Shown here: piece by piece, positions 1-32,000 of the stretch
Layout: every line of letters begins with the position of its first letter
Numbering within the stretch: position 1 is the stretch's first letter
Assembly (NCBI GenBank): GCA_024742815.1
Contig: JANSXX010000002.1
Location: forward strand, 299,395 to 331,394
Length of the DNA stretch: 32,000 bases
Origin: a bacterium
Lineage (GTDB): Bacteria; Bacteroidota; Rhodothermia; Balneolales; Balneolaceae
Direction: 5' to 3'
Notes under the pieces: generated by a model
The model's database searches: none
Seen by the model: the letters and a program-made list of their open reading frames with translations, nothing else
Told to the model about the DNA's origin: nothing
Made by a program: the position numbers and the translations under genes

Positions 1-1
1 C

Positions 2-1435
2 GTATCGCAAGAAACACACCCTAATGATGGCCCTGTTTTTGCCGATCCATTAAATGACAATATGGTGTTCTTGACGACAGATCAAGGCATTGGTTTGTCA
101 ATAAACGGAGGTTCTTCGATTTTCGAAATAGATGATGGCGTGGAAGCTGTTCAGGTTCAGGATTTTGATATGATCGCATCCAAAAATGAAGGATGGATGG
201 CTTCGAAATCAGGGATCAGAAAAGTAAGTGATTTTCTAAGCAGCCCGAGTTGGAGTGGGGCCATGTTTCCACAAGGTGATGGGTCTCCATACTTCTCGAT
301 CGAGATTGACCCTAGCGATACAAATAGAGTATACGCAGGTAATATCCGAGTGTATCAAACGACAGATGAAGGCGCTAGCTGGAACCGGATTTTTACACCT
401 GAACAGGCCCCTTATAATTTGCCACATGTTGGAACTAAAGCTCGCGCTATTGAGGTAAGTCCGTACGATTCGAGTTTGATATTTGCTGCTTACGAAGTTC
501 AGGATAGTCTTCAAGGTGGGTTATTTTACAGTACCGATCGAGGGGCAAACTGGGAGCAGTTACTGCTAGAAGAAAGTGCCGAAGGTGAGGATACTGATGT
601 AACAGATGTGGTTTTCACCATCGAGAATGGTGACAGTATTGTATATGTAAGTGCCTTATACGATTTAGACCATCCATCTGGTCGCTCCATTTATAAGATT
701 ACAAAAAGTGGCTCCGGTTGGAATGTATCACAAGATATGAATGGCGGAACTACAAGTACCGGCTCGTTAATTGTAGCTTCGATTTGGGATTTAGAATTAA
801 CGGTAACCGGTGATACAGTAATTGCTGTAGGAACCGATGCAGGAATAAATCACCCCATTGCCTATTACAAAGCTCTGGATGGCGACAATCTTTGGACTCC
901 CATGACCACATCGGGTTTCCCTTTTGAGGAAGGAAAGTTGGCACGAGCTGTTTCAATTGGTGAAGACACACTTTTTGTAGCCGTGGATAATGAAGTGTAT
1001 TATCACGTTCTGGGTGAGAGTAGTTGGAATTTGGGGCATAGTTATCCGGTAGGAACCGAGATAAACGTTCTGTTTTATGATGAGTTACTGGTGGGAACAG
1101 GTATTGGTCTATTCTCTCACTTTAATTCCGGAACAACCGTTTCTAATGAAGAATCTGCAAACAGTTTTCCAAATAGAATCGAATTGAACCAAAATTACCC
1201 AAACCCTTTTAATCCAAGTACAAATATTCAATTTTCAATTCCTCATAGTGGATTGGTAAAGCTGGAAGTATTTAATGTATTAGGACAAAAAGTAGCTTCA
1301 CTTATTGATCAACCCATGTCGGCTGGAAGCCATACGATCAATTTTAATGCACGTGGATTATCGAGTGGCATTTATATATATAAATTGGCATTTGGAGAAC
1401 AGGTTTCGCTCAGAAAGATGTTGCTCATAAAATAA
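2..1435 (+). CDS. BNR/Asp-box repeat (sortilin/GH74-like beta-propeller) secreted protein with T9SS C-terminal sorting domain. The 5' end is cut by the window edge.
   Basis: The frame stays open from nt 2 (VSQETHPNDGPVFADPLNDN precedes the Met at 62), so the true N-terminus lies outside the window. Asp-box motifs TTDEGASW and STDRGANW are present. The last ~85 aa (nt ~1178-1432), NQNYPNPFNPSTNIQFSIP...GIYIYKL...MLLIK, follow the classic Por/T9SS CTD pattern. Confidence 0.8.
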   Translation, partial: VSQETHPNDGPVFADPLNDNMVFLTTDQGIGLSINGGSSIFEIDDGVEAVQVQDFDMIASKNEGWMASKSGIRKVSDFLSSPSWSGAMFPQGDGSPYFSIEIDPSDTNRVYAGNIRVYQTTDEGASWNRIFTPEQAPYNLPHVGTKARAIEVSPYDSSLIFAAYEVQDSLQGGLFYSTDRGANWEQLLLEESAEGEDTDVTDVVFTIENGDSIVYVSALYDLDHPSGRSIYKITKSGSGWNVSQDMNGGTTSTGSLIVASIWDLELTVTGDTVIAVGTDAGINHPIAYYKALDGDNLWTPMTTSGFPFEEGKLARAVSIGEDTLFVAVDNEVYYHVLGESSWNLGHSYPVGTEINVLFYDELLVGTGIGLFSHFNSGTTVSNEESANSFPNRIELNQNYPNPFNPSTNIQFSIPHSGLVKLEVFNVLGQKVASLIDQPMSAGSHTINFNARGLSSGIYIYKLAFGEQVSLRKMLLIK

Positions 1436-1446
1436 AATTCAGAGAA

Positions 1447-1475
1447 AAGGAGGGAGACCTCCTTTTTCTTGTTTT
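1447..1475 (+). terminator. Rho-independent terminator downstream of the BNR/T9SS gene
   Basis: Perfect 7-bp stem AAGGAGG / CCTCCTT (1447-1453 / 1458-1464) with loop GAGA, followed by TTTTTCTTGTTTT. Confidence 0.6.
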
Positions 1476-1525
1476 AGCTATAGTCATCTAATAGTGAAAG
1501 GCTGTATCTTTGATGCCTAATCTTA

Positions 1526-1912
1526 ATGAGATTCTTAGCATTGAAAAAAGGACTTTGGGACAGGATTGGAATAGCTTTATCCAGTATATGTGCCATTCAT
1601 TGTTTACTTGTACCTGTTGTAATTGCGCTAATTCCACTCTGGCCGGCTTTTGAGGAGTTTCACTCGTACACTCATTTGGTGTTTTTTCTCGCCATTACTC
1701 CTACAGTTATTTTATCTCTTCAACGAAAGCATGAATCTAAATCAGTTACGGGTTATTTATTTTCTGGGGTGATAATAATTTTTCTGGCTTGGTTGTTTCA
1801 CGAATATGTTGGTGAATATGGCGAAGCAGGAATTACGCTCATCGGGAGTGCACTTTTAATTAAAGGACATTGGACGAATTATAATCTCAAAACAGGATTT
1901 ACAGAAAGATAG
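1526..1912 (+). CDS. MerC-like small integral membrane protein
   Basis: 128 aa with about four hydrophobic helices. The first helix carries CAIHCLLVP, a Cys-x-x-x-Cys/His pattern I associate with MerC-domain proteins. Assigned from memory of the family, not from a search. Confidence 0.5.
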   Translation: MRFLALKKGLWDRIGIALSSICAIHCLLVPVVIALIPLWPAFEEFHSYTHLVFFLAITPTVILSLQRKHESKSVTGYLFSGVIIIFLAWLFHEYVGEYGEAGITLIGSALLIKGHWTNYNLKTGFTER

Positions 1913-2021
1913 TTTTTTCGGCTAATCGCTCCGCAAAAACACACCCATCGATTAGATAAGTTTAAATGAAAGTTAGTCGTGCAGATTATTATATTTGCTC
2001 AACAGCTACGATTGACTATCT

Positions 2022-2873
2022 GTGACTACAAAGACAGGCTATTTAATACTCTTACTCTTCTCATTGTTTGGATGTGACGTCATTGAGACTTCCGACATCC
2101 CTGACTATCCTGTCACCATTGAGCCAATGTCGTTGTTGGCGTTAGATGATTTGAACAGAGAATATCAACAAGTGAATAATGGTAAGCTTTGCTCTACGCT
2201 AAATGAATACGGATTTACCGGTTTTAGTCGGATTTTATTTCCAAACGATGTGAACCCTTGTTCAGGAAGAGTGCCAGAAAAAGTTGAATTAGATGATCCG
2301 GATCCTCTAATAAATCTGGCTAAACAAAGTGTAGTATTCAATTCGAGATTCACCAATGTAGATGAATTATCAGCACTTGACATTAAAGAATTAGTTCCGC
2401 TCTACGGTTGTACAATCTGCGAAGGTCCGGAAACGAATAGCGTTCCACTTGAATGGAAAATCATTTTCGACAATCAAAGATATCAGTCTATTGAAGTGGC
2501 CGACACTGAAATAATAGTCTTTGTTGATGCTAAAGGTGTAAATAGAATTTGGGGAAACTGGTATTCAGAAATTTATGCACCCGGTTTGCTGGATGTTGGA
2601 TATCTTGAAGCCAAAGAACGTATTATCGGCGAAGAATTGAACTTACTTACAGTAACACAACAAGATAGTTTGCTGGCAATAACCCACGAAATGGTTGGGC
2701 AACCCGACAATTTTGAGATTATTCCACTTAAGAATAATAATGAAGCCTTGGAGTTGAGAAAAGCTTGGGTAGTGCCGATAAGTTTTAAAAGTCAACATTA
2801 TGAACGAATAAACGCATATGTTGATGCAGTAGATGGTTCAATATTAATGTACAGAGCCGTAAACTTTGAATAA
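2022..2873 (+). CDS. Hypothetical lipoprotein with a PepSY-like C-terminus
   Basis: GTG start. The N-terminus MTTKTGYLILLLFSLFGC has a lipobox-like LFGC. The C-terminal stretch AWVVPISF...INAYVDAVDGSILMY resembles the PepSY/FTP pattern (..VDA.tG.il). Function unknown. Confidence 0.55.
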   Translation: MTTKTGYLILLLFSLFGCDVIETSDIPDYPVTIEPMSLLALDDLNREYQQVNNGKLCSTLNEYGFTGFSRILFPNDVNPCSGRVPEKVELDDPDPLINLAKQSVVFNSRFTNVDELSALDIKELVPLYGCTICEGPETNSVPLEWKIIFDNQRYQSIEVADTEIIVFVDAKGVNRIWGNWYSEIYAPGLLDVGYLEAKERIIGEELNLLTVTQQDSLLAITHEMVGQPDNFEIIPLKNNNEALELRKAWVVPISFKSQHYERINAYVDAVDGSILMYRAVNFE

Positions 2874-3000
2874 AGAAGTTATAAATATGAGTATCTAATT
2901 TATTTCGAGCGATCATTGGCATTATCTCGAAAGTAACATTAGATTTCAGACTACTCTTTTATTCAAAAAGAACATCAAAGACCAAATTAGGAATAAGACG

Positions 3001-3378
3001 TTGAGTGATTTAAACGGAAAAAGAAAGCGAGTACTAATTGTAGAAGATGACATGATTATTTCTCTTGTTATCGAAAATATGGTTAAAGAACTTGGTCACG
3101 AAGTTGTTGGTAAGGCTACCTCTGGTGATGAAGCTATTCGTTTAGCTACCGAGCATGTACCCGACTTAGTGCTCATGGACATTCGACTTAAAGGCGATAT
3201 GGATGGAATCGAGGCGGTGTCAGCCATTAAAGATAGCATCGATACATCGGTTATTTATCTCACAGGAAACTCAGATCGAGTTAATTACGAGCGCGCACGC
3301 GAGACAGATTTCATCGATTTAATAACTAAGCCATTCACCATCTCTGATCTTACCAGATCGATGGATTTGCTTAATTAA
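3001..3378 (+). CDS. Stand-alone response-regulator receiver (CheY-like) protein
   Basis: TTG start preceded by AGGAA. The first ATG would delete beta-1 of the domain. Receiver hallmarks are RVLIVEDD (acidic pocket), LVLMDIRL (phospho-acceptor Asp), YLTG and KPF. There is no output domain (125 aa). Confidence 0.85.
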   Translation: MSDLNGKRKRVLIVEDDMIISLVIENMVKELGHEVVGKATSGDEAIRLATEHVPDLVLMDIRLKGDMDGIEAVSAIKDSIDTSVIYLTGNSDRVNYERARETDFIDLITKPFTISDLTRSMDLLN

Positions 3379-3429
3379 TACTTCTTTTCTGCATCTTTCT
3401 ATATATTATTCCGTAACAGTTCGCCATAA

Positions 3430-4128
3430 TTGCGGGATACTATGAGTACAAAGTTCAAAAACCTAAAGAATGATCTTCAAGACCTCGAACAAGAGGTTGA
3501 CGAAACCGTTCTAAATACTCCCACAAGCACTTCAGGTGGGAGTAATTCTAAAGTAGCCAACTACATTCTTTTATTTGCATTCGTGGCTACATTGCTTTTT
3601 TATACCGGCAATAGAGTAGGCGATTTTTTTAGTGGAATAAACCCAATAGATGATTTTGTACAAGCAATAGATCAGCCAAGTGAAGATATTATTGTTGGTA
3701 TGGGTAATTGGATGCAAGACATGGGTTACGGAGAATTATCCCGTGAAGAGCTTCTCGATTTGAGAAGTGAAGGTGTTACGGCAACATATACTTCTCAAAT
3801 TAGAGATGTTGGATACGAGCCAACACTGGAACAATTAGTAGAATTACAGAGAGCTGATGTTAGTGCTACTTATGCCCGAATGATGAAAGAATTAGGGTAT
3901 GACCTGACAATTGAGCAATTAGCAGAAACACGACGAAACGAAGTAACAGCCTTCTTCACCTCAAATATGCTAGATTTAGGGTACACACTTGAAGAAATGA
4001 CGGTTGAAAAACTTATTGGCATGCGCAGTGTAGGTGTTTCACATAATATGGCTGAACGCCTAATTGCAGAGCGAGGCGAACGACCAACTATCGATGAACT
4101 TATTCGTTACGCGATCAGTAATCAATAA
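3430..4128 (+). CDS. Single-pass membrane protein with C-terminal tandem 28-29 aa repeats
   Basis: The ORF opens at TTG 3430, but ATG 3442 (MSTKFKN...) is the more likely start. It has an N-terminal charged coiled segment, one TM helix (YILLFAFVATLLFYTG), then repeats built on a recurring GY dipeptide. No family recognised with confidence. Confidence 0.6.
   Translation: MRDTMSTKFKNLKNDLQDLEQEVDETVLNTPTSTSGGSNSKVANYILLFAFVATLLFYTGNRVGDFFSGINPIDDFVQAIDQPSEDIIVGMGNWMQDMGYGELSREELLDLRSEGVTATYTSQIRDVGYEPTLEQLVELQRADVSATYARMMKELGYDLTIEQLAETRRNEVTAFFTSNMLDLGYTLEEMTVEKLIGMRSVGVSHNMAERLIAERGERPTIDELIRYAISNQ
3706..4104 (+). repeat. Intragenic tandem protein repeats, period 28-29 aa (~85 nt), 4-5 copies
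   Basis: The GY dipeptide recurs at residues 99, 128, 156 and 184. The unit is MGYgELsrEELldLRseGVTAtY / VGYePTLEQLvELQraDVSAtY / LGYdLTIEQLaETRrnEVTAfF / LGYtLEEMTVEKLigMRsvGVS, followed by a degenerate fifth copy (ERPTIDELIRY). Confidence 0.7.
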
Positions 4129-4232
4129 AAGCCCTTCCATAAAAAAATAGGGGTTCACGTATTATTCACATTCCGATTATAGCTTCCATTTGCTACTTTC
4201 AGGCTTCTTAACTCTTTAAGTAAACCGGACAA

Positions 4233-5156
4233 ATGGCTGAATTTGAATTACCAACTGTAGATCTGAATGTATATTCCCCCAAAAATCCTGCCGAAGCTAC
4301 CATTGTAGAAAACTTCGTTTGTACGGCAGAAAGTAGTCCGAATATTATCAGGCATATTACGTTCGACCTGTCTGGTACCGATTTAGTTGGGAAATTTAAA
4401 GTTGGGCAATCTATTGGAGTGCTTCCCCCCGGCGAAGATGAACGCGGTAAACCCCATAAACTTCGTCTTTACTCGGTTTCATCGCCTTCAAAAGGGGAGA
4501 AAGGAAAACCACATTTGGTATCAACAACTGTGAAACGTGCAATGGATGAAGTAGACGGTACTTTTTATACCGGAGTATGTTCGAACTACTTGTGTAATTT
4601 AAAGCCCGGCGATAAGGTAAAGGTTACCGGACCTAGTGGGCGAAGATATTTACTACCAACCAATGCCAAAGATTTTAATTACGTTTTCTTTGCAACGGGA
4701 ACCGGAATAGCTCCATTTAGAGGAATGATTATGGAGCTTTTTGAGCAAGGAATTACCAATCAGGTAGCACTTGTTTTTGGGTGTCCTTATCGAACAGATG
4801 TAATTTACCCTGAGTATTTACACGAAATGGAAGCGAAACACAACAACTTCCATTACATCAAAATGATTTCTAGAGAAGATCGCAGAGCAGACGGATCGAA
4901 ATATTACGTGCAAACAGCTATTGACGATCATGCTGATACACTGTCTCCAATTTTAGCAGCAGATAACACCTTAATCTATCTCTGCGGAATGAAAGGAATG
5001 GAAACAGGAATTTACCAAAACCTTGCTAAGCATGGCTTCTTTAGCTATCTCAATCTTAAAGGCGATTTAGCTGATAGAGATCCATCCACCTGGAGTTGGG
5101 AAGAATCCAAAAAAATGATCAAACCATCTGTCCGCACCTTCGAAGAGGTATACTAA
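4233..5156 (+). CDS. Plant-type ferredoxin--NADP(+) reductase
   Basis: RLYSVSS (FAD-binding RLYSIAS-type motif), GTGIAPFRG (NADP-binding motif), YLCGMKGM, and a protein ending in ...FEEVY with the terminal aromatic Tyr typical of plant-type FNR. Confidence 0.85.
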   Translation: MAEFELPTVDLNVYSPKNPAEATIVENFVCTAESSPNIIRHITFDLSGTDLVGKFKVGQSIGVLPPGEDERGKPHKLRLYSVSSPSKGEKGKPHLVSTTVKRAMDEVDGTFYTGVCSNYLCNLKPGDKVKVTGPSGRRYLLPTNAKDFNYVFFATGTGIAPFRGMIMELFEQGITNQVALVFGCPYRTDVIYPEYLHEMEAKHNNFHYIKMISREDRRADGSKYYVQTAIDDHADTLSPILAADNTLIYLCGMKGMETGIYQNLAKHGFFSYLNLKGDLADRDPSTWSWEESKKMIKPSVRTFEEVY

Positions 5157-5158
5157 AC

Positions 5159-5734
5159 TCAGATCTTTTTAAAGCCACCGGTAACTCCTCCCGATACAAT
5201 AAATCGCATAAAATCGGTTGAATCGATTTTAATAGGGGTTACACATTCTTTAGGTACTACATATAAATTACCTGAGAAATTATAGGAATGAGGACAGTAA
5301 ATAGCGACTTCATCCGCTAAATCAAATTGTTCTAAGGAATCTTGAGTTATAAATCCAAAACGGATTACACCGGTATCACCAAAGGTAACTTTAGCCGGCT
5401 GATTAAATTTTTTACGCTCGCCTACAAAGGCTTCAGTCAAATCCTTCAACGAGGTGTAGATCATACTTACGAGCGGCATTTTCGTAATGATCCGCTCGAA
5501 AATATGAACAATGGGTTTGGTGAATGCCCGATTAAATACGTAACCAATTAAAGCTATGAACAGGAAACCGGTTATTATTCCAAGTCCGGGAATTTCAATA
5601 TTGATCCATCCCAAAAATAAATCTGCAAAAATAGAATTCAACCAATCCATAGTAATGGCAACCAGATAAATAGTGGCGCCAACGGGAAATACAATCAGCA
5701 TTCCCCTAAAGAAATTGTTTAATAGAGTTTTCAT
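5159..5734 (-). CDS. DUF502-like membrane protein
   Basis: 191 aa. Two N-terminal TM helices are followed by a conserved soluble domain (PLVSMIYTSLKDL...). Length and layout match my recollection of DUF502. It converges on the FNR gene with a 2-nt spacer. Confidence 0.6.
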   Translation of the reverse strand: MKTLLNNFFRGMLIVFPVGATIYLVAITMDWLNSIFADLFLGWINIEIPGLGIITGFLFIALIGYVFNRAFTKPIVHIFERIITKMPLVSMIYTSLKDLTEAFVGERKKFNQPAKVTFGDTGVIRFGFITQDSLEQFDLADEVAIYCPHSYNFSGNLYVVPKECVTPIKIDSTDFMRFIVSGGVTGGFKKI

Positions 5735-5827
5735 CCCTGTTTCACGGGTTTAATTAATGAGTTAGAGGTGGATTTTTTTTATCTTCCCACCCTTAATTTT
5801 TTTGATCCAATTTTATAAACATAAGTA

Positions 5828-8491
5828 ATGTCGATAAAGACTTCTTCCCAAATACGAGATGAATTTCTACAATTTTTTGCTGATAAAAAGCATGCCATTG
5901 TAAAAAGTGCACCGGTTGTACCAAAAGATGATCCAACCTTGCTATTTACAAATGCCGGCATGAATCAGTTCAAACCTATTTTTTTAGGAGAAGAACAAAC
6001 ACTCGACCACGAAGGGAAAAAGTGGAATCGTGCTGCCGATACGCAAAAATGTATCCGGGTAAGCGGTAAACATAACGATTTGGAGGAAGTTGGCCACGAT
6101 ACCTATCATCATACCTTATTCGAGATGTTAGGGAATTGGTCGTTTGGCGATTACTTCAAAAAAGAAGCTATTGGTTGGGCATGGGAGCTATTAGTAGATG
6201 TTTGGGGAATGGATCCAAATCGAATTTATGCCACCGTATTTGCAGGAGATGAAGAAGACGGTTTGCCCACCGATGACGAAGCGATTGAGCTCTGGAAATC
6301 GGAAACAACCATAGCTCACGAACATATTCTCAAGTTTGATAAGAAAGATAATTTCTGGGAAATGGGCGATACTGGACCGTGTGGTCCCTGCTCAGAATTA
6401 CACATCGATCTTCGACCGGATAATGAGCGGCAGGAAGTGGATGGCGCAAGCTTGGTAAATATGGACGATCCGAGAGTGATCGAAATATGGAATTTAGTAT
6501 TCATACAGTTTAACCGACAACCGGATGGCAGCCTTAAATCTTTGCCCGCAAAGCACGTAGATACCGGAATGGGGTTTGAACGAGTATGTGCCGTACTCCA
6601 AGGGAAGATGTCGAATTATGATTCGGATGTATTCACTCCATTACTCAATAGGATATCGGAGCTTGCCGGAACTGCTTATGGCAAAGATAAAGAAAAAGAT
6701 ATTGCTATGCGGGTTATTGCAGATCACATTCGTGCAGTTGCATTTTCCATTGCTGATGGGGCTTCACCCGGAAACGATGGTCGTGGCTACGTAATTCGGC
6801 GAATTCAACGTCGAGCCATTCGTTACGGCTGGGATAAACTAGGGTTTAAAGAACCATTTATGTATCGGCTGGTGGATGTACTCGCTGATCAGTTTAGTGA
6901 TGTATTTCCGGAGATTGTCGCACAACAAGAATACATCACTAATGTGATACATGCCGAAGAACGAAGTTTTTTGAAAACTCTTGGCCAAGGCATTGGTATT
7001 TTTAACGAGATGATTGCCAACTCTAAACAGTTATCCGGTGCCGATGCATTTAAATTGCATGATACCTATGGCTTTCCCATCGATTTAACACAGCTAATGG
7101 CACGAGAAAAAGGTGTTTCTGTGGATGAAGAGGGATTTAACCAACGCATGCAGGAACAAAAAGATCGGGCTCGAGCAGCGGGTAAGTTTTCGGTTGATCA
7201 AAGCAAAGTGAATGAATGGAATGTGTTAATCGACTCGGATGAGTTTGAGTTTGTGGGCTACGATGAGTTTGAGGCGGAAGTACTCATCACGTCTTATCGA
7301 AAAGAAGGAGAGCGCTACGCATTCACCTTAAATAAAACTCCATTTTATGCAGAAAGTGGTGGTCAGGTTGCCGATACCGGTATGCTCTCTAACGGTGCCG
7401 ATTTCATTCACGTTATTGATGTGCAAAAAGGAAATGGGAATTACATCCACTACACCGAGGAGTTACCCGGAAACTTAGCCGGATTATGGACCGCGTCGAT
7501 AGATTTAAAAAAGCGCCTCGAGATTCAGAAACATCACTCTGCAACACACTTGGCTCATGCAGCATTAAGAAACGTTCTTGGTGAACATGTGGCGCAAAAG
7601 GGATCTTTGGTGAACGATTATCATCTTAGATTCGATTTTTCTCACTTTGAGGCGATGACCCAAGAAGAGCTCGACAAAGTAGAAGCAGAAGTGAATGCTA
7701 AGATTCAAGAGAATATTCCACTGTTTGAGGAAAGAAATGTTCCGATTGAGGAAGCCAAAGAGAAAGGGGCGATGATGCTATTTGGTGAGAAATATGGCGA
7801 TTTTGTGCGAGTAATTACTTTTGATGAAGAATATTCAGTTGAACTGTGTGGAGGTACTCATGTAGGTGCAACCGGCGAAATCGGATACTTTAGATTTTTA
7901 CACGAAAGTTCTGTTGCCGCAGGGATTCGCCGAATTGAAGCCGTGTGTGGAGATGCTGCCGATAAATTGCTGCGAGAAGAGAAAGAGATTGTTAGAGAAG
8001 TAAAATCACTATTTGGCCAAACCAACGATCCGGTTTCAAACATCAAAAAGTTGATGGACGAGAAAAAAGCCCTTGAAAAAGAACTGGAAAAAGTTCAAAT
8101 GGCGAATTCGGGTGCACTACTTGATAACATCTTATCAAAAAAAGAAAAACTGGATGGTATAGAAATTTCTAAAGGAGAAATACCCGGAGCCGATGTAGCC
8201 ACTTTAAAGCAATTAGGCTACGATGCACTGCAAAAAGTGAATAAAGACCGAATAATTGTGCTCGGCTCTAAAGATGAAGAAAACGGTAAAGTGTTTTTAA
8301 TGGTTGCCGTTACCGAAGATTTGATTTCAGGGAAAAATCTGAAAGCCGGGGCCTTAGTTGGTAAATTAGGACGCTTAGTTGGCGGCGGTGGCGGTGGCCA
8401 ACCAAACTTAGCAACGGCTGGTGGTAAAAATCCCGAAAAACTATCTGAAGCACTTTCGAGTGTTCAAGAAATAGTAAAGGAATCACTTTGA
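5828..8491 (+). CDS. alaS: Alanine--tRNA ligase
   Basis: 887 aa. N-terminal FLQFFADKKHAIVKSAPVVP...LLFTNAGMNQFK, class II core FEMLGNWSFGDYFK, editing-domain motifs HHSATHL and CGGTHV, and a C-terminal GGGGGGQP DHHA1-type segment. Confidence 0.97.
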   Translation: MSIKTSSQIRDEFLQFFADKKHAIVKSAPVVPKDDPTLLFTNAGMNQFKPIFLGEEQTLDHEGKKWNRAADTQKCIRVSGKHNDLEEVGHDTYHHTLFEMLGNWSFGDYFKKEAIGWAWELLVDVWGMDPNRIYATVFAGDEEDGLPTDDEAIELWKSETTIAHEHILKFDKKDNFWEMGDTGPCGPCSELHIDLRPDNERQEVDGASLVNMDDPRVIEIWNLVFIQFNRQPDGSLKSLPAKHVDTGMGFERVCAVLQGKMSNYDSDVFTPLLNRISELAGTAYGKDKEKDIAMRVIADHIRAVAFSIADGASPGNDGRGYVIRRIQRRAIRYGWDKLGFKEPFMYRLVDVLADQFSDVFPEIVAQQEYITNVIHAEERSFLKTLGQGIGIFNEMIANSKQLSGADAFKLHDTYGFPIDLTQLMAREKGVSVDEEGFNQRMQEQKDRARAAGKFSVDQSKVNEWNVLIDSDEFEFVGYDEFEAEVLITSYRKEGERYAFTLNKTPFYAESGGQVADTGMLSNGADFIHVIDVQKGNGNYIHYTEELPGNLAGLWTASIDLKKRLEIQKHHSATHLAHAALRNVLGEHVAQKGSLVNDYHLRFDFSHFEAMTQEELDKVEAEVNAKIQENIPLFEERNVPIEEAKEKGAMMLFGEKYGDFVRVITFDEEYSVELCGGTHVGATGEIGYFRFLHESSVAAGIRRIEAVCGDAADKLLREEKEIVREVKSLFGQTNDPVSNIKKLMDEKKALEKELEKVQMANSGALLDNILSKKEKLDGIEISKGEIPGADVATLKQLGYDALQKVNKDRIIVLGSKDEENGKVFLMVAVTEDLISGKNLKAGALVGKLGRLVGGGGGGQPNLATAGGKNPEKLSEALSSVQEIVKESL

Positions 8492-8579
8492 CTTCCTTTA
8501 CCAAACCCAATCACGAATTCTGATAAAAAATTGATATATTCTCACCCCGTTTTGGGTAAGAGTTTTCAAAAACATATTT

Positions 8580-9680
8580 ATGGCAAAAAAGAAAAAGGAA
8601 GAAATCCGATTTGCACCCACCGGTATAGGTGATGTTAATGAAGGAGCAGTACAAAAAGGGGTTGACCTCCCAGATGCAACCGACAAAACACATAAAGACT
8701 TAGGATTATCTGAGGAGCAGCTATTGGCGATGTTCGAGCAAATGTATTTGCAACGCCGTTTCGAAGAGCGCTCCATGCAGCAGTATCAAAAAGGAAAATT
8801 TGGTGGTTTTCTTCACCTGTACATCGGGCAAGAAGCTATTTCAACTGGAACTACATTCGCTCTGGACGATGAGGATGATATCATCACTGCCTATCGCGAC
8901 CATGGTTGGGGACTGTGCCGAGGTATTTCGGCTAAAGCCGGTATGGCCGAACTTTTTGGTAAGGCAACAGGCTCTTCGCGAGGTAAAGGCGGAAGTATGC
9001 ACTTTGCAAATGCCGAGAAGAAATTCTGGGGTGGATATGGTATTGTAGGTGGACATATTCCTATTAATGCTGGATTTGCTTTCGCTAATAAGTACAATGC
9101 AAACGGTAATATTTCGGCCTGCTTTTTTGGTGATGGTGCGGTAGATCAAGGTGCATTACATGAAACGTTAAATCTTGCTCAATTGTGGAAATTACCTGCA
9201 ATATTTGTTGTAGAAAATAACGGTTACTCAATGGGGACCGCAGCTGCACGCCATACAGTAGCTGAAATCGTAGACCGTGCGAAAGGTTACAATATGAAGA
9301 GTGCAGTTATCAATGGAATGGATCTATTCTCGGTGTATGAGAAGATGAAAGAGATCGCAGATGATGTACGCGAAAATTCAGAACCATGGTTCGTAGAAAT
9401 CAGAACGTATCGTTACCGTGGACATTCAATGTCGGATCCGCAAAAGTATCGAACCAAAGAAGAGCTCGAAGAATATCAGAAGATTGACCCAATTCAACGG
9501 CTAAAAACATACTTACTTGAAAACGATCTGGCTAAGGAAGATCAATTAAAAGAAATAGAAGATAAGGTAGAACAGGAAGTGCTGGATGCTGTAGAGTTTG
9601 CGGATGAATCGCCTTTCCCTGAAGAGAAAGAACTCTACGAAGACATGTTTGTAGAAGACGACCCTTACTTCCACGTTTAA
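8580..9680 (+). CDS. pdhA: Pyruvate dehydrogenase E1 component, alpha subunit
   Basis: ThDP-binding motif GDGAVDQGALHETLNLAQLWKLPAIFVVENNGYSMGT. YRYRGHSMSDP loop typical of heterotetrameric E1-alpha. Immediately followed by E1-beta and E2. Confidence 0.9.
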   Translation: MAKKKKEEIRFAPTGIGDVNEGAVQKGVDLPDATDKTHKDLGLSEEQLLAMFEQMYLQRRFEERSMQQYQKGKFGGFLHLYIGQEAISTGTTFALDDEDDIITAYRDHGWGLCRGISAKAGMAELFGKATGSSRGKGGSMHFANAEKKFWGGYGIVGGHIPINAGFAFANKYNANGNISACFFGDGAVDQGALHETLNLAQLWKLPAIFVVENNGYSMGTAAARHTVAEIVDRAKGYNMKSAVINGMDLFSVYEKMKEIADDVRENSEPWFVEIRTYRYRGHSMSDPQKYRTKEELEEYQKIDPIQRLKTYLLENDLAKEDQLKEIEDKVEQEVLDAVEFADESPFPEEKELYEDMFVEDDPYFHV

Positions 9681-9692
9681 TCACACAATTTC

Positions 9693-10676
9693 ATGGCAGA
9701 ATTACAATTTAGAGAAGCTTTAAAACATGCAATCGATGAAGAAATGGATCGCGATGAGCGCGTCTTCATCATGGGAGAAGAAGTAGCCGAATATAATGGT
9801 GCTTATAAAGTAACCGAGGGACTACTTGACAAATACGGATTTAAACGTGTAATCGATACTCCGATTTCGGAGCTTGGTTTTGCAGGATTAGGAGTTGGTG
9901 CCGCAATGCGCGGACTTCGCCCGATAGTTGAATTTATGACCTTCAACTTCGCAGTGCTTGCTGCAGATCAGATCATTAATCACGCCACAAAGGTGAAGTA
10001 CATGACCGGCGGACAGATAGATTGCCCGATTGTATTTAGAGGACCGAATGCATCAGCAGGACAGCTTGGCGCAACTCATTCGGTTTCTTACGATTCTATG
10101 TACGCACATTTTCCGGGCTTAAAAGTTATTTATCCATCGGAGCCCGGTGATGCAAAAGGATTATTAAAATCAGCCATTCGTGATGACAATCCGGTTATTT
10201 TTATGGAATCGGAGCAAATGTACGGCATGAAAGGTGAAGTTTCTGACGCTGAAGATTTTATCATTCCAATTGGAAAGGGTAAGATTAAGCGGGAAGGAAG
10301 CGATGTTACCGTTGTTGCGCACGGAAAAATGTATCATGTAGCTGTACAGGCAGCCAATCAATTGGCTAAAGATGGTATAGAATGTGAGATTATTGATCCA
10401 AGAACGGTTAAACCACTAGATTTACCTTTGATCATCGAATCCATCAAAAAAACTAACCGATGTGTGTTGGTTGATGAAGCTCATCCATTTGGAGGGTTAG
10501 CCGCCGAGATTGGATTTTTGATCCAGCGCGAAGCTTTTGATTATTTGGATGCACCTGTGCAACGCGTATGCTTACCGGATGTAAATGCACCATTTTCGAA
10601 GAAACTATTTGATGCCTGGTTCCCAAGCCCGAAACAGGTAATTGATGCCGTTAATCAAGTTACCTACAGAACTTAA
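9693..10676 (+). CDS. pdhB: Pyruvate dehydrogenase E1 component, beta subunit
   Basis: 327 aa with a transketolase-like pyrimidine-binding domain (VIDTPISELGFAGLGVGAAMRGLRPIVEFMTFNF) and C-terminal domain. Starts 12 nt after the E1-alpha stop. Confidence 0.9.
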   Translation: MAELQFREALKHAIDEEMDRDERVFIMGEEVAEYNGAYKVTEGLLDKYGFKRVIDTPISELGFAGLGVGAAMRGLRPIVEFMTFNFAVLAADQIINHATKVKYMTGGQIDCPIVFRGPNASAGQLGATHSVSYDSMYAHFPGLKVIYPSEPGDAKGLLKSAIRDDNPVIFMESEQMYGMKGEVSDAEDFIIPIGKGKIKREGSDVTVVAHGKMYHVAVQAANQLAKDGIECEIIDPRTVKPLDLPLIIESIKKTNRCVLVDEAHPFGGLAAEIGFLIQREAFDYLDAPVQRVCLPDVNAPFSKKLFDAWFPSPKQVIDAVNQVTYRT

Positions 10677-10698
10677 AATCAGCTAAATATCACTCATT

Positions 10699-11967
10699 AT
10701 GGCTATTAAAATAGAAATGCCCAAGTTAAGCGATACCATGGAAGAAGGGGTAATCGCGAAATGGAATGTACAAGAAGGCGACACGGTGTCTGCCGGCGAT
10801 ATTATCGCAGAAGTGGAAACCGACAAAGCGACTATGGATGTTGAAGTTTTTGATGACGGAACCATCCTAAAAATTATTCCGGGCGAAGGCGATGCCGTGC
10901 CGTTAGGTGGTTTGATTGCTGTTATCGGTGAAGAAGGCGAAGACATATCTGACATCCTTGACGGTGCCGGTGATGCGGGTAGCTCAGAAAGTTCTGAAGC
11001 ATCAGAGGAAACATCAAATGAAGCTGAAGATGAAAAAACAGAAGAGAAAGAAACTGCAACATCCTCAGAAAGTGATAATGGTCGAGTTAAAGCTTCTCCA
11101 CTTGCAAAGAAAATTGCGGCTGATAAAGGGATAAATCTTAGTGAAGTAGATGGTTCAGGTCCTGACGGTCGAATCGTGAAGAAAGACGTTGAGTCGTTTA
11201 GTCCATCTAAAGGCGGTGGACTTACCAAACCGTCGGCTTCATCCTCTGACGAGACTAAATCTGCTCCAAAGCAAACCTTTGAAAGTCTTGAAAGTAAAGA
11301 GGTGAAGATTTCTCAAATGAGAAAAGTAATTGCTCGCAGATTGTCGGAGAGTAAATTTACAAATCCACACTTCTACGAAACCATCGACATTGATATGAAA
11401 GCTGCTTTTGCTGCTCGAAAAGCAATGAACGATGCAAATGACGTTCGAATTAGCTTCAACGATATTGTAGTTAAAGCTTGTGCAGTAGCACTTACTCGTC
11501 ACCAAGATATTAACAGTTCTTGGATGGACGACGTGATAATGCAACATGGCGATGTAAATATAGCCGTTGCAGTGGCAATTGATGAAGGTTTAATGACTCC
11601 GGTTATCAATCATGCCGACAAAAAAGGATTAGCACAAATTTCAGCAGAAACGAGAGAACTAGCCGGGTTGGCCCGCGATCGCAAGCTTCAACCTGATCAG
11701 ATGGAAGGAAGCACGTTCACGATTAGTAATCTAGGTATGTTTGGTATTGAAGAATTTACTGCCATTATCAATCCTCCAAATGCTTGTATTCTTGCAGTAG
11801 GTGCTATACGTGACGTTCCCGTTGTAGAAAACGGTGAGATTGTACCGGGCAAGAGAATGAAGGTTACGCTATCGAGCGATCATCGCGTAGTGGATGGGGC
11901 AAAAGCTGCTCAGTTCCTCAACACGGTTCGTAATTTGATCGAAAACCCATTAGCGATGTTGTTATAG
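10699..11967 (+). CDS. pdhC: Dihydrolipoamide acetyltransferase (E2) of the pyruvate dehydrogenase complex
   Basis: Single lipoyl domain with EVETDKATMDVE. An acidic Ser/Glu-rich linker. Peripheral-subunit-binding domain ASPLAKKIAADKGINLSEVDGSGPDGRIVKKDV. Catalytic domain with SSDHRVVDGA. Confidence 0.9.
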   Translation: MAIKIEMPKLSDTMEEGVIAKWNVQEGDTVSAGDIIAEVETDKATMDVEVFDDGTILKIIPGEGDAVPLGGLIAVIGEEGEDISDILDGAGDAGSSESSEASEETSNEAEDEKTEEKETATSSESDNGRVKASPLAKKIAADKGINLSEVDGSGPDGRIVKKDVESFSPSKGGGLTKPSASSSDETKSAPKQTFESLESKEVKISQMRKVIARRLSESKFTNPHFYETIDIDMKAAFAARKAMNDANDVRISFNDIVVKACAVALTRHQDINSSWMDDVIMQHGDVNIAVAVAIDEGLMTPVINHADKKGLAQISAETRELAGLARDRKLQPDQMEGSTFTISNLGMFGIEEFTAIINPPNACILAVGAIRDVPVVENGEIVPGKRMKVTLSSDHRVVDGAKAAQFLNTVRNLIENPLAMLL

Positions 11968-11998
11968 TAAAAACACGATCTAAAGTTTATTCTATAAA

Positions 11999-12029
11999 CC
12001 CGGTATCAATTTGATGCCGGGTTTTTTTA
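11999..12029 (+). terminator. Rho-independent terminator after the pdh operon
   Basis: Stem CCCGGTATC / GATGCCGGG (one G-U pair) with loop AATTT, followed by TTTTTTT. Confidence 0.6.
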
Positions 12030-12300
12030 TTGTTCTTTAAAAAAATTCAAATTTTTCTAAGTCTGCATGTAAGCGCTTTTCTGAAGCTTAGGCTTAGAGT
12101 TCTTTTCTTTCGATTAATCTGAGCATTATTAATTGATGCTATTCTTAAAAAAAGTGCCTCCAATCTTCACAGAACGCACATATTTCGATGTTATACTGAG
12201 TTAAACACTTAATAGAGTATATGATCATTAGCGGTTAATAATAGAAATTATTAAATATGTTATTAACTCAATTATATGCTTCACTTAAATAAATACACTC

Positions 12301-14184
12301 ATGGATACCATCGAACAAATCCCATTATCAACCAATATAAAATGTGGAAAGCATACCGACTTAGAAGAGGTGTTGAGCGTAGCTCCAAGTGTCACTTTGG
12401 CGCACAACTTAGAAGAGCTTGTTGATTTATCTGTTCCTTCCGGAGGATTAACCCATAATGTATGTTATGATTTACCTGATGGAACAAGATATTTAGAAGT
12501 AGAGGTAGCGAGAGTAAAAAATGGTATAGCAGCGAATTATACCGAATCATACATGAGAAGGAGAGACCCAAATTGTATGTTAATAGCAGACGACCTTCCT
12601 ACAGATAAGCCAAAATTTGAAGATAGATTCGATTATTCGTTCGATAGTTTACGCACCGAAACACTAGATTGGCTGAAAACACAGGATCTTGCTGTATTTT
12701 ATTTTAATGCAGGAAAGAAAGGAATGGGATACGATGCGATAGCAGTGATTCCAGCTAACGCGGGCTTTTTTGGGCTTGGGTTAGGTTTATTGCAAGGTAT
12801 CATCGACCCAGATGAATTACCGGAAGACTTTTCACCAGAAGCCGTTATCTATACCGCTCCAATTTTTCGCCACACTCATTTTGACGGAAAACAAATAGTG
12901 GTTCATAACCGAGTTCCCGGCAGATACGAAATGTTTAGCTACAACCTGTATCCTGGGCCTAGTGCAAAAAAGGGTGTTTATGGCATGCTTATTGGACAAG
13001 GTGAAAAAGAAGGTTGGGTTACAGCTCACTGTTCTGCAGTTCGAGCAGTTTCTCCATACGATAGCATTACAAATATCATGCACGAAGGTGCGAGTGGGGG
13101 AGGTAAAAGCGAAATGCTTCAACAACCTCACCGTCAAAGCGATGGCTCATTATTACTGGGCAAAAATATCGTAACTGGTGAGAAACGAACCTTAGAATTA
13201 CGTAGAACCTGCGATTTAGAACCTGTCACTGATGATATGGCGCTTTGCCACCCAAGTTTGCAAAAAAATGATGGTAAACTGTGGTTGGAAGACGCTGAGG
13301 AATCTTGGTTCGTTCGCGTTGATCATATCGATGAATATGGTACGGATATGATGTTAGAGAAGATCTCTGCAAAACCAGATCAACCATTATTATTTTTGAA
13401 TGTTGAAGCCGTTCCCGGCTCAAGAGCAATGATTTGGGAGCACAAAATGGATGCACCGGGTTTACCATGCCCAAATCCACGAGTTATAATTCCTCGAAAA
13501 TCAATGCCGGGCATATATTCTAATCCCATTGATGTTGATATCCGTAGTATTGGGTTAAGAACACCGCCAAGTACCGCCGAAAAGCCTAATTATGGTATCG
13601 TAGGATTGATGCATGTACTAAATCCATCTTTGGCTTGGTTATGGCGATTGGTTGCACCTCGTGGTCATGCAAATCCGAGCATTATTACCTCCGCTGGACT
13701 AAGTAGTGAAGGCGTAGGTAGTTACTGGCCATTTGCTACCGGTAAAAGAATTAATCAAGCAAATCTGTTACTCGAGCAAATCATTGATACTCCAAAAGTG
13801 AAGTACATACTTACTCCAAATCAATACATTGGAGCATGGAAAACAAGCTTTATGCCGCAGTGGATAAGTAGAGAATATCTTGCTCGAAAAGGTTCAGCTA
13901 ATTTCCCAGCAGAACAACTAAGTCCTTCAAGATGTAGTTTATTGGGGTATTCACTTAATTACATGAAAGTAGAAGGTATACAAATACCTAAGTGGATGCT
14001 TAAAGTGGAGTATCAGGAAGAATTAGGCAAAGAGGCTTATGATGTTGGAGCAAATATGTTACACGAGTTCTTCATTAAAACCCTAAGTAAATTTCAGGGC
14101 GATGGACTACATCCACTTGGCAAGCAAATCATAGAATGCTGTTTAGATAACGGTTCAACAGCTGATTACGAAGCTTTGCTATAA
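12301..14184 (+). CDS. DUF4914-like protein with an HprK/PEPCK-type P-loop
   Basis: 627 aa, soluble. It contains HEGASGGGKSEM, a G-x-S-G-x-GKSE Walker-A as in HPr kinase/PEP-carboxykinase-fold enzymes. The size (~630 aa) and FCB-group context match my recollection of the DUF4914 family. Not verified by search. Confidence 0.55.
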   Translation: MDTIEQIPLSTNIKCGKHTDLEEVLSVAPSVTLAHNLEELVDLSVPSGGLTHNVCYDLPDGTRYLEVEVARVKNGIAANYTESYMRRRDPNCMLIADDLPTDKPKFEDRFDYSFDSLRTETLDWLKTQDLAVFYFNAGKKGMGYDAIAVIPANAGFFGLGLGLLQGIIDPDELPEDFSPEAVIYTAPIFRHTHFDGKQIVVHNRVPGRYEMFSYNLYPGPSAKKGVYGMLIGQGEKEGWVTAHCSAVRAVSPYDSITNIMHEGASGGGKSEMLQQPHRQSDGSLLLGKNIVTGEKRTLELRRTCDLEPVTDDMALCHPSLQKNDGKLWLEDAEESWFVRVDHIDEYGTDMMLEKISAKPDQPLLFLNVEAVPGSRAMIWEHKMDAPGLPCPNPRVIIPRKSMPGIYSNPIDVDIRSIGLRTPPSTAEKPNYGIVGLMHVLNPSLAWLWRLVAPRGHANPSIITSAGLSSEGVGSYWPFATGKRINQANLLLEQIIDTPKVKYILTPNQYIGAWKTSFMPQWISREYLARKGSANFPAEQLSPSRCSLLGYSLNYMKVEGIQIPKWMLKVEYQEELGKEAYDVGANMLHEFFIKTLSKFQGDGLHPLGKQIIECCLDNGSTADYEALL

Positions 14185-14205
14185 GAAAGCATTATATGAA
14201 GTGTT

Positions 14206-14238
14206 CAAAAAGCGGGCAGTAATGCTCGCTTTTTTTGG
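14206..14238. terminator. Bidirectional intrinsic terminator between convergent genes
   Basis: CAAAAA-AGCGGGCA-GTAA-TGCTCGCT-TTTTTTT. The 8-bp stem has one G-U pair, with an A-run on one side and a T-run on the other. It sits between the stops at 14184 (+) and 14253 (-). Confidence 0.65.
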
Positions 14239-14252
14239 TTAAGAAACGAATA

Positions 14253-16136
14253 TTAAGGAATATACTCTAAGTAAAAAATAATAGGTTCTATTGAAAAGCC
14301 TGAATTCAACAATCGATTGAAAATAGTTTGGGTTTCATTTCTATTAACCGATTGTCCCGTCATTACAGAATATCGACCACTAACGAGTTCTTCTACGCGG
14401 GTATTTATTCCTGTTCTTGATCGTACTTGTTGTGCTAGTTCATTGGCCTCTTGTCGATTACTCAGTTCGTCAACTTGAATTTGGTAGGCATATTTGTACG
14501 TAGCAGCTGTTTCCGGTTGGTGACGAATAAATAGATTTGAAGAAATTCCCATCTCCCTGAAAGTGCGTAATTGTTCTAGAACTACCTCTCGAGACTCGTA
14601 TGGTCCGGTAAGTACATTAAAAGTATCGGAAACTCGATTCATGTAAGCTTGTACACCGTATCGATCTAACAATTCGATGGTGAAATCTAAGCCATTAGCA
14701 CGGGTTTGAAATGCACCAAATTGAATGAGGTATTTTACAGGTTTCGGCCGCTGAATGGTATTGTTGTAACACTGATGAACAACACTTACACTTTTATCAT
14801 TAATTCTTGATGATAATTCATTTCGTAAGCTAACAACCTCTGTAAACGAGGAAGTAGGAGGTGTTCTAACCGAATATTCGTTGGTGTTATAGGTAAGTAT
14901 CACATCCGCTAAGTTTGATGATTCTATCGCATCAGCTCGTTGAAATGCTGTTTGTAAAGCAGAAAACTCACCAAGTTGCACCGAATACTGGCATCGAGCA
15001 TCCACTCGCAATAACGATGGCATGGCATTACTTGATGATGGAATTTCTGTAGCAGATGGTTCCGGCTCTGATTGCTCTACTGGTTCTAGTTCTTCTTCAG
15101 CTTGAGAAACAGACTCTTGTGTAACACTATCAGGATCGTTTTGAGGCTCAGCAGTTTCGGTAGCTTGTTGTCGATCTGAATCGGAATTAACATCGTCAGT
15201 TGCTGGTGTTTCTTCTTGCTGTTCAGCTGCTAACTGATTTCGGATTCGGTTTTCTTCCATCACCGTTAGTAAAGCCGGTTCTTCAGCTAAAACTACAACG
15301 TTTTCATTCGGATCGGGAGGAGGGAGCTCAGAAATACCAGGAATATCATTACTTAAACTTTCAGGAGTTCCTGATTCAGTTTCGCCAATAAACGATTCGT
15401 CATCAGTTTCCGGTTGTGTAAGAATTTCTTCTTTCAAATTATCAGATGAGTAATAAAGCCTTAATACCACTCGGCGATTTTTTTCTTTACTAGCCGCAAA
15501 AGGAAAACCTAAAGAATCATATTCAATTACCGGACGAGAATCTGCATAACCAGATGCTTTAAGTCGATTTGCGGGGATTCCAGCATCATTAAAATACTTA
15601 ACTACGTTTGCTGCTCTTGCTGTAGAAAGTTCCCAATTTGAGGGATAAGCTACGGATGAGATTGGAGTATTGTCGGTATGACCCTCAACATCTATTAAAA
15701 AATCGTTGTACTTAACCTGTTGCATAGCTATTAAAACGGTATTTAATAGCTGTTCGGAATTCGGATCTAACTGAGCTCGGCCCGGATCATAAAGGTCATC
15801 ACTTTTAAAACGAATTCTTAGATCATTTAAATCACGAATGATCTCCAGATTACCGGCTTCAATCTCCGGTTGAAGCAATTCGAATAATTCTCGTTCTATG
15901 GCTCCGATGGGAGTGGTTAAAAACTCAGTTTCATCTGCTAGTTTGCCAAAAATGGATGAAAGTGAAGAAAATTCGGACTTTGTAATTTGTGAAACAGAAA
16001 GCAGAATTATTAAAAACCCTAATACGATTGTAATGATATCAAGATAACTTACTTGCCAGCTCTCATCATCTTCTGATTCTTCATCCGGTAGTGGAAAAAG
16101 TGAATATTTAATTCTTATTGGTTTCTTTTTCTTCAC
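14253..16136 (-). CDS. MotB-like stator subunit: N-terminal TM with a conserved Asp, an OmpA-like peptidoglycan-binding domain, an acidic disordered linker and three C-terminal SPOR-like domains
   Basis: GTG start 9 nt after the MotA stop. SWQVSYLDIITIVLGFLIILL places an Asp (residue 33) at the mouth of the single TM, as in MotB D32. OmpA motif: VEGHTDNTPISS..YPSNWELSTARAANVVKYF...RLKASGYADSRPV...NRRVVL. Residues ~238-372 are E/D/S/P/Q-rich. Three beta-alpha-beta-beta-alpha-beta-like units start at YSVQLGEF, YLIQFGAFQTRANG and YAYQIQVDEL. Confidence 0.8.
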   Translation of the reverse strand: MKKKKPIRIKYSLFPLPDEESEDDESWQVSYLDIITIVLGFLIILLSVSQITKSEFSSLSSIFGKLADETEFLTTPIGAIERELFELLQPEIEAGNLEIIRDLNDLRIRFKSDDLYDPGRAQLDPNSEQLLNTVLIAMQQVKYNDFLIDVEGHTDNTPISSVAYPSNWELSTARAANVVKYFNDAGIPANRLKASGYADSRPVIEYDSLGFPFAASKEKNRRVVLRLYYSSDNLKEEILTQPETDDESFIGETESGTPESLSNDIPGISELPPPDPNENVVVLAEEPALLTVMEENRIRNQLAAEQQEETPATDDVNSDSDRQQATETAEPQNDPDSVTQESVSQAEEELEPVEQSEPEPSATEIPSSSNAMPSLLRVDARCQYSVQLGEFSALQTAFQRADAIESSNLADVILTYNTNEYSVRTPPTSSFTEVVSLRNELSSRINDKSVSVVHQCYNNTIQRPKPVKYLIQFGAFQTRANGLDFTIELLDRYGVQAYMNRVSDTFNVLTGPYESREVVLEQLRTFREMGISSNLFIRHQPETAATYKYAYQIQVDELSNRQEANELAQQVRSRTGINTRVEELVSGRYSVMTGQSVNRNETQTIFNRLLNSGFSIEPIIFYLEYIP

Positions 16137-16145
16137 AACAGCCGC

Positions 16146-16943
16146 TTAAATCATGTTTTTATTTCGGCGCATATGTGCTTGAAGCTTATCGTAAATTTGT
16201 AGCGAAGTTTTTTGCTCTTCGATTAGAATAATTCCCTCCAGGATCAATTTCTCTCTAAAATACCGTAGTGAAGCCACATTATTCATCTTTTTAGCCATTG
16301 GCGTGAAAATAAAATTACCAATCAGAATACCATATAATGTGGTCATTAAAGCAGCACCTAACCCACTCAATAACGACTCTACTTCACTAAATCCTGATAG
16401 GATTACGATCAGGCCAAAAAGGGTTCCTAACATCCCGAAAACAGGAGATGTCTTGCCCATACTAGCAATAATTTGATTCACCATTTGCTGGCGAGAGTAG
16501 TTTTCTTCAATATTGATCTCCCCAAGCTCACGAAGATCTTCGGTGTCATAATTGGTATCCAAAATCGAAAATAAATACCCCTCGAAACGATCAGCATATT
16601 CTTCGCTGAGCTGAGTAACTGCCGCGAATTTATTTTGCTTAATCATCTTTTGCCAGTCCATTACCCGCTGTATGTCTTCTTCTAACACCTCGTGGGTGAT
16701 GGTGCTATAAGAAAACAGTTTAGTGCTTTCAACGAGCGCCTTAATTACACTATTGAAAGGATAGCTAATAAATACACTGGCAGTTATTCCTCCGAAAACG
16801 ATGGCTAAACTTGGCAGATTTAAAAAAGCGAATCGAGAGGGAATTAAATCGTATTGCGTATACCCGGTTACCAGAAGTGCACCCCAAACCAAAATCAACA
16901 AAGAAATTAGAAAACATAGAATATTGAGTATGGATGTACGCAT
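16146..16943 (-). CDS. MotA/PomA-like stator proton-channel subunit
   Basis: 265 aa with a 4-TM MotA topology: TM1-TM2 at the N-terminus, a ~100-aa charged cytoplasmic loop, TM3-TM4, then a cytoplasmic tail. TM3 TSPVFGMLGTLFGLI and TM4 ALMTTLYGILIGNFIFTPMAKKM carry the conserved Pro residues of the MotA_ExbB channel core. Confidence 0.8.
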   Translation of the reverse strand: MRTSILNILCFLISLLILVWGALLVTGYTQYDLIPSRFAFLNLPSLAIVFGGITASVFISYPFNSVIKALVESTKLFSYSTITHEVLEEDIQRVMDWQKMIKQNKFAAVTQLSEEYADRFEGYLFSILDTNYDTEDLRELGEINIEENYSRQQMVNQIIASMGKTSPVFGMLGTLFGLIVILSGFSEVESLLSGLGAALMTTLYGILIGNFIFTPMAKKMNNVASLRYFREKLILEGIILIEEQKTSLQIYDKLQAHMRRNKNMI

Positions 16944-16950
16944 AGAGTTA

Positions 16951-17508
16951 TTAAAAGCTCTTTGTTAAATTTTCATCGATTAATCCATTATTCTGAAGTT
17001 GCTGAATAATGTAGGTGGAAGAAGGTATGGGAACAGAAGGGTCCATTTCAAGAGCTCTTCGCCAGTGACTCACAAATTCATTGATATATCCCAATCCAAG
17101 ATAAATACTACCACGTAAGGCTAACACATCAGCATTTTCTTTGATCAGTGCAGCGCGGTTGATCAGGAAGAGCGCATTTTCAAAATCGCCGGTATAAAAG
17201 TGCTGTTGAGCAAGTATATAGTAGTTTGTAAGGGTATTCGCTTGTGCTTGATATCTTGAATAGATCTCATCTTTATATAATTCGATGAGAGCTTCACGAA
17301 GTTCTTCCTCTTTAGCTTGCGCTTGCTCCAAACTATCTTGTATTGCCAGTTGAAGGGAATCTTCCGGCGAGATGGTGTCTTGTTCAGCAATCGGATCAGT
17401 GAACTGATTACTAGATGCGCAATGAATAAAGAGTACCGAAAGAATTAAAAAAATTACAAAAGCAGGTCTATGTTTCATTTTCACCTGTACTTTATTTGTC
17501 ATTCGCAT
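16951..17508 (-). CDS. Secreted/lipoprotein TPR-repeat protein
   Basis: Signal peptide with Cys (MKHRPAFVIFLILSVLFIHCASS). The start at ATG 17478 is preceded by AGGTGA and may be the real one. The C-terminal TPR-like helices are paralogous to the C-terminus of the 994-aa outer-membrane protein. Confidence 0.65.
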   Translation of the reverse strand: MRMTNKVQVKMKHRPAFVIFLILSVLFIHCASSNQFTDPIAEQDTISPEDSLQLAIQDSLEQAQAKEEELREALIELYKDEIYSRYQAQANTLTNYYILAQQHFYTGDFENALFLINRAALIKENADVLALRGSIYLGLGYINEFVSHWRRALEMDPSVPIPSSTYIIQQLQNNGLIDENLTKSF

Positions 17509-19345
17509 TCTTGCGGATAGAATTCATTAAGAGAGCCTTAGCATATTCGGTTTGGCGACCGCTCGTTCCTTGAAGCTCTTCAAGTTCCATGCGTAACAAA
17601 CGTTGTTCTCGCGTAGGTCGCGCAGATAAAATTCGATCCACAACTTGAGGAGGTAACCCAACAATGGCGTCTAGTAATGTTTCTGTATTAAGTGTTCGAA
17701 CGGCTTTTTTAATGATTTCATCACTTAACTCAGGTAAACGATCGATAGTAATAAACTGCTTTTCCAAGATTGCTCCAACTATCGAGCCAGTAGCTTTTAA
17801 CTCATCAATATAACGTTGTTGTTCGTGTACCGGAAGTCGTTCTAAAATAGGATAGAGGTGTTCAGCACCATATTGCTCGCTTCGTTCAGCTTCCACTAAA
17901 TCCATGGCTTTGTCGAAGAGTTCTGACGATATCTTTTGCTGCTGCTCGTTAGTTAAATTATTCAGCGATGCCATATGCAACATGATTTTAGCGGCAATTT
18001 CTTTATCTAATTTTTCGATCAGTAATGCAGCTTTATCATCCGGGATATACTGAAGTATAAAAGCACCGGAAAGGCTGTCTTCCGTTTCCAGTAATGTGAG
18101 AATATGTTTATCTGAAATGTGATCGAGGAATTTGAATAGTGAAAATTTGCTACGTTTTTTCTCAGATACGGTTTGTTTAGCACCTTGTTGAAGCATTCGA
18201 GCAAATTCTTCTACAATTTCTGCTCGTCGCTCTGGCGCTAATTCCTCAAGCTCCAATAAAGCATCGCTCAGGCTGTCGTAATCTTCAGGATGAAGTTCCT
18301 TTTTTAAAGTTCGTAGCAGATGTTTGTCGACAGCCACTAGATATTCAGCAGCTTTTTTAGCCCCGTTTTCTTCTTCACTTAACCAATACCTGAAAATAGT
18401 GGCAATCTCCTCAGGCTTAGTAAAAAATGCATTAACAATATCTTCTGTCGTCATGTCCTCATCACTTTGCTCAATATCACCCTTTACTTGCTCAGTGCTG
18501 GAAAAAGGTTGAGCCGACTGTTGTTGCGTGGCCATATCATTTTTAAGTGTATCCCGATAATCCCGAAGGGGAATTTGGGGCTGGGGCTTGTTCATCAATT
18601 TGTTAAACAAAAGTGTAAGCCCAAATAGCAGCATTAATGCCAATGCAGGAATATAGGTGTAGATGGAGTTGTAATCGGGCGCAGCAGGCTGTTGTACAAC
18701 AGTAGTAGCCGTAACAGGTTCGGGGGCCTCGGTATAATCTGGGATGGCTAATTGGGATATGGTGATTTCATCACCTCGAGCCTCGTTGATTTTTACTGCG
18801 ATTCCTGTAATAAATCGCATTAACTCAAGTTGAGCAGTAGTAACCGAAGTATCTGCATAAATATTAACGCTCATGTTAACGATACGCAGCGTTTTTATGG
18901 TATTTTCGTTTACAATAGTTTCAGGTTGCCGGTTACGGTTAGCAGGCTGACGAAGATTTTGTTCAGGCAAGAAGGGAAGGCCAGGCATGAATAGATTCTG
19001 CTCTTGTTGGCTCGATTCTACTACTTGATTACTGGTAGTACCTATCGTTTGATCGATCAGCTCAGCATTAATATTTACATCGATAAAAAATTTCTTTCGA
19101 TTGAAGTAATTTGAAAGAATTTGGATGATTTGGGAATCATACTGTTGTTCCAGATTGGCAACGCGTAGTTCAAGAGATTGAGAACTGTATGGATCAAAAG
19201 CCGTTTGAGCGCGAGTGTTGGTAGAGGCAAGGAAACAAGTTGTTAAAAATAGAAGAGCTAGTAATTTCACGCCAAAATTGGTTAAAATTTTGGCAAGCAT
19301 AGAGTCAAATATGTGACGTATTCTGTGCATTTTAATCTGATGCAC
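17492..19345 (-). CDS. Membrane-anchored mini-FliF::FliG fusion protein (FliF-like periplasmic ring-building region, TM helix, and a complete FliG N/M/C cytoplasmic region)
   Basis: The ORF opens at GTG 19345. ATG 19330 lies 1 nt after the upstream stop (TAAaATG) and is the likely start. Periplasmic part (nt ~18662-19210): IKTLRIVNMSVNIYAD...TTAQLELMRFITGIAVKINEARGDEITISQLAIP parallels the FliF end motif (..rlsVaVvv..lt.eq...i..lv..a.G....RGD.l.V...pF). A TM helix follows (IPALALMLLFGLTLLF). The cytoplasmic ~320 aa (nt ~17495-18448) align by eye with FliG. LQYIPDDKAALLIEKLDKEIAAKIMLHMASLNNLT corresponds to LSHLPPEKAAEVLSLLPEELRAEVLLRIATLESVS. FITIDRLPELSDEIIKKAVRTLNTETLLDAIVGLPPQVVDRILSARPTREQRLLRMELEELQG corresponds to FENLVDVDDRSIQRLLQEVDSESLLIALKGAEPPLREKFLRNMSQRAADILRDDLANRG. 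Confidence 0.7.
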   Translation of the reverse strand: MHQIKMHRIRHIFDSMLAKILTNFGVKLLALLFLTTCFLASTNTRAQTAFDPYSSQSLELRVANLEQQYDSQIIQILSNYFNRKKFFIDVNINAELIDQTIGTTSNQVVESSQQEQNLFMPGLPFLPEQNLRQPANRNRQPETIVNENTIKTLRIVNMSVNIYADTSVTTAQLELMRFITGIAVKINEARGDEITISQLAIPDYTEAPEPVTATTVVQQPAAPDYNSIYTYIPALALMLLFGLTLLFNKLMNKPQPQIPLRDYRDTLKNDMATQQQSAQPFSSTEQVKGDIEQSDEDMTTEDIVNAFFTKPEEIATIFRYWLSEEENGAKKAAEYLVAVDKHLLRTLKKELHPEDYDSLSDALLELEELAPERRAEIVEEFARMLQQGAKQTVSEKKRSKFSLFKFLDHISDKHILTLLETEDSLSGAFILQYIPDDKAALLIEKLDKEIAAKIMLHMASLNNLTNEQQQKISSELFDKAMDLVEAERSEQYGAEHLYPILERLPVHEQQRYIDELKATGSIVGAILEKQFITIDRLPELSDEIIKKAVRTLNTETLLDAIVGLPPQVVDRILSARPTREQRLLRMELEELQGTSGRQTEYAKALLMNSIRKNANDK

Positions 19346-22316
19346 GCCTATTCACCCTTTCTTCAAGTACTTCCATATCCGGAATTACAAGGTCGGGGTT
19401 AAATCGGAGTGCCTGTTCCCAATGTCGTTGCGCCTGATCGATGTTACCTTCAAAATAATAAAAACTTCCCTTTAAAGCGTGTGCTTGTGCAGTTTCAAAA
19501 AGTTCTAATGATTCGTTAACATAGCGGAAGGCTAAGTCTATGTTGTTAGAATAAAAGGCGTTTTGAGCTTTGATTATGAGCCGTAAAGCATTATCAACTT
19601 CTTTAAATACTTCTTGAGAATATTCTAATATTTCTGGCGACGATTTTATCTCGTCGGTAACCTGTGCAATAGTGAGCGCGGCAAGGCTGTCTTCTTGGGA
19701 TTGTTGTTGTACATCAAGAGGGTAGAGCTCGAAATTTAGTCCTTCTACAAAATCACCATCTCTAGTAGTTTCAACCTCAAAGTTTATAAGTTCAGGCTCG
19801 GATCTTGACTGAAGTATTGAAAGTTGAGAGGGATCAATTTCTAACCTGTAATCACCCGGGCGAATAGGATATTCATAAAAACTTCCATCAGAAAATGTTC
19901 TAAGTTCCTTTACCTCATTCTCTTTTAGATCAGTAAGAAGCACTTTAAGTCCTCCAATCCCTTGCGATAATCCACCTTCGTAAATTCTAGCAACATTTCC
20001 TTCCATTACGCCACTCATGTTGAATGGGATATCTATTAGTTTAAAACTATTAGGATCCGTAATTATCGAAAATTTATCTTCTTCAGGTACCAACATTGGG
20101 TTTTTAATTGACGCCTGATTTAGTTCAACGTTGTAACGAAAATATGAGTTTAATTGAGTGTAATACAGGATTCCATTTTTAGAAACAGATGAAGCACCGC
20201 TTCTACCTAGTCTCAAGTTTATATCATCAAGTAATTCATCTTCCGATTCTTCATAAACTCCATTAGTGTTATTGTCCACAAAAAACCGAACTGCAGTTGC
20301 AGACCTTCCAACCTGATTACGGCTTGTCCAGATAAAATTATTAAAGTTAGAATCATAACCGATAGACCCCCTAACTGTTTGGCTTGCGCTTGTATTTCCT
20401 CTAATGAAAGTTGATGTAGAATTTGATCTTACTTTACCGAAATCGATGACAAAATTGAGTCTAATCGTATTAAATTGTCCTTGAAAATTTCTACCAAAAG
20501 ATGCCTGAATTCTTCCTTGGTTAAAAACACTTCGAGAAACAAGAACTTCGCCTTGCTGAAATTCATTAGTTGATGGTAAAAAGCGAAATTGACTTCTTAT
20601 AAATGTACCCCTTATAAATTTTGGGATATTTGGGTTCCTCGAAAAGTTATAGGTTATGGCAGATTCTACTAATCCTGAACCGGAACTGTTAAAAATATTG
20701 TAGGAGTCAATAATTCTGTCGGTATATCCTAATCTAAAATTAATTCTACTAATTTTTGCACTGACATCAGTTCTAATGGTACTTATACTTACCCCTTCAC
20801 GTACTCTTGTGAAATTGGAGTATCTCAATCCAAAAGGTTGATTGAAGATTTTTATAGGGAAGAAAACATTACCAATAAATTGGTAGTCATTATTGGAGCT
20901 ATTGAAAAAATTAGATTCCCCGGTGAAATTTGTAAAATCAAAATTTAAGCTTGCAGAATTTGGATAAACAGCATTTACTGAAGAACGTAAATATCCGTCG
21001 GTTACACCTTCAAGTGTTAAAATGTAATTTCGTGCAATTCTGCTGGAAAGGGTTGCAGTGTAAAAGGGAATATTCTTGCCAATTTCTGTCGAGTAATATT
21101 CCATACCAACTTTCGAGCTTAACCAGCGATTTATCCCATAGCTAACGTTAGCCTGCAGTGTTTTTTCTCTTTCTAATTTACCGATTACTCTGTTATCTAA
21201 AACCCCAGCATTAATACGATAATCAAACTCACCTTGTGGTACGAAATTAAACGGGATTTGCTGTCGATTCCTTTGTTGAATTACTTGTCCTGTTGGCCCG
21301 TAAATTCTTATGTCTAGTTGGGTTGTTCCATAATATTGTGGAACTAAAAATCGATAATTTCCGAATTCATCGGCTTGGCTAAAATCAATTAATGCATTAT
21401 CTAGATATAGTTCGATTTCAGACTGTGGTATAGTTGTGCCTTGTAGCTCAAATTCATCAAAAAGTCGCCGAGGTTCAATTGGTTCGTTCGAGATTCTAAT
21501 CCCCGTATAACTGTTCATAAAAACTCCATCTGTATTTGATTGCCCAACAGTTATAGAACTCAACCACGAGTTGTTTCGGATAAGAGTTTTCCAGCGTAAG
21601 TTATTGCTTTCAAATACAGAACTTTCTGAGCTAAAATTTCCAAATAAACTACCTTGTAAATCTCCCCCTAATAGTTGTAATCCTAAAGAGCTACTGTAAT
21701 TAAAGGAGCTTAATTCGCTACTTAAATTAGTTCCAACACTGTAATCAAGAAATCCCCCGTCAACTATTTTTCTCTCCAAACCATACCCAATGGGATAATA
21801 GCTAACATCCCTTCGATTGGTGTTTGCAAGCTTCAATTTTGCTCTTCGTAAAAATTGTTGGATAATTGGAATTTCAACTTCTGTTTCTAATCGGAGCGTT
21901 AGATTGTTAAAGTCAACAGAGAAGTCTAAACCAAATATTTCAGAAAAGTATCTGGGAGGTAAGTATGTATCCAGATCTGTAAGTATGTAGTCATCGGTAG
22001 TGATTGAATAAGATTGATCACCAAAAACGATTGTTTGCCTTCTTAAATCAATTGAGTAAGGGGTTTGTTCTAGGGCAAACTTACCACTAATAACAATGTC
22101 GTTTACATTTGCCTCAATATGAAGTAGTTCAAATAATTCCTTTACAGGTAAATTAAATTCTTCACCATCATAATAAGCTATCACATAAGAATTAATTACT
22201 CCACGATGGCTAAATTGGAGATATACTTCGAAATCATCTTCACTTTGAGCGTAAACAGAACTACTAAATATTAGTAGCAAAAAAAAAAAGAGAAAAAAGC
22301 CTAGGCATTTTCTCAA
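19332..22316 (-). CDS. Large outer-membrane protein: usher-like beta-barrel with CarboxypepD_reg-like beta-sandwich inserts and a C-terminal TPR module
   Basis: TTG start overlaps the chaperone-like stop (TTGA). Signal peptide MRKCLGFFLFFFLLLIFSSSVYAQ. Long runs of alternating amphipathic beta-strand sequence rich in Y/F/N/S/G/R. Beta-sandwich-like segments GNYRFLVPQYYGTTQLDIRIYGPTG and DGSFYEYPIRPGDYRLEIDP. A TPR tail at the C-terminus. The usher role is inferred from position (after the chaperone-like gene, next to the pilin-like genes) and size, not from recognised motifs. Confidence 0.45.
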   Translation of the reverse strand: MRKCLGFFLFFFLLLIFSSSVYAQSEDDFEVYLQFSHRGVINSYVIAYYDGEEFNLPVKELFELLHIEANVNDIVISGKFALEQTPYSIDLRRQTIVFGDQSYSITTDDYILTDLDTYLPPRYFSEIFGLDFSVDFNNLTLRLETEVEIPIIQQFLRRAKLKLANTNRRDVSYYPIGYGLERKIVDGGFLDYSVGTNLSSELSSFNYSSSLGLQLLGGDLQGSLFGNFSSESSVFESNNLRWKTLIRNNSWLSSITVGQSNTDGVFMNSYTGIRISNEPIEPRRLFDEFELQGTTIPQSEIELYLDNALIDFSQADEFGNYRFLVPQYYGTTQLDIRIYGPTGQVIQQRNRQQIPFNFVPQGEFDYRINAGVLDNRVIGKLEREKTLQANVSYGINRWLSSKVGMEYYSTEIGKNIPFYTATLSSRIARNYILTLEGVTDGYLRSSVNAVYPNSASLNFDFTNFTGESNFFNSSNNDYQFIGNVFFPIKIFNQPFGLRYSNFTRVREGVSISTIRTDVSAKISRINFRLGYTDRIIDSYNIFNSSGSGLVESAITYNFSRNPNIPKFIRGTFIRSQFRFLPSTNEFQQGEVLVSRSVFNQGRIQASFGRNFQGQFNTIRLNFVIDFGKVRSNSTSTFIRGNTSASQTVRGSIGYDSNFNNFIWTSRNQVGRSATAVRFFVDNNTNGVYEESEDELLDDINLRLGRSGASSVSKNGILYYTQLNSYFRYNVELNQASIKNPMLVPEEDKFSIITDPNSFKLIDIPFNMSGVMEGNVARIYEGGLSQGIGGLKVLLTDLKENEVKELRTFSDGSFYEYPIRPGDYRLEIDPSQLSILQSRSEPELINFEVETTRDGDFVEGLNFELYPLDVQQQSQEDSLAALTIAQVTDEIKSSPEILEYSQEVFKEVDNALRLIIKAQNAFYSNNIDLAFRYVNESLELFETAQAHALKGSFYYFEGNIDQAQRHWEQALRFNPDLVIPDMEVLEERVNRRASD
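22279..22289 (-). repeat. Homopolymeric T11 tract (A11 on + strand) inside the signal-peptide coding region of the usher-like gene
   Basis: Counted directly: CTC TTT TTT TTT TTG encodes LFFFL of MRKCLGFFLFFFLLL. A further A6 run lies 3 nt away. Confidence 0.9.
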
Positions 22317-23179
22317 CGTTTAATAAATGTAGTAGTTTCTGTAACATTTGGCATTTGAACTAGATCAGAATCTGGAATATCACTTCGTCGACTCTCAAAT
22401 GTAGTTCTGATTAGATATTCACCATTCGGAATATCGTCGATTTCGAATTCTTGACGGAAAATGCCGTCAAAATATAATGATGTTGATAAGAAGCCACGTC
22501 GTACTTCCTGTCCGTTACTATCAATAATAGAAGTTGTAATAGAGCCTAAAAATGGGCTGTTACCGGTTCGTAAATGATCAATAAGAACAATAAGCTTTCC
22601 TGACTCAGAATCATATTCAGTTCTAATTTCTTCTATATCTATACCAGTTGCAACATCGCCTTTTTTATAAAATATACCTGTCACCTGCTCTACTCTAATA
22701 CCCACTCTTGCAGCAACTGTATTTTCGGTTTGTAATTCTATCGGCGGTGTTTCAGGTGTGGAAGCAGTCTTAATCCTTGCCCAGTAGGTCCCATCCTCAA
22801 GTTCATTGGGAGGATTCAGTCGAAGTCTGATTACTTGTCTTTGCCCCGGAGCGAGTGTAAAATTTCTGGGAAAAGCACGAATGTACTCGGCAATCGAGTG
22901 TTTCTCTCTCATCTGCTGATCATCCTGTACAATGGTTCTATATCCTTGCTCGTCACTTTCGGTGTAAGCGAAAGCAAAATCTATAGATATTTCTTGAGTC
23001 TCATTTGAGTTGTTGATCACCATGTAGGTCCCAAATCGAGCATTTTCAGCCACGAATAAGTTAGTGGGGGCAATGGTTACTTGTGCAGTTGCGATCGAGA
23101 TAGATGATATTATAGATAGTATCGCTGTAAATGTAATAATAGACTTCATCGCGTAGATATAATTTGCCATCGAGATCAA
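22313..23179 (-). CDS. PapD-like periplasmic pilus chaperone candidate (two Ig-like domains)
   Basis: The ORF opens at TTG 23179. Alternative ATG starts lie at 23170 and 23149 (MKSIITFTAILSIISSISIATAQ is a good signal peptide). VTIAPTNLFV...GTYMVINNS and IRAFPRNFTLAPGQRQVIRLRL..P.ELEDGTYWARIKTASTP mirror the PapD domain-1 pattern (v.l..tR.if......l.v.N ... atPP..rl.Pg..q.vRl....lP.DrEslf..n...iP). Confidence 0.5.
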   Translation of the reverse strand: MISMANYIYAMKSIITFTAILSIISSISIATAQVTIAPTNLFVAENARFGTYMVINNSNETQEISIDFAFAYTESDEQGYRTIVQDDQQMREKHSIAEYIRAFPRNFTLAPGQRQVIRLRLNPPNELEDGTYWARIKTASTPETPPIELQTENTVAARVGIRVEQVTGIFYKKGDVATGIDIEEIRTEYDSESGKLIVLIDHLRTGNSPFLGSITTSIIDSNGQEVRRGFLSTSLYFDGIFRQEFEIDDIPNGEYLIRTTFESRRSDIPDSDLVQMPNVTETTTFIKR

Positions 23180-23246
23180 TTTAAATAAAAAAATACAAAT
23201 TTGTTCTAAGGTTTATAACTAATGATTGCTTCCATCTATTATGTAC

Positions 23247-23278
23247 AAAAAAAAAGTCTCACAGCTGTGAGACTTTTC
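23247..23278 (-). terminator. Strong intrinsic terminator (or attenuator) after the major pilin-like gene
   Basis: Perfect palindrome AGTCTCAC-AGCT-GTGAGACT (23255-23274). On the minus strand it is followed by nine U (A9 at 23247-23255 on + strand). It lies 24 nt downstream of the stop at 23298. Confidence 0.7.
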
Positions 23279-23297
23279 AAATTTCTTAACTACAATC

Positions 23298-23849
23298 TTA
23301 TTGATAGTTAACAGTAACGTTTAGGTCACCAGATGCACCAGCTGTTCCAGAATCAGAAGTATAGGTACCGGATGCTTGTGAAGAAAGAGTACCTAGATTA
23401 CCACCGATGTATACAAATAAGTCGCCAGAACCAGAGGTTTCAGTAGCTGCAGTCGCAGTATTTTTTGTAATGTCAGTTGAAGATGCAATGGCATCTGTAC
23501 TGTTACCAGAGAAGTCTGGAGTGAAAGTCATAGAATTAGTTCCATTACTTAAGGTAACTGTCGCTTGATCCCAATCAATTAATAATTGAGTAGAGTTAGC
23601 TGCACTAATAGTTAGTTTACCAAAAGTTGCTCCAGCACCTACATCTGCTGTACTAGCACCTTGTGGATCAAGTACCGGGCTACCAGTATCCTGAATGTTA
23701 CCAAAACTAACATCAGTATTTTTAGTTAATGTAATGTCAGCAAGTACAACGGCACCAATGTTAACATCAACGTTTTCCTGTGCAAAAGCACCAGTTGCGA
23801 ATAGAGCAACGATTGCGAAAGCGGCAAATATATTTTTTAGATTTTTCAT
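23298..23849 (-). CDS. DUF4402/SCPU-like secreted pilin-type subunit; candidate major subunit
   Basis: Signal peptide MKNLKNIFAAFAIVALFATGAFAQ. N-terminal strand with alternating hydrophobics, NVDVNIGAVVLADITL. VSFGNI motif. Thr/Ser/Ala/Gly-rich body. C-terminal LFVYIGGNLG...ASGTY....GDLNVTVNYQ with a penultimate Tyr. It has its own flanking intergenic regions and terminator. Confidence 0.6.
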   Translation of the reverse strand: MKNLKNIFAAFAIVALFATGAFAQENVDVNIGAVVLADITLTKNTDVSFGNIQDTGSPVLDPQGASTADVGAGATFGKLTISAANSTQLLIDWDQATVTLSNGTNSMTFTPDFSGNSTDAIASSTDITKNTATAATETSGSGDLFVYIGGNLGTLSSQASGTYTSDSGTAGASGDLNVTVNYQ

Positions 23850-23949
23850 AGAAGTATTGATTTAGTGGCTTTTAAAATTTCTGTTAAAAAATTATTGATT
23901 GTTCAATCTGATTCCTAGTTAAAAACTCTTAATTAAAATTGTCTAAATA

Positions 23950-24474
23950 TTAATCGTACTCAATTAGCAAGAGAATCTCACCGCTATATTCTCCTTCATT
24001 TATGTTACCTACATTAATTGAACCATAAATGTAAAGATAGATCTCTTCCCAAAATTCTTGATTATTGTTCAATGCTCGAGTTGCTCGCTCCGAAACAGGT
24101 AAGTAGCCAGAATTTCCAACCAAAAGTGTCGAATTGTTGATGTTTCTGTTACCTGAATTGTTATATGAAGCATTTATGGTTAATGGAATATTATCCTCGA
24201 TCGCGGGATTTTCATGAGTTAAAAACTCTGGGTATTCTATACTGACATAAATATTTTGAGTGTAATAAGCGCGGATATTAAAAATACCCATATTTAAATC
24301 ACCTAATTCTACTTCAGAGACACCGGAATTAATTACTAGTTGACCAAAGCTCAAATTTTGTTCAACAGTGGCTGACAACTCAGGTTCTACTCTTATCTGT
24401 AGATTAATGAATTGAGCAATTGCATTGTTATTTAGCAATAAAAAAAACCATATAAATAAGCAGTGCCTAATCAT
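23950..24474 (-). CDS. DUF4402/SCPU-like secreted pilin-type subunit (paralog)
   Basis: Signal peptide, LSFGQL motif, and C-terminal IYLYIYGSINVGNINEGEYSGEILLLIEYD. Its start overlaps the upstream stop by 8 nt (ATGATTAG). Confidence 0.55.
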   Translation of the reverse strand: MIRHCLFIWFFLLLNNNAIAQFINLQIRVEPELSATVEQNLSFGQLVINSGVSEVELGDLNMGIFNIRAYYTQNIYVSIEYPEFLTHENPAIEDNIPLTINASYNNSGNRNINNSTLLVGNSGYLPVSERATRALNNNQEFWEEIYLYIYGSINVGNINEGEYSGEILLLIEYD

Positions 24475-25051
24475 AGTTTATTGTCACATTCACTGTTCCC
24501 GTGTAACTTCCAGCGTCTACATTTCCAACATTAACTGATCCGTAGATGTAAATGTAGGCAGTTTCATTAAAAAGAGATGGGTTGAATCCTTCATAAACAG
24601 GAGTTGGTGGAGGACCAGGAGGAACATTACCTCTATATTTAATTGGGAATTGCTCACTTGCAGTAGTTCCGGAGACTAGAAAATCTGATACTTGGGAAAT
24701 ACTCATAATACCTCTGTTGGCATAGGATGCTTGCAGAGTGTAAGGAATCCGACAACTTGGATTAGTTTGACAAGAAAGATTCCCGTTTAACAAAAGATAT
24801 TGATCGGCTGTTAGATCAACTATAATATCGAGATATTTGACGCCTTCAATAGTCAGTACTTTCGCGTTGTCTATTGTTACTGTTGAAACTCCGTCATTTT
24901 GGATTAAAGTGCCAAAATCAAGTTCAGATCCAGGGCTTAGTTCAGATAGCGTAACAGAATAACTACTACTAAAACTTCCAAAGTCTATTTCTTGTGCATG
25001 TAAAGTTACACTGAGAAATGATAGTGATAGTATGAAAGCTAATTTCGACAT
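24467..25051 (-). CDS. DUF4402/SCPU-like secreted pilin-type subunit (paralog, with a Pro-rich insert)
   Basis: Signal peptide MSKLAFILSLSFLSVTLHAQ, LDFGTL motif, insert NVPPGPPPTPV, and C-terminal AYIYIYGSVNVGNVDAGSYTGTVNVTINYD. Confidence 0.55.
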   Translation of the reverse strand: MSKLAFILSLSFLSVTLHAQEIDFGSFSSSYSVTLSELSPGSELDFGTLIQNDGVSTVTIDNAKVLTIEGVKYLDIIVDLTADQYLLLNGNLSCQTNPSCRIPYTLQASYANRGIMSISQVSDFLVSGTTASEQFPIKYRGNVPPGPPPTPVYEGFNPSLFNETAYIYIYGSVNVGNVDAGSYTGTVNVTINYD

Positions 25052-25057
25052 TCAATT

Positions 25058-25549
25058 CTATATGTAATCAATTTCAATGGTGAAGTCTCCTTCGTAATTA
25101 CCCGGTTGAGCATTGGTTAGGTTAACTTCTCCACCTACCCAAATGTAGTATGTCCCTTGATTATTGAATCGCAAATTTCTGTTTTCGTAATCTATTAATT
25201 GCGAACTTGTTTGATCCTCTATACTGTTACCACTTAGTTCATATCTGAAGTTTAAAAATCCTTCACCTTCAATTCGGTTTAACTGACGATCTAATTCATA
25301 TTCAAGTCTAAATTCTGCATCAGGAGTACCATTTGCTATCATGAATCCGGCATTCAAGTCATTAACAGGATTCACGTAAATAACTTCTTGACCTGGTTGG
25401 CTATTACCAAAAGTCATCGTATTCACGGTGATTAATTCAATAGACTGAATAACGTTTGCCTGAATACTTACTTCAGCTGATAATTGATTACTCTCCTGAG
25501 AAAAAACCAGACATGGAAATAACAATAAAAGTAGAAATATATAACGCAT
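25058..25549 (-). CDS. DUF4402/SCPU-like secreted pilin-type subunit (paralog)
   Basis: Signal peptide MRYIFLLLLLFPCLVFSQ, MTFGNS motif, and C-terminal TYYIWVGGEVNLTNAQPGNYEGDFTIEIDYI. Confidence 0.55.
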   Translation of the reverse strand: MRYIFLLLLLFPCLVFSQESNQLSAEVSIQANVIQSIELITVNTMTFGNSQPGQEVIYVNPVNDLNAGFMIANGTPDAEFRLEYELDRQLNRIEGEGFLNFRYELSGNSIEDQTSSQLIDYENRNLRFNNQGTYYIWVGGEVNLTNAQPGNYEGDFTIEIDYI

Positions 25550-25643
25550 ATTTTGAAAACTGACCTTTCGTATAATTTAAAGGCTTTAACCGAGATAAGG
25601 CAGTTAATCTTTCTTAATTAAGGCTAATGGATAAAGACTGATT

Positions 25644-26039
25644 TCACCACGCGAAGGCGTTGAAATAGAAGGGATCTAGCTCGATTTCTCTTCCCTGGAG
25701 TTGTATTGAACGTGGCAGTACTTCGGTAAGGCGTACGTAATTGGATGTCATCTCAAAATTGTAATTGAGCATCTGATTTCTGAATCTGGATGAAAACCGT
25801 ACGGTGATGGAGTAGATGCTGTCCCGAGGTGCCTCGTCTACCAGATAATAGGGGTTGGGAGTGTTGATCGGATAGAGATCGCCAACAATTTTGATTTGAT
25901 CTCGACCGGGTATAAAAGTGCTATCTTCAAGCTGTGGTTTCAGATTTACACTAAAAGTGATCGAAGTTTGAGCTTGAAGATAGCTTGAGGTTGAAATAAA
26001 AAGAGTAATAAAAAATACTAAATAAGATAGTGTTCGCAC
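25644..26039 (-). CDS. Small secreted beta-sandwich protein (CBM20/Ig-like pattern), function unknown
   Basis: GTG start 1 nt after the stop of the 490-aa gene. Signal peptide ending YLQAQ. ITFSVNL....GRDQIKIVGDL......YYLVDEAPRDSIYSITVRF....LNYNFEM resembles a starch-binding-like sandwich but lacks the usual Trp residues. Confidence 0.4.
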   Translation of the reverse strand: MRTLSYLVFFITLFISTSSYLQAQTSITFSVNLKPQLEDSTFIPGRDQIKIVGDLYPINTPNPYYLVDEAPRDSIYSITVRFSSRFRNQMLNYNFEMTSNYVRLTEVLPRSIQLQGREIELDPFYFNAFAW

Positions 26040-26040
26040 G

Positions 26041-27513
26041 TTAGTTATTGCTTTTGTTTACTTCGTCTTTCCAGTATACAATAGAGAAAACACTTTCTCT
26101 TGGGAATGATGGTGGAATAGTTGCCTTCAACCGGTTGTCATATTGGTAATTCTTGATGTAGCCGGAAACTACCGTACTTCCGGAAAAGGTGCCAACCGGT
26201 CCACGATTTTGTTGAATGATTCCACCTAACATATTTAGTGTACCTTTGCTACCACCAGAATTATAGTTCTCTACGGTAAAAGAGGTATTTAGCGCTACAA
26301 TAGATGCATGAATGGTTAAATCCTGAGAACCATTAGCCGAATGGGCATATCGATCAACTACAACATCTCCTTCGCTCACCAAACCGAGTAAGTCGGCAGA
26401 CGTTGAATCGGCAAGGGGGTTAACGCGGTAAGTAATATCGCCCATAATTTCGATTTCATCTTCGGCGTGTAAGGTTACACTGCCGCTAACTTCACCCTGT
26501 ACTTTTATTTCACCATCCGTAGAAATCACACCATTAATGTCGGCCAGGTTTACCGTTTCAACGGTTGGTGGAGTTGGAGGAATGGGAGTACACCACCACA
26601 TCCAATTAGCACAGTCATTCCCCGGTGAGCCACCATAAGAAATATCAGCATAGCCATGATCAGCATCGTAGTAAAAATCTACATTAATATCCCCTGAGTA
26701 TCTTTTCCCACCATCGTTAGCAGCAGCAACAAGTCGGTTAATTTCGTAACTCGTAGGTTCACTTTTTAGCGGTGCGTTGAAGTTTTCTCCACCATAGAAG
26801 TTTGGATTCGTCGGGTTGGTACTGTGAGCTCGCCACATATTTGGGCTCGTAACCAATCCATAAAAAGAGGGTGCACCAGACATCGCGAATTGCCCATTGG
26901 TATGGATTGGACCATAAATATTATCCTGATCCATAAACCAAATGGTAGAGCCATTAGCAGCTAACTCAGATTGAGTCATGTAGGAATACTTACTAAAGGA
27001 ATCTCGTTGCATCAACACTTCGGTAGTCACTTCAATATCATCGTATGTGCTTGAACTTACCAGCAGTACTTTATATTCGTCCCAACTACCTACACTATTG
27101 TTCGGTTTGTTTTGACTGTCTTGGGTATAGCTATTTAAAGAACCTGCGAGGTTAATAGGTAAGGTAATACCGGTTTGGTTAAGTTGATCTTCAAGTTGCT
27201 CTTCTATTTCTAGCACTTCATCTAAACCTAGTAACCCTAAGCTTAGTTTTTTTCGACCTTCATTTGAGCGTGAAAGTAAAGCTTTGGTATCCACTACCTC
27301 ATCTATGTCGATGCTGCCTACCCAGTTGTTATTGTCTTTCATCGTTTCAACCGCATTGTCGATTAAACTTTTAGACAGATTTCTGGCTTGTTGCGCTTTG
27401 TAATAATCGGTAGTTACAACTGGGATTTCGGCCACACGATCTTGGTTGTTTACCTGCACAATGCCCGTTAAAATTGTAAGTCCGCTTACTAAGAATAATA
27501 AACTTCTTCCCAT
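26041..27513 (-). CDS. PilX/GspK-like large minor-pilin-type protein with an N-terminal hydrophobic anchor
   Basis: ATG preceded by a strong SD (AAGGAGAAGTT-ATG). The N-terminus is MGRSLLFLVSGLTILTGIVQV, followed by YYKAQQARNLSKSLIDNAVE (PilX_N-like helix). The C-terminal end GTLNMLGGIIQQNRGPVG....SGYIKNYQYDNRL...PPSFP resembles the conserved ending of PilX-like proteins as I recall it. Confidence 0.45.
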   Translation of the reverse strand: MGRSLLFLVSGLTILTGIVQVNNQDRVAEIPVVTTDYYKAQQARNLSKSLIDNAVETMKDNNNWVGSIDIDEVVDTKALLSRSNEGRKKLSLGLLGLDEVLEIEEQLEDQLNQTGITLPINLAGSLNSYTQDSQNKPNNSVGSWDEYKVLLVSSSTYDDIEVTTEVLMQRDSFSKYSYMTQSELAANGSTIWFMDQDNIYGPIHTNGQFAMSGAPSFYGLVTSPNMWRAHSTNPTNPNFYGGENFNAPLKSEPTSYEINRLVAAANDGGKRYSGDINVDFYYDADHGYADISYGGSPGNDCANWMWWCTPIPPTPPTVETVNLADINGVISTDGEIKVQGEVSGSVTLHAEDEIEIMGDITYRVNPLADSTSADLLGLVSEGDVVVDRYAHSANGSQDLTIHASIVALNTSFTVENYNSGGSKGTLNMLGGIIQQNRGPVGTFSGSTVVSGYIKNYQYDNRLKATIPPSFPRESVFSIVYWKDEVNKSNN

Positions 27514-27522
27514 AACTTCTCC

Positions 27523-28104
27523 TTAATATGGTAAGTTGATATTGTTCGGTACAAAAATTCGTTTCCAGATTAATCTAGGATATTGCTGATTCCCGTCATT
27601 AATTGTGTATGGTTCTACTGTTTCAACCATTAATTCAACTTCGATTTTTTTAACAGAGGCCAACGTAGTTGTTGGAGTACCGTCCGCTGTGTAGTAATTC
27701 AAATCGAAATAAACTACCGGAAACTCAATGGTTCCGTACGAGCTGGTGCCAATTGGCCCCACTCTTTTTAAATAATAATCGTTTGGATTGGTGCTGTTTA
27801 CGGCATCGCTGGTGTCGAAATACCAACGTATATTTGTAGATCCATAGCTGTCGTTATCATACACATCAGCCTGAAAAATAATATTCTGATCGCCAATTGT
27901 AGTGAAAGGAACCGCTGTGCCGGCGTTAAAACCAATCTTATTAAAATCGTTTGCAAGTACATCAACCAAGTTGTCTAAATTCGATTGGTTGATGGTGTTT
28001 AGTGTTAGTTCCTGGGTTTGATTTATAACCTGAGCGTTGAAATTCAGGATCGAAATCATGAATAATCCACCAATCACGAATGTTATGGCTAGTCCTGCAT
28101 TCAT
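27523..28104 (-). CDS. PilW/GspJ-like minor-pilin-type protein
   Basis: N-terminal hydrophobic helix MNAGLAITFVIGGLFMISIL. The body follows the minor-pilin pattern: IIFQADVYDND...IRWYFD...YYLKRV...VVYFDLNYYTADGTPTT.LASVKKIEVELMVE. There is no G-F-T-L-x-E prepilin site. Confidence 0.45.
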   Translation of the reverse strand: MNAGLAITFVIGGLFMISILNFNAQVINQTQELTLNTINQSNLDNLVDVLANDFNKIGFNAGTAVPFTTIGDQNIIFQADVYDNDSYGSTNIRWYFDTSDAVNSTNPNDYYLKRVGPIGTSSYGTIEFPVVYFDLNYYTADGTPTTTLASVKKIEVELMVETVEPYTINDGNQQYPRLIWKRIFVPNNINLPY

Positions 28105-28106
28105 GG

Positions 28107-28526
28107 CTAGTAGGTGTAGGATTTAACGTATTCTAAGGTAATAAATACTTCGGGGGTAACATTCTGATTGAGTACAGTAACCGTTACTTGGTATTTTTTC
28201 ATCGAACCGGTATCCTCAATTAATTCTGAAGTACCGTTTATAATAAAAGTAGAACTGTATTGATCACTTGATCCGTAATTATGTACTTCTTCGATGGGGT
28301 AGCTTGAGTATACATAGTTACCGCTACTTGGGTCTAATTCGTCGGAATCATAGATCCATTGCACTTTATCCAATTCATCCTGAGCAACAGCAATTGCACG
28401 ATATTCAGCTTCGGCTTGGTAAATTGCCTGCCGGTTTGAGTTGAAACTTCGTGCGGTATTTAAGGATAGAAACCCAAAAATAACCATCGCTCCAATCAAA
28501 TATGTTAACTCAGCGTAACTGCTCAT
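28107..28526 (-). CDS. PilV/GspI-like small minor-pilin-type protein
   Basis: The N-terminus is MSSYAELTYLIGAMVIFGFLSL, followed by an amphipathic helix QAIYQAEAEYRAIAVAQDELDKV and a small beta domain ending KKYQVTVTVLNQ...VFITLEYV. An in-frame stop lies 6 codons upstream, so no longer leader is possible. Confidence 0.4.
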   Translation of the reverse strand: MSSYAELTYLIGAMVIFGFLSLNTARSFNSNRQAIYQAEAEYRAIAVAQDELDKVQWIYDSDELDPSSGNYVYSSYPIEEVHNYGSSDQYSSTFIINGTSELIEDTGSMKKYQVTVTVLNQNVTPEVFITLEYVKSYTY

Positions 28527-28799
28527 GGTTTTGTGGTATAGTTATATATAAAAGTGAAAAAAAAAATGAATAATTAAAATTAATCTATCATAACAGAATG
28601 TCGATTTTTTATACAAATAGCTTGCTATTACACTATTTTAAGTCACTTCCATTAGGATTCATTAAGCAAGTTTTCGATTCCAAGAAAAAATGATCAAAAA
28701 CGGTGCTTACTCATGCATACGTAGTTATCGACACATCGGATTGGTTGATAACATAGTTTTTTTATAATGAGGCAAAAGCTAGTGTACCGTTACACGATT

Positions 28800-31700
28800 T
28801 TATTTAATAAAGGTCATCTTTTTGATAAAGATTTCACTATTTGCCTTTAATCGGTAGAAATATACTCCGCTTGCTAATCTTGAAGCGTCGAATCGAACTT
28901 GGTACCGGCCCGGAGTGCGTGCTTCATTTACCAGGGTTTGGATTTTACGTCCTAATAGGTCAAAAATTTCGAGTGTTACATTTGCAGATTCATTTACTCC
29001 AAATTCAATAGTAGTAGATGGATTGAATGGATTGGGGTAGTTCTGGTTTAGGAAAATCTGTTCTGGAACATCACGTTCTATTTGTTCGGTCGAAATCTTT
29101 AAGGTAAACCGAGTTGACATAGTCGCAGCTTTAACTTTAAGCCTACTTTGTGGGGATAATGGATTTAAATTCCTTCTGATTTTAGCACGGGTTGAATGGG
29201 TAAATTCATACGTTAACTCATCGAGCATATTGATTTCCTCGCCGGTCTCATTATCAATTAAGGTTAGAATCCAATCTTCGGGAATACCTCTAAAATCGCC
29301 CCAAACCATCTCATATACACCGTTTACGGGAGCGCCGTTTTCAAAAGCATCAAAATGAAGTGGTATAAAATATCGAGTATTAAAATCGATGGGTAAGTTA
29401 TTTATTGCTAACTCAGTTCCGTTATCTAACAAGCTGTGAAATTCGAGATGTGAACTGGAGAGAGGTAACAAGCGGTAGCCGTCTAAATCATCTTTACCTT
29501 TTTGTGCATTTTCGGTAAGTATGATATTAGTGCGTTTGGTTCTGCCCGATTCGGAAGTTACAGCCAGTTGAATTTGCGGAATCAACGGTGTATCTGAACG
29601 TTGTTTTGATTTACTGGAGTCGATCTGTGCTTGTTTTCTTAAAAATGAACCAAGTGTAGTTTTCGCTTCTTTATTTACGGTTAGCTCAGGACTTGGGCCA
29701 CTGGCTTTTACCCAAAATCCCTGGAAAGGAGCGATTAAGCCTGAATTTGGTAACGTTCCTGAAACACCATTCCAAGTTAAATACTCACCATCACCTCCGT
29801 TTGCGGCAGGATCCCAAATGTAGATGGTAGACTCAACATTCGTTTTGGTCCAATTAGAAGCGTCATCCCAATCGATAGTAGCAGCAAAAGGATTACCTAC
29901 TAGATTCCAGCCTGAATCGGCAGCAGGAGTGTACGTAATGCCGAAATCAACTTCTGTTCCATCGCCATCCCATTCTTGTCCACTTGCGTCCAAAGTATCA
30001 GGTAATGCATCGTTATAAAGTGGATCTGCAGCAATATCCCCAAAAACGAATACAAACATTCCTTGTCCCTGTGTTACCGATGTTGCAGCGCTTGCAGGCG
30101 CACGATAGCGTTGATTATCGGTGCCTGAAGCACTCTCTACATACGTAAGTACATTTGGCTGCAAAGTGTCGCCGGGATTGGTTCCGGTGGCATAAAAAGC
30201 ACCCGTATATCCTTGTGTAAGTGTGCCGTCTAATAAATCGCCGTATGTGGTATTAAAAGGCGATGAAATTAAGCGCCATCCAATGCTTCCGCTTATTCGG
30301 CGTTGCATTCGAATCGATCCCGAGCCGTAGGATTTACTGTTAGCGATCAAATTTGACCCGCTTGGTAAAAACATCACGCCATCAACCAATTTCAACGAGT
30401 CGGAAACGGTTACATCACCGGGGAAATCAACACCGGCACTATTGTCAATTACCAGGTTAGTAAAATCGGTAGGATTTGTAATATCCTGATTCGCAGAACC
30501 ATCTAAAATTATAAATCCTAAAGAAGCATCGCCAACATCTAAATCGCCACCAACAGTAAGTGTATCAGTATTAGATCCTAATATTTCACCTTCGCCCGAT
30601 GCTTCACCTGTAACAATAAAGTTTTTGCCACCCGAGATAGTTACTGTTGCTGAATTCTCAATTGAAATTTGTGCGACCGTGGTGTTCGTTGTGTTTATAA
30701 CCGGCTGTTCGTTTCCTACCGAAGGCGTGGCAGGGATCAGAACAATATCGGTTGAAAGTGGTACAGAACCAGCGCTCCAGTTTGTAGGATCATCCCAATT
30801 TCGTGCATCAGCTACCGAACCCACTTGCGATTGCCACTGAGTATTGAAATTTGCGTATTCTACCTGAGCATTATCTGTGATTGAAGCCGCATTTAAGGTG
30901 CCAGTTATTGTTGCGGTACCAGCAGTTATTGATGAGGTTAAAGTAGCTGTATAAGTACCATCACTATTGTCAGTAACTGAGCCGAGTGATCCTGAAGTAG
31001 TACTTAAAGCAACGGTTTCGCCACCATTTGTAAGATTATTGCCCTCAGAATCTTTGGTTTGAACAGTTATTGTTGAAGTAGAAAATCCATCGTTAAAAAT
31101 TACGGTAGGACTTGCAGAAATAGTAGTAGTTGCTTCGGATGCAGGACCAGGTGTAACAGTAAAGGTATTACTTGTACCAGCTTCTGATCCCGCCGAATTT
31201 GTTGCCGTTAACGAACACGTTCCTAAACTTGAAATACTAACTGTTTTAGATGCAAGAACTCCACTTACAAAGGAAGCTGAAGTTCCGGCTCCTGTGCCAA
31301 TTGAACAGTTACTAGTAAGCACGATAGTGCCTGTAAATGTAGTAACAGTATCTTGGGCGCCATCAACAGCAACAATGGTGATATTGAAATTCTGCCCGGC
31401 TAACTTATTCGAAATATTACCGGATGGAACACGCTCCACAGTAAAACCGGTGAGTTCACCAGGTGCTACCACATCAAATTGATTACTTGTGGTATCGGTT
31501 AAACCCGAACTAGAAGCCGTTAACGTGTAGGTTCCGGTGTCATCCACTATCAAATTGTCGAATTCAGCAATCCCGAATAGATTCGTTTCTTCGAGAAGGG
31601 TAGAGCTTCCATCCAGCACTCCCGTCCCGCTTATCTGATTAAGTGCCATGGTAACATCAACCCGACTTTCTTCTACTGAGTTACCGTATTGGTCGATAAG

Positions 31701-32000
31701 TTGAATGCGTGGCGATGGGGATATTTCTTCGTTCTCGTTTGATGTACCCGGCTGCTGAGCATACTTCATTGCAATTTGTGTACCTGCAACCATGGTTAAG
31801 GCTCCATAATTGGTCGAGCCTCCAAGTCCGGTAGTACCAACGTTTGTAATATTTCCGGAATTGGGCAGAATTCCGGTAGTTGGACGTACTCGGAAGTTTG
31901 AGAATGTAATTTCGGCCGGATTTGTAGTTGATGCAGATGTTACAGTAAATGTAATTTGATTGGAGGTTCGACTAGTGAACGAAATTGCTAAATTGGTAGA
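28800..32000 (-). CDS. Very large surface adhesin-like protein with bacterial Ig-like (Big_1/invasin-type) repeats and a T9SS C-terminal sorting domain. The 5' end lies outside the window.
   Basis: I translated the minus-strand frame upstream of Met 31793 and found no stop through nt 32000 (...TFSNFRVRPTTGILPNSGNITNVGTTGLGGSTNYGALT-M...). The protein is therefore longer than 1066 aa. Big_1-like unit: TTTISASPTVIFNDGFSTSTITVQTKDSEGNNLTNGGETVALSTTSGSLGSVTDNSDGTYTATLTSS..GTATITGTLN. T9SS CTD: NQNYPNPFNPSTTIEFGVN...GVYFYRLKA...KMTFIK. Confidence 0.8.
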   Translation of the reverse strand, partial: STNLAISFTSRTSNQITFTVTSASTTNPAEITFSNFRVRPTTGILPNSGNITNVGTTGLGGSTNYGALTMVAGTQIAMKYAQQPGTSNENEEISPSPRIQLIDQYGNSVEESRVDVTMALNQISGTGVLDGSSTLLEETNLFGIAEFDNLIVDDTGTYTLTASSSGLTDTTSNQFDVVAPGELTGFTVERVPSGNISNKLAGQNFNITIVAVDGAQDTVTTFTGTIVLTSNCSIGTGAGTSASFVSGVLASKTVSISSLGTCSLTATNSAGSEAGTSNTFTVTPGPASEATTTISASPTVIFNDGFSTSTITVQTKDSEGNNLTNGGETVALSTTSGSLGSVTDNSDGTYTATLTSSITAGTATITGTLNAASITDNAQVEYANFNTQWQSQVGSVADARNWDDPTNWSAGSVPLSTDIVLIPATPSVGNEQPVINTTNTTVAQISIENSATVTISGGKNFIVTGEASGEGEILGSNTDTLTVGGDLDVGDASLGFIILDGSANQDITNPTDFTNLVIDNSAGVDFPGDVTVSDSLKLVDGVMFLPSGSNLIANSKSYGSGSIRMQRRISGSIGWRLISSPFNTTYGDLLDGTLTQGYTGAFYATGTNPGDTLQPNVLTYVESASGTDNQRYRAPASAATSVTQGQGMFVFVFGDIAADPLYNDALPDTLDASGQEWDGDGTEVDFGITYTPAADSGWNLVGNPFAATIDWDDASNWTKTNVESTIYIWDPAANGGDGEYLTWNGVSGTLPNSGLIAPFQGFWVKASGPSPELTVNKEAKTTLGSFLRKQAQIDSSKSKQRSDTPLIPQIQLAVTSESGRTKRTNIILTENAQKGKDDLDGYRLLPLSSSHLEFHSLLDNGTELAINNLPIDFNTRYFIPLHFDAFENGAPVNGVYEMVWGDFRGIPEDWILTLIDNETGEEINMLDELTYEFTHSTRAKIRRNLNPLSPQSRLKVKAATMSTRFTLKISTEQIERDVPEQIFLNQNYPNPFNPSTTIEFGVNESANVTLEIFDLLGRKIQTLVNEARTPGRYQVRFDASRLASGVYFYRLKANSEIFIKKMTFIK

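Follow-up and report, generated by a model that had tools for sequence, protein, structure and literature searches.

In a marine bacterium of the Balneolaceae, genes for pilins, a chaperone of the chaperone-usher (CU) fold and an usher of the FimD/PapC fold share one tightly packed block with genes for a FliF-like::FliG fusion, a TPR protein, MotA and MotB. The MotA and MotB proteins keep the hallmarks of flagellar stators, which are the MotB Asp, plug and OmpA-like domain and the MotA prolines and long cytoplasmic loop. The reading that we favor, with moderate confidence, is that the ten genes encode a CU pilus system of the archaic SCPU/DUF4402 type to which a minimal, ion-driven motor of flagellar type is physically docked; that the motor energizes or rotates the pilus machinery is inferred and has not been shown.

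Organization of the gene cluster

The window, by which we mean the whole 32,000-nucleotide stretch of DNA that was analysed, contains six minus-strand ORFs of 288, 994, 617, 185, 265 and 627 amino acids (aa) spanning positions 14253-23179, which encode the chaperone, the usher, the fusion, the TPR protein, MotA and MotB, respectively. The chaperone and usher genes overlap by 4 nt (22313-22316) and the usher and fusion genes by 14 nt (19332-19345), the alternative at the latter junction being TAA-a-ATG, given an ATG start at 19330; in most homologs the fusion starts about 15 codons further in. A 17-nt overlap (17492-17508) joins the fusion gene to the TPR gene, which is followed by motA after a 7-nt gap, and motA is followed by motB after a 9-nt gap. 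A preliminary description of the region, made from sequence alone, had listed these six ORFs and their junctions, and the ORF listing confirmed them exactly. It had treated the six genes as the complete unit, and this had to be corrected, because the unit also includes four pilin-like genes (23298-25549); the co-conserved unit is therefore ten genes, comprising four DUF4402/SCPU-like pilins, the chaperone, the usher, FliF::FliG, the TPR protein, MotA and MotB. The GTG and TTG starts that it gave for several genes are only mechanical first-start calls and are unconfirmed.

The same description stated that no other flagellar gene is present in the window, and Pfam scans of the 32 kb upheld this, the remainder of the source genome being outside their scope. 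The flagellar export gate and apparatus, rod, hook, filament, FliM and FliN were absent both from the window and from 10 kb on either side of the examined loci. The host is a member of the FCB group and has a type IX secretion system (T9SS), with CTD-bearing proteins encoded in the window.

A promoter/terminator scan located a strong terminator-like hairpin (23251-23278, minus strand; 12-bp stem, 4-nt loop and T-run) that separates the last pilin gene from the chaperone gene. Stem-loops follow the major-pilin genes of the pap and fim operons, and by analogy this hairpin may act as a terminator or an attenuator. Given its position between the fourth pilin gene and the chaperone gene, the six genes may not be an operon of their own but a sub-unit reached by read-through or subject to attenuation.

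Pilin-like subunits, chaperone and usher

The four pilin-like subunits, all on the minus strand, constitute one family according to hhalign. Subunit 1 (25058-25549; 163 aa, with a signal peptide) is DUF4402-like with a sub-cut-off Pfam match (E=2.6e-4), aligns with the family of the 183-aa subunit with an hhalign probability of 98.3%, and occupies a collinear position in 39 loci. Subunit 2 (24467-25051; 194 aa) matches Pfam DUF4402 with 27.9 bits against a cut-off of 25.2 and SCPU weakly (E=0.073). Subunit 3 (23950-24474; 174 aa) has no Pfam match and is a paralog of subunit 2 (hhalign probability 99.6%, E=1.5e-23), with which it shares an LxFG motif and a C-terminal Y-G...I/V-x-Y-D motif. Subunit 4 (23298-23849; 183 aa; DUF4402 E=4.9e-5) is the most variable gene of the cluster, with 31-84% identity among species, and is likely to be the major subunit. 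Only one of the four subunits passes the DUF4402 cut-off, and two fall narrowly short; an incomplete Ig fold completed by donor-strand exchange, as expected of CU pilins, is only presumed for them.

The 288-aa protein (22313-23179, minus strand) and the 994-aa protein are predicted by structural modelling to be a CU-type periplasmic chaperone and a CU-type usher, and the evidence for both is at the level of the fold only. The AlphaFold2 model of the chaperone (pLDDT 87.3, pTM 0.76) has two beta-sandwich domains, and a Foldseek search of the PDB returned CfaA, FimC, EcpB, CsuC, Caf1M, SafB and PapD with E=1e-9 to 1e-7 and TM(target) values of 0.5-0.6 against CU chaperones; the model matches the Gram-positive WxLIP fold equally well. 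The usher body (aa 1-873; 19697-22316, minus strand; pLDDT 82.3) is modelled as a large beta-barrel into which a plug-like region is inserted, preceded by an N-terminal domain and followed by two beta-sandwich domains. Its top 19 Foldseek matches are all FimD or PapC (E=6e-29 to 3e-10; TM(target) up to 0.59), and full-length FimD aligns to the model over 907-923 columns. Neither protein has Pfam, NCBIfam or PDB sequence-profile support, and the Pfam PapD_N/C and Usher models gave no match to the chaperone and the usher, respectively, because the sequences are too divergent. The remainder of the 994-aa protein (aa ~874-994; 19332-19696, minus strand) is a helical TPR region in the model (TPR_2 E=4.6e-5).

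Rotor and stator proteins

The 617-aa fusion (17492-19345, minus strand) consists of a signal or first transmembrane (TM) segment, a periplasmic domain of ~180 aa, a second TM segment (aa 227-252), a FliF-C-like helix (aa ~305-325) and FliG_N, FliG_M and FliG_C (aa 328-615). All three FliG domains exceed their Pfam cut-offs (38.9, 34.7 and 38.5 bits, respectively), and the fusion aligns with the full-length FliG proteins of Salmonella, Thermotoga and Aquifex among PDB matches. Residues R576, R579, E580, Q581 and E587 are invariant in 42 of 42 fusion sequences. With regard to the charges of the FliG torque helix (K264, R281, D288, D289 and R297 of E. coli), pairwise alignment without a structural check pairs R579 with R281 and E587 with D289, while the equivalents of K264, D288 and R297 are V, M/L and a variable residue, so that only two of the five classical charges are aligned. 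The FliM-binding EHPQR motif of FliG_M is replaced by an aligned E-D-S-L in the window protein and by variable residues across the family; with this motif lacking and neither FliM nor FliN encoded in the window, the rotor would have no switch.

The FliF homology of the N-terminal half is weakly supported and is the weakest of our identity assignments. A TM scan (TM/signal at 16-42, TM at 227-252) satisfied the two-TM topology of FliF, and TIGR00206 (fliF) matched aa 166-325 against the C-terminal end of the model with E=2e-4. YscJ_FliF_C gave only sub-threshold matches, in 13 of 21 family members (best E=0.004), and the N-terminal half had neither a PF01514 match nor a PDB profile match. Directly before FliG_N, a P-E-E-I-A-x-L-F-x-x-W motif is conserved in all lineages, and a profile of this motif ranked the T. 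maritima FliF-C peptide (5TDY_A) fourth among 177,635 sequences, but with only E=0.65. The position of the FliF-C-like helix before FliG would mirror the FliF-C/FliG-N contact of the flagellar rotor. The small TPR protein (16951-17508, minus strand; 185 aa; TPR_2 and TPR_8, E=1e-5) begins with a hydrophobic signal ending in ...LFIHC, with a possible lipobox Cys, and no motor locus lacks it, whether or not an usher is present.

MotA (16146-16943, minus strand; 265 aa) matches PF01618 (MotA_ExbB) with 61.8 bits and has TM segments at ~1-30, 39-63, 164-193 and 190-213, with a cytoplasmic loop of ~100 aa between TM2 and TM3. NCBIfam models of MotP/MotA/PomA matched it with E=1e-26 to 1e-30, as opposed to E>0.02 for TolQ/ExbB, and its best solved relatives are all flagellar MotA or PomA (E=1e-22), with ExbB and TolQ not among them. 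P167 and P215 are invariant in 40 of 40 sequences and align with the Clostridium MotA prolines (P173/P222 in E. coli); no clear counterparts of R90 and E98 were identified. MotB (14253-16136, minus strand; 627 aa) comprises a TM segment with Asp33, a plug, an OmpA-like domain, an acidic linker and a C-terminal SPOR array, and its matches to MotB_plug (31.8 bits; cut-off 24 bits), OmpA (58.7) and SPOR (50.2) are all above the Pfam cut-offs. Asp33, located within a WQVSYLD motif, is invariant in 40 of 40 sequences. Both proteins thus meet the features of flagellar-type stators, MotA by its four TM segments, loop and two prolines and MotB by its Asp, plug and OmpA-like domain. The flagellum alongside which such stators are encoded is missing, as far as the window and the 10-kb flanks of the examined loci extend.

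As a MotAB-like pair could also belong to a Zorya-like anti-phage system, this possibility deserves mention. In its favor, MotB matches the PADLOC ZorB models with E=6.5e-18; the match, however, spans only the generic MotB TM and OmpA region, and the partners encoded here are FliG and pilus genes. PADLOC gave no ZorA match for MotA and no ZorC or ZorD, and we consider a Zorya system all but excluded on composition.

The protein identities proposed in the preliminary description have therefore fared unequally. The HMM searches that it had recommended support FliG (through three Pfam domains), MotA, for which NCBIfam, PDB relatives and invariant prolines agree with Pfam, and MotB, in which Asp33 is invariant. 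Its FliF assignment is the least secure, with a fitting topology and weak profile support; its chaperone and usher held at the fold level, through AlphaFold and Foldseek, the PapD and Usher models being silent.

Conservation and selection

The ten-gene order is collinear in 42 species-level Balneolaceae genomes, in which identity of the fusion falls to 38%, and the same usher-fusion-TPR-MotA-MotB order recurs in three far more distant lineages (L043; L049/L050; L053), in which the fusion is only ~20% identical or recognized by the family profile (E=1e-32 to 1e-73). In L043 the fusion is 21% and the usher 35% identical (E=2e-80), and the usher HMM matched L049/L050 and L053 with E=1e-271 and 5e-235, respectively. 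These three lineages are as far apart from one another as each is from the usher-less clade. Because the order is identical in 42 genomes and three distant lineages, the adjacency of motor and pilus genes is not due to chance, and the neighborhood conservation that had been proposed as a check of the original interpretation is met.

One might suppose that FliG, MotA and MotB are non-functional and decaying, left over from the flagellar regulon of an ancestor; incomplete sets of flagellar genes in Balneolaceae have been read as ongoing loss (PMC9909488). Against this, the ORFs are intact in 39-42 species, dN/dS is ~0.07 for MotA, MotB and the fusion (0.074 for MotA), the catalytic residues are invariant, conservation within the gene cluster is highest for MotA (66-99% identity), and grouping of the family at 50% identity yields at least 148 clusters that share one end-to-end architecture. 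Decay is thus very unlikely, and we regard it as effectively refuted.

Each module also occurs without the other, which the preliminary description did not foresee. The FliF::FliG-TPR-MotAB set is found elsewhere as a stand-alone cassette, and no usher was detectable in six of the nine distant motor contexts sampled (L047, L048, L051, L052, L054 and L055), where the five-gene motor cassettes are surrounded by housekeeping genes. L047 has a CheR gene after MotB. Conversely, Balneola vulgaris, Gracilimonas and Fodinibius carry the CU module with the four motor genes missing at the same chromosomal site.

Evidence linking the motor to the usher

Three observations connect the motor to the usher independently of synteny, on which alone the link had previously rested. 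First, aa 866-979 of the usher are a paralog of the 185-aa TPR protein of the motor (30% identity, E=7e-10), and this paralog occurs only where the motor is present. Second, in a comparison of the window with L001, a genome that is otherwise nearly identical, identity is only 50-70% across the pilins, the chaperone and the usher body (25,600-19,696; 56-69% for the usher body), whereas the remainder, including the TPR tail (96-100%), is 95-100% identical. The recombination break at usher aa ~873/874 coincides with a low-confidence linker (870-891) of the model, and the usher body, the pilins and the chaperone are thus exchanged together while the TPR tail travels with the motor. Third, in the ushers of the motor-less B. 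vulgaris, Gracilimonas and Fodinibius, the TPR tail gives way at the same boundary to a SPOR array that is collinear with aa 357-581 of MotB. We propose that the TPR tail is a docking adaptor for the motor; this is inferred, and no experiment or complex model supports the contact.

A simpler alternative is that two independent machines lie side by side, an autonomous envelope motor of unknown role and a conventional, energy-independent CU operon. The stand-alone motor cassettes and the motor-less CU loci described above favor this alternative, and even an unrelated E2 gene is syntenic within Balneolaceae. Nevertheless, the usher carries the TPR paralog only alongside the motor, the breakpoint parts the usher body from a tail that goes with the motor, the SPOR array shifts between MotB and the usher, the genes in the window overlap, and the adjacency is kept in four very divergent lineages. 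We therefore consider this explanation unlikely. Overall, the original observation is confirmed and its interpretation largely holds, with function remaining inferred.

A proposed model for a motor-driven usher

In the docked-motor model, the OmpA-like and SPOR domains of MotB would anchor a MotA5B2-type unit to peptidoglycan, and ion flow would set MotA working against the charged helix that is conserved in FliG_C. The covalent link between FliG and a bitopic FliF-like segment would let the fusion pass force or rotation through the inner membrane to its own periplasmic domain, probably a ring-forming one; ring formation is unproven here, and engineered FliF-FliG fusions that form rings (10.1101/2023.02.06.527414, PMC11481574) add plausibility. 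The periplasmic domain would then engage the TPR protein and its paralog, the usher TPR tail, a step for which there are no contact data. Ion-motive force reaching the usher in this manner could act on the translocation of subunits, by gating it or speeding it up, or on the fibre, by turning or pulling it. Pilus assembly as such does not require the motor, since the CU module persists without it in many genera, nor is the output of the motor intrinsically an usher, since no usher was detected in six of nine distant motor contexts. It also weighs against the model that its contacts are without experiment or complex model, that the use of rotation by a monomeric or dimeric barrel is unexplained, that FliF homology is weak, that only two of five torque charges align, and that the MotA R90/E98 equivalents are unclear.

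Alternatively, the motor proteins may serve as an anchor or sensor instead of a power source, either by tethering the usher to both peptidoglycan and inner membrane or by reporting pilus load via ion gating. Flagellar stators are known to sense load. The peptidoglycan-binding SPOR array alone substitutes for the whole motor connection in motor-less relatives, so anchoring is perhaps the minimal retained function, and the partial conservation of the torque-helix charges and the CheR gene after MotB in L047 are compatible with this view. In contrast, the ion-conduction and gating hallmarks (Asp33, plug and both prolines) are invariant with dN/dS of 0.07, which would be costly for a passive tether, and R579 and E587 of FliG_C are invariant as well. 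A purely anchoring or sensing role therefore seems improbable, and the docked motor remains the preferred reading.

Comparison with known systems

Archaic (sigma-type) CU pili, such as Acinetobacter Csu (CsuA/B-A-B-E, CsuC, CsuD) and the Myxococcus Mcu spore coat, are paralleled here by four small subunits resembling SCPU/DUF4402 proteins, a chaperone of two domains and a single usher. The best structural matches of the chaperone include CsuC, which has the highest query TM (0.44), and the usher has the domain order of FimD/PapC. To our knowledge, no inner-membrane component or use of cellular energy at the usher has been described for CU systems. The window usher differs by its extra C-terminal TPR domain (SPOR in motor-less relatives) and by the co-encoded FliF::FliG, TPR protein, MotA and MotB; with its gene overlapping that of FliF::FliG, the cluster does not meet the trait of lacking an inner-membrane or energy-transducing component.

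The likeness to the flagellar rotor and stator rests on all three FliG domains, the MotA hallmarks and the MotB Asp, plug and OmpA-like domain, and the nearest solved relatives are flagellar. However, the FliF-like part is cut to ~250 aa and fused to FliG, and all scores fall well short of their NCBIfam equivalog cut-offs (54 versus 227 bits for FliG and 105 versus 394 for MotP). ExbBD-TonB, TolQR-TolA-Pal, GldLM/PorLM of the T9SS and AglRQS-Glt share the concept of an inner-membrane ion channel that works on an outer-membrane machine; ExbBD-TonB, TolQR and GldLM do so through a periplasm-spanning B-subunit partner (TonB, TolA, GldM) and have no FliG. Compared with these 5:2 motors, the window stator is of the flagellar type ('FIT' features, PMC12505986) and would act on a cytoplasmic FliG rotor, and its target would, by inference, be the usher. 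SiiAB of Salmonella SPI-4 is a MotAB/ExbBD-like proton channel encoded with, and needed for, adhesin export; it serves type 1 secretion, is not known to have a FliG/FliF partner and is unrelated to CU pili. As the preliminary description had supposed, no published account of a motor-usher pilus system was found in the literature searched.

Implications

A bolder reading, which we offer tentatively, is that a genuine flagellar rotor-stator (FliF/FliG ring plus MotAB) is a general trans-envelope engine outside the flagellum that drives a CU pilus in Balneolaceae. The fibre would then be rotated, extruded or retracted, which would make it a powered pilus of a new kind and might amount to a new surface motility, and the stand-alone cassette would be either a radically reduced flagellum or a relic of a pre-flagellar rotary module; the origin of the flagellar motor would become directly testable by phylogeny. 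Irrespective of this, a minimal four- or five-gene rotor-stator system provides a handle on how the flagellar motor arose or can shrink. Natural controls exist in the motor-less alleles of the same locus (B. vulgaris DSM 17893) and in a cultured strain of the motor type (Balneola sp. EhC07).

FliG and flagellar-type MotAB are generally treated as exclusive to the flagellum, and such stator features have been defined as flagellum-specific (PMC12505986). A preprint (10.1101/2024.12.05.626484) asks what role rotor proteins have in the 11% of non-motile species that retain them, and the family described here, with its at least 148 clusters at 50% identity, is a concrete, conserved and testable answer. 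In textbooks, CU pili exemplify outer-membrane assembly without energy input; if an ion-driven motor is indeed docked to the usher, one lineage would break this rule, and powered surface fibres would gain a new class.

Gene organization and the motor proteins

The six ORFs that follow the pilin-like genes are all on the minus strand and encode a chaperone (288 aa, 22313-23179), an usher (994 aa, 19332-22316), a FliF-like::FliG fusion (617 aa, 17492-19345), a small TPR protein (185 aa, 16951-17508), MotA (265 aa, 16146-16943), and MotB (627 aa, 14253-16136). Their junctions consist of overlaps of 4, 14, and 17 nt and gaps of 7 and 9 nt, so that the packed arrangement reported in the preliminary description held exactly. 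Its statement that the window contains no further flagellar gene also held, in that Pfam scans of the 32 kb found none other than those for the fusion, MotA, and MotB; the rest of the source genome was outside this search. The identities it had given to the six proteins fared less evenly: profile searches supported MotA, MotB, and the FliG part of the fusion, and supported the FliF part only weakly, while those of the chaperone and usher rest on fold comparison alone. The database matches for these six proteins carry Balneolaceae names, and two proteins of the window have T9SS C-terminal sorting domains.

MotA scored 61.8 bits against PF01618, and in NCBIfam the MotP, MotA, and PomA models matched it with E-values of 1e-26 to 1e-30, as against E > 0.02 for TolQ and ExbB. 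All 10 of its 10 solved relatives are flagellar MotA or PomA (best E = 1e-22). The MotA sequence contains four TM segments, with a cytoplasmic loop of ~100 aa, and its signature prolines, P167 and P215, are unchanged in 40 of 40 sequences. In MotB, the MotB_plug, OmpA, and SPOR domains each scored above the Pfam cut-off, and Asp33, which sits within a WQVSYLD motif, is invariant in 40 of 40 sequences. The possibility that these genes belong to a Zorya-like anti-phage system was rejected on the pattern of PADLOC matches, which involved ZorB models only.

In the fusion protein, FliG_N, FliG_M, and FliG_C each exceeded the Pfam cut-off within aa 328-615, a region that can be aligned to full-length FliG structures. 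Its R579 and E587 correspond in the alignment to R281 and D289 of the Salmonella protein and are invariant in 42 of 42 sequences. Alignment to FliG structures and within the family showed that neither the remaining three torque-helix charges of FliG nor the FliM-binding EHPQR motif is retained. In the N-terminal half, a signal/TM segment and a second TM segment (aa 227-252) enclose a periplasmic region of ~180 aa (aa 45-225). Residues 166-325 matched the very end of the FliF model TIGR00206 (E = 2e-4), and sub-threshold matches to YscJ_FliF_C were found in 13 of 21 family members. Furthermore, a PEEIAxLFxxW helix immediately N-terminal of FliG_N is conserved in all lineages. A profile of this helix retrieved from the PDB, at rank 4 and with an E-value of only 0.65, the FliF-C peptide that binds FliG_N (5TDY_A); a single 59-aa segment with the FliF-C motif had no PDB match, and the likeness to this motif is no more than suggestive. 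With signals that are weak but convergent, the N-terminal half is probably FliF-like, which is not the same as established.

It could be argued that the motor genes are a decaying remnant of a flagellum. Their dN/dS of 0.07 shows that they are under strong purifying selection, and their ORFs are intact across all loci. Therefore, and with the key residues invariant, a decaying remnant can be ruled out.

Chaperone, usher, and pilin-like proteins

For the chaperone and usher, Pfam, NCBIfam, and family HMMs searched against PDB sequences gave nothing apart from TPR. AlphaFold models, built from alignments of 41 and 49 homologs, were confident (pLDDT of 82.3 for the usher; pLDDT of 87.3 and pTM of 0.76 for the chaperone). 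When the usher model was compared with the PDB, FimD or PapC filled the top 19 matches (E = 6e-29 to 3e-10), including full-length FimD over more than 900 columns. The model has the canonical domain order and an additional C-terminal TPR domain (aa ~884-988), which is preceded by a low-confidence linker (870-891). The chaperone model matched all classes of chaperone-usher (CU) chaperones (CfaA, FimC, EcpB, CsuC, Caf1M, SafB, and PapD; E = 1e-9 to 1e-7), and the WxLIP fold was an equally good match. Both proteins are therefore assigned to the CU pathway by predicted fold, without support from sequence profiles.

The four pilin-like genes (23298-25549, minus strand) encode a single family of signal-peptide proteins, whose DUF4402 scores fall on both sides of the cut-off and whose pairwise hhalign probabilities are 96-99.6%. 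Four subunits with one chaperone and one usher match the layout of Csu-like "archaic" CU systems. A terminator-like hairpin (23251-23278, minus strand) lies 3' of the pilin gene that is both the last and the most variable. It resembles the attenuators known from classical pilus operons, and by this analogy it would fit pilin being expressed at a high level and the machinery at a low one, although expression is only inferred here.

Conservation of the pilus-motor linkage

A pattern scan in which each species was represented by one genome found the fusion protein in 42 species, virtually all belonging to Balneolaceae. The ten genes (four pilins, chaperone, usher, fusion, TPR protein, MotA, and MotB) are collinear in every such locus, with fusion identities down to 38%. 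Sequences that carry the motor-type locus include OZ245822.1, OZ271839.1, CP051242.1, and NZ_LXYG01 (Balneola sp. EhC07). Collinearity alone is weak evidence, because an unrelated E2 gene is also syntenic; the linkage is argued more strongly by its presence in distant lineages, by TPR paralogy, by the boundary of a replaced cassette, and by motor-less alleles, each described below. An exhaustive profile search with the fusion returned 148 clusters at 50% identity (E <= 1e-30), nearly all of which are 580-750 aa long and match end to end; a metagenome scan with P0091 as the sole query found no relatives. Nine distant contexts were sampled, and in three of them (L043, L049/L050, and L053) an usher homolog lies immediately upstream of the fusion gene, with chaperone and pilin homologs also present where the contig extends far enough. 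These three are as divergent from one another as from any other family member. Thus, adjacency is kept across Balneolaceae and three distant lineages, and chance adjacency, which the preliminary description had named as a possible refutation, is not supported. The usher tail (aa 866-979) and the small TPR protein are paralogs (30% identity, E = 7e-10); the latter occurs at all motor loci, whether or not an usher is present.

Cassette replacement and motor-less alleles

Over this region, the genome L001 shares 95-100% identity with the window, but only 50-70% between ~25,600 and 19,696. The replaced cassette of 5.9 kb contains the four pilin genes, the chaperone gene, and the part of the usher gene that encodes its body (aa 1-873); downstream it ends abruptly at usher residue ~873/874, within the linker. 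Therefore, the TPR tail (aa ~874-994) remains with the motor genes. A divergent allelic cassette (19,696-25,600) between two genomes otherwise so alike is what recombinational replacement at a surface-antigen locus typically produces. The cassette of the window is nearer to that of L002 (84-92% protein identity), though L002 comes from a more distant genome.

Motor-less alleles are found at the same chromosomal site in Balneola vulgaris DSM 17893, Gracilimonas, and Fodinibius, where pilins, a chaperone, and an usher of 1169-1240 aa are present and the fusion, TPR protein, MotA, and MotB genes are absent; the PDH/AlaRS flank is retained in B. vulgaris and Fodinibius. In these ushers, homology to the usher of the window ends at aa ~874-927, and the sequence beyond is a SPOR array that is collinear with aa 357-581 of MotB. 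The simplest history is a deletion with one end in the usher linker and the other in the MotB linker, and this implies that the MotB tail and the usher act in the same place. The motor-less alleles also show that making the pilus does not require the motor, which therefore adds a property and is not needed for basic assembly.

B. vulgaris has been described as motile with flagella (PMC5167729, Table 1). The motor was considered as the basis of this motility and rejected, because the type strain has the motor-less allele. No flagellar assembly genes were reported in Balneola, Gracilimonas, and Fodinibius, and a partial set in Aliifodinibius (PMC9909488), in a study that did not include the MAG clade of the window. 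The reported motility of B. vulgaris is thus at odds with the absence of flagellar assembly genes from its genus and with its motor-less pilus locus.

Neighbouring genes

A block upstream of the pilin genes (25644-28526, minus strand) encodes proteins of 131, 490, 193, and 139 aa with hydrophobic N-termini, one of them a DUF4900 protein. It lies beside the pilus genes in ~24 of the 42 motor-type loci and in motor-less loci, is partly duplicated in Gracilimonas and Fodinibius, and is missing from the "Balneola sp." clade. Its neighbourhood is the only basis for inferring that it may have an accessory role in the pilus system. Directly upstream of the pilus cluster is a gene for an Invasin_D3 protein of 997 aa that carries a T9SS C-terminal sorting domain (28800-31793, minus strand). 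The protein is encoded at that place in nearly all loci, the motor-less ones included, where it reaches 1739-2522 aa; judged from position alone, it could be a co-regulated adhesin. At the other end, only the window and L001 have a DUF4914 gene (12301-14184, plus strand; 981 bits) separating MotB from the PDH E2 gene. It looks like a recent insertion, because E2 directly follows MotB in all other loci. A short GC-rich inverted repeat with flanking A- and T-runs (14190-14250), located where the MotB and DUF4914 genes converge, was seen by eye, and the terminator scan gave no call there; it is possibly a bidirectional terminator at the 3' end of the unit, as inferred from sequence alone. Genes for a 125-aa single-domain CheY-like receiver (3001-3378, plus strand) and a MerC-family protein (1526-1912, plus strand) lie ~11-13 kb from the cluster, with no evident connection to it.

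Proposed mechanism and relation to known systems

In the mechanism that we propose, a MotA5B2-type unit, held to peptidoglycan via the OmpA-like and SPOR domains, would push FliG_C, and the movement would cross the inner membrane through the covalent FliF-like segment. The periplasmic domain, the TPR protein, and the usher TPR tail would form the connection to the usher, where the work might serve gating, faster translocation, or fibre rotation or retraction. Formation of a ring by the fusion is plausible, because engineered FliF-FliG fusions assemble into rings; without FliM, FliN, and the EHPQR motif, such a rotor would not switch. The analysis shows the composition and topology of the system, the conservation of its catalytic residues, and a modular boundary at the usher/TPR linker. 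The functional link, which had previously been inferred from synteny only, is supported overall; an energising role is inferred from comparative genomics only, in the absence of a multimer model and of a structure of the fusion or the pilins.

Such a system would work similarly to ExbBD-TonB, TolQR, GldLM, and AglRQS, as an ion-driven engine energising an outer-membrane machine, but these have no FliG rotor, whereas the system described here has a FliG rotor and flagellar-type parts. It matches the CU pathway by fold and gene content, yet would break the energy independence that defines this pathway, and it is not a flagellum. A survey of stators takes the stator features seen here as flagellum-specific and mentions neither Bacteroidota nor ushers (PMC12505986), and rotor proteins in non-motile species have been posed as an open puzzle (preprint 10.1101/2024.12.05.626484). 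No description of this system was found in the literature searched, whose coverage is incomplete (most subscription journals lie outside it), so that this does not prove absence. Within this limit, the system is likely to be undescribed and to fall outside known categories.

Stand-alone cassettes

In the other six of the nine distant contexts (L047, L048, L051, L052, L054, and L055), the motor module stands alone among housekeeping genes, as five genes in the order fusion, a secreted protein of ~360-395 aa, TPR protein, MotA, and a short MotB. The secreted proteins are mutually homologous and have no Pfam match. The gene 3' of MotB encodes CheR in L047 and a PorP_SprF protein in L052. The existence of cassettes without an usher suggests that the core invention is the FliF::FliG-TPR-MotAB module, and that the usher is one of its partners. 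The stand-alone cassettes therefore weaken the view that the motor exists for the pilus, and strengthen the view that a flagellar-type rotor-stator works outside flagella.

What the first reader, a model, noticed from the sequence alone, without database searches (positions are those of the whole stretch)
14253..16943. MotA/MotB pair with intact catalytic signatures outside any flagellar gene context
**MotA-like.** The 265-aa protein has MotA topology with 4 TM helices and a long charged cytoplasmic loop. This differs from the 3-TM ExbB/TolQ layout. It keeps the TM3 and TM4 prolines (SPVFGMLGTLFG; NFIFTPMAKK).

**MotB-like.** This protein keeps the single essential Asp at the cytoplasmic mouth of its TM (YLD33IITIVLGF) and a canonical OmpA peptidoglycan-binding motif.

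**Interpretation.** Both proteins therefore look functional rather than decayed. Together with the adjacent FliG-like protein, this argues for a working torque-generating unit dedicated to a non-flagellar task.
Basis: partly seen in the sequence, partly recalled or inferred. Interest (0 to 1): 0.7.

Follow-up and report, generated by a model that had tools for sequence, protein, structure and literature searches.

The report
Flagellar-type motor core in pilus operon
An intact, conserved MotA/MotB ion-driven stator pair sits in one operon with a fused FliF-FliG rotor-like protein and a chaperone-usher-type fibre machine in Balneolaceae. No flagellar export, rod, hook or filament gene lies nearby, which points to an undescribed non-flagellar use of the flagellar motor core.

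Summary
ORFs 16146-16943(-) and 14253-16136(-) encode a flagellar-type MotA (colinear with PomA/MotA; TM3 and TM4 prolines kept) and a MotB (TM Asp33, plug, OmpA domain, plus three SPOR-like repeats). A profile of the MotA subfamily hits solved flagellar MotA/PomA at E 1e-37 to 1e-19. It hits ExbB/TolQ only at about 0.01, and GldL or ZorA not at all.

The pair ends a tightly packed gene row:
- four DUF4402 pilin-like genes
- a chaperone-like gene
- a FimD/PapC-fold usher with a C-terminal TPR
- a protein with signal peptide, FliF-RBM3-like ring domain, one TM helix, and FliG N/M/C domains
- a TPR lipoprotein
- MotA, then MotB

The row is colinear in 46 Balneolales species genomes, including non-motile Gracilimonas tropica. 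It recurs in a Bacteroidales MAG and in unplaced metagenome contigs. A second, usher-less paralogous cassette exists in the same genomes.

Best reading: MotA/MotB are stators of a non-flagellar rotor-stator module derived from the flagellar MS-ring/FliG core. That module is probably coupled through TPR adaptors to an outer-membrane usher or fibre. All function is inferred. I found no published description. Interest is high.

The parts
16146..16943 (-). MotA-like stator A subunit (265 aa). It has four TM helices by colinearity with PomA, and its cytoplasmic domain has PomA length (TGI4-like).
   Evidence: A subfamily profile hits solved MotA/PomA at E 7e-37 to 1.5e-19 over residues 40-262. ExbB/TolQ match at 0.006-0.014 over about 55 residues only.
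14253..16136 (-). MotB-like stator B subunit (627 aa). It has a TM helix with D33, a plug, an OmpA-type peptidoglycan-binding domain, an acidic low-complexity linker and three SPOR-like repeats.
   Evidence: The SPOR repeats score 15.1, 27.9 and 21.0 bits.
16951..17508 (-). TPR lipoprotein (185 aa). A Cys after the hydrophobic leader is seen in the orthologues whose N-termini were listed. Its TPR module is homologous to the usher's C-terminal TPR.
   Evidence: It is present in 45 of 46 loci.
17492..19345 (-). Rotor-like fusion (617 aa): signal peptide; periplasmic FliF-RBM3/beta-collar-like domain (about 58-198); TM helix 225-251; FliF-C-terminus-like helix (300-324, W321); FliG N/M/C (328-616). 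Torque helix is RPTREQRLLRMELEEL.
   Evidence: Foldseek: FliG E 2e-8; FliF RBM3/S-ring E 3e-5 to 1.6e-4; SpoIIIAG 0.06.
19332..22316 (-). Outer-membrane usher-like protein (994 aa) with a FimD/PapC fold, plus a C-terminal TPR extension (about 883-987).
   Evidence: Foldseek hits FimD/PapC at E 1.4e-27 to 1e-17 over 720-940 columns. No Pfam usher match.
22313..23179 (-). Secreted beta-sandwich protein (288 aa) in the position of a pilus chaperone. Its identity as a chaperone is not established.
   Evidence: All hits are weak: fn3_5, WxLIP, TcfC, PapD_N (3 of 26 members, best E 0.013) and Por_Secre_tail (18 of 26).
23251..23278 (-). Strong hairpin plus T-run directly after the 183-aa DUF4402 gene. 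It looks like a terminator or attenuator, as after major pilin genes.
   Evidence: 12-bp stem, 4-nt loop, T-run.
23298..23849 (-). DUF4402-like secreted protein (183 aa). It is the putative major fibre subunit and the most variable gene of the row.
   Evidence: 24.4 bits, cut-off 25.2; detected in only 30 of 46 loci, usually at 31-38% identity.
23950..25549 (-). Three further DUF4402-like secreted proteins (174, 194 and 163 aa).
   Evidence: The 194-aa protein passes the Pfam cut-off (27.9 vs 25.2). Each is present in 42 of 46 loci.

Best explanation
MotA-like and MotB-like proteins form an ion-driven stator unit of flagellar type. It probably has the 5:2 stoichiometry of its solved relatives and is anchored to peptidoglycan through the OmpA and SPOR domains of MotB.

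The proposed partner is not a flagellum. It is the protein encoded two genes upstream, a bitopic inner-membrane protein. Its periplasmic FliF-RBM3/collar-like domain should assemble into a ring. Its cytoplasmic half is a FliG with a conserved torque helix.

In this model, ion flow through the D33 channel turns or steps MotA against this FliG-like ring. The movement or force is passed from the periplasmic ring to an outer-membrane partner. The near-invariant exposed LPGLP tip of the ring would dock the family-specific TPR modules, which are the lipoprotein and the usher's C-terminal extension.

In this cassette the outer-membrane partner is a FimD/PapC-fold usher that handles DUF4402 fibre subunits. 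The output is therefore energised assembly, gating, movement or rotation of that surface fibre.

Shown (in silico): family and fold of each part, conserved key residues, translational coupling, and conserved synteny over deep divergence.

Inferred: complex formation, ring assembly, rotation, TPR coupling and the output.
For: - Stator identity.
- Rotor-like fusion: Pfam FliG_N/M/C all above cut-off. NCBIfam FliF hit on residues 166-325, matching model positions 399-554 of 555. AF2 plus Foldseek hit both FliG and FliF RBM3. A colinear profile hit covers Salmonella FliF 404-560.
- Torque helix: R576, P577, R579, E580, Q581 and E587 are nearly invariant in Balneolaceae. R579 is R/K in 47 of 48 distant members.
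- Operon structure: ORFs overlap by 4, 14 and 17 nt or are spaced by 7 and 9 nt, from the chaperone-like gene through MotB.
- Synteny: the row is colinear in 46 Balneolales species loci, and MotA plus MotB are present in all 43 loci long enough to show them.
- Deep conservation: the same usher, rotor, MotA, MotB order, with DUF4402-type or other small secreted-protein genes upstream (a Pfam DUF4402 hit in L050 and a faint one in L053), recurs at 15-25% rotor identity in a Bacteroidales MAG (L050) and in contigs L051 and L053.
- Co-divergence: cassette MotAs are 35-46% identical to the window MotA, against 23% for PomA.
- Usher fold.
- TPR module: it is shared by the lipoprotein, the usher C-terminus and the small OMP of the paralogous cassette.
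- Family size: 157 clusters at E <= 1e-30, nearly all aligned full length.
- Host: G. tropica (L037) is non-motile and reported to lack flagellar-assembly genes (PMC9909488; PMC5167729).
Against: - There are no experimental data of any kind.
- The acidic partner of the MotA R90/E98 pair is not at the aligned position (T110/Q111). Only nearby acids (E114, E115, E121) are present.
- FliG-like E587 (= D289) is acidic in only 22 of 48 distant members.
- The chaperone and pilin identities are weak.
- The usher has no sequence-level Pfam match.
- AF2 pTM of the fusion is 0.33, so the arrangement of its domains is unknown.
- How torque would act on an outer-membrane usher has no precedent.
- One distant locus (L054) has the rotor-like gene, an OMP and a TPR gene but no MotA/MotB beside them.
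- Some Balneolaceae (Aliifodinibius) do carry many flagellar genes. The source genome's content outside the window is unknown.
Confidence: 0.6

Rival explanations
1. The rotor-stator module is real and non-flagellar, but it acts as a non-rotary or stepwise force transducer, as TonB and TolA do. It would pull on or gate the usher (plug removal, subunit hand-over) rather than spin anything continuously.
For: All known non-flagellar relatives (ExbBD, TolQR) use 5:2 motors to apply force at the outer membrane (PMC12204202). The usher fold has a plug and periplasmic domains that must move. TPR adaptors suggest a tether.
Against: The driven partner is a FliG with a conserved torque helix on a FliF-RBM3-like ring fold, the only fold combination known to be spun by MotAB. 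No TonB/TolA-like elongated protein is encoded in the row.
Confidence: 0.2
2. The FliG-like, TPR, MotA and MotB module works independently of the usher and DUF4402 genes. It could, for example, act in envelope or peptidoglycan processes (SPOR domains bind peptidoglycan), with the neighbourhood reflecting co-regulation only.
For: A paralogous cassette has the module without any usher or DUF4402 genes (L001, L052). MotB here, and usher homologues in Gracilimonas, carry SPOR domains.
Against: Usher and rotor genes overlap and stay adjacent from 98% down to about 20% rotor identity. The usher carries the same TPR module as the cassette lipoprotein. The usher-less cassette has its own OMP with that TPR in the equivalent place.
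Confidence: 0.12
3. It is an ordinary flagellar stator pair (with a variant FliG) whose other flagellar genes lie elsewhere in the genome.
For: motAB are often unlinked from other flagellar genes. Balneola vulgaris was described as flagellated (PMC5167729). Aliifodinibius genomes hold many flagellar genes.
Against: - Scores are far below every NCBIfam stator equivalog cut-off (105 vs 237-394 bits).
- The FliG-like protein is fused to a truncated FliF and lacks the FliM-binding EHPQ motif (only E422 is kept).
- Each genome has two cassettes, each with its own rotor-like gene.
- The cassette is present in non-motile G. tropica, reported to lack flagellar-assembly genes.
- Synteny with an usher is invariable.
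Confidence: 0.05
4. It is a decaying relic of a lost flagellar system.
For: PMC9909488 interprets Balneolaceae flagellar genes as remnants of an ancestral flagellum.
Against: The ORFs are intact and colinear in 46 species. MotA is 66-98% identical across them, and the functional residues are 44/44 conserved. The family spans at least 157 clusters at 50% identity.
Confidence: 0.03

Closest known systems
Flagellar stator MotAB/PomAB (the 'FIT' clade, TGI4 type, of Puente-Lelievre et al. 2025, PMC12505986)
   Same: The A subunit is colinear with PomA, including the length of the cytoplasmic domain. The TM3 and TM4 prolines and the PomA T158/T186-equivalent threonines are kept. The B subunit has the TM Asp, plug and OmpA domain, and the A and B genes are adjacent.
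   Different: It falls below all curated stator cut-offs. It has its own invariant cytoplasmic signature (W97, T130, N131, Y132). E98 is not positionally conserved. MotB has an added SPOR triplet. No flagellar genes lie around it, and it is linked instead to an usher.
Flagellar MS-ring and C-ring top (FliF plus FliG)
   Same: It has the RBM3 plus long beta-hairpin (collar-like) fold, a FliF-C-terminus-like helix with a conserved Trp, FliG N/M/C domains, and a torque helix with the R281 equivalent.
   Different: It is a single polypeptide. RBM1 and RBM2 are absent, and there is one TM helix after a cleavable signal peptide instead of two TM helices. The EHPQ FliM-binding motif is missing. No FliM/FliN, export gate or rod is encoded nearby.
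GldLM/PorLM motor of Bacteroidota gliding and type IX secretion
   Same: It follows the concept of an inner-membrane ion-driven 5:2-type motor energising an outer-membrane machine in the same phylum. This rests on established knowledge. The window also encodes T9SS cargo.
   Different: There is no sequence relation: the subfamily profile finds no GldL/PorL chain at E <= 10. GldM is itself the periplasmic shaft, whereas here a FliG/FliF-like ring is interposed.
ExbBD-TonB and TolQRA
   Same: They belong to the same MotA_ExbB superfamily and transduce force to the outer membrane.
   Different: Only TM3 and TM4 are weakly similar (E about 0.01). The B subunit is OmpA-type, not ExbD/TolR-type. There is no TonB/TolA-like gene.
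Chaperone-usher pili (FimD/PapC; archaic Csu-type systems)
   Same: The usher fold matches over nearly full length. The gene order is subunits, chaperone-position gene, usher, with an attenuator-like hairpin after a subunit gene.
   Different: Classical chaperone-usher assembly needs no energy source (established knowledge). Here the usher has a TPR tail and is operonic with a rotor-stator module. The subunits are DUF4402-like, and the chaperone is not recognisable as PapD-like by sequence.

Membership tests
Flagellar stator A subunit (MotA/PomA/MotP) | Four-TM architecture with a large TM2-TM3 cytoplasmic domain, colinear with solved MotA/PomA | tested here: met
   NCBIfam MotP aligns residues 4-262 on model positions 5-254. 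PDB 9lu9 aligns 16-258 on 7-245. The alignment with PomA has no large gap.
Flagellar stator A subunit (MotA/PomA/MotP) | Conserved TM3 and TM4 prolines (E. coli P173, P222) and channel threonines | tested here: met
   P167 and P215 map to P173 and P222. T174 and T202 map to PomA T158 and T186. All are 44/44 conserved.
Flagellar stator A subunit (MotA/PomA/MotP) | Charged pair R90/E98 facing the FliG torque helix | tested here: inconclusive
   The basic site is kept: K102 is K/R in 34 of 44, and K105 is K/R in 44 of 44. The aligned acidic site is T110/Q111, with acids only nearby (E114, E115, E121). MAFFT placement differs by 3 residues between PomA and E. coli MotA.
Flagellar stator A subunit (MotA/PomA/MotP) | Score above the curated equivalog cut-off | tested here: not met
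   The best score is 105.5 bits against a cut-off of 394 (MotP). PRK09109 scores 103.9 against 237.
Flagellar stator A subunit (MotA/PomA/MotP) | Works on a flagellar basal body, with flagellar genes in the genome | not testable with these tools
   No flagellar genes lie in the window or within 10 kb of the 46 loci. Literature reports none in G. tropica. Whole genomes could not be scanned.
MotB/PomB | Single N-terminal TM helix with the essential Asp, followed by a plug | tested here: met
   D33 aligns with the MotB Asp. MotB_plug scores 31.8 against 24. W27, Y31 and D33 are 44/44. The Asp is also kept in the distant cassettes.
MotB/PomB | OmpA-like peptidoglycan-binding domain | tested here: met
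   PF00691 scores 58.7 against 27.2. GHTD, SNWELSxxR and NRR are 44/44.
ExbB/TolQ with ExbD/TolR | Sequence and architecture of ExbB/TolQ, with a partner of ExbD/TolR type | tested here: not met
   The match is E 0.006-0.4 and covers TM3/TM4 only. The partner is OmpA-type MotB.
GldL/PorL and ZorA | Detectable sequence similarity to solved members | tested here: not met
   No GldL, PorL or ZorA chain is found at E <= 10 with the subfamily profile.
FliG | N, M and C domains, with a charged torque helix in the C domain | tested here: met
   FliG_N scores 38.9, FliG_M 34.7 and FliG_C 38.5 bits, all above cut-off. Foldseek finds full-length FliG at E 2e-8. R579 = R281 and E587 = D289.
FliG | EHPQ motif of the M domain that binds FliM | tested here: not met
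   The motif aligns to EDSL. Only E422 is conserved.
FliF (MS-ring protein) | RBM3 with beta-collar insertion, and a C-terminal FliG-binding segment | tested here: met
   Foldseek hits RBM3/S-ring at E 3e-5 to 1.6e-4, TMt 0.45-0.58. TIGR00206 matches 166-325 on 399-554 at E 2e-4. A profile hits Salmonella FliF 404-560 at E 0.15, colinear. These are structural and weak sequence evidence only.
FliF (MS-ring protein) | RBM1 and RBM2 domains, and two TM helices | tested here: not met
   The periplasmic part holds a single RBM-type domain. The N-terminal hydrophobic stretch ends in the 'AQ' signal-cleavage motif shared by all secreted proteins of the row.
Chaperone-usher pilus system | Outer-membrane usher fold (N-terminal domain, gated barrel, C-terminal domains) | tested here: met
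   Foldseek hits FimD/PapC at E 1.4e-27 to 1e-17 over up to about 940 columns. The AF2 model has pLDDT 79.
Chaperone-usher pilus system | PapD-like periplasmic chaperone | tested here: inconclusive
   The 288-aa protein gives only weak Ig-like hits. PapD_N matches in 3 of 26 family members (best E 0.013). There is no PDB hit with a profile.
Chaperone-usher pilus system | Pilin subunits polymerised by donor-strand exchange | not testable with these tools
   Four DUF4402-like secreted proteins are present.

The most novel reading that the evidence does not exclude
The operon would encode a third kind of rotary surface filament. A DUF4402 fibre, assembled through an outer-membrane usher, would be whirled or driven by a stripped-down flagellar rotor (FliF-RBM3 fused to FliG) and MotAB stators. 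It would have no type III export apparatus, rod, hook or flagellin.

This could explain why Balneola vulgaris was described as motile with 'flagella' (PMC5167729), although its genome is reported to lack flagellar-assembly genes (PMC9909488). I did not show that B. vulgaris carries the cassette.
Probability: 0.12. Interest if true: 0.97.

Novelty: categorically new. Interest (0 to 1): 0.85.

Why it matters
To my knowledge, and in the library searched here, FliG-MotAB torque generation has only been described inside flagella. Every described non-flagellar 5:2 motor (ExbBD, TolQR, AglRQS, GldLM, ZorAB) drives a different kind of partner.

A conserved, widespread cassette pairs a FliF/FliG fusion with its own co-diverging MotAB and an outer-membrane usher. 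If it is real, the flagellar rotor-stator core is a portable module. That bears directly on long-standing questions:
- What is 'half a motor' good for?
- How modular was flagellar evolution?

A recent survey (PMC12199754) found rotor proteins without filament proteins in 11% of non-motile species and left their role open.

It would also be the first chaperone-usher-type system with an energy input. Cultured hosts exist (Gracilimonas tropica DSM 19535, Balneola sp. EhC07), so the idea is testable.

Tried and rejected
- **ExbBD/TolQR placement:** rejected. E-values are 0.006-0.4, against 1e-19 to 1e-37 for flagellar stators.
- **GldL/ZorA relation:** no match.
- **Decayed relic:** rejected by conservation.
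- **Sequence-level proof that the 288-aa protein is a PapD-like chaperone:** failed. A profile against PDB gave nothing, and Pfam hits are weak and mixed, including Por_Secre_tail in 18 of 26 members.
- **Sequence-level link of DUF4402 proteins to solved pilins:** failed.
- **Single-sequence search of the periplasmic domain against PDB:** nothing. Only profile, NCBIfam and fold evidence support the FliF relation.
- **AFDB fold search for taxonomy:** library unavailable.
- **Taxonomy of loci L051-L054 through exact cluster look-ups:** gave no organism names.
- **Literature searches:** DUF4402; FliG-like with non-flagellar MotA; usher with FliG and MotA; FliF-FliG fusions in non-flagellated bacteria. 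None found a description of this system.
- **Not done:**
  - No full phylogeny with AglR, GldL and ZorA sequences was built, because reference sets could not be fetched.
  - Sigma-70 and Bacteroidota -7 promoter motif scans were at chance level and were not used.


Full report
**1. Observation**

The finding's coordinates coincide with two adjacent minus-strand ORFs: 16146-16943 (265 aa) and 14253-16136 (627 aa), 9 nt apart. Every quoted motif is present.

The 265-aa protein:
- It matches Pfam MotA_ExbB (61.8 bits).
- It aligns end to end with NCBIfam MotP, MotA and PomA models (E 1e-30 to 1e-26), far below their equivalog cut-offs.
- Against all PDB sequences it hits flagellar MotA/PomA at 1e-22 to 1e-9. 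TolQ and ExbB reach only 0.08-0.4.

The 627-aa protein:
- It has MotB_plug, OmpA and SPOR domains.
- Its D33 aligns with the TM aspartate of Clostridium sporogenes MotB.

In the alignment with them:
- P167 = PomA P151 = MotA P173.
- P215 = PomA P199 = MotA P222.
- T174 = PomA T158.
- T202 = PomA T186 = MotA T209.
- The cytoplasmic domain has PomA length and lacks the extra segment of E. coli MotA.

This is the 'TGI4' flagellar architecture of PMC12505986, judged by alignment only.

**2. Surroundings**

The pair ends a minus-strand row whose genes overlap by 4, 14 and 17 nt or are spaced by 7 and 9 nt. In transcription order:
- Four DUF4402-like secreted proteins (25549-23298).
- A strong hairpin plus T-run after the last of them.
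- A 288-aa beta-sandwich protein.
- A 994-aa protein.
- A 617-aa 'FliG-like' protein.
- A 185-aa TPR lipoprotein.
- MotA, then MotB.

The 994-aa protein, modelled from 30 homologues (pLDDT 79), matches FimD and PapC ushers. Foldseek gives E 1.4e-27 to 1e-17 over up to about 940 columns. It carries an extra C-terminal TPR.

The 617-aa protein, modelled from 37 homologues (pLDDT 75, pTM 0.33), consists of:
- A hydrophobic leader ending in the 'AQ' motif shared by all secreted proteins of the row.
- An alpha / long beta-hairpin / alpha / beta domain.
- One TM helix.
- A conserved helix with an almost invariant Trp.
- FliG N, M and C domains.

Foldseek finds full-length FliG (E 2e-8). Independently, it finds the RBM3/S-ring/collar part of FliF in many MS-ring structures (E 3e-5 to 1.6e-4, target TM-score about 0.5) and SpoIIIAG. 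NCBIfam FliF (E 2e-4) and a profile hit on Salmonella FliF 404-560 (E 0.15) are colinear with this. The protein is therefore a truncated FliF fused to FliG.

Its torque helix (RPTREQRLLRMELEEL) is the best-conserved cytoplasmic stretch. R579 corresponds to FliG R281 and E587 to D289. The FliM-binding EHPQ motif is not kept.

**3. Conservation**

A scan of one genome per species found 46 loci, nearly all labelled Balneolales (Balneolaceae, Balneola, Gracilimonas); two MAGs carry other labels. They include Gracilimonas tropica DSM 19535 and Balneola sp. EhC07.

The row from the DUF4402 genes to MotB is colinear in all of them. MotA and MotB are present in all 43 loci long enough to show them. 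MotA is the most conserved gene (66-98% identity), while the rotor-like gene drops to 38%. The MotA prolines and threonines, MotB W27/Y31/D33 and the OmpA motif are 44/44 conserved.

A profile search of 1.84 billion representatives found 157 clusters at E <= 1e-30. Nearly all are 560-810 aa and aligned end to end. The fusion is therefore a large family.

Five distant members (15-25% identity) were looked up:
- A Bacteroidales MAG (L050) has DUF4402, a 279-aa gene, a 996-aa gene, the fusion, a TPR gene, MotA and MotB.
- L051 and L053 have small secreted-protein genes (one faint DUF4402 hit in L053), a 272-283-aa gene, a usher-like gene (32-34% identical to the 994-aa protein), the fusion, MotA and MotB, followed by a two-component system.
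- L052 has a 388-aa OMP with a TPR, the fusion, a 155-aa gene, MotA and MotB.
- L054 has the fusion, an OMP and a TPR gene, but no MotA/MotB.

The genomes that hold the window's cassette also hold a paralogous one: fusion, 367-aa OMP-like protein, TPR lipoprotein, MotA (46% identical) and a short MotB.

Cassette MotAs are 35-46% identical to the window MotA, against 23% for PomA. A profile of this subfamily hits solved flagellar stators at 7e-37 to 1.5e-19 over nearly full length. It hits ExbB/TolQ at about 0.01 over TM3-4 only, and no GldL/PorL or ZorA chain.

**4. Is it flagellar?**

Nothing in the window, the 46 loci or the distant loci encodes export apparatus, rod, hook, filament or FliM/FliN.

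PMC9909488 reports that type-strain genomes of Balneola vulgaris, G. tropica and others lack flagellar-assembly genes. Aliifodinibius genomes carry many of them. All species are described as non-motile except B. vulgaris (PMC5167729). I could not scan the source genome itself.

**5. Mechanism**

Shown in silico: the identity and fold of the parts, the key residues, translational coupling, and deep synteny with co-divergence.

Inferred:
- MotA and MotB form an ion-conducting stator anchored to peptidoglycan. Here the anchor includes an added SPOR triplet.
- The RBM3-like domain forms a ring, as all known proteins of this fold do.
- MotA acts on the FliG-like torque helix.
- The ring's near-invariant LPGLP tip and RGD motif (47-48 of 48) contact the TPR module. 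That module recurs in the lipoprotein, the usher tail and the small OMP of the paralogous cassette.

The output is therefore some energised behaviour of the usher or its fibre.

A basic residue is kept (K105 is K/R in 44 of 44; K102 aligns with PomA R88). The acid is not at the aligned position.

**6. Comparison and novelty**

The pair works like, and descends from the same stock as, flagellar stators. It fails curated membership thresholds and the flagellar-context criterion. The system combines a flagellar rotor-stator core with a chaperone-usher-fold secretion pore.

Six full-text searches found no description of such a system. PMC12199754 notes unexplained rotor proteins in non-motile species.

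I rate it categorically new at the level of the system, with high interest. Every functional statement is inference. The chaperone and pilin assignments remain weak.

Noticed in passing
L001:6477-11526 (same 3.34-Mb genome as L003/L049); also L052 and L054: There is a second, paralogous cassette without usher or DUF4402 genes. It holds a FliF/FliG-like fusion (609 aa, 23% identical), a 367-aa OMP-like protein ending in ...GVIRF, a TPR lipoprotein, MotA (46% identical) and a short MotB (230 aa, no SPOR). L052's 388-aa counterpart shows a weak OMP beta-barrel hit plus the same TPR module.
   Followed up: partly
window 26041-28526 (-) and 25644-26039 (-): Three genes (139 aa, 193 aa, and 490 aa with DUF4900) have N-terminal hydrophobic segments and no family matches, and a 131-aa secreted protein follows them. 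All lie just upstream of the DUF4402 genes. They co-occur with the cassette in only 26-28 of 46 loci, so they may be an accessory module.
   Followed up: partly
window 28800-31793 (-) and 62-1435 (+): Two large surface proteins carry type IX secretion C-terminal sorting domains. One also has an invasin D3 domain. The 997-aa gene sits at the head of the same strand block, and homologues are found upstream in 26 of 46 loci.
   Followed up: partly
window 12301-14184 (+): A DUF4914 protein (627 aa, 981 bits) lies between MotB and the pyruvate dehydrogenase E2 gene. It is there only in this window and in the 98%-identical locus L004. In the other 36 loci that show the E2 gene, no DUF4914 homologue is detected and E2 lies about 1.7-2.7 kb downstream of the MotB start, so it looks like a recent insertion.
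   Followed up: partly
window 22313-23179 (-) and homologues (alignment A5): The chaperone-position protein family gives weak Por_Secre_tail (T9SS sorting domain) hits in 18 of 26 members (best E 1.6e-5). If real, the protein would be exported to the surface rather than act as a periplasmic chaperone.
   Followed up: no
homologues P0260-P0330 (Gracilimonas, Fodinibius and others): Many homologues of the usher-like protein are 1150-1550 aa long and carry SPOR domains instead of, or in addition to, the TPR tail. One is named 'usher FimD/PapC / DedD' by JGI. SPOR is thus attached either to MotB or to the usher in different lineages.
   Followed up: no
window 3001-3378 (+) and 3430-4128 (+): A stand-alone receiver-domain protein (125 aa, PhyR/CheY-like hits) is followed by a 232-aa protein with internal repeats of about 35 aa and no family match. 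They lie 11 kb from the operon with no evident link to it.
   Followed up: no
L051:9755-11928 and L053:11728-13898: In two distant cassettes, an AraC-type response regulator and a histidine kinase directly follow MotB. This suggests the system is under two-component control there.
   Followed up: no
Literature: PMC5167729 against PMC9909488: Balneola vulgaris is described as motile by flagella, yet its type-strain genome is reported to lack flagellar-assembly genes. The discrepancy is unexplained. I did not establish whether B. vulgaris carries the cassette.
   Followed up: partly

Follow-up and report, generated by a model that had tools for sequence, protein, structure and literature searches.

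The window, a 32,000-nucleotide stretch from a marine Balneolaceae bacterium, carries 14 open reading frames between positions 14253 and 28526, all on the minus strand. Three gaps in this block exceed 90 bp, measuring 118 nt (23180-23297), 100 nt (23850-23949) and 94 nt (25550-25643), and the remaining junctions, including all of those from the chaperone gene to the MotB gene, lie between -17 and +9 nt. The block and a convergent DUF4914 gene are closed by a bidirectional intrinsic terminator at 14206-14238 (AAAAAGCGGGCAGTAATGCTCGCTTTTTTT), which has A-run and T-run flanks and folds on both strands (-16.3 and -12.0 kcal/mol); a simple terminator scan did not list this hairpin. At the other end lies a 273-nt AT-rich leader (28527-28799; 28.9% GC vs 39.4% for the window), the presumed promoter region. 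Neither an Rfam element nor a TAnnTTTG motif was found in this leader, and sigma-70-like sites were not in excess over the whole scanned region (13500-32000). One flank contains alaS, the genes for pyruvate dehydrogenase (PDH) E1a, E1b and E2 and the DUF4914 gene; the other encodes a protein with Invasin_D3 and a T9SS C-terminal sorting domain. No mobility genes were found among the ORFs scanned in the window. An earlier note had described this layout, from the gene count, strand and three gaps to the terminator, the AT-rich region, the housekeeping and T9SS adhesin flanks and the lack of mobility genes, and our ORF calls, spacing, folding, composition and domain matches agree with it throughout.

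The pilus module begins with small subunits. A 183-aa DUF4402 protein (23298-23849; E 4.9e-5) is the candidate major subunit. Its gene is the most variable of the block: the product shares 32% identity with its counterpart in L001, an otherwise near-identical strain, and its GC3 is 0.196. Starting 19 nt past this gene on the minus strand, a strong hairpin with a 12-bp stem followed by T9 (23251-23278; -15.4 kcal/mol) is likely an attenuator or terminator, a function inferred from its structure. Three further DUF4402-type subunits of 174, 194 and 163 aa are encoded at 23950-25549, two of the three matching DUF4402 directly. Across the subunit family, 33 of 42 members match DUF4402 (best E 5e-29) and two match SCPU weakly; the only sequence matches of the family profile in the PDB are CsuE and CsuA/B, over the full length and with weak E-values. 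A 288-aa protein with a signal peptide (22313-23179) is putatively a PapD-like periplasmic chaperone, an assignment that is weak at the sequence level: PapD_N was the Pfam entry with the largest number of matching family members (10/24, best E 4.8e-4), and the hhalign comparison against FimC was not significant.

The chaperone stop codon overlaps the start of the usher gene by 4 nt. In gene order, four DUF4402 subunits and a weakly PapD-like chaperone precede the usher. The 994-aa usher has no match to a Pfam usher family at the sequence level. Its AlphaFold2 model (pLDDT 78) predicts a core (19700-22316) made up of an N-terminal domain, an outer-membrane beta-barrel region and C-terminal beta-sandwich domains. 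In Foldseek, FimD or PapC ushers account for all 17 best matches of this model (E down to 2.7e-29); by its modelled fold, this protein is an usher.

Downstream of the usher, a 617-aa protein (17492-19345) combines a rotor in one polypeptide: a first transmembrane helix, a periplasmic FliF-RBM3-like ring domain with a conserved MPGLPFLPE loop and an RGD motif, a second transmembrane helix, a disordered linker and FliG N, M and C domains. FliG_N, FliG_M and FliG_C all score above their Pfam cut-offs, and the protein matches the C-terminal part of FliF weakly. The AlphaFold2 model (pLDDT 83) shows a transmembrane helix, an alpha-beta-beta-alpha-beta fold, another transmembrane helix and then FliG; in Foldseek, FliG entries fill ranks 1-13, followed at ranks 14-31 by entries for the FliF MS-ring, RBM3 or S-ring. 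In this "FliG", a FliF MS-ring domain and a membrane helix are naturally fused to a full FliG. The FliF::FliG family comprises 137 clusters at E<1e-30, and the dN/dS of the gene is 0.036. The equivalents of the torque-helix residues R281/D289 of FliG, R579/E587, are conserved. The EHPQR motif of FliG is not conserved and no FliM or FliN is encoded in the locus, and this rotor is therefore unlike any characterised one.

The stator consists of a 265-aa MotA/PomA-type subunit (16146-16943; Pfam MotA_ExbB, 61.8 bits) and a 627-aa MotB-type subunit (14253-16136). The best NCBIfam matches of MotA are MotP, MotA and PomA; it is devoid of the E. coli-specific insertion, and its equivalents of P173, G176, G183, T209 and P222 are invariant across all lineages. 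Its dN (0.024-0.032) is housekeeping-like, with dS saturated. The residues equivalent to R90/E98 had no confident placement in the alignment. MotB contains a plug, a transmembrane helix whose channel Asp33 aligns with D32 of E. coli MotB, a peptidoglycan-binding OmpA-like domain, an acidic linker and a C-terminal SPOR region (MotB_plug 31.8, OmpA 58.7 and SPOR 50.2 bits, all above cut-off). Its best NCBIfam matches, flagellar MotD/MotB/MotS, fall below their cut-offs, and its dN/dS is 0.025-0.035 (about 0.03 for the N-terminal part). Thus the flagellar-type rotor/stator and the archaic chaperone-usher-like parts named in the earlier note are both substantiated, the former by FliG N/M/C, MotA and MotB plug and OmpA matches above Pfam thresholds and the latter by the usher fold, the DUF4402 subunits and the weak Csu matches.

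Two TPR elements may link these modules. The usher ends in a C-terminal TPR tail (about aa 875-994; 19332-19700), which we propose as its interface with the motor, and a gene with TPR matches at 16951-17508 encodes a predicted periplasmic lipoprotein of 185 aa, possibly 175 aa from the ATG at 17478, whose lipobox Cys is conserved in all homologues, also those outside the clade. Database homologues measure 602 aa for FliF::FliG and 175 aa for the TPR protein, so both start codons are uncertain and the 14-nt and 17-nt overlaps may instead be gaps of 31 and 13 nt. With 30% identity (E 7e-10), tail and lipoprotein are paralogous. Over 69 informative related loci, the tail and a downstream ring gene occur together in 31 and are both missing in 38, with no case of tail only or ring only (Fisher p 2.5e-20, a statistic that ignores phylogeny). 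Of the 31 loci with a TPR-tailed usher, 30 encode full FliG, and among these MotA was detected in 29; in L020, which is TPR-tailed and FliG-positive with MotA undetected, the contig ends about 2 kb after the usher. Tail and no-tail states interleave on the usher tree, a rough neighbour-joining tree, on which about five or more coupled changes are needed. Moreover, a recombination breakpoint relative to strain L001 falls at the junction of usher core and tail, with the tail on the conserved, motor side; the tail therefore stays with the motor in strain-to-strain recombination. This co-variation, the TPR paralogy and the tail travelling with the motor show that usher and motor co-evolve as one system.

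The string of subunits, chaperones, TPR-tailed usher, FliF::FliG, MotA and MotB recurs in L017/L018 and L008. In L017/L018 it has 55-59% GC, 22-38% identity, overlaps of 4-8 nt and different flanks. At the corresponding chromosomal site of relatives that lack the motor, the usher bears SPOR rather than TPR. The earlier note had asked whether the block is one machine or three adjacent operons, and the answer is neither, since usher and motor form one system and the pilin-like set is an independent accessory. It had also envisaged sub-blocks found independently and never together. Separate occurrence was indeed found (pilus genes without motor in L009 and L010, motor without pilus genes in L011 and L012), but the sub-blocks repeatedly co-occur, and where pilus and motor do so the usher carries the specific TPR domain.

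The accessory set comprises a secreted 131-aa protein with an ordinary Sec signal peptide and no Pfam match (25644-26039) and three pilin-like proteins (26041-28526), namely a 490-aa DUF4900 protein (E 1.1e-9) and proteins of 193 and 139 aa. Like type IV pilus or type II secretion minor (pseudo)pilins, all three start with a hydrophobic helix, which by eye continues as a long helical stretch, and their N-terminal patterns are conserved: removal of Met1 alone would place an invariant acidic residue of the 139-aa family at +5, and in the 193-aa family a Gly preceding the helix is conserved. Unlike type IV pilins, the 193-aa and 139-aa proteins have no family match even at E<=10, and the canonical Gly(-1)/Glu(+5) prepilin signature is missing; the locus contains no assembly ATPase, platform protein, secretin or prepilin peptidase. 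The label "T4P-minor-pilin-like" in the earlier note thus holds for architecture only. The 131-aa gene co-occurs with the DUF4900 gene in related loci and travels with the pilin-like set, which is sometimes duplicated and whose presence is independent of the motor (counts 15/10/10/14). This upstream set, the 131-aa gene included, is an optional addition to the pilus module rather than to the motor.

Taken together, the block probably encodes an archaic-type chaperone-usher pilus in which a minimal rotary motor of flagellar type in the inner membrane is coupled to the outer-membrane usher. We infer all mechanistic steps from homology and co-variation. The FliF::FliG fusion would assemble into a ring in the inner membrane, like FliF itself and engineered FliF-FliG fusions, and peptidoglycan-anchored MotAB units would turn this ring, or push on it, via the FliG torque helix and ion flow. 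The TPR tail and TPR lipoprotein may dock on the periplasmic face of the ring, where the conserved proline-rich MPGLPFLPE loop is a candidate docking site. In this way the motor could act on the usher or the fibre, whether by rotating it, energising secretion or driving retraction. Weighing against this reading are the departures of the rotor from characterised ones (EHPQR not conserved, no FliM/FliN), the MotA residues without confident placement, the weak chaperone assignment and a co-variation statistic that ignores phylogeny.

The pilus module resembles archaic (sigma-type) pili such as Acinetobacter Csu and Pseudomonas CupE in having several small subunits, a periplasmic chaperone and then an outer-membrane usher, as well as in the FimD/PapC fold of the usher and the weak CsuE and CsuA/B matches. 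It differs in the missing Pfam usher match, the weak PapD_N matches, subunits of DUF4402 rather than SCPU type, and an usher that has a TPR tail (SPOR in some relatives) and is followed by a rotor/stator. The motor shares with the flagellar core the FliG N/M/C domains, the RBM3-like ring domain and a torque helix with Arg and an acidic residue, and with MotA/MotB and PomA/PomB the MotB plug, channel Asp and OmpA-like domain and the MotA channel prolines; the short cytoplasmic domain of MotA is PomA-like. Unlike in the flagellar motor, one polypeptide comprises FliF and FliG and has only one ring-building domain, EHPQR is absent and the partners are TPR proteins and an usher; genes for FliM/FliN, a type III export apparatus, a rod, a hook or a filament are missing from the locus.

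Ion-driven 5:2 motors are known to energise outer-membrane machines in ExbBD-TonB, TolQR-TolA-Pal, GldLM (type IX secretion and gliding) and AglRQS, and TonB-dependent transporters are plugged barrels, as are ushers. As in these systems, an inner-membrane motor of the MotA/ExbB family would here power a barrel or track of the outer membrane from the far side of the periplasm. The TonB, TolA and GldM systems have a periplasm-spanning rod and no FliG ring, whereas the present stator, with its plug and OmpA-like domain, is flagellar-type and has a FliG rotor as its partner, the typing following the FIT/GIT criteria of PMC12505986. Such 5:2 motors are the subject of a review (PMC9389320). Covalent joining of FliF to FliG has a parallel in engineered fusions of Salmonella and Vibrio, which are reported to be ring-forming (PMC10941966 and PMC11481574); those are laboratory constructs with full-length FliF, whereas the present proteins form a natural, widespread family with a truncated FliF part.

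We consider it unlikely, though the strongest of the alternatives, that ring, TPR proteins and MotB form a static structure across the envelope that anchors or positions the usher, tethering or localising the pilus base through peptidoglycan (OmpA-like, SPOR), with any MotAB ion flow used for gating or sensing and not for mechanical work on the pilus. Classical and archaic chaperone-usher assembly needs no energy input, which counts against a motor-driven usher, and to our knowledge known chaperone-usher systems have no inner-membrane energy source. Csu "self-secretion" is the subject of PMC9452303. In L056 the usher is TPR-tailed and the TPR lipoprotein is present, but the ring protein lacks FliG and there is no MotAB. 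Ring, TPR proteins and usher can therefore be maintained with no motor to power them, and in this locus at least a scaffold role is favoured. Moreover, SPOR is carried by the ushers of motor-less relatives and by MotB here, suggesting a common need for peptidoglycan anchoring. However, full FliG and MotA are found in nearly all TPR-tailed loci, as counted above, the torque-helix residues, channel Asp and MotA prolines are conserved with a dN/dS of about 0.03, all needless for an anchor, and the short MotB of L017, L018, L011 and L012 is devoid of SPOR.

That the motor drives another envelope process, such as T9SS adhesin movement or an unidentified outer-membrane partner, and adjoins the usher through shared regulation seems improbable to us. 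The motor-only cassettes L011 and L012 speak for it: their order is FliF::FliG, a protein of about 365-395 aa resembling an outer-membrane barrel, then the TPR lipoprotein and MotAB. Neither cassette has an usher in its vicinity, and L011 sits between two large T9SS-sorted proteins. The T9SS adhesin is a conserved neighbour in Balneolales, but equally so beside motor-less loci, and it is absent from L017/L018; nor does shared regulation alone explain the perfect tail/ring co-variation or a tail co-inherited with the motor.

We give very little credence to three independent adjacent operons whose synteny is simply inherited within Balneolales, a reading that is already largely refuted for usher plus motor. 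The PDH and alaS flanks are syntenic within Balneolales too, and conserved order there therefore proves little; the internal terminator-like hairpin and three gaps could split transcription units, and every module is found alone somewhere. Against this stand the usher, FliF::FliG, MotA, MotB string of L017/L018 at its low identity, other GC and other flanks, the tail/motor co-variation with repeated coupled changes, and the tight or overlapping chaperone-to-MotB junctions. Finally, it is scarcely believable that the FliG and MotAB genes are decaying flagellar remnants or a phage defence of the Zorya type built on MotAB. In favour, the large flagellar gene set retained in Aliifodinibius (PMC9909488) points to a probably flagellated family ancestor, and MotB matches ZorB models (E 6.5e-18). 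Against these readings, the genes are under strong purifying selection, with functional residues conserved and a broad family of 137 clusters, and no match to ZorA, ZorC or ZorD was found, the ZorB match being generic MotB homology.

We found no prior description in the literature of a chaperone-usher pilus joined to a flagellar-type rotor/stator. Our preferred reading remains the usher coupled to a rotary motor, and this combination suggests an ion-driven motor acting on a pilus assembly pore.

The earlier note asked whether the 14-gene block at 14253-28526 builds one organelle or consists of three adjacent operons, and our data divide the question. The usher and the rotor/stator constitute one co-evolving system, as judged from a census of related loci, the recurrence of the pair and a recombination breakpoint, whereas the pilin-like set varies independently. 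All 14 ORFs lie on the minus strand, and only three junctions exceed 90 nt (118, 100 and 94 nt), the remaining ones ranging from -17 to +9 nt. The hairpin at 14206-14238 folds on either strand, as expected of the bidirectional terminator proposed there, and the AT-rich leader of 273 nt contains 28.9% GC against 39.4% for the window. The flanks were also described correctly: one side has alaS, pyruvate dehydrogenase (PDH) genes and the gene of a DUF4914 protein, the other a protein with Invasin_D3 and type IX sorting domains. No mobility genes were seen among the ORFs scanned in the window.

Two start codons are uncertain. The longest ORF of FliF::FliG, the ring/rotor protein (17492-19345), encodes 617 aa vs 602 aa in most database homologues (ATG at 19300), and that of the TPR lipoprotein encodes 185 aa vs 175 aa (ATG at 17478); with the alternative starts, two overlaps become gaps of 31 and 13 nt. 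A strong hairpin at 23251-23278 follows the gene of the 183-aa subunit and may be likened to the attenuators behind major-subunit genes. No Rfam element was found in the window, sigma-70-like promoters and terminators showed no excess over shuffles, and the Bacteroidota-type TAnnTTTG motif was absent from the intergenic gaps of the block. The transcription units are probably the pilin-like set with the accompanying 131-aa gene, the subunits, and the chaperone through MotB.

Several neighbours deserve mention in their own right. The DUF4914 protein (12301-14184, plus strand; Pfam E 2e-295) is encoded between pdhC and the MotB gene; only the window and L001, a strain near-identical in the flanks, have it, the equivalent site in L002-L004 and L007 being without it. 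It appears to be a strain-specific insertion. The Invasin_D3/type IX adhesin (28800-31793, minus strand; also L007:1-668, L009:1-269 and L010:1-932) lies upstream of the pilus genes as their conserved neighbour throughout Balneolales, whether or not a locus has the motor, and is absent from the two loci L017 and L018. Farther out, a T9SS-sorted, BNR/sortilin-like protein (62-1435, plus strand) and a MerC-family protein (1526-1912, plus strand) are unrelated to the block.

The 994-aa usher has no Pfam usher match, and PDB sequence searches with the single protein and with the family profile found nothing. Its AlphaFold (AF2) model (pLDDT 78) retrieved FimD/PapC ushers, full-length and pore-only, as the top 17 Foldseek matches (E 2.7e-29 to 2.7e-14; target TM 0.4-0.6), and at the level of the whole-model fold the protein is predicted to have the FimD/PapC architecture. 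Its C-terminus (aa ~875-994) is a TPR tail. The stop codon of the chaperone candidate, a 288-aa protein with a signal peptide, overlaps the usher start. PapD_N is the commonest Pfam match in its family (10 of 24 members; best E just 4.8e-4), PDB sequence searches with the single protein and the family profile were empty, and an hhalign comparison with a single FimC sequence (2.6% probability) was uninformative; judged from its sequence, the protein is weakly PapD-like. The four small proteins encoded upstream belong to DUF4402, which is matched by 33 of 42 family members (best E 5e-29), with SCPU matched by two of the 42. Against 177,635 PDB sequences, the subunit profile retrieved only CsuE (E 0.08) and CsuA/B (E 0.9), over the full length and with weak E values.

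FliF::FliG scored above the Pfam cut-offs for FliG_N (38.9 bits), FliG_M (34.7) and FliG_C (38.5). In its structural model (pLDDT 83), a first TM helix (residues 10-45) is followed by a periplasmic alpha-beta-beta-alpha-beta domain with long strands and an inserted loop (56-198), a second TM helix (225-251), a disordered linker (about 256-299) and the FliG part (300-616). Foldseek matches to this model were FliG at ranks 1-13 and, at ranks 14-31, structures of the FliF MS-ring, RBM3, S-ring or collar, which identifies the 617-aa protein as a natural mini-FliF::FliG fusion. The periplasmic domain matched the FliF RBM3/S-ring/collar structures with E 3e-5 to 4e-3 and a target TM of about 0.5; it is the single putative ring domain between the two TM helices, RBM1 and RBM2 being absent, and TIGR00206 (FliF) scores 20 bits vs a cut-off of 130.

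The residues conserved family-wide are mostly periplasmic (the MPGLPFLP loop, D165 and R190-G191-D192), and W321, G328, F404 and F406 are likewise conserved across the wider family, which comprises 137 clusters at E<1e-30. R281 and D289 of E. coli FliG correspond to R579 and E587 here, D288 of the E. coli protein aligns with Met, and RPxREQ is kept throughout the family; the protein has the N, M and C domains of FliG together with a charged torque helix. The EHPQR motif of FliG binds FliM. This motif is absent here, E. coli EHPQ aligning with LDKE, and no FliM or FliN genes were found in the window. A contig scan with the single FliG-like protein reached close Balneolaceae relatives only; the MAG contig JAEPQH010000018 is 98% identical over this protein. 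A distant homologue of 807 aa (P0270, L017:5844-8267) carries a LysM peptidoglycan-binding domain. At the end of both this locus and L018, genes for an AraC-type response regulator and a histidine kinase suggest that a two-component system controls these two loci.

MotB matches MotB_plug and OmpA above the Pfam cut-offs and has a SPOR region, and its Asp33 aligns with D32 of the E. coli protein. MotA is PomA-like, with invariant equivalents of P173 and P222, and the placement of its R90/E98 equivalents is ambiguous. The best NCBIfam matches of the stator are all flagellar and lie below the equivalog cut-offs. Criteria for flagellar MotAB/PomAB stators have been defined for the 'FIT' clade (PMC12505986), and the plug, the channel aspartate, the OmpA-like domain and the channel prolines of such stators are all present. 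The small TPR protein is a lipoprotein in every lineage examined.

Synteny inside Balneolales was rejected as evidence of linkage, because the housekeeping PDH/alaS flanks are syntenic as well. At the same chromosomal site, Gracilimonas and Fodinibius loci carry pilin-like genes, subunits, chaperone and usher without FliF::FliG, the TPR lipoprotein or MotAB, and their ushers end in SPOR, not TPR. Distant members of the FliF::FliG family lie in motor-only cassettes (L011:7387-12534 and L012:8506-13751), in which FliF::FliG is followed by a 365-395-aa protein, the TPR lipoprotein, MotA and a MotB of short length; neither an usher gene nor a DUF4402 gene lies close by. The 365-395-aa protein has a signal peptide and a beta-rich C-terminal half, and its last residue in L012 is aromatic; it is possibly an outer-membrane barrel. 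The L011 cassette sits between two large T9SS-sorted proteins.

Usher and motor recur together in L017 and L018, which have 55-59% GC and flanks different from those of the window. Each encodes subunits, a pair of chaperone paralogues, a TPR-tailed usher of full length (32-34% identity), FliF::FliG (22-23%), MotA and MotB; the genes overlap by 4-8 nt, and pilin-like genes are absent. The same core string, from the subunits to MotB, is found in L008. RecA of L017 and L018 is ~80-85% identical to sequences of Balneolales-like MAGs; it places L017 in a deep Balneolota-like lineage and gives no ground for claiming an occurrence in another phylum. The cross-genome comparison called for in the earlier note thus gave a mixed answer, in that usher and motor recur together but each module exists alone somewhere.

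A metagenome scan with the usher alignment as the query yielded 78 further loci, and a census was drawn up from non-iterated searches over the 69 loci whose usher is complete and followed by 2 kb or more of sequence; iterated HMMs drifted, usher::SPOR fusions pulling ushers into MotB, SPOR and TPR models. All 31 ushers with a TPR tail were followed by a ring gene and all 38 ushers without the tail lacked one (Fisher p 2.5e-20, loci being counted without correction for phylogeny). In an NJ tree of usher cores the tail/motor states interleave, which takes at least about five coupled changes. TPR tail and TPR lipoprotein are paralogues (30% identity, E 7e-10).

The comparison with L001 places a boundary within the usher gene itself. 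DNA identity is 92-100% from 14,000 to about 19,650, falls to 47-70% from about 19,700 to 25,700, and returns to 92-98% from about 25,750 to 28,500; this drop identifies the subunits, chaperone and usher core as a hypervariable cassette. The left breakpoint lies at usher codon ~870-880, the junction of core and TPR tail, and the TPR tail is inherited together with the motor. Protein identities to L001 are 32% for the 183-aa subunit, 58-80% for the other subunits, 68% for the chaperone and 65% for the usher, and GC3 is low (0.20-0.30) across the 6-kb cassette at 19,700-25,700, which runs from the 163-aa subunit gene to usher codon ~870. The cassette looks like the product of allelic replacement or of diversifying selection on a surface structure. 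Lying between a conserved motor and a conserved adaptor tail, it provides a natural example of modular exchange at a domain boundary. We consider the genetic and evolutionary coupling of usher and motor highly likely.

The pilin-like set does not follow the motor. Both were present in 15 loci, the pilin-like genes only in 10, the motor only in 10 and neither in 14. The set is an optional addition to the pilus module and bears no relation to the motor. The trio is tandem-duplicated in the motor-less loci L009:400-5776 (Gracilimonas) and L010:1198-6291 (Fodinibius) and in several metagenome loci. The proteins had been labelled type IV minor-pilin-like. Each indeed has an N-terminal hydrophobic helix (N-termini MSSYAE..., MNAG|LAITF... 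and MGRSLLF...), but the label denotes resemblance and not membership, because Pfam gave no match for the 139-aa and 193-aa proteins at a threshold as lax as E<=10 and only DUF4900 for the third. Nor does the trio show a canonical prepilin leader of class III, with Gly(-1), Glu(+5) and an N-methylation motif: in the 193-aa family, Gly4 is conserved ("MNxG" ahead of the helix) but position +5 is aromatic. Position 6 of the precursor is invariably acidic in the 139-aa family (28107-28526, minus strand, and homologues in L001-L010; MSSYAE, MNDFSD, MTDYSD, MVGYSE). This position becomes +5 if the initiator Met alone is removed, and recalls Glu5 of type IV pilins without a leader peptide.

Taken together, we favour, with some reserve, the reading that the block encodes a motor-coupled chaperone-usher pilus. 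What the data show is homology, functional residues that are intact, selection of the purifying kind, close coupling of the genes and co-variation of domains; the mechanism itself is a proposal. In it, the fusion protein would form a ring in the inner membrane, as has been reported for engineered FliF-FliG fusions (PMC10941966, PMC11481574). MotAB units would act on the FliG torque helix of this ring, the usher tail and the TPR lipoprotein would dock on its periplasmic face, possibly at the proline-rich loop, and the work of the motor would pass to the usher or the fibre as rotation, energised secretion, retraction or gating. Whether motor and usher are coupled mechanically is, in our judgement, evenly balanced.

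The main rival reading is that the ring/TPR/motor assembly is a static anchoring scaffold. In L056:10871-12248, one of the 31 loci of the census with a tailed usher, the TPR-tailed usher is followed by a 273-aa ring protein that has TM helices and LPGLPFVPE and DRGD motifs and lacks FliG; the TPR lipoprotein comes next and then the housekeeping genes Obg, DprA and sigma-54, with no MotAB. It is therefore the ring/TPR pair that the usher tail follows most strictly, and this locus and the exchange of the TPR tail for SPOR both favour a scaffold. However, the FliG/MotAB pair is intact, strongly selected and retained near-universally, which argues against this reading. dN/dS is ~0.03 for MotB-N and FliF::FliG, where synonymous changes are unsaturated, and dN of MotA (0.024-0.032) is like that of the PDH genes.

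A bolder proposal, which we consider unlikely, is a second kind of bacterial rotary appendage: a chaperone-usher fibre spun or actively driven by FliF::FliG/MotAB via TPR adaptors, with the rotor-stator as an autonomous module whose outputs are the usher here and, in the motor-only cassettes, the barrel protein. Such an appendage could explain the 'flagella' and motility of Balneola vulgaris, an unverified lead: this species is listed as motile with flagella (PMC5167729, Table 1), and Balneola genomes are reported without flagellar assembly genes and non-motile Aliifodinibius with a large flagellar gene set (PMC9909488, section 3.4). The low dN/dS and PDH-like dN show that the FliG/MotAB genes are not relics, and a decaying flagellar remnant was rejected. 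A Zorya anti-phage system was ruled out, as the PADLOC ZorB model matches MotB (E 6.5e-18) through generic MotB/ZorB similarity alone, with no ZorA match on MotA and no further Zorya component.

The proposed motor-coupled pilus shares features with several known systems. It is like archaic chaperone-usher systems in fold and gene logic, and unlike them in subunit family, usher tail and motor association; given the adjoining and co-varying MotAB/FliG motor, this variant may use inner-membrane energy, unlike the pathway as it is defined. With the flagellum it shares genuine flagellar-type FliG, FliF-ring and MotAB homologues, but the export apparatus, rod, hook, filament and switch proteins are missing from the locus, which therefore does not encode a flagellum; no type III export, rod, hook or filament genes were found in the 32-kb window or the related loci examined. 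Closest in the proposed way of working are the Ton, Tol and GldLM ion-driven motors that energise outer-membrane machines, from which the block differs in using a FliG ring. Open-access papers and bioRxiv yielded no account of an usher associated with FliG or MotAB, and such a link goes unmentioned in recent surveys on MotAB homologues and on the loss of flagella, which leave open the matter of rotor proteins without flagella. Judged by genomic and predicted-structure evidence against the open-access literature, we rate the putative motor-linked usher as new as a system.

To our knowledge, FliG and the MS-ring are regarded as flagellum-only parts. Rotor proteins have been noted in non-flagellate genomes, and the purpose of such "half a motor" has been asked (PMC12199754). 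The locus offers a concrete, testable answer, namely a conserved minimal rotor under strong selection and a flagellar-type stator, tied genetically and evolutionarily to a pilus usher. Even as a scaffold, it would give pilus bases an architecture that spans the envelope in a new way. Should motor and usher be coupled mechanically, the passive, energy-free view of chaperone-usher pili would be overturned, a new way of powering an outer-membrane machine would be added, and the flagellar rotor-stator would prove to be a portable module, a point relevant to the origin of the flagellar motor.

Follow-up and report, generated by a model that had tools for sequence, protein, structure and literature searches.

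A natural FliF–FliG fusion protein encoded beside MotA/MotB and an outer-membrane usher homologue in Balneolaceae

A single gene in the window (the whole 32,000-nucleotide stretch of Balneolaceae DNA analysed here) encodes a natural joining of a reduced FliF, represented by its last third, to a full three-domain FliG. From the N-terminus, the protein contains a signal peptide whose cleavage is inferred, one FliF RBM3/β-collar-like domain, one transmembrane (TM) helix, a segment resembling the FliF C-terminus, and the complete FliG (N, M and C domains). On balance, we lean towards the view that the fusion is the rotor of a non-flagellar, ion-driven motor that descends from the MS-ring and C-ring top of the flagellum and energises an outer-membrane fibre machine. 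In this reading, ring formation, rotation, coupling to the usher and the output are all inferred by analogy with FliF, FliG and MotAB. If it is true, the locus encodes an undescribed non-flagellar ion-driven motor with a stripped-down flagellar rotor, placed beside pilus-assembly genes. No description of this fusion-motor system was found in the literature searched.

Domain structure of the fusion protein

The fusion gene and the elements of its product, in 602-aa numbering, are listed below with the evidence for each.

17492–19345, minus strand: FliF(RBM3)–FliG fusion gene (ORF, Pfam, full-length homologues, AlphaFold model, Foldseek)
19208–19300, minus strand: predicted signal peptide, residues 1–31 (hydrophobic segment and alignment; cleavage inferred)
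18716–19207, minus strand: periplasmic FliF RBM3/β-collar-like domain, residues 32–195 (AlphaFold secondary structure, Foldseek, Pfam YscJ_FliF_C)
18956–18988, minus strand: loop motif MPGLPFLPEQN at the tip of a long β-hairpin (family alignment)
18593–18664, minus strand: single TM helix, residues 213–236 (hydropathy; model helix 212–236; alignment with Salmonella FliF TM2)
18365–18448, minus strand: two short helices, residues 285–312 (invariant columns; TIGR00206; Salmonella FliF alignment)
18089–18364, minus strand: FliG N-terminal domain (Pfam FliG_N; 5tdy_B)
17894–18109, minus strand: FliG middle domain (Pfam FliG_M; column counts)
17501–17767, minus strand: FliG C-terminal domain, with the torque helix at 17567–17620 (Pfam FliG_C; 8ucs_H superposition)

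The gene is one unbroken ORF that reads as 617 aa from a GTG start at 19345. Close homologues start at the equivalent of an ATG at 19300 (602 aa) or later (592 aa), and this ATG is likely the true start rather than the GTG. The AlphaFold model of the protein has a pLDDT of 74.9 and is of moderate confidence (pLDDT 74–75; pTM 0.35 for the full chain). When the full model was compared with the PDB by Foldseek, all 31 matches at E ≤ 1e-3 were FliG or FliF RBM3.

The periplasmic domain adopts an α, long β, loop, long β, α, β topology in the AlphaFold secondary structure. The top 18 PDB matches to its model are all FliF RBM3/collar (S-ring) structures (Foldseek E 1.3e-7 to 2.4e-6, probability 1.00), followed by SpoIIIAG and PrgK (E 2e-3 and 8e-3). 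An RBM3 with a β-collar, which is one criterion for FliF, is satisfied by fold. At the sequence level, the Pfam profile YscJ_FliF_C (PF08345) scores 15.8 bits on the whole protein and 19.3 bits on the isolated domain, below its cut-off of 23.8; the sub-threshold match recurs in 17 of 21 family members, and a KSB1 homologue clears the cut-off (30.7 bits, E 4.9e-7). The identity of the FliF part is shown by fold and rests mainly on it, the sequence support being weak here and significant in the KSB1 homologue. No Pfam match to RBM1/RBM2 (PF01514, SctJ-like) was obtained in the fusion, whose ∼165 periplasmic residues make up a single RBM.

In the loop at the tip of the hairpin, P106, G107 and P109 are invariant, and L108, F110, L111, P112 and N115 are nearly so. 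The LPGLP core is retained across the distant superfamily. A role of this loop in docking periplasmic partners is proposed, by inference only.

Taken from the fusion protein alone, the sequence evidence for the FliF part falls below every curated cut-off. The NCBIfam fliF equivalog TIGR00206 scores 20.4 bits against a cut-off of 129.75; its match (E 2e-4) extends to profile position 554 of 555.

The N-terminal hydrophobic segment ends in a conserved (A/S)-Q, with a small residue at −1 and then Q in almost every aligned member. The segment is likely a signal peptide cut before the near-invariant Q32 and not a first TM helix, although cleavage is inferred rather than shown. Only one further hydrophobic segment, residues 213–236, is evident from hydropathy, and it carries basic residues at its C-terminal (cytoplasmic) side. 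Because the N-terminal segment is most likely removed, the mature protein would have one TM helix versus two in FliF, and the FliF trait of two TM helices flanking the periplasmic region is not met.

Residues 404–559 of Salmonella FliF align collinearly with the fusion, albeit weakly (E 0.85). The RGD of the fusion is matched to the Salmonella RGD directly before TM2, the TM helix to TM2 itself, and the tryptophan of the helix pair preceding FliG_N to the tryptophan near the FliF C-terminus. F292 and W306 of this helix pair are invariant in the family alignment. The resemblance of residues 285–312 to the FliG-binding helix at the FliF C-terminus is supported by weak alignments only, namely those to TIGR00206 and Salmonella FliF.

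All three armadillo-like FliG domains (N, M and C) are present. FliG_N (38.9 bits, cut-off 25), FliG_M (34.7 bits) and FliG_C (38.5 bits) all exceed the Pfam gathering cut-offs, a profile of the fusion family finds solved FliG at E 1.7e-24, and the Foldseek alignment to full-length FliG spans 313–323 columns. The FliG_N region matches 5tdy_B at E 0.008, and FliG_C of the model superposes at 2.2 Å on the MotAB-bound FliG_C of 8ucs_H. The fusion does not reach the NCBIfam FliG equivalog TIGR00207 (54.4 bits versus a cut-off of 226.7). Weak MgtE_N matches overlap the FliG region.

The torque helix is RPTREQRLLRMELEELQG. Two of its residues, the Arg and one Glu, fall opposite the Arg and Glu conserved in the torque helix of T. 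maritima FliG; in our numbering, they correspond to E. coli R281 and D289. The R281 equivalent is Arg in 86/88 family members and 92/101 distant members; the D289 equivalent is Glu in 86/88 of the family and in only 30/101 distant members, and the position of D288 is hydrophobic (Met or Leu) in the fusion family. The charge pattern is kept only in part. The EHPQR FliM-binding motif of FliG_M is degenerate, only its Glu being kept (86/88) while the His, Pro and Gln positions vary; the column counts excluded the motif's distant Arg.

The original prediction, made from sequence alone, had proposed a single-polypeptide FliF::FliG fusion, and this held by ORF, Pfam, Foldseek and recurrence. Also upheld were the resemblance to FliG over all three domains, the RGD before the last TM helix and the position of the torque helix. 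The periplasmic sequence likened to the end of FliF had been quoted correctly, and the likeness held by fold, with Pfam sub-threshold in the fusion itself. The claimed torque-helix charge features held in part, with only some of the pattern conserved and the FliM-binding motif gone. The N-terminal hydrophobic segment is refined to a probable signal peptide, followed by a single TM helix, and the contrast drawn with separate flagellar proteins and engineered fusions is refined by a Chlamydiaceae precedent of different domain content (PMC4768692; see below). The profile, structure, topology and orthologue checks that had been suggested support the identity with FliG and FliF RBM3, recurrence and one TM helix.

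Distribution, selection and gene neighbourhood

The full-length architecture occurs in 47 species-representative genomes and in ∼155 clusters at 50% identity, and extends to KSB1 and unassigned lineages. An assembly or frameshift artefact joining neighbouring fliF and fliG, which the original prediction had listed as a possible refutation, has nothing in its favour beyond a priori possibility. It is all but excluded, being refuted by this recurrence and by the unbroken architecture of 91 close full-length homologues from many independent assemblies, complete chromosomes included.

The genes surrounding the fusion are as follows.

14253–16136, minus strand: MotB stator subunit (Pfam MotB_plug, OmpA, SPOR twice)
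16146–16943, minus strand: MotA stator subunit, flagellar-type (Pfam MotA_ExbB; NCBIfam; PDB match)
16951–17508, minus strand: TPR lipoprotein, likely start 17478 (TPR matches; lipobox)
19332–22316, minus strand: outer-membrane usher homologue, 994 aa, with an added C-terminal TPR module (hhalign)
22313–23179, minus strand: periplasmic chaperone-like protein, 288 aa (signal peptide; weak Ig-like matches)
23298–25549, minus strand: four small secreted DUF4402/SCPU-like pilin-like proteins, at 25058–25549, 24467–25051, 23950–24474 and 23298–23849 (Pfam, alignment)
25644–31793, minus strand: accessory upstream genes (Pfam; sequences)

MotA is the most conserved gene of the cluster (66–98% identity). 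Its best NCBIfam matches are MotP, MotA and PomA, it matches C. sporogenes MotA in the PDB (E 1.2e-22), and its TM3/TM4 core and both prolines are invariant. MotB contains a plug, a TM helix with a conserved Asp, an OmpA-like peptidoglycan-binding domain, an acidic linker and two SPOR domains; a W-x-x-S-Y-x-D motif is retained in all variants, and the channel Asp is conserved. Flagellar-type motA and motB lie directly downstream of the fusion gene in every FliG-bearing locus with enough flank. Among the relatives examined, MotAB adjoins whenever FliG is present and is missing when FliG is missing. Since the presence of one tracks that of the other, FliG and MotAB can be argued to function together. 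A dedicated rotor–stator pairing of the fusion with MotA/MotB rests on gene adjacency, physical interaction being inferred. Two-component or CheR genes come after MotB in some loci.

In our reading of a pairwise alignment, the MotA loop residues aligned with E. coli R90 and E98 are uncharged.

A Zorya (ZorAB) defence system was considered and rejected. In PADLOC, the sole match was of MotB to ZorB models, attributable to general homology among MotB proteins, and MotA and the other genes gave none.

The TPR lipoprotein accompanies the fusion in nearly all relatives examined, and all Balneolaceae orthologues (16/16), as well as type-B relatives, keep its lipobox Cys. Two loci (L052 and L054) have no separate TPR gene and only the C-terminal TPR of the usher. 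Fusion clusters are of two kinds. Type A, as here, contains the remote usher homologue together with chaperone-like and pilin-like genes; in type B, a ∼370-aa protein of unknown function replaces the usher set.

The 994-aa protein meets the criterion of an outer-membrane usher as a remote homologue. By hhalign, its family aligns with five E. coli ushers over 512 columns covering the barrel and plug (Prob 95.3%, E 2.1e-8). The Pfam Usher profile remains sub-threshold on the family (19 bits versus a cut-off of 27.1 in one member). Distant fusion genes, too, are flanked by full-length homologues of the 994-aa protein (E 1e-105 to 1e-165), and the chaperone-like gene is conserved beside the usher homologue in distant loci. 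Evidence for the 288-aa protein itself is slighter: hhalign against PapD-like chaperones gave only Prob 39.5% and E 3e-4, over the N-terminal domain alone, and no PDB match and no Pfam match beyond the weak Ig-like ones was found.

Among the four small secreted proteins, DUF4402 is above the Pfam cut-off for that at 24467–25051 and sub-threshold for two others; SCPU reaches only E 0.073. The protein at 23950–24474 has no Pfam match, yet shares 31% identity with that at 24467–25051. No solved homologue of these proteins was found. Their genes are collinear in all Balneolaceae loci and in L054. The proteins are pilin-like by sequence, and their polymerisation by donor-strand exchange as pilin subunits is inferred. 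The accessory genes encode three proteins with type-IV-minor-pilin-like N-termini (one with DUF4900), a 131-aa secreted protein and a 997-aa invasin-D3/T9SS-CTD surface protein. They occur in a subset of loci only, the T9SS-CTD protein in most, and whether they are part of the machine is uncertain.

The nearby part of the window is free of genes for flagellar export, rod, hook, filament or FliM/FliN, and no fliM/fliN is found in related loci either. Because the neighbours are an usher homologue, chaperone-like and pilin-like genes and a TPR lipoprotein, with no flagellar gene, the fusion likely belongs to a non-flagellar machine. This negative covers the locus and not the rest of the genome. 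The original prediction had missed this context.

Alternatively, the fusion could serve as the rotor of a true, if atypical, flagellum, with the remaining flagellar genes encoded in other parts of the genome. Balneola vulgaris is described as motile with flagella (PMC5167729), some Balneolaceae (Aliifodinibius) possess a flagellar gene set, and the genome outside the locus was not inspected. Against this, the fusion lacks both RBM1/RBM2, where an export gate would sit, and the FliM-binding motif, and its TIGR fliG and fliF scores are far under the equivalog cut-offs. The cluster is also carried by Gracilimonas tropica DSM 19535 (locus L037), and a KEGG survey reported no flagellar-assembly genes in that strain or in Balneola (PMC9909488); B. 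vulgaris is absent from the 47 fusion carriers found. We regard a genuine flagellum as very unlikely.

A decaying remnant of a lost flagellum could be suggested by the same survey, which found an incomplete flagellar pathway in Aliifodinibius and in its new strain and explained it by gradual loss (PMC9909488). However, the fusion gene is under strong purifying selection. Its dN/dS is 0.075 overall, with 0.02 for the RBM domain, 0 for FliG_N, 0.05 for FliG_M and 0.12 for FliG_C, and more distant pairs show saturated dS and low dN. Gene order with the non-flagellar partners is collinear in all Balneolaceae loci, and the architecture recurs beyond them in KSB1 and unassigned lineages. These data already contradict decay, which is highly improbable.

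A proposed ion-driven machine and alternative readings

In the model that we favour, the RBM3-like domains would assemble into a periplasmic ring with a β-barrel collar, as in FliF RBM3, and this ring would hold a 1:1 ring of FliG domains beneath the inner membrane. Stators of the MotA5B2 type, tied to peptidoglycan through the OmpA-like and SPOR domains of MotB, would conduct H+ or Na+ via the conserved MotB Asp and push the FliG_C torque helix via its conserved Arg and Glu. From the collar tip, the MPGLPFLP loop may then hand torque or ring movement on to the TPR lipoprotein and to the usher, with its TPR tail, in the outer membrane, and the transmitted force would energise assembly, movement or rotation of a fibre of DUF4402 subunits. 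No CheY-type reversal is expected, because there is no FliM/FliN switch. The idea of a stripped-down rotor in the original prediction is supported, and fits the dedicated MotA/MotB that follow the fusion gene.

Several observations count against the rotor reading. In some relatives, the presumed rotor begins with a LysM domain, which, if it binds peptidoglycan, would block free rotation. Other relatives have the usher homologue, a LysM-RBM-TM protein without FliG and the TPR lipoprotein, with no MotAB, which means that a motor is not needed for the envelope complex to exist. The partial charge pattern of the torque helix and the uncharged MotA loop positions also count against it.

A non-rotating force transducer is a possible alternative. 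Here, the FliG ring and MotAB would act akin to ExbBD-TonB or TolQR-TolA, and limited strokes or conformational changes from ion flow would pass via the RBM ring and TPR proteins to gate or pull the usher. LysM on some fusions and the peptidoglycan anchors of MotB would tie both partners to the wall, the motor-less variants exist, and every other non-flagellar relative of MotAB known so far is held to power a process at the outer membrane (see also PMC12505986). Against it, similarity places the stator in the flagellar clade, and its partner is a full FliG with the conserved torque-helix Arg, a pairing whose only known output is rotation.

Less plausible is a static scaffold or sensor, in which the RBM ring would serve as a base for the usher complex at the inner membrane, the FliG/MgtE_N-like domains would be regulatory or ion-sensing, and MotAB would act elsewhere. 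The weak MgtE_N matches, the FliG-less ring protein and the two-component or CheR genes found after MotB could be taken in its favour. It is unlikely, given that MotAB is present with FliG and absent without it.

Comparison with known systems

The rotor reading draws on the flagellar FliF and FliG rotor with MotAB. The fusion shares with it the RBM3/β-collar fold, the RGD before the TM helix, the Trp-containing helix region before FliG_N, all three FliG domains, the torque-helix Arg and Glu, and flagellar-type MotA/MotB with the channel Asp. In the flagellum, FliF and FliG are separate; here they are one polypeptide without RBM1/RBM2, a predicted cleavable signal peptide replaces TM1, and EHPQR is lost. 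The gene is surrounded by usher, chaperone-like, pilin-like and TPR lipoprotein genes in place of FliM/FliN, export, rod, hook and filament genes.

Natural joining of FliF and FliG in a single chain has a partial precedent in Chlamydiaceae, bacteria not thought to be flagellated, in which a shortened FliF is joined to FliG-like sequence (Bergeron, 2016; PMC4768692). That protein of ∼330 aa has two TM helices, an RBM2-like and a second RBM, no SpoIIIAG-like domain (RBM3) and a FliG_M-like region only. A fusion of the Chlamydiaceae type is rejected here, the present protein having 602–617 aa, one RBM3-like domain, one TM helix, FliG N-M-C and adjacent motA and motB. In the engineered or spontaneous fusions of Salmonella and Vibrio (e.g. 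PDB 8z4d; Francis et al., 1992; Thomas et al., 2001, as cited in PMC4768692), as here, the C-terminus of FliF is joined covalently and 1:1 to the N-terminus of FliG, and a rotor can still work with such a fusion. They contain full-length FliF in a complete flagellum, whereas the present fusion is natural, RBM3-truncated and in a non-flagellar context.

SpoIIIAG and SctJ/PrgK share the RBM fold, and a ring channel is also formed in SpoIIIAG, by β structure inserted between strands 1 and 2. Their structural matches are far weaker (E 2e-3 and 8e-3 versus 1e-7 for FliF RBM3), and they have no FliG fusion and no stator. GldLM/T9SS gliding, ExbBD-TonB, TolQR, AglRQS and ZorAB share an inner-membrane, ion-driven unit of the MotAB family encoded with envelope-spanning and outer-membrane partners. 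These 5:2 motors use divergent stator families and no FliG-type rotor ring, whereas the stator here resembles flagellar MotA/PomA, its MotA without a ZorA match in PADLOC.

The chaperone-usher pathways (FimD/PapC; archaic SCPU/Csu) share the order pilin-like, chaperone-like, usher. The subunits here are DUF4402/weakly SCPU-like, and the 994-aa protein is homologous to ushers over the barrel and plug. Known chaperone-usher pathways require no inner-membrane energy source. In contrast, the usher homologue here carries a further TPR at its C-terminus and is accompanied throughout by an inner-membrane RBM-ring protein, in nearly all relatives examined by a TPR lipoprotein, and usually by FliG and MotAB as well.

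Architecture and ancestry of the fusion protein

The fusion gene lies within a run of same-strand genes, in which the following features are relevant here.

14253–16136 (−): MotB
16146–16943 (−): MotA
16951–17508 (−): TPR lipoprotein
17492–19345 (−): fusion protein
19332–22316 (−): usher homologue, 994 aa
22313–23179 (−): chaperone-like secreted protein, 288 aa
23298–25549 (−): DUF4402 set

The fusion ORF is uninterrupted and encodes 617 aa counted from a GTG. Near-identical homologues are called from an ATG at 19300 (602 aa) or later (592 aa), and residue positions in this work follow the 602-aa numbering. With the GTG start of the original prediction, the ORF and the end of the usher gene have 14 nt in common (19332–19345), and the homologue calls favour ATG 19300 or a later codon. 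The probable start of the TPR gene is likewise 17478, not 17508.

Hydropathy analysis locates two hydrophobic segments, at residues 1–27 and 212–237. In an alignment of 34 full-length homologues, a small residue closes the first segment and the next position is a nearly invariant Gln, as at signal-peptidase I sites. The N-terminal segment is accordingly most plausibly a signal peptide; it is probably cleaved, an inference made from sequence. Past the second segment the sequence becomes basic, which places the remainder of the protein in the cytoplasm. The N-terminal hydrophobic segment of the original prediction is thus present, but its topology is corrected: it is not the first TM helix of FliF.

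Close homologues of the fusion number 91, nearly all 580–630 aa long and from many independent assemblies. A one-genome-per-species scan recovered 47 loci, 43 of which are titled Balneolaceae, Balneolales or a genus thereof and one of which comes from a KSB1 MAG; the cultured strains Gracilimonas tropica DSM 19535 and Balneola sp. EhC07 are among the carriers. A profile of the periplasmic domain only retrieved 155 representatives of 50%-identity clusters (most 580–750 aa), and among ten distant representatives sampled, eight span 625–807 aa and all eight carry FliG domains. Comparison with the closest orthologue gives an overall dN/dS of 0.075 (RBM 0.02, FliG_N 0, FliG_M 0.05, FliG_C 0.12, linker 0.32); pairs that are further apart show saturated dS and a dN of only 0.08–0.23. 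The fusion is neither an artefact nor a relic. The predicted joining of FliF and FliG in one polypeptide is real, and its interpretation is supported, with corrections to topology and to precedent.

All three FliG domains score above the Pfam gathering cut-offs (FliG_N 38.9, FliG_M 34.7 and FliG_C 38.5 bits). The family profile matches solved FliG structures, including T. maritima FliG MC at E 1.7e-24. An AlphaFold model of the fusion (pLDDT 74.9) has PDB matches at E≤1e-3 that are all FliG or FliF RBM3; its alignment to full-length FliG extends over 313–323 columns, and its C-terminal domain superposes on MotAB-bound FliG_C (8ucs_H) at 2.2 Å. The torque helix was correctly placed in the original prediction, at nt 17567–17620; its conserved Arg is R564.

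Torque-helix residues in 88 close and 101 distant relatives (E. coli numbering)
R281-equivalent: Arg in 86/88 of the close family; Arg in 92/101 distant relatives
D289-equivalent: Glu in 86/88 of the close family; Glu in 30/101 distant relatives
D288-equivalent: hydrophobic in the close family; mostly Ser, Glu or Asp in distant relatives

Residue counts in the same relatives show that only the Glu remains of the FliM-binding EHPQR motif, and the NCBIfam fliG equivalog is not reached (54 against a cut-off of 227). The domain matches, the degenerate EHPQR and the low equivalog score together identify the FliG part as a true FliG homologue, yet not an orthodox flagellar FliG.

Sequence evidence for FliF within the fusion protein alone is weak. 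YscJ_FliF_C scores 15.8–19.3 bits, below the Pfam cut-off of 23.8, and TIGR00206 matches at E 2e-4, the match ending at profile position 554/555. The periplasmic-domain-only profile has no significant match among PDB sequences, and FliF appears in the PDB profile search only at E 0.12–0.85, once the TM helix and linker are included. Because these PDB sequence searches are weak or null, the assignment rests on the fold, on the sub-threshold YscJ_FliF_C match being repeated in 17 of 21 family members, and on a distant KSB1 homologue that exceeds the cut-off (30.7 bits, E 4.9e-7). The modelled periplasmic domain, ordered α, long β, loop, long β, α, β, has the predicted form of a ring-building motif whose hairpin is long. 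FliF RBM3/S-ring structures take the first 18 places among its PDB matches (E 1.3e-7 to 2.4e-6, probability 1.00), ahead of SpoIIIAG at 2e-3 and PrgK at 8e-3. Alignment to Salmonella FliF 404–559 is weak (E 0.85) but collinear, spanning the RGD, TM2 and a W motif near the FliF C-terminus, the last of which pairs with the invariant W306 directly before FliG_N. Consistency, fold and collinearity thus make it likely that the protein resembles FliF from RBM3 through its last residue, joined head-to-tail to whole FliG. The product expected if adjacent fliF and fliG fused and RBM1 and RBM2 were lost matches the protein seen.

Stator, usher-like and flanking genes

Three same-strand genes, separated by gaps of a few bases, follow the fusion and encode the TPR protein, MotA and MotB. 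The lipobox Cys of the TPR protein is kept in 16/16 orthologues. MotA best matches flagellar MotP, MotA and PomA (C. sporogenes MotA at E 1.2e-22), and its TM3/TM4 core, including both prolines, is invariant. MotB contains a plug, an OmpA-like domain and two SPOR domains, and the channel Asp is present in all MotB variants. By our reading of a pairwise alignment, the MotA loop residues opposite E. coli R90 and E98 are uncharged, which counts against free rotation of the presumed rotor. The main rival reading is a Ton/Tol-like stroke mechanism in place of free rotation, and the moderate confidence of the model likewise weighs against free rotation.

In MotB, a long, acidic stretch of low complexity lies between the OmpA-like domain and the two SPOR domains, which are absent from distant MotB partners. 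Denuded septal glycan is the ligand of SPOR domains, a hint of possible localisation to the septum or the new pole. A defence-system reading was rejected: PADLOC matched only MotB, to ZorB models.

Immediately upstream of the fusion, the 994-aa protein is a remote fimbrial usher homologue. Profile–profile comparison (hhalign) with five E. coli ushers aligned 512 columns spanning barrel and plug, at Prob 95.3% and E 2.1e-8; the homology came to light only by such comparison. The 288-aa protein matches PapD-like chaperones at Prob 39.5%, which is suggestive only, and four small secreted proteins upstream are DUF4402 or weakly SCPU-like. PDB profile searches with the 994-aa, 288-aa and DUF4402 families returned TPR matches only. 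Gene order is collinear across all Balneolaceae loci. No flagellar genes were found in the 32-kb window, the rest of the genome being outside the search; the loci of relatives that were compared were 21 kb long.

Several further features were observed within the cluster and around it. An additional TPR module at the C-terminus of the usher homologue is similar to the separate TPR lipoprotein. The DUF4402 gene at 23298–23849 is Gly/Ser/Thr-rich, and the hairpin directly after it resembles attenuators behind major pilin genes.

23251–23278 (−): strong terminator-like hairpin (12-bp stem and T run) between this DUF4402 gene and the chaperone-like gene
26041–28526 (−): three proteins (139, 193 and 490 aa) with N-terminal hydrophobic helices like those of type IV minor pilins/pseudopilins, the 490-aa one with DUF4900; restricted to some of the Balneolaceae loci
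28800–31793 (−): 997-aa surface protein combining invasin D3 with a C-terminal sorting domain for type IX secretion; conserved in most Balneolaceae loci, at their 5' end
12301–14184 (+): protein with a very strong DUF4914 match (981 bits), its gene convergent with motB; unrelated neighbour
1526–1912 (+): MerC-like protein; unrelated neighbour

The 997-aa protein may be an adhesin of the system. The cluster is flanked by the housekeeping genes alaS and pyruvate dehydrogenase E1/E2, syntenic across Balneolaceae.

Locus types in the wider family

Distant loci fall into two types. In type A (L052, L054 and L055), the fusion, MotA and MotB are found together with small subunits, one or two chaperone-like genes and an usher homologue that is conserved along its full length (E 1e-105 to 1e-165). 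Type B (L050 from KSB1, L051 and L053) contains the fusion, a conserved ~370-aa protein, the TPR lipoprotein, MotA and MotB. The ~370-aa protein has no similarity to the usher family. Its C-terminal residue is aromatic in two of three cases; a terminal aromatic residue is frequent in outer-membrane barrels.

MotAB is present at every locus with enough flank whose ring protein bears FliG. Two further loci from one lineage (L056:534–5080 and L057:3–4615) encode the usher homologue, a 322-aa LysM–RBM–TM protein that terminates directly past the TM helix, and the TPR lipoprotein, without FliG and without MotA/MotB. FliG and MotAB are thus gained or lost together, and this co-occurrence, drawn from comparison of loci, is the strongest comparative argument that they act jointly.

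In the relatives' fusion proteins P0107 and P0139 (L052:5844–8267), a LysM domain precedes the RBM domain at the N-terminus. Free rotation fits poorly with a peptidoglycan-binding LysM on the presumed rotor, a further point for the stroke mechanism. A C-terminal TPR on FliG in the 754-aa P0112 (L055:2287–4551) was rejected as read-through into the lipoprotein gene; a lipoprotein signal peptide and lipobox lie in frame after FliG_C, indicating two genes called as one.

Proposed working and comparison with known systems

The rotary reading starts from established features, namely domain composition, topology signals, conservation of channel and torque-helix residues, obligatory gene linkage and usher homology; its steps are drawn by analogy with FliF, FliG and MotAB. 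The RBM3-like domain would assemble as a ring with a β collar, matched on the cytoplasmic face by a FliG ring that peptidoglycan-anchored stators would turn. The TPR modules and the usher would receive the motion through the invariant hairpin-tip loop MPGLPFLP. With FliM/FliN absent and EHPQR lost, chemotactic switching would not be expected of such a motor.

A bolder reading, for which the evidence falls slightly short of the balance, is an unrecognised class of surface machine, widespread in Balneolaceae and present in KSB1 and further uncultured lineages, in which a FliF/FliG ring of flagellar origin, with MotAB, would mechanically drive a chaperone–usher-type fibre (in type B, another outer-membrane partner). 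On this reading the flagellar rotary motor would have been put to use a second time, independently, and might turn or actively extrude a pilus. Since cultured carriers exist, the question is directly testable. FliG and MotAB are regarded as the torque-generating core of the flagellum, and to our knowledge a working FliG rotor has not been demonstrated outside it. If true, this reading would demonstrate a portable flagellar rotor–stator pair without export gate, rod or switch, and the first chaperone–usher-like pathway tied to an inner-membrane energy source. The fusion also offers structural and biophysical work a natural minimal rotor, with 1:1 FliF:FliG and without FliM/FliN. It bears on the evolution of the flagellar motor and on the open question of rotor-protein roles in non-motile species.

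In a genomic study of Balneolaceae, the flagellar pathway, incomplete in some genera, was taken to be undergoing gradual loss there, and no flagellar-assembly genes were reported for Balneola or G. tropica (PMC9909488); Aliifodinibius, by contrast, has a fuller set. The literature searched holds no description of the fusion–stator–usher system, only the Chlamydia precedent and general remarks; most subscription journals were not covered, and absence is not proof. That precedent is a natural FliF–FliG fusion in Chlamydiaceae of ~330 aa with two TM helices (PMC4768692), which differs in having an RBM2-like and a second RBM, only a FliG_M-like region and no RBM3. The original prediction, which cited engineered fusions only, is corrected accordingly; engineered full-length FliF–FliG fusions do exist (8z4d). 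Of greater weight is the setting: a rotor–stator module of flagellar origin inside a chaperone–usher-like fibre locus.
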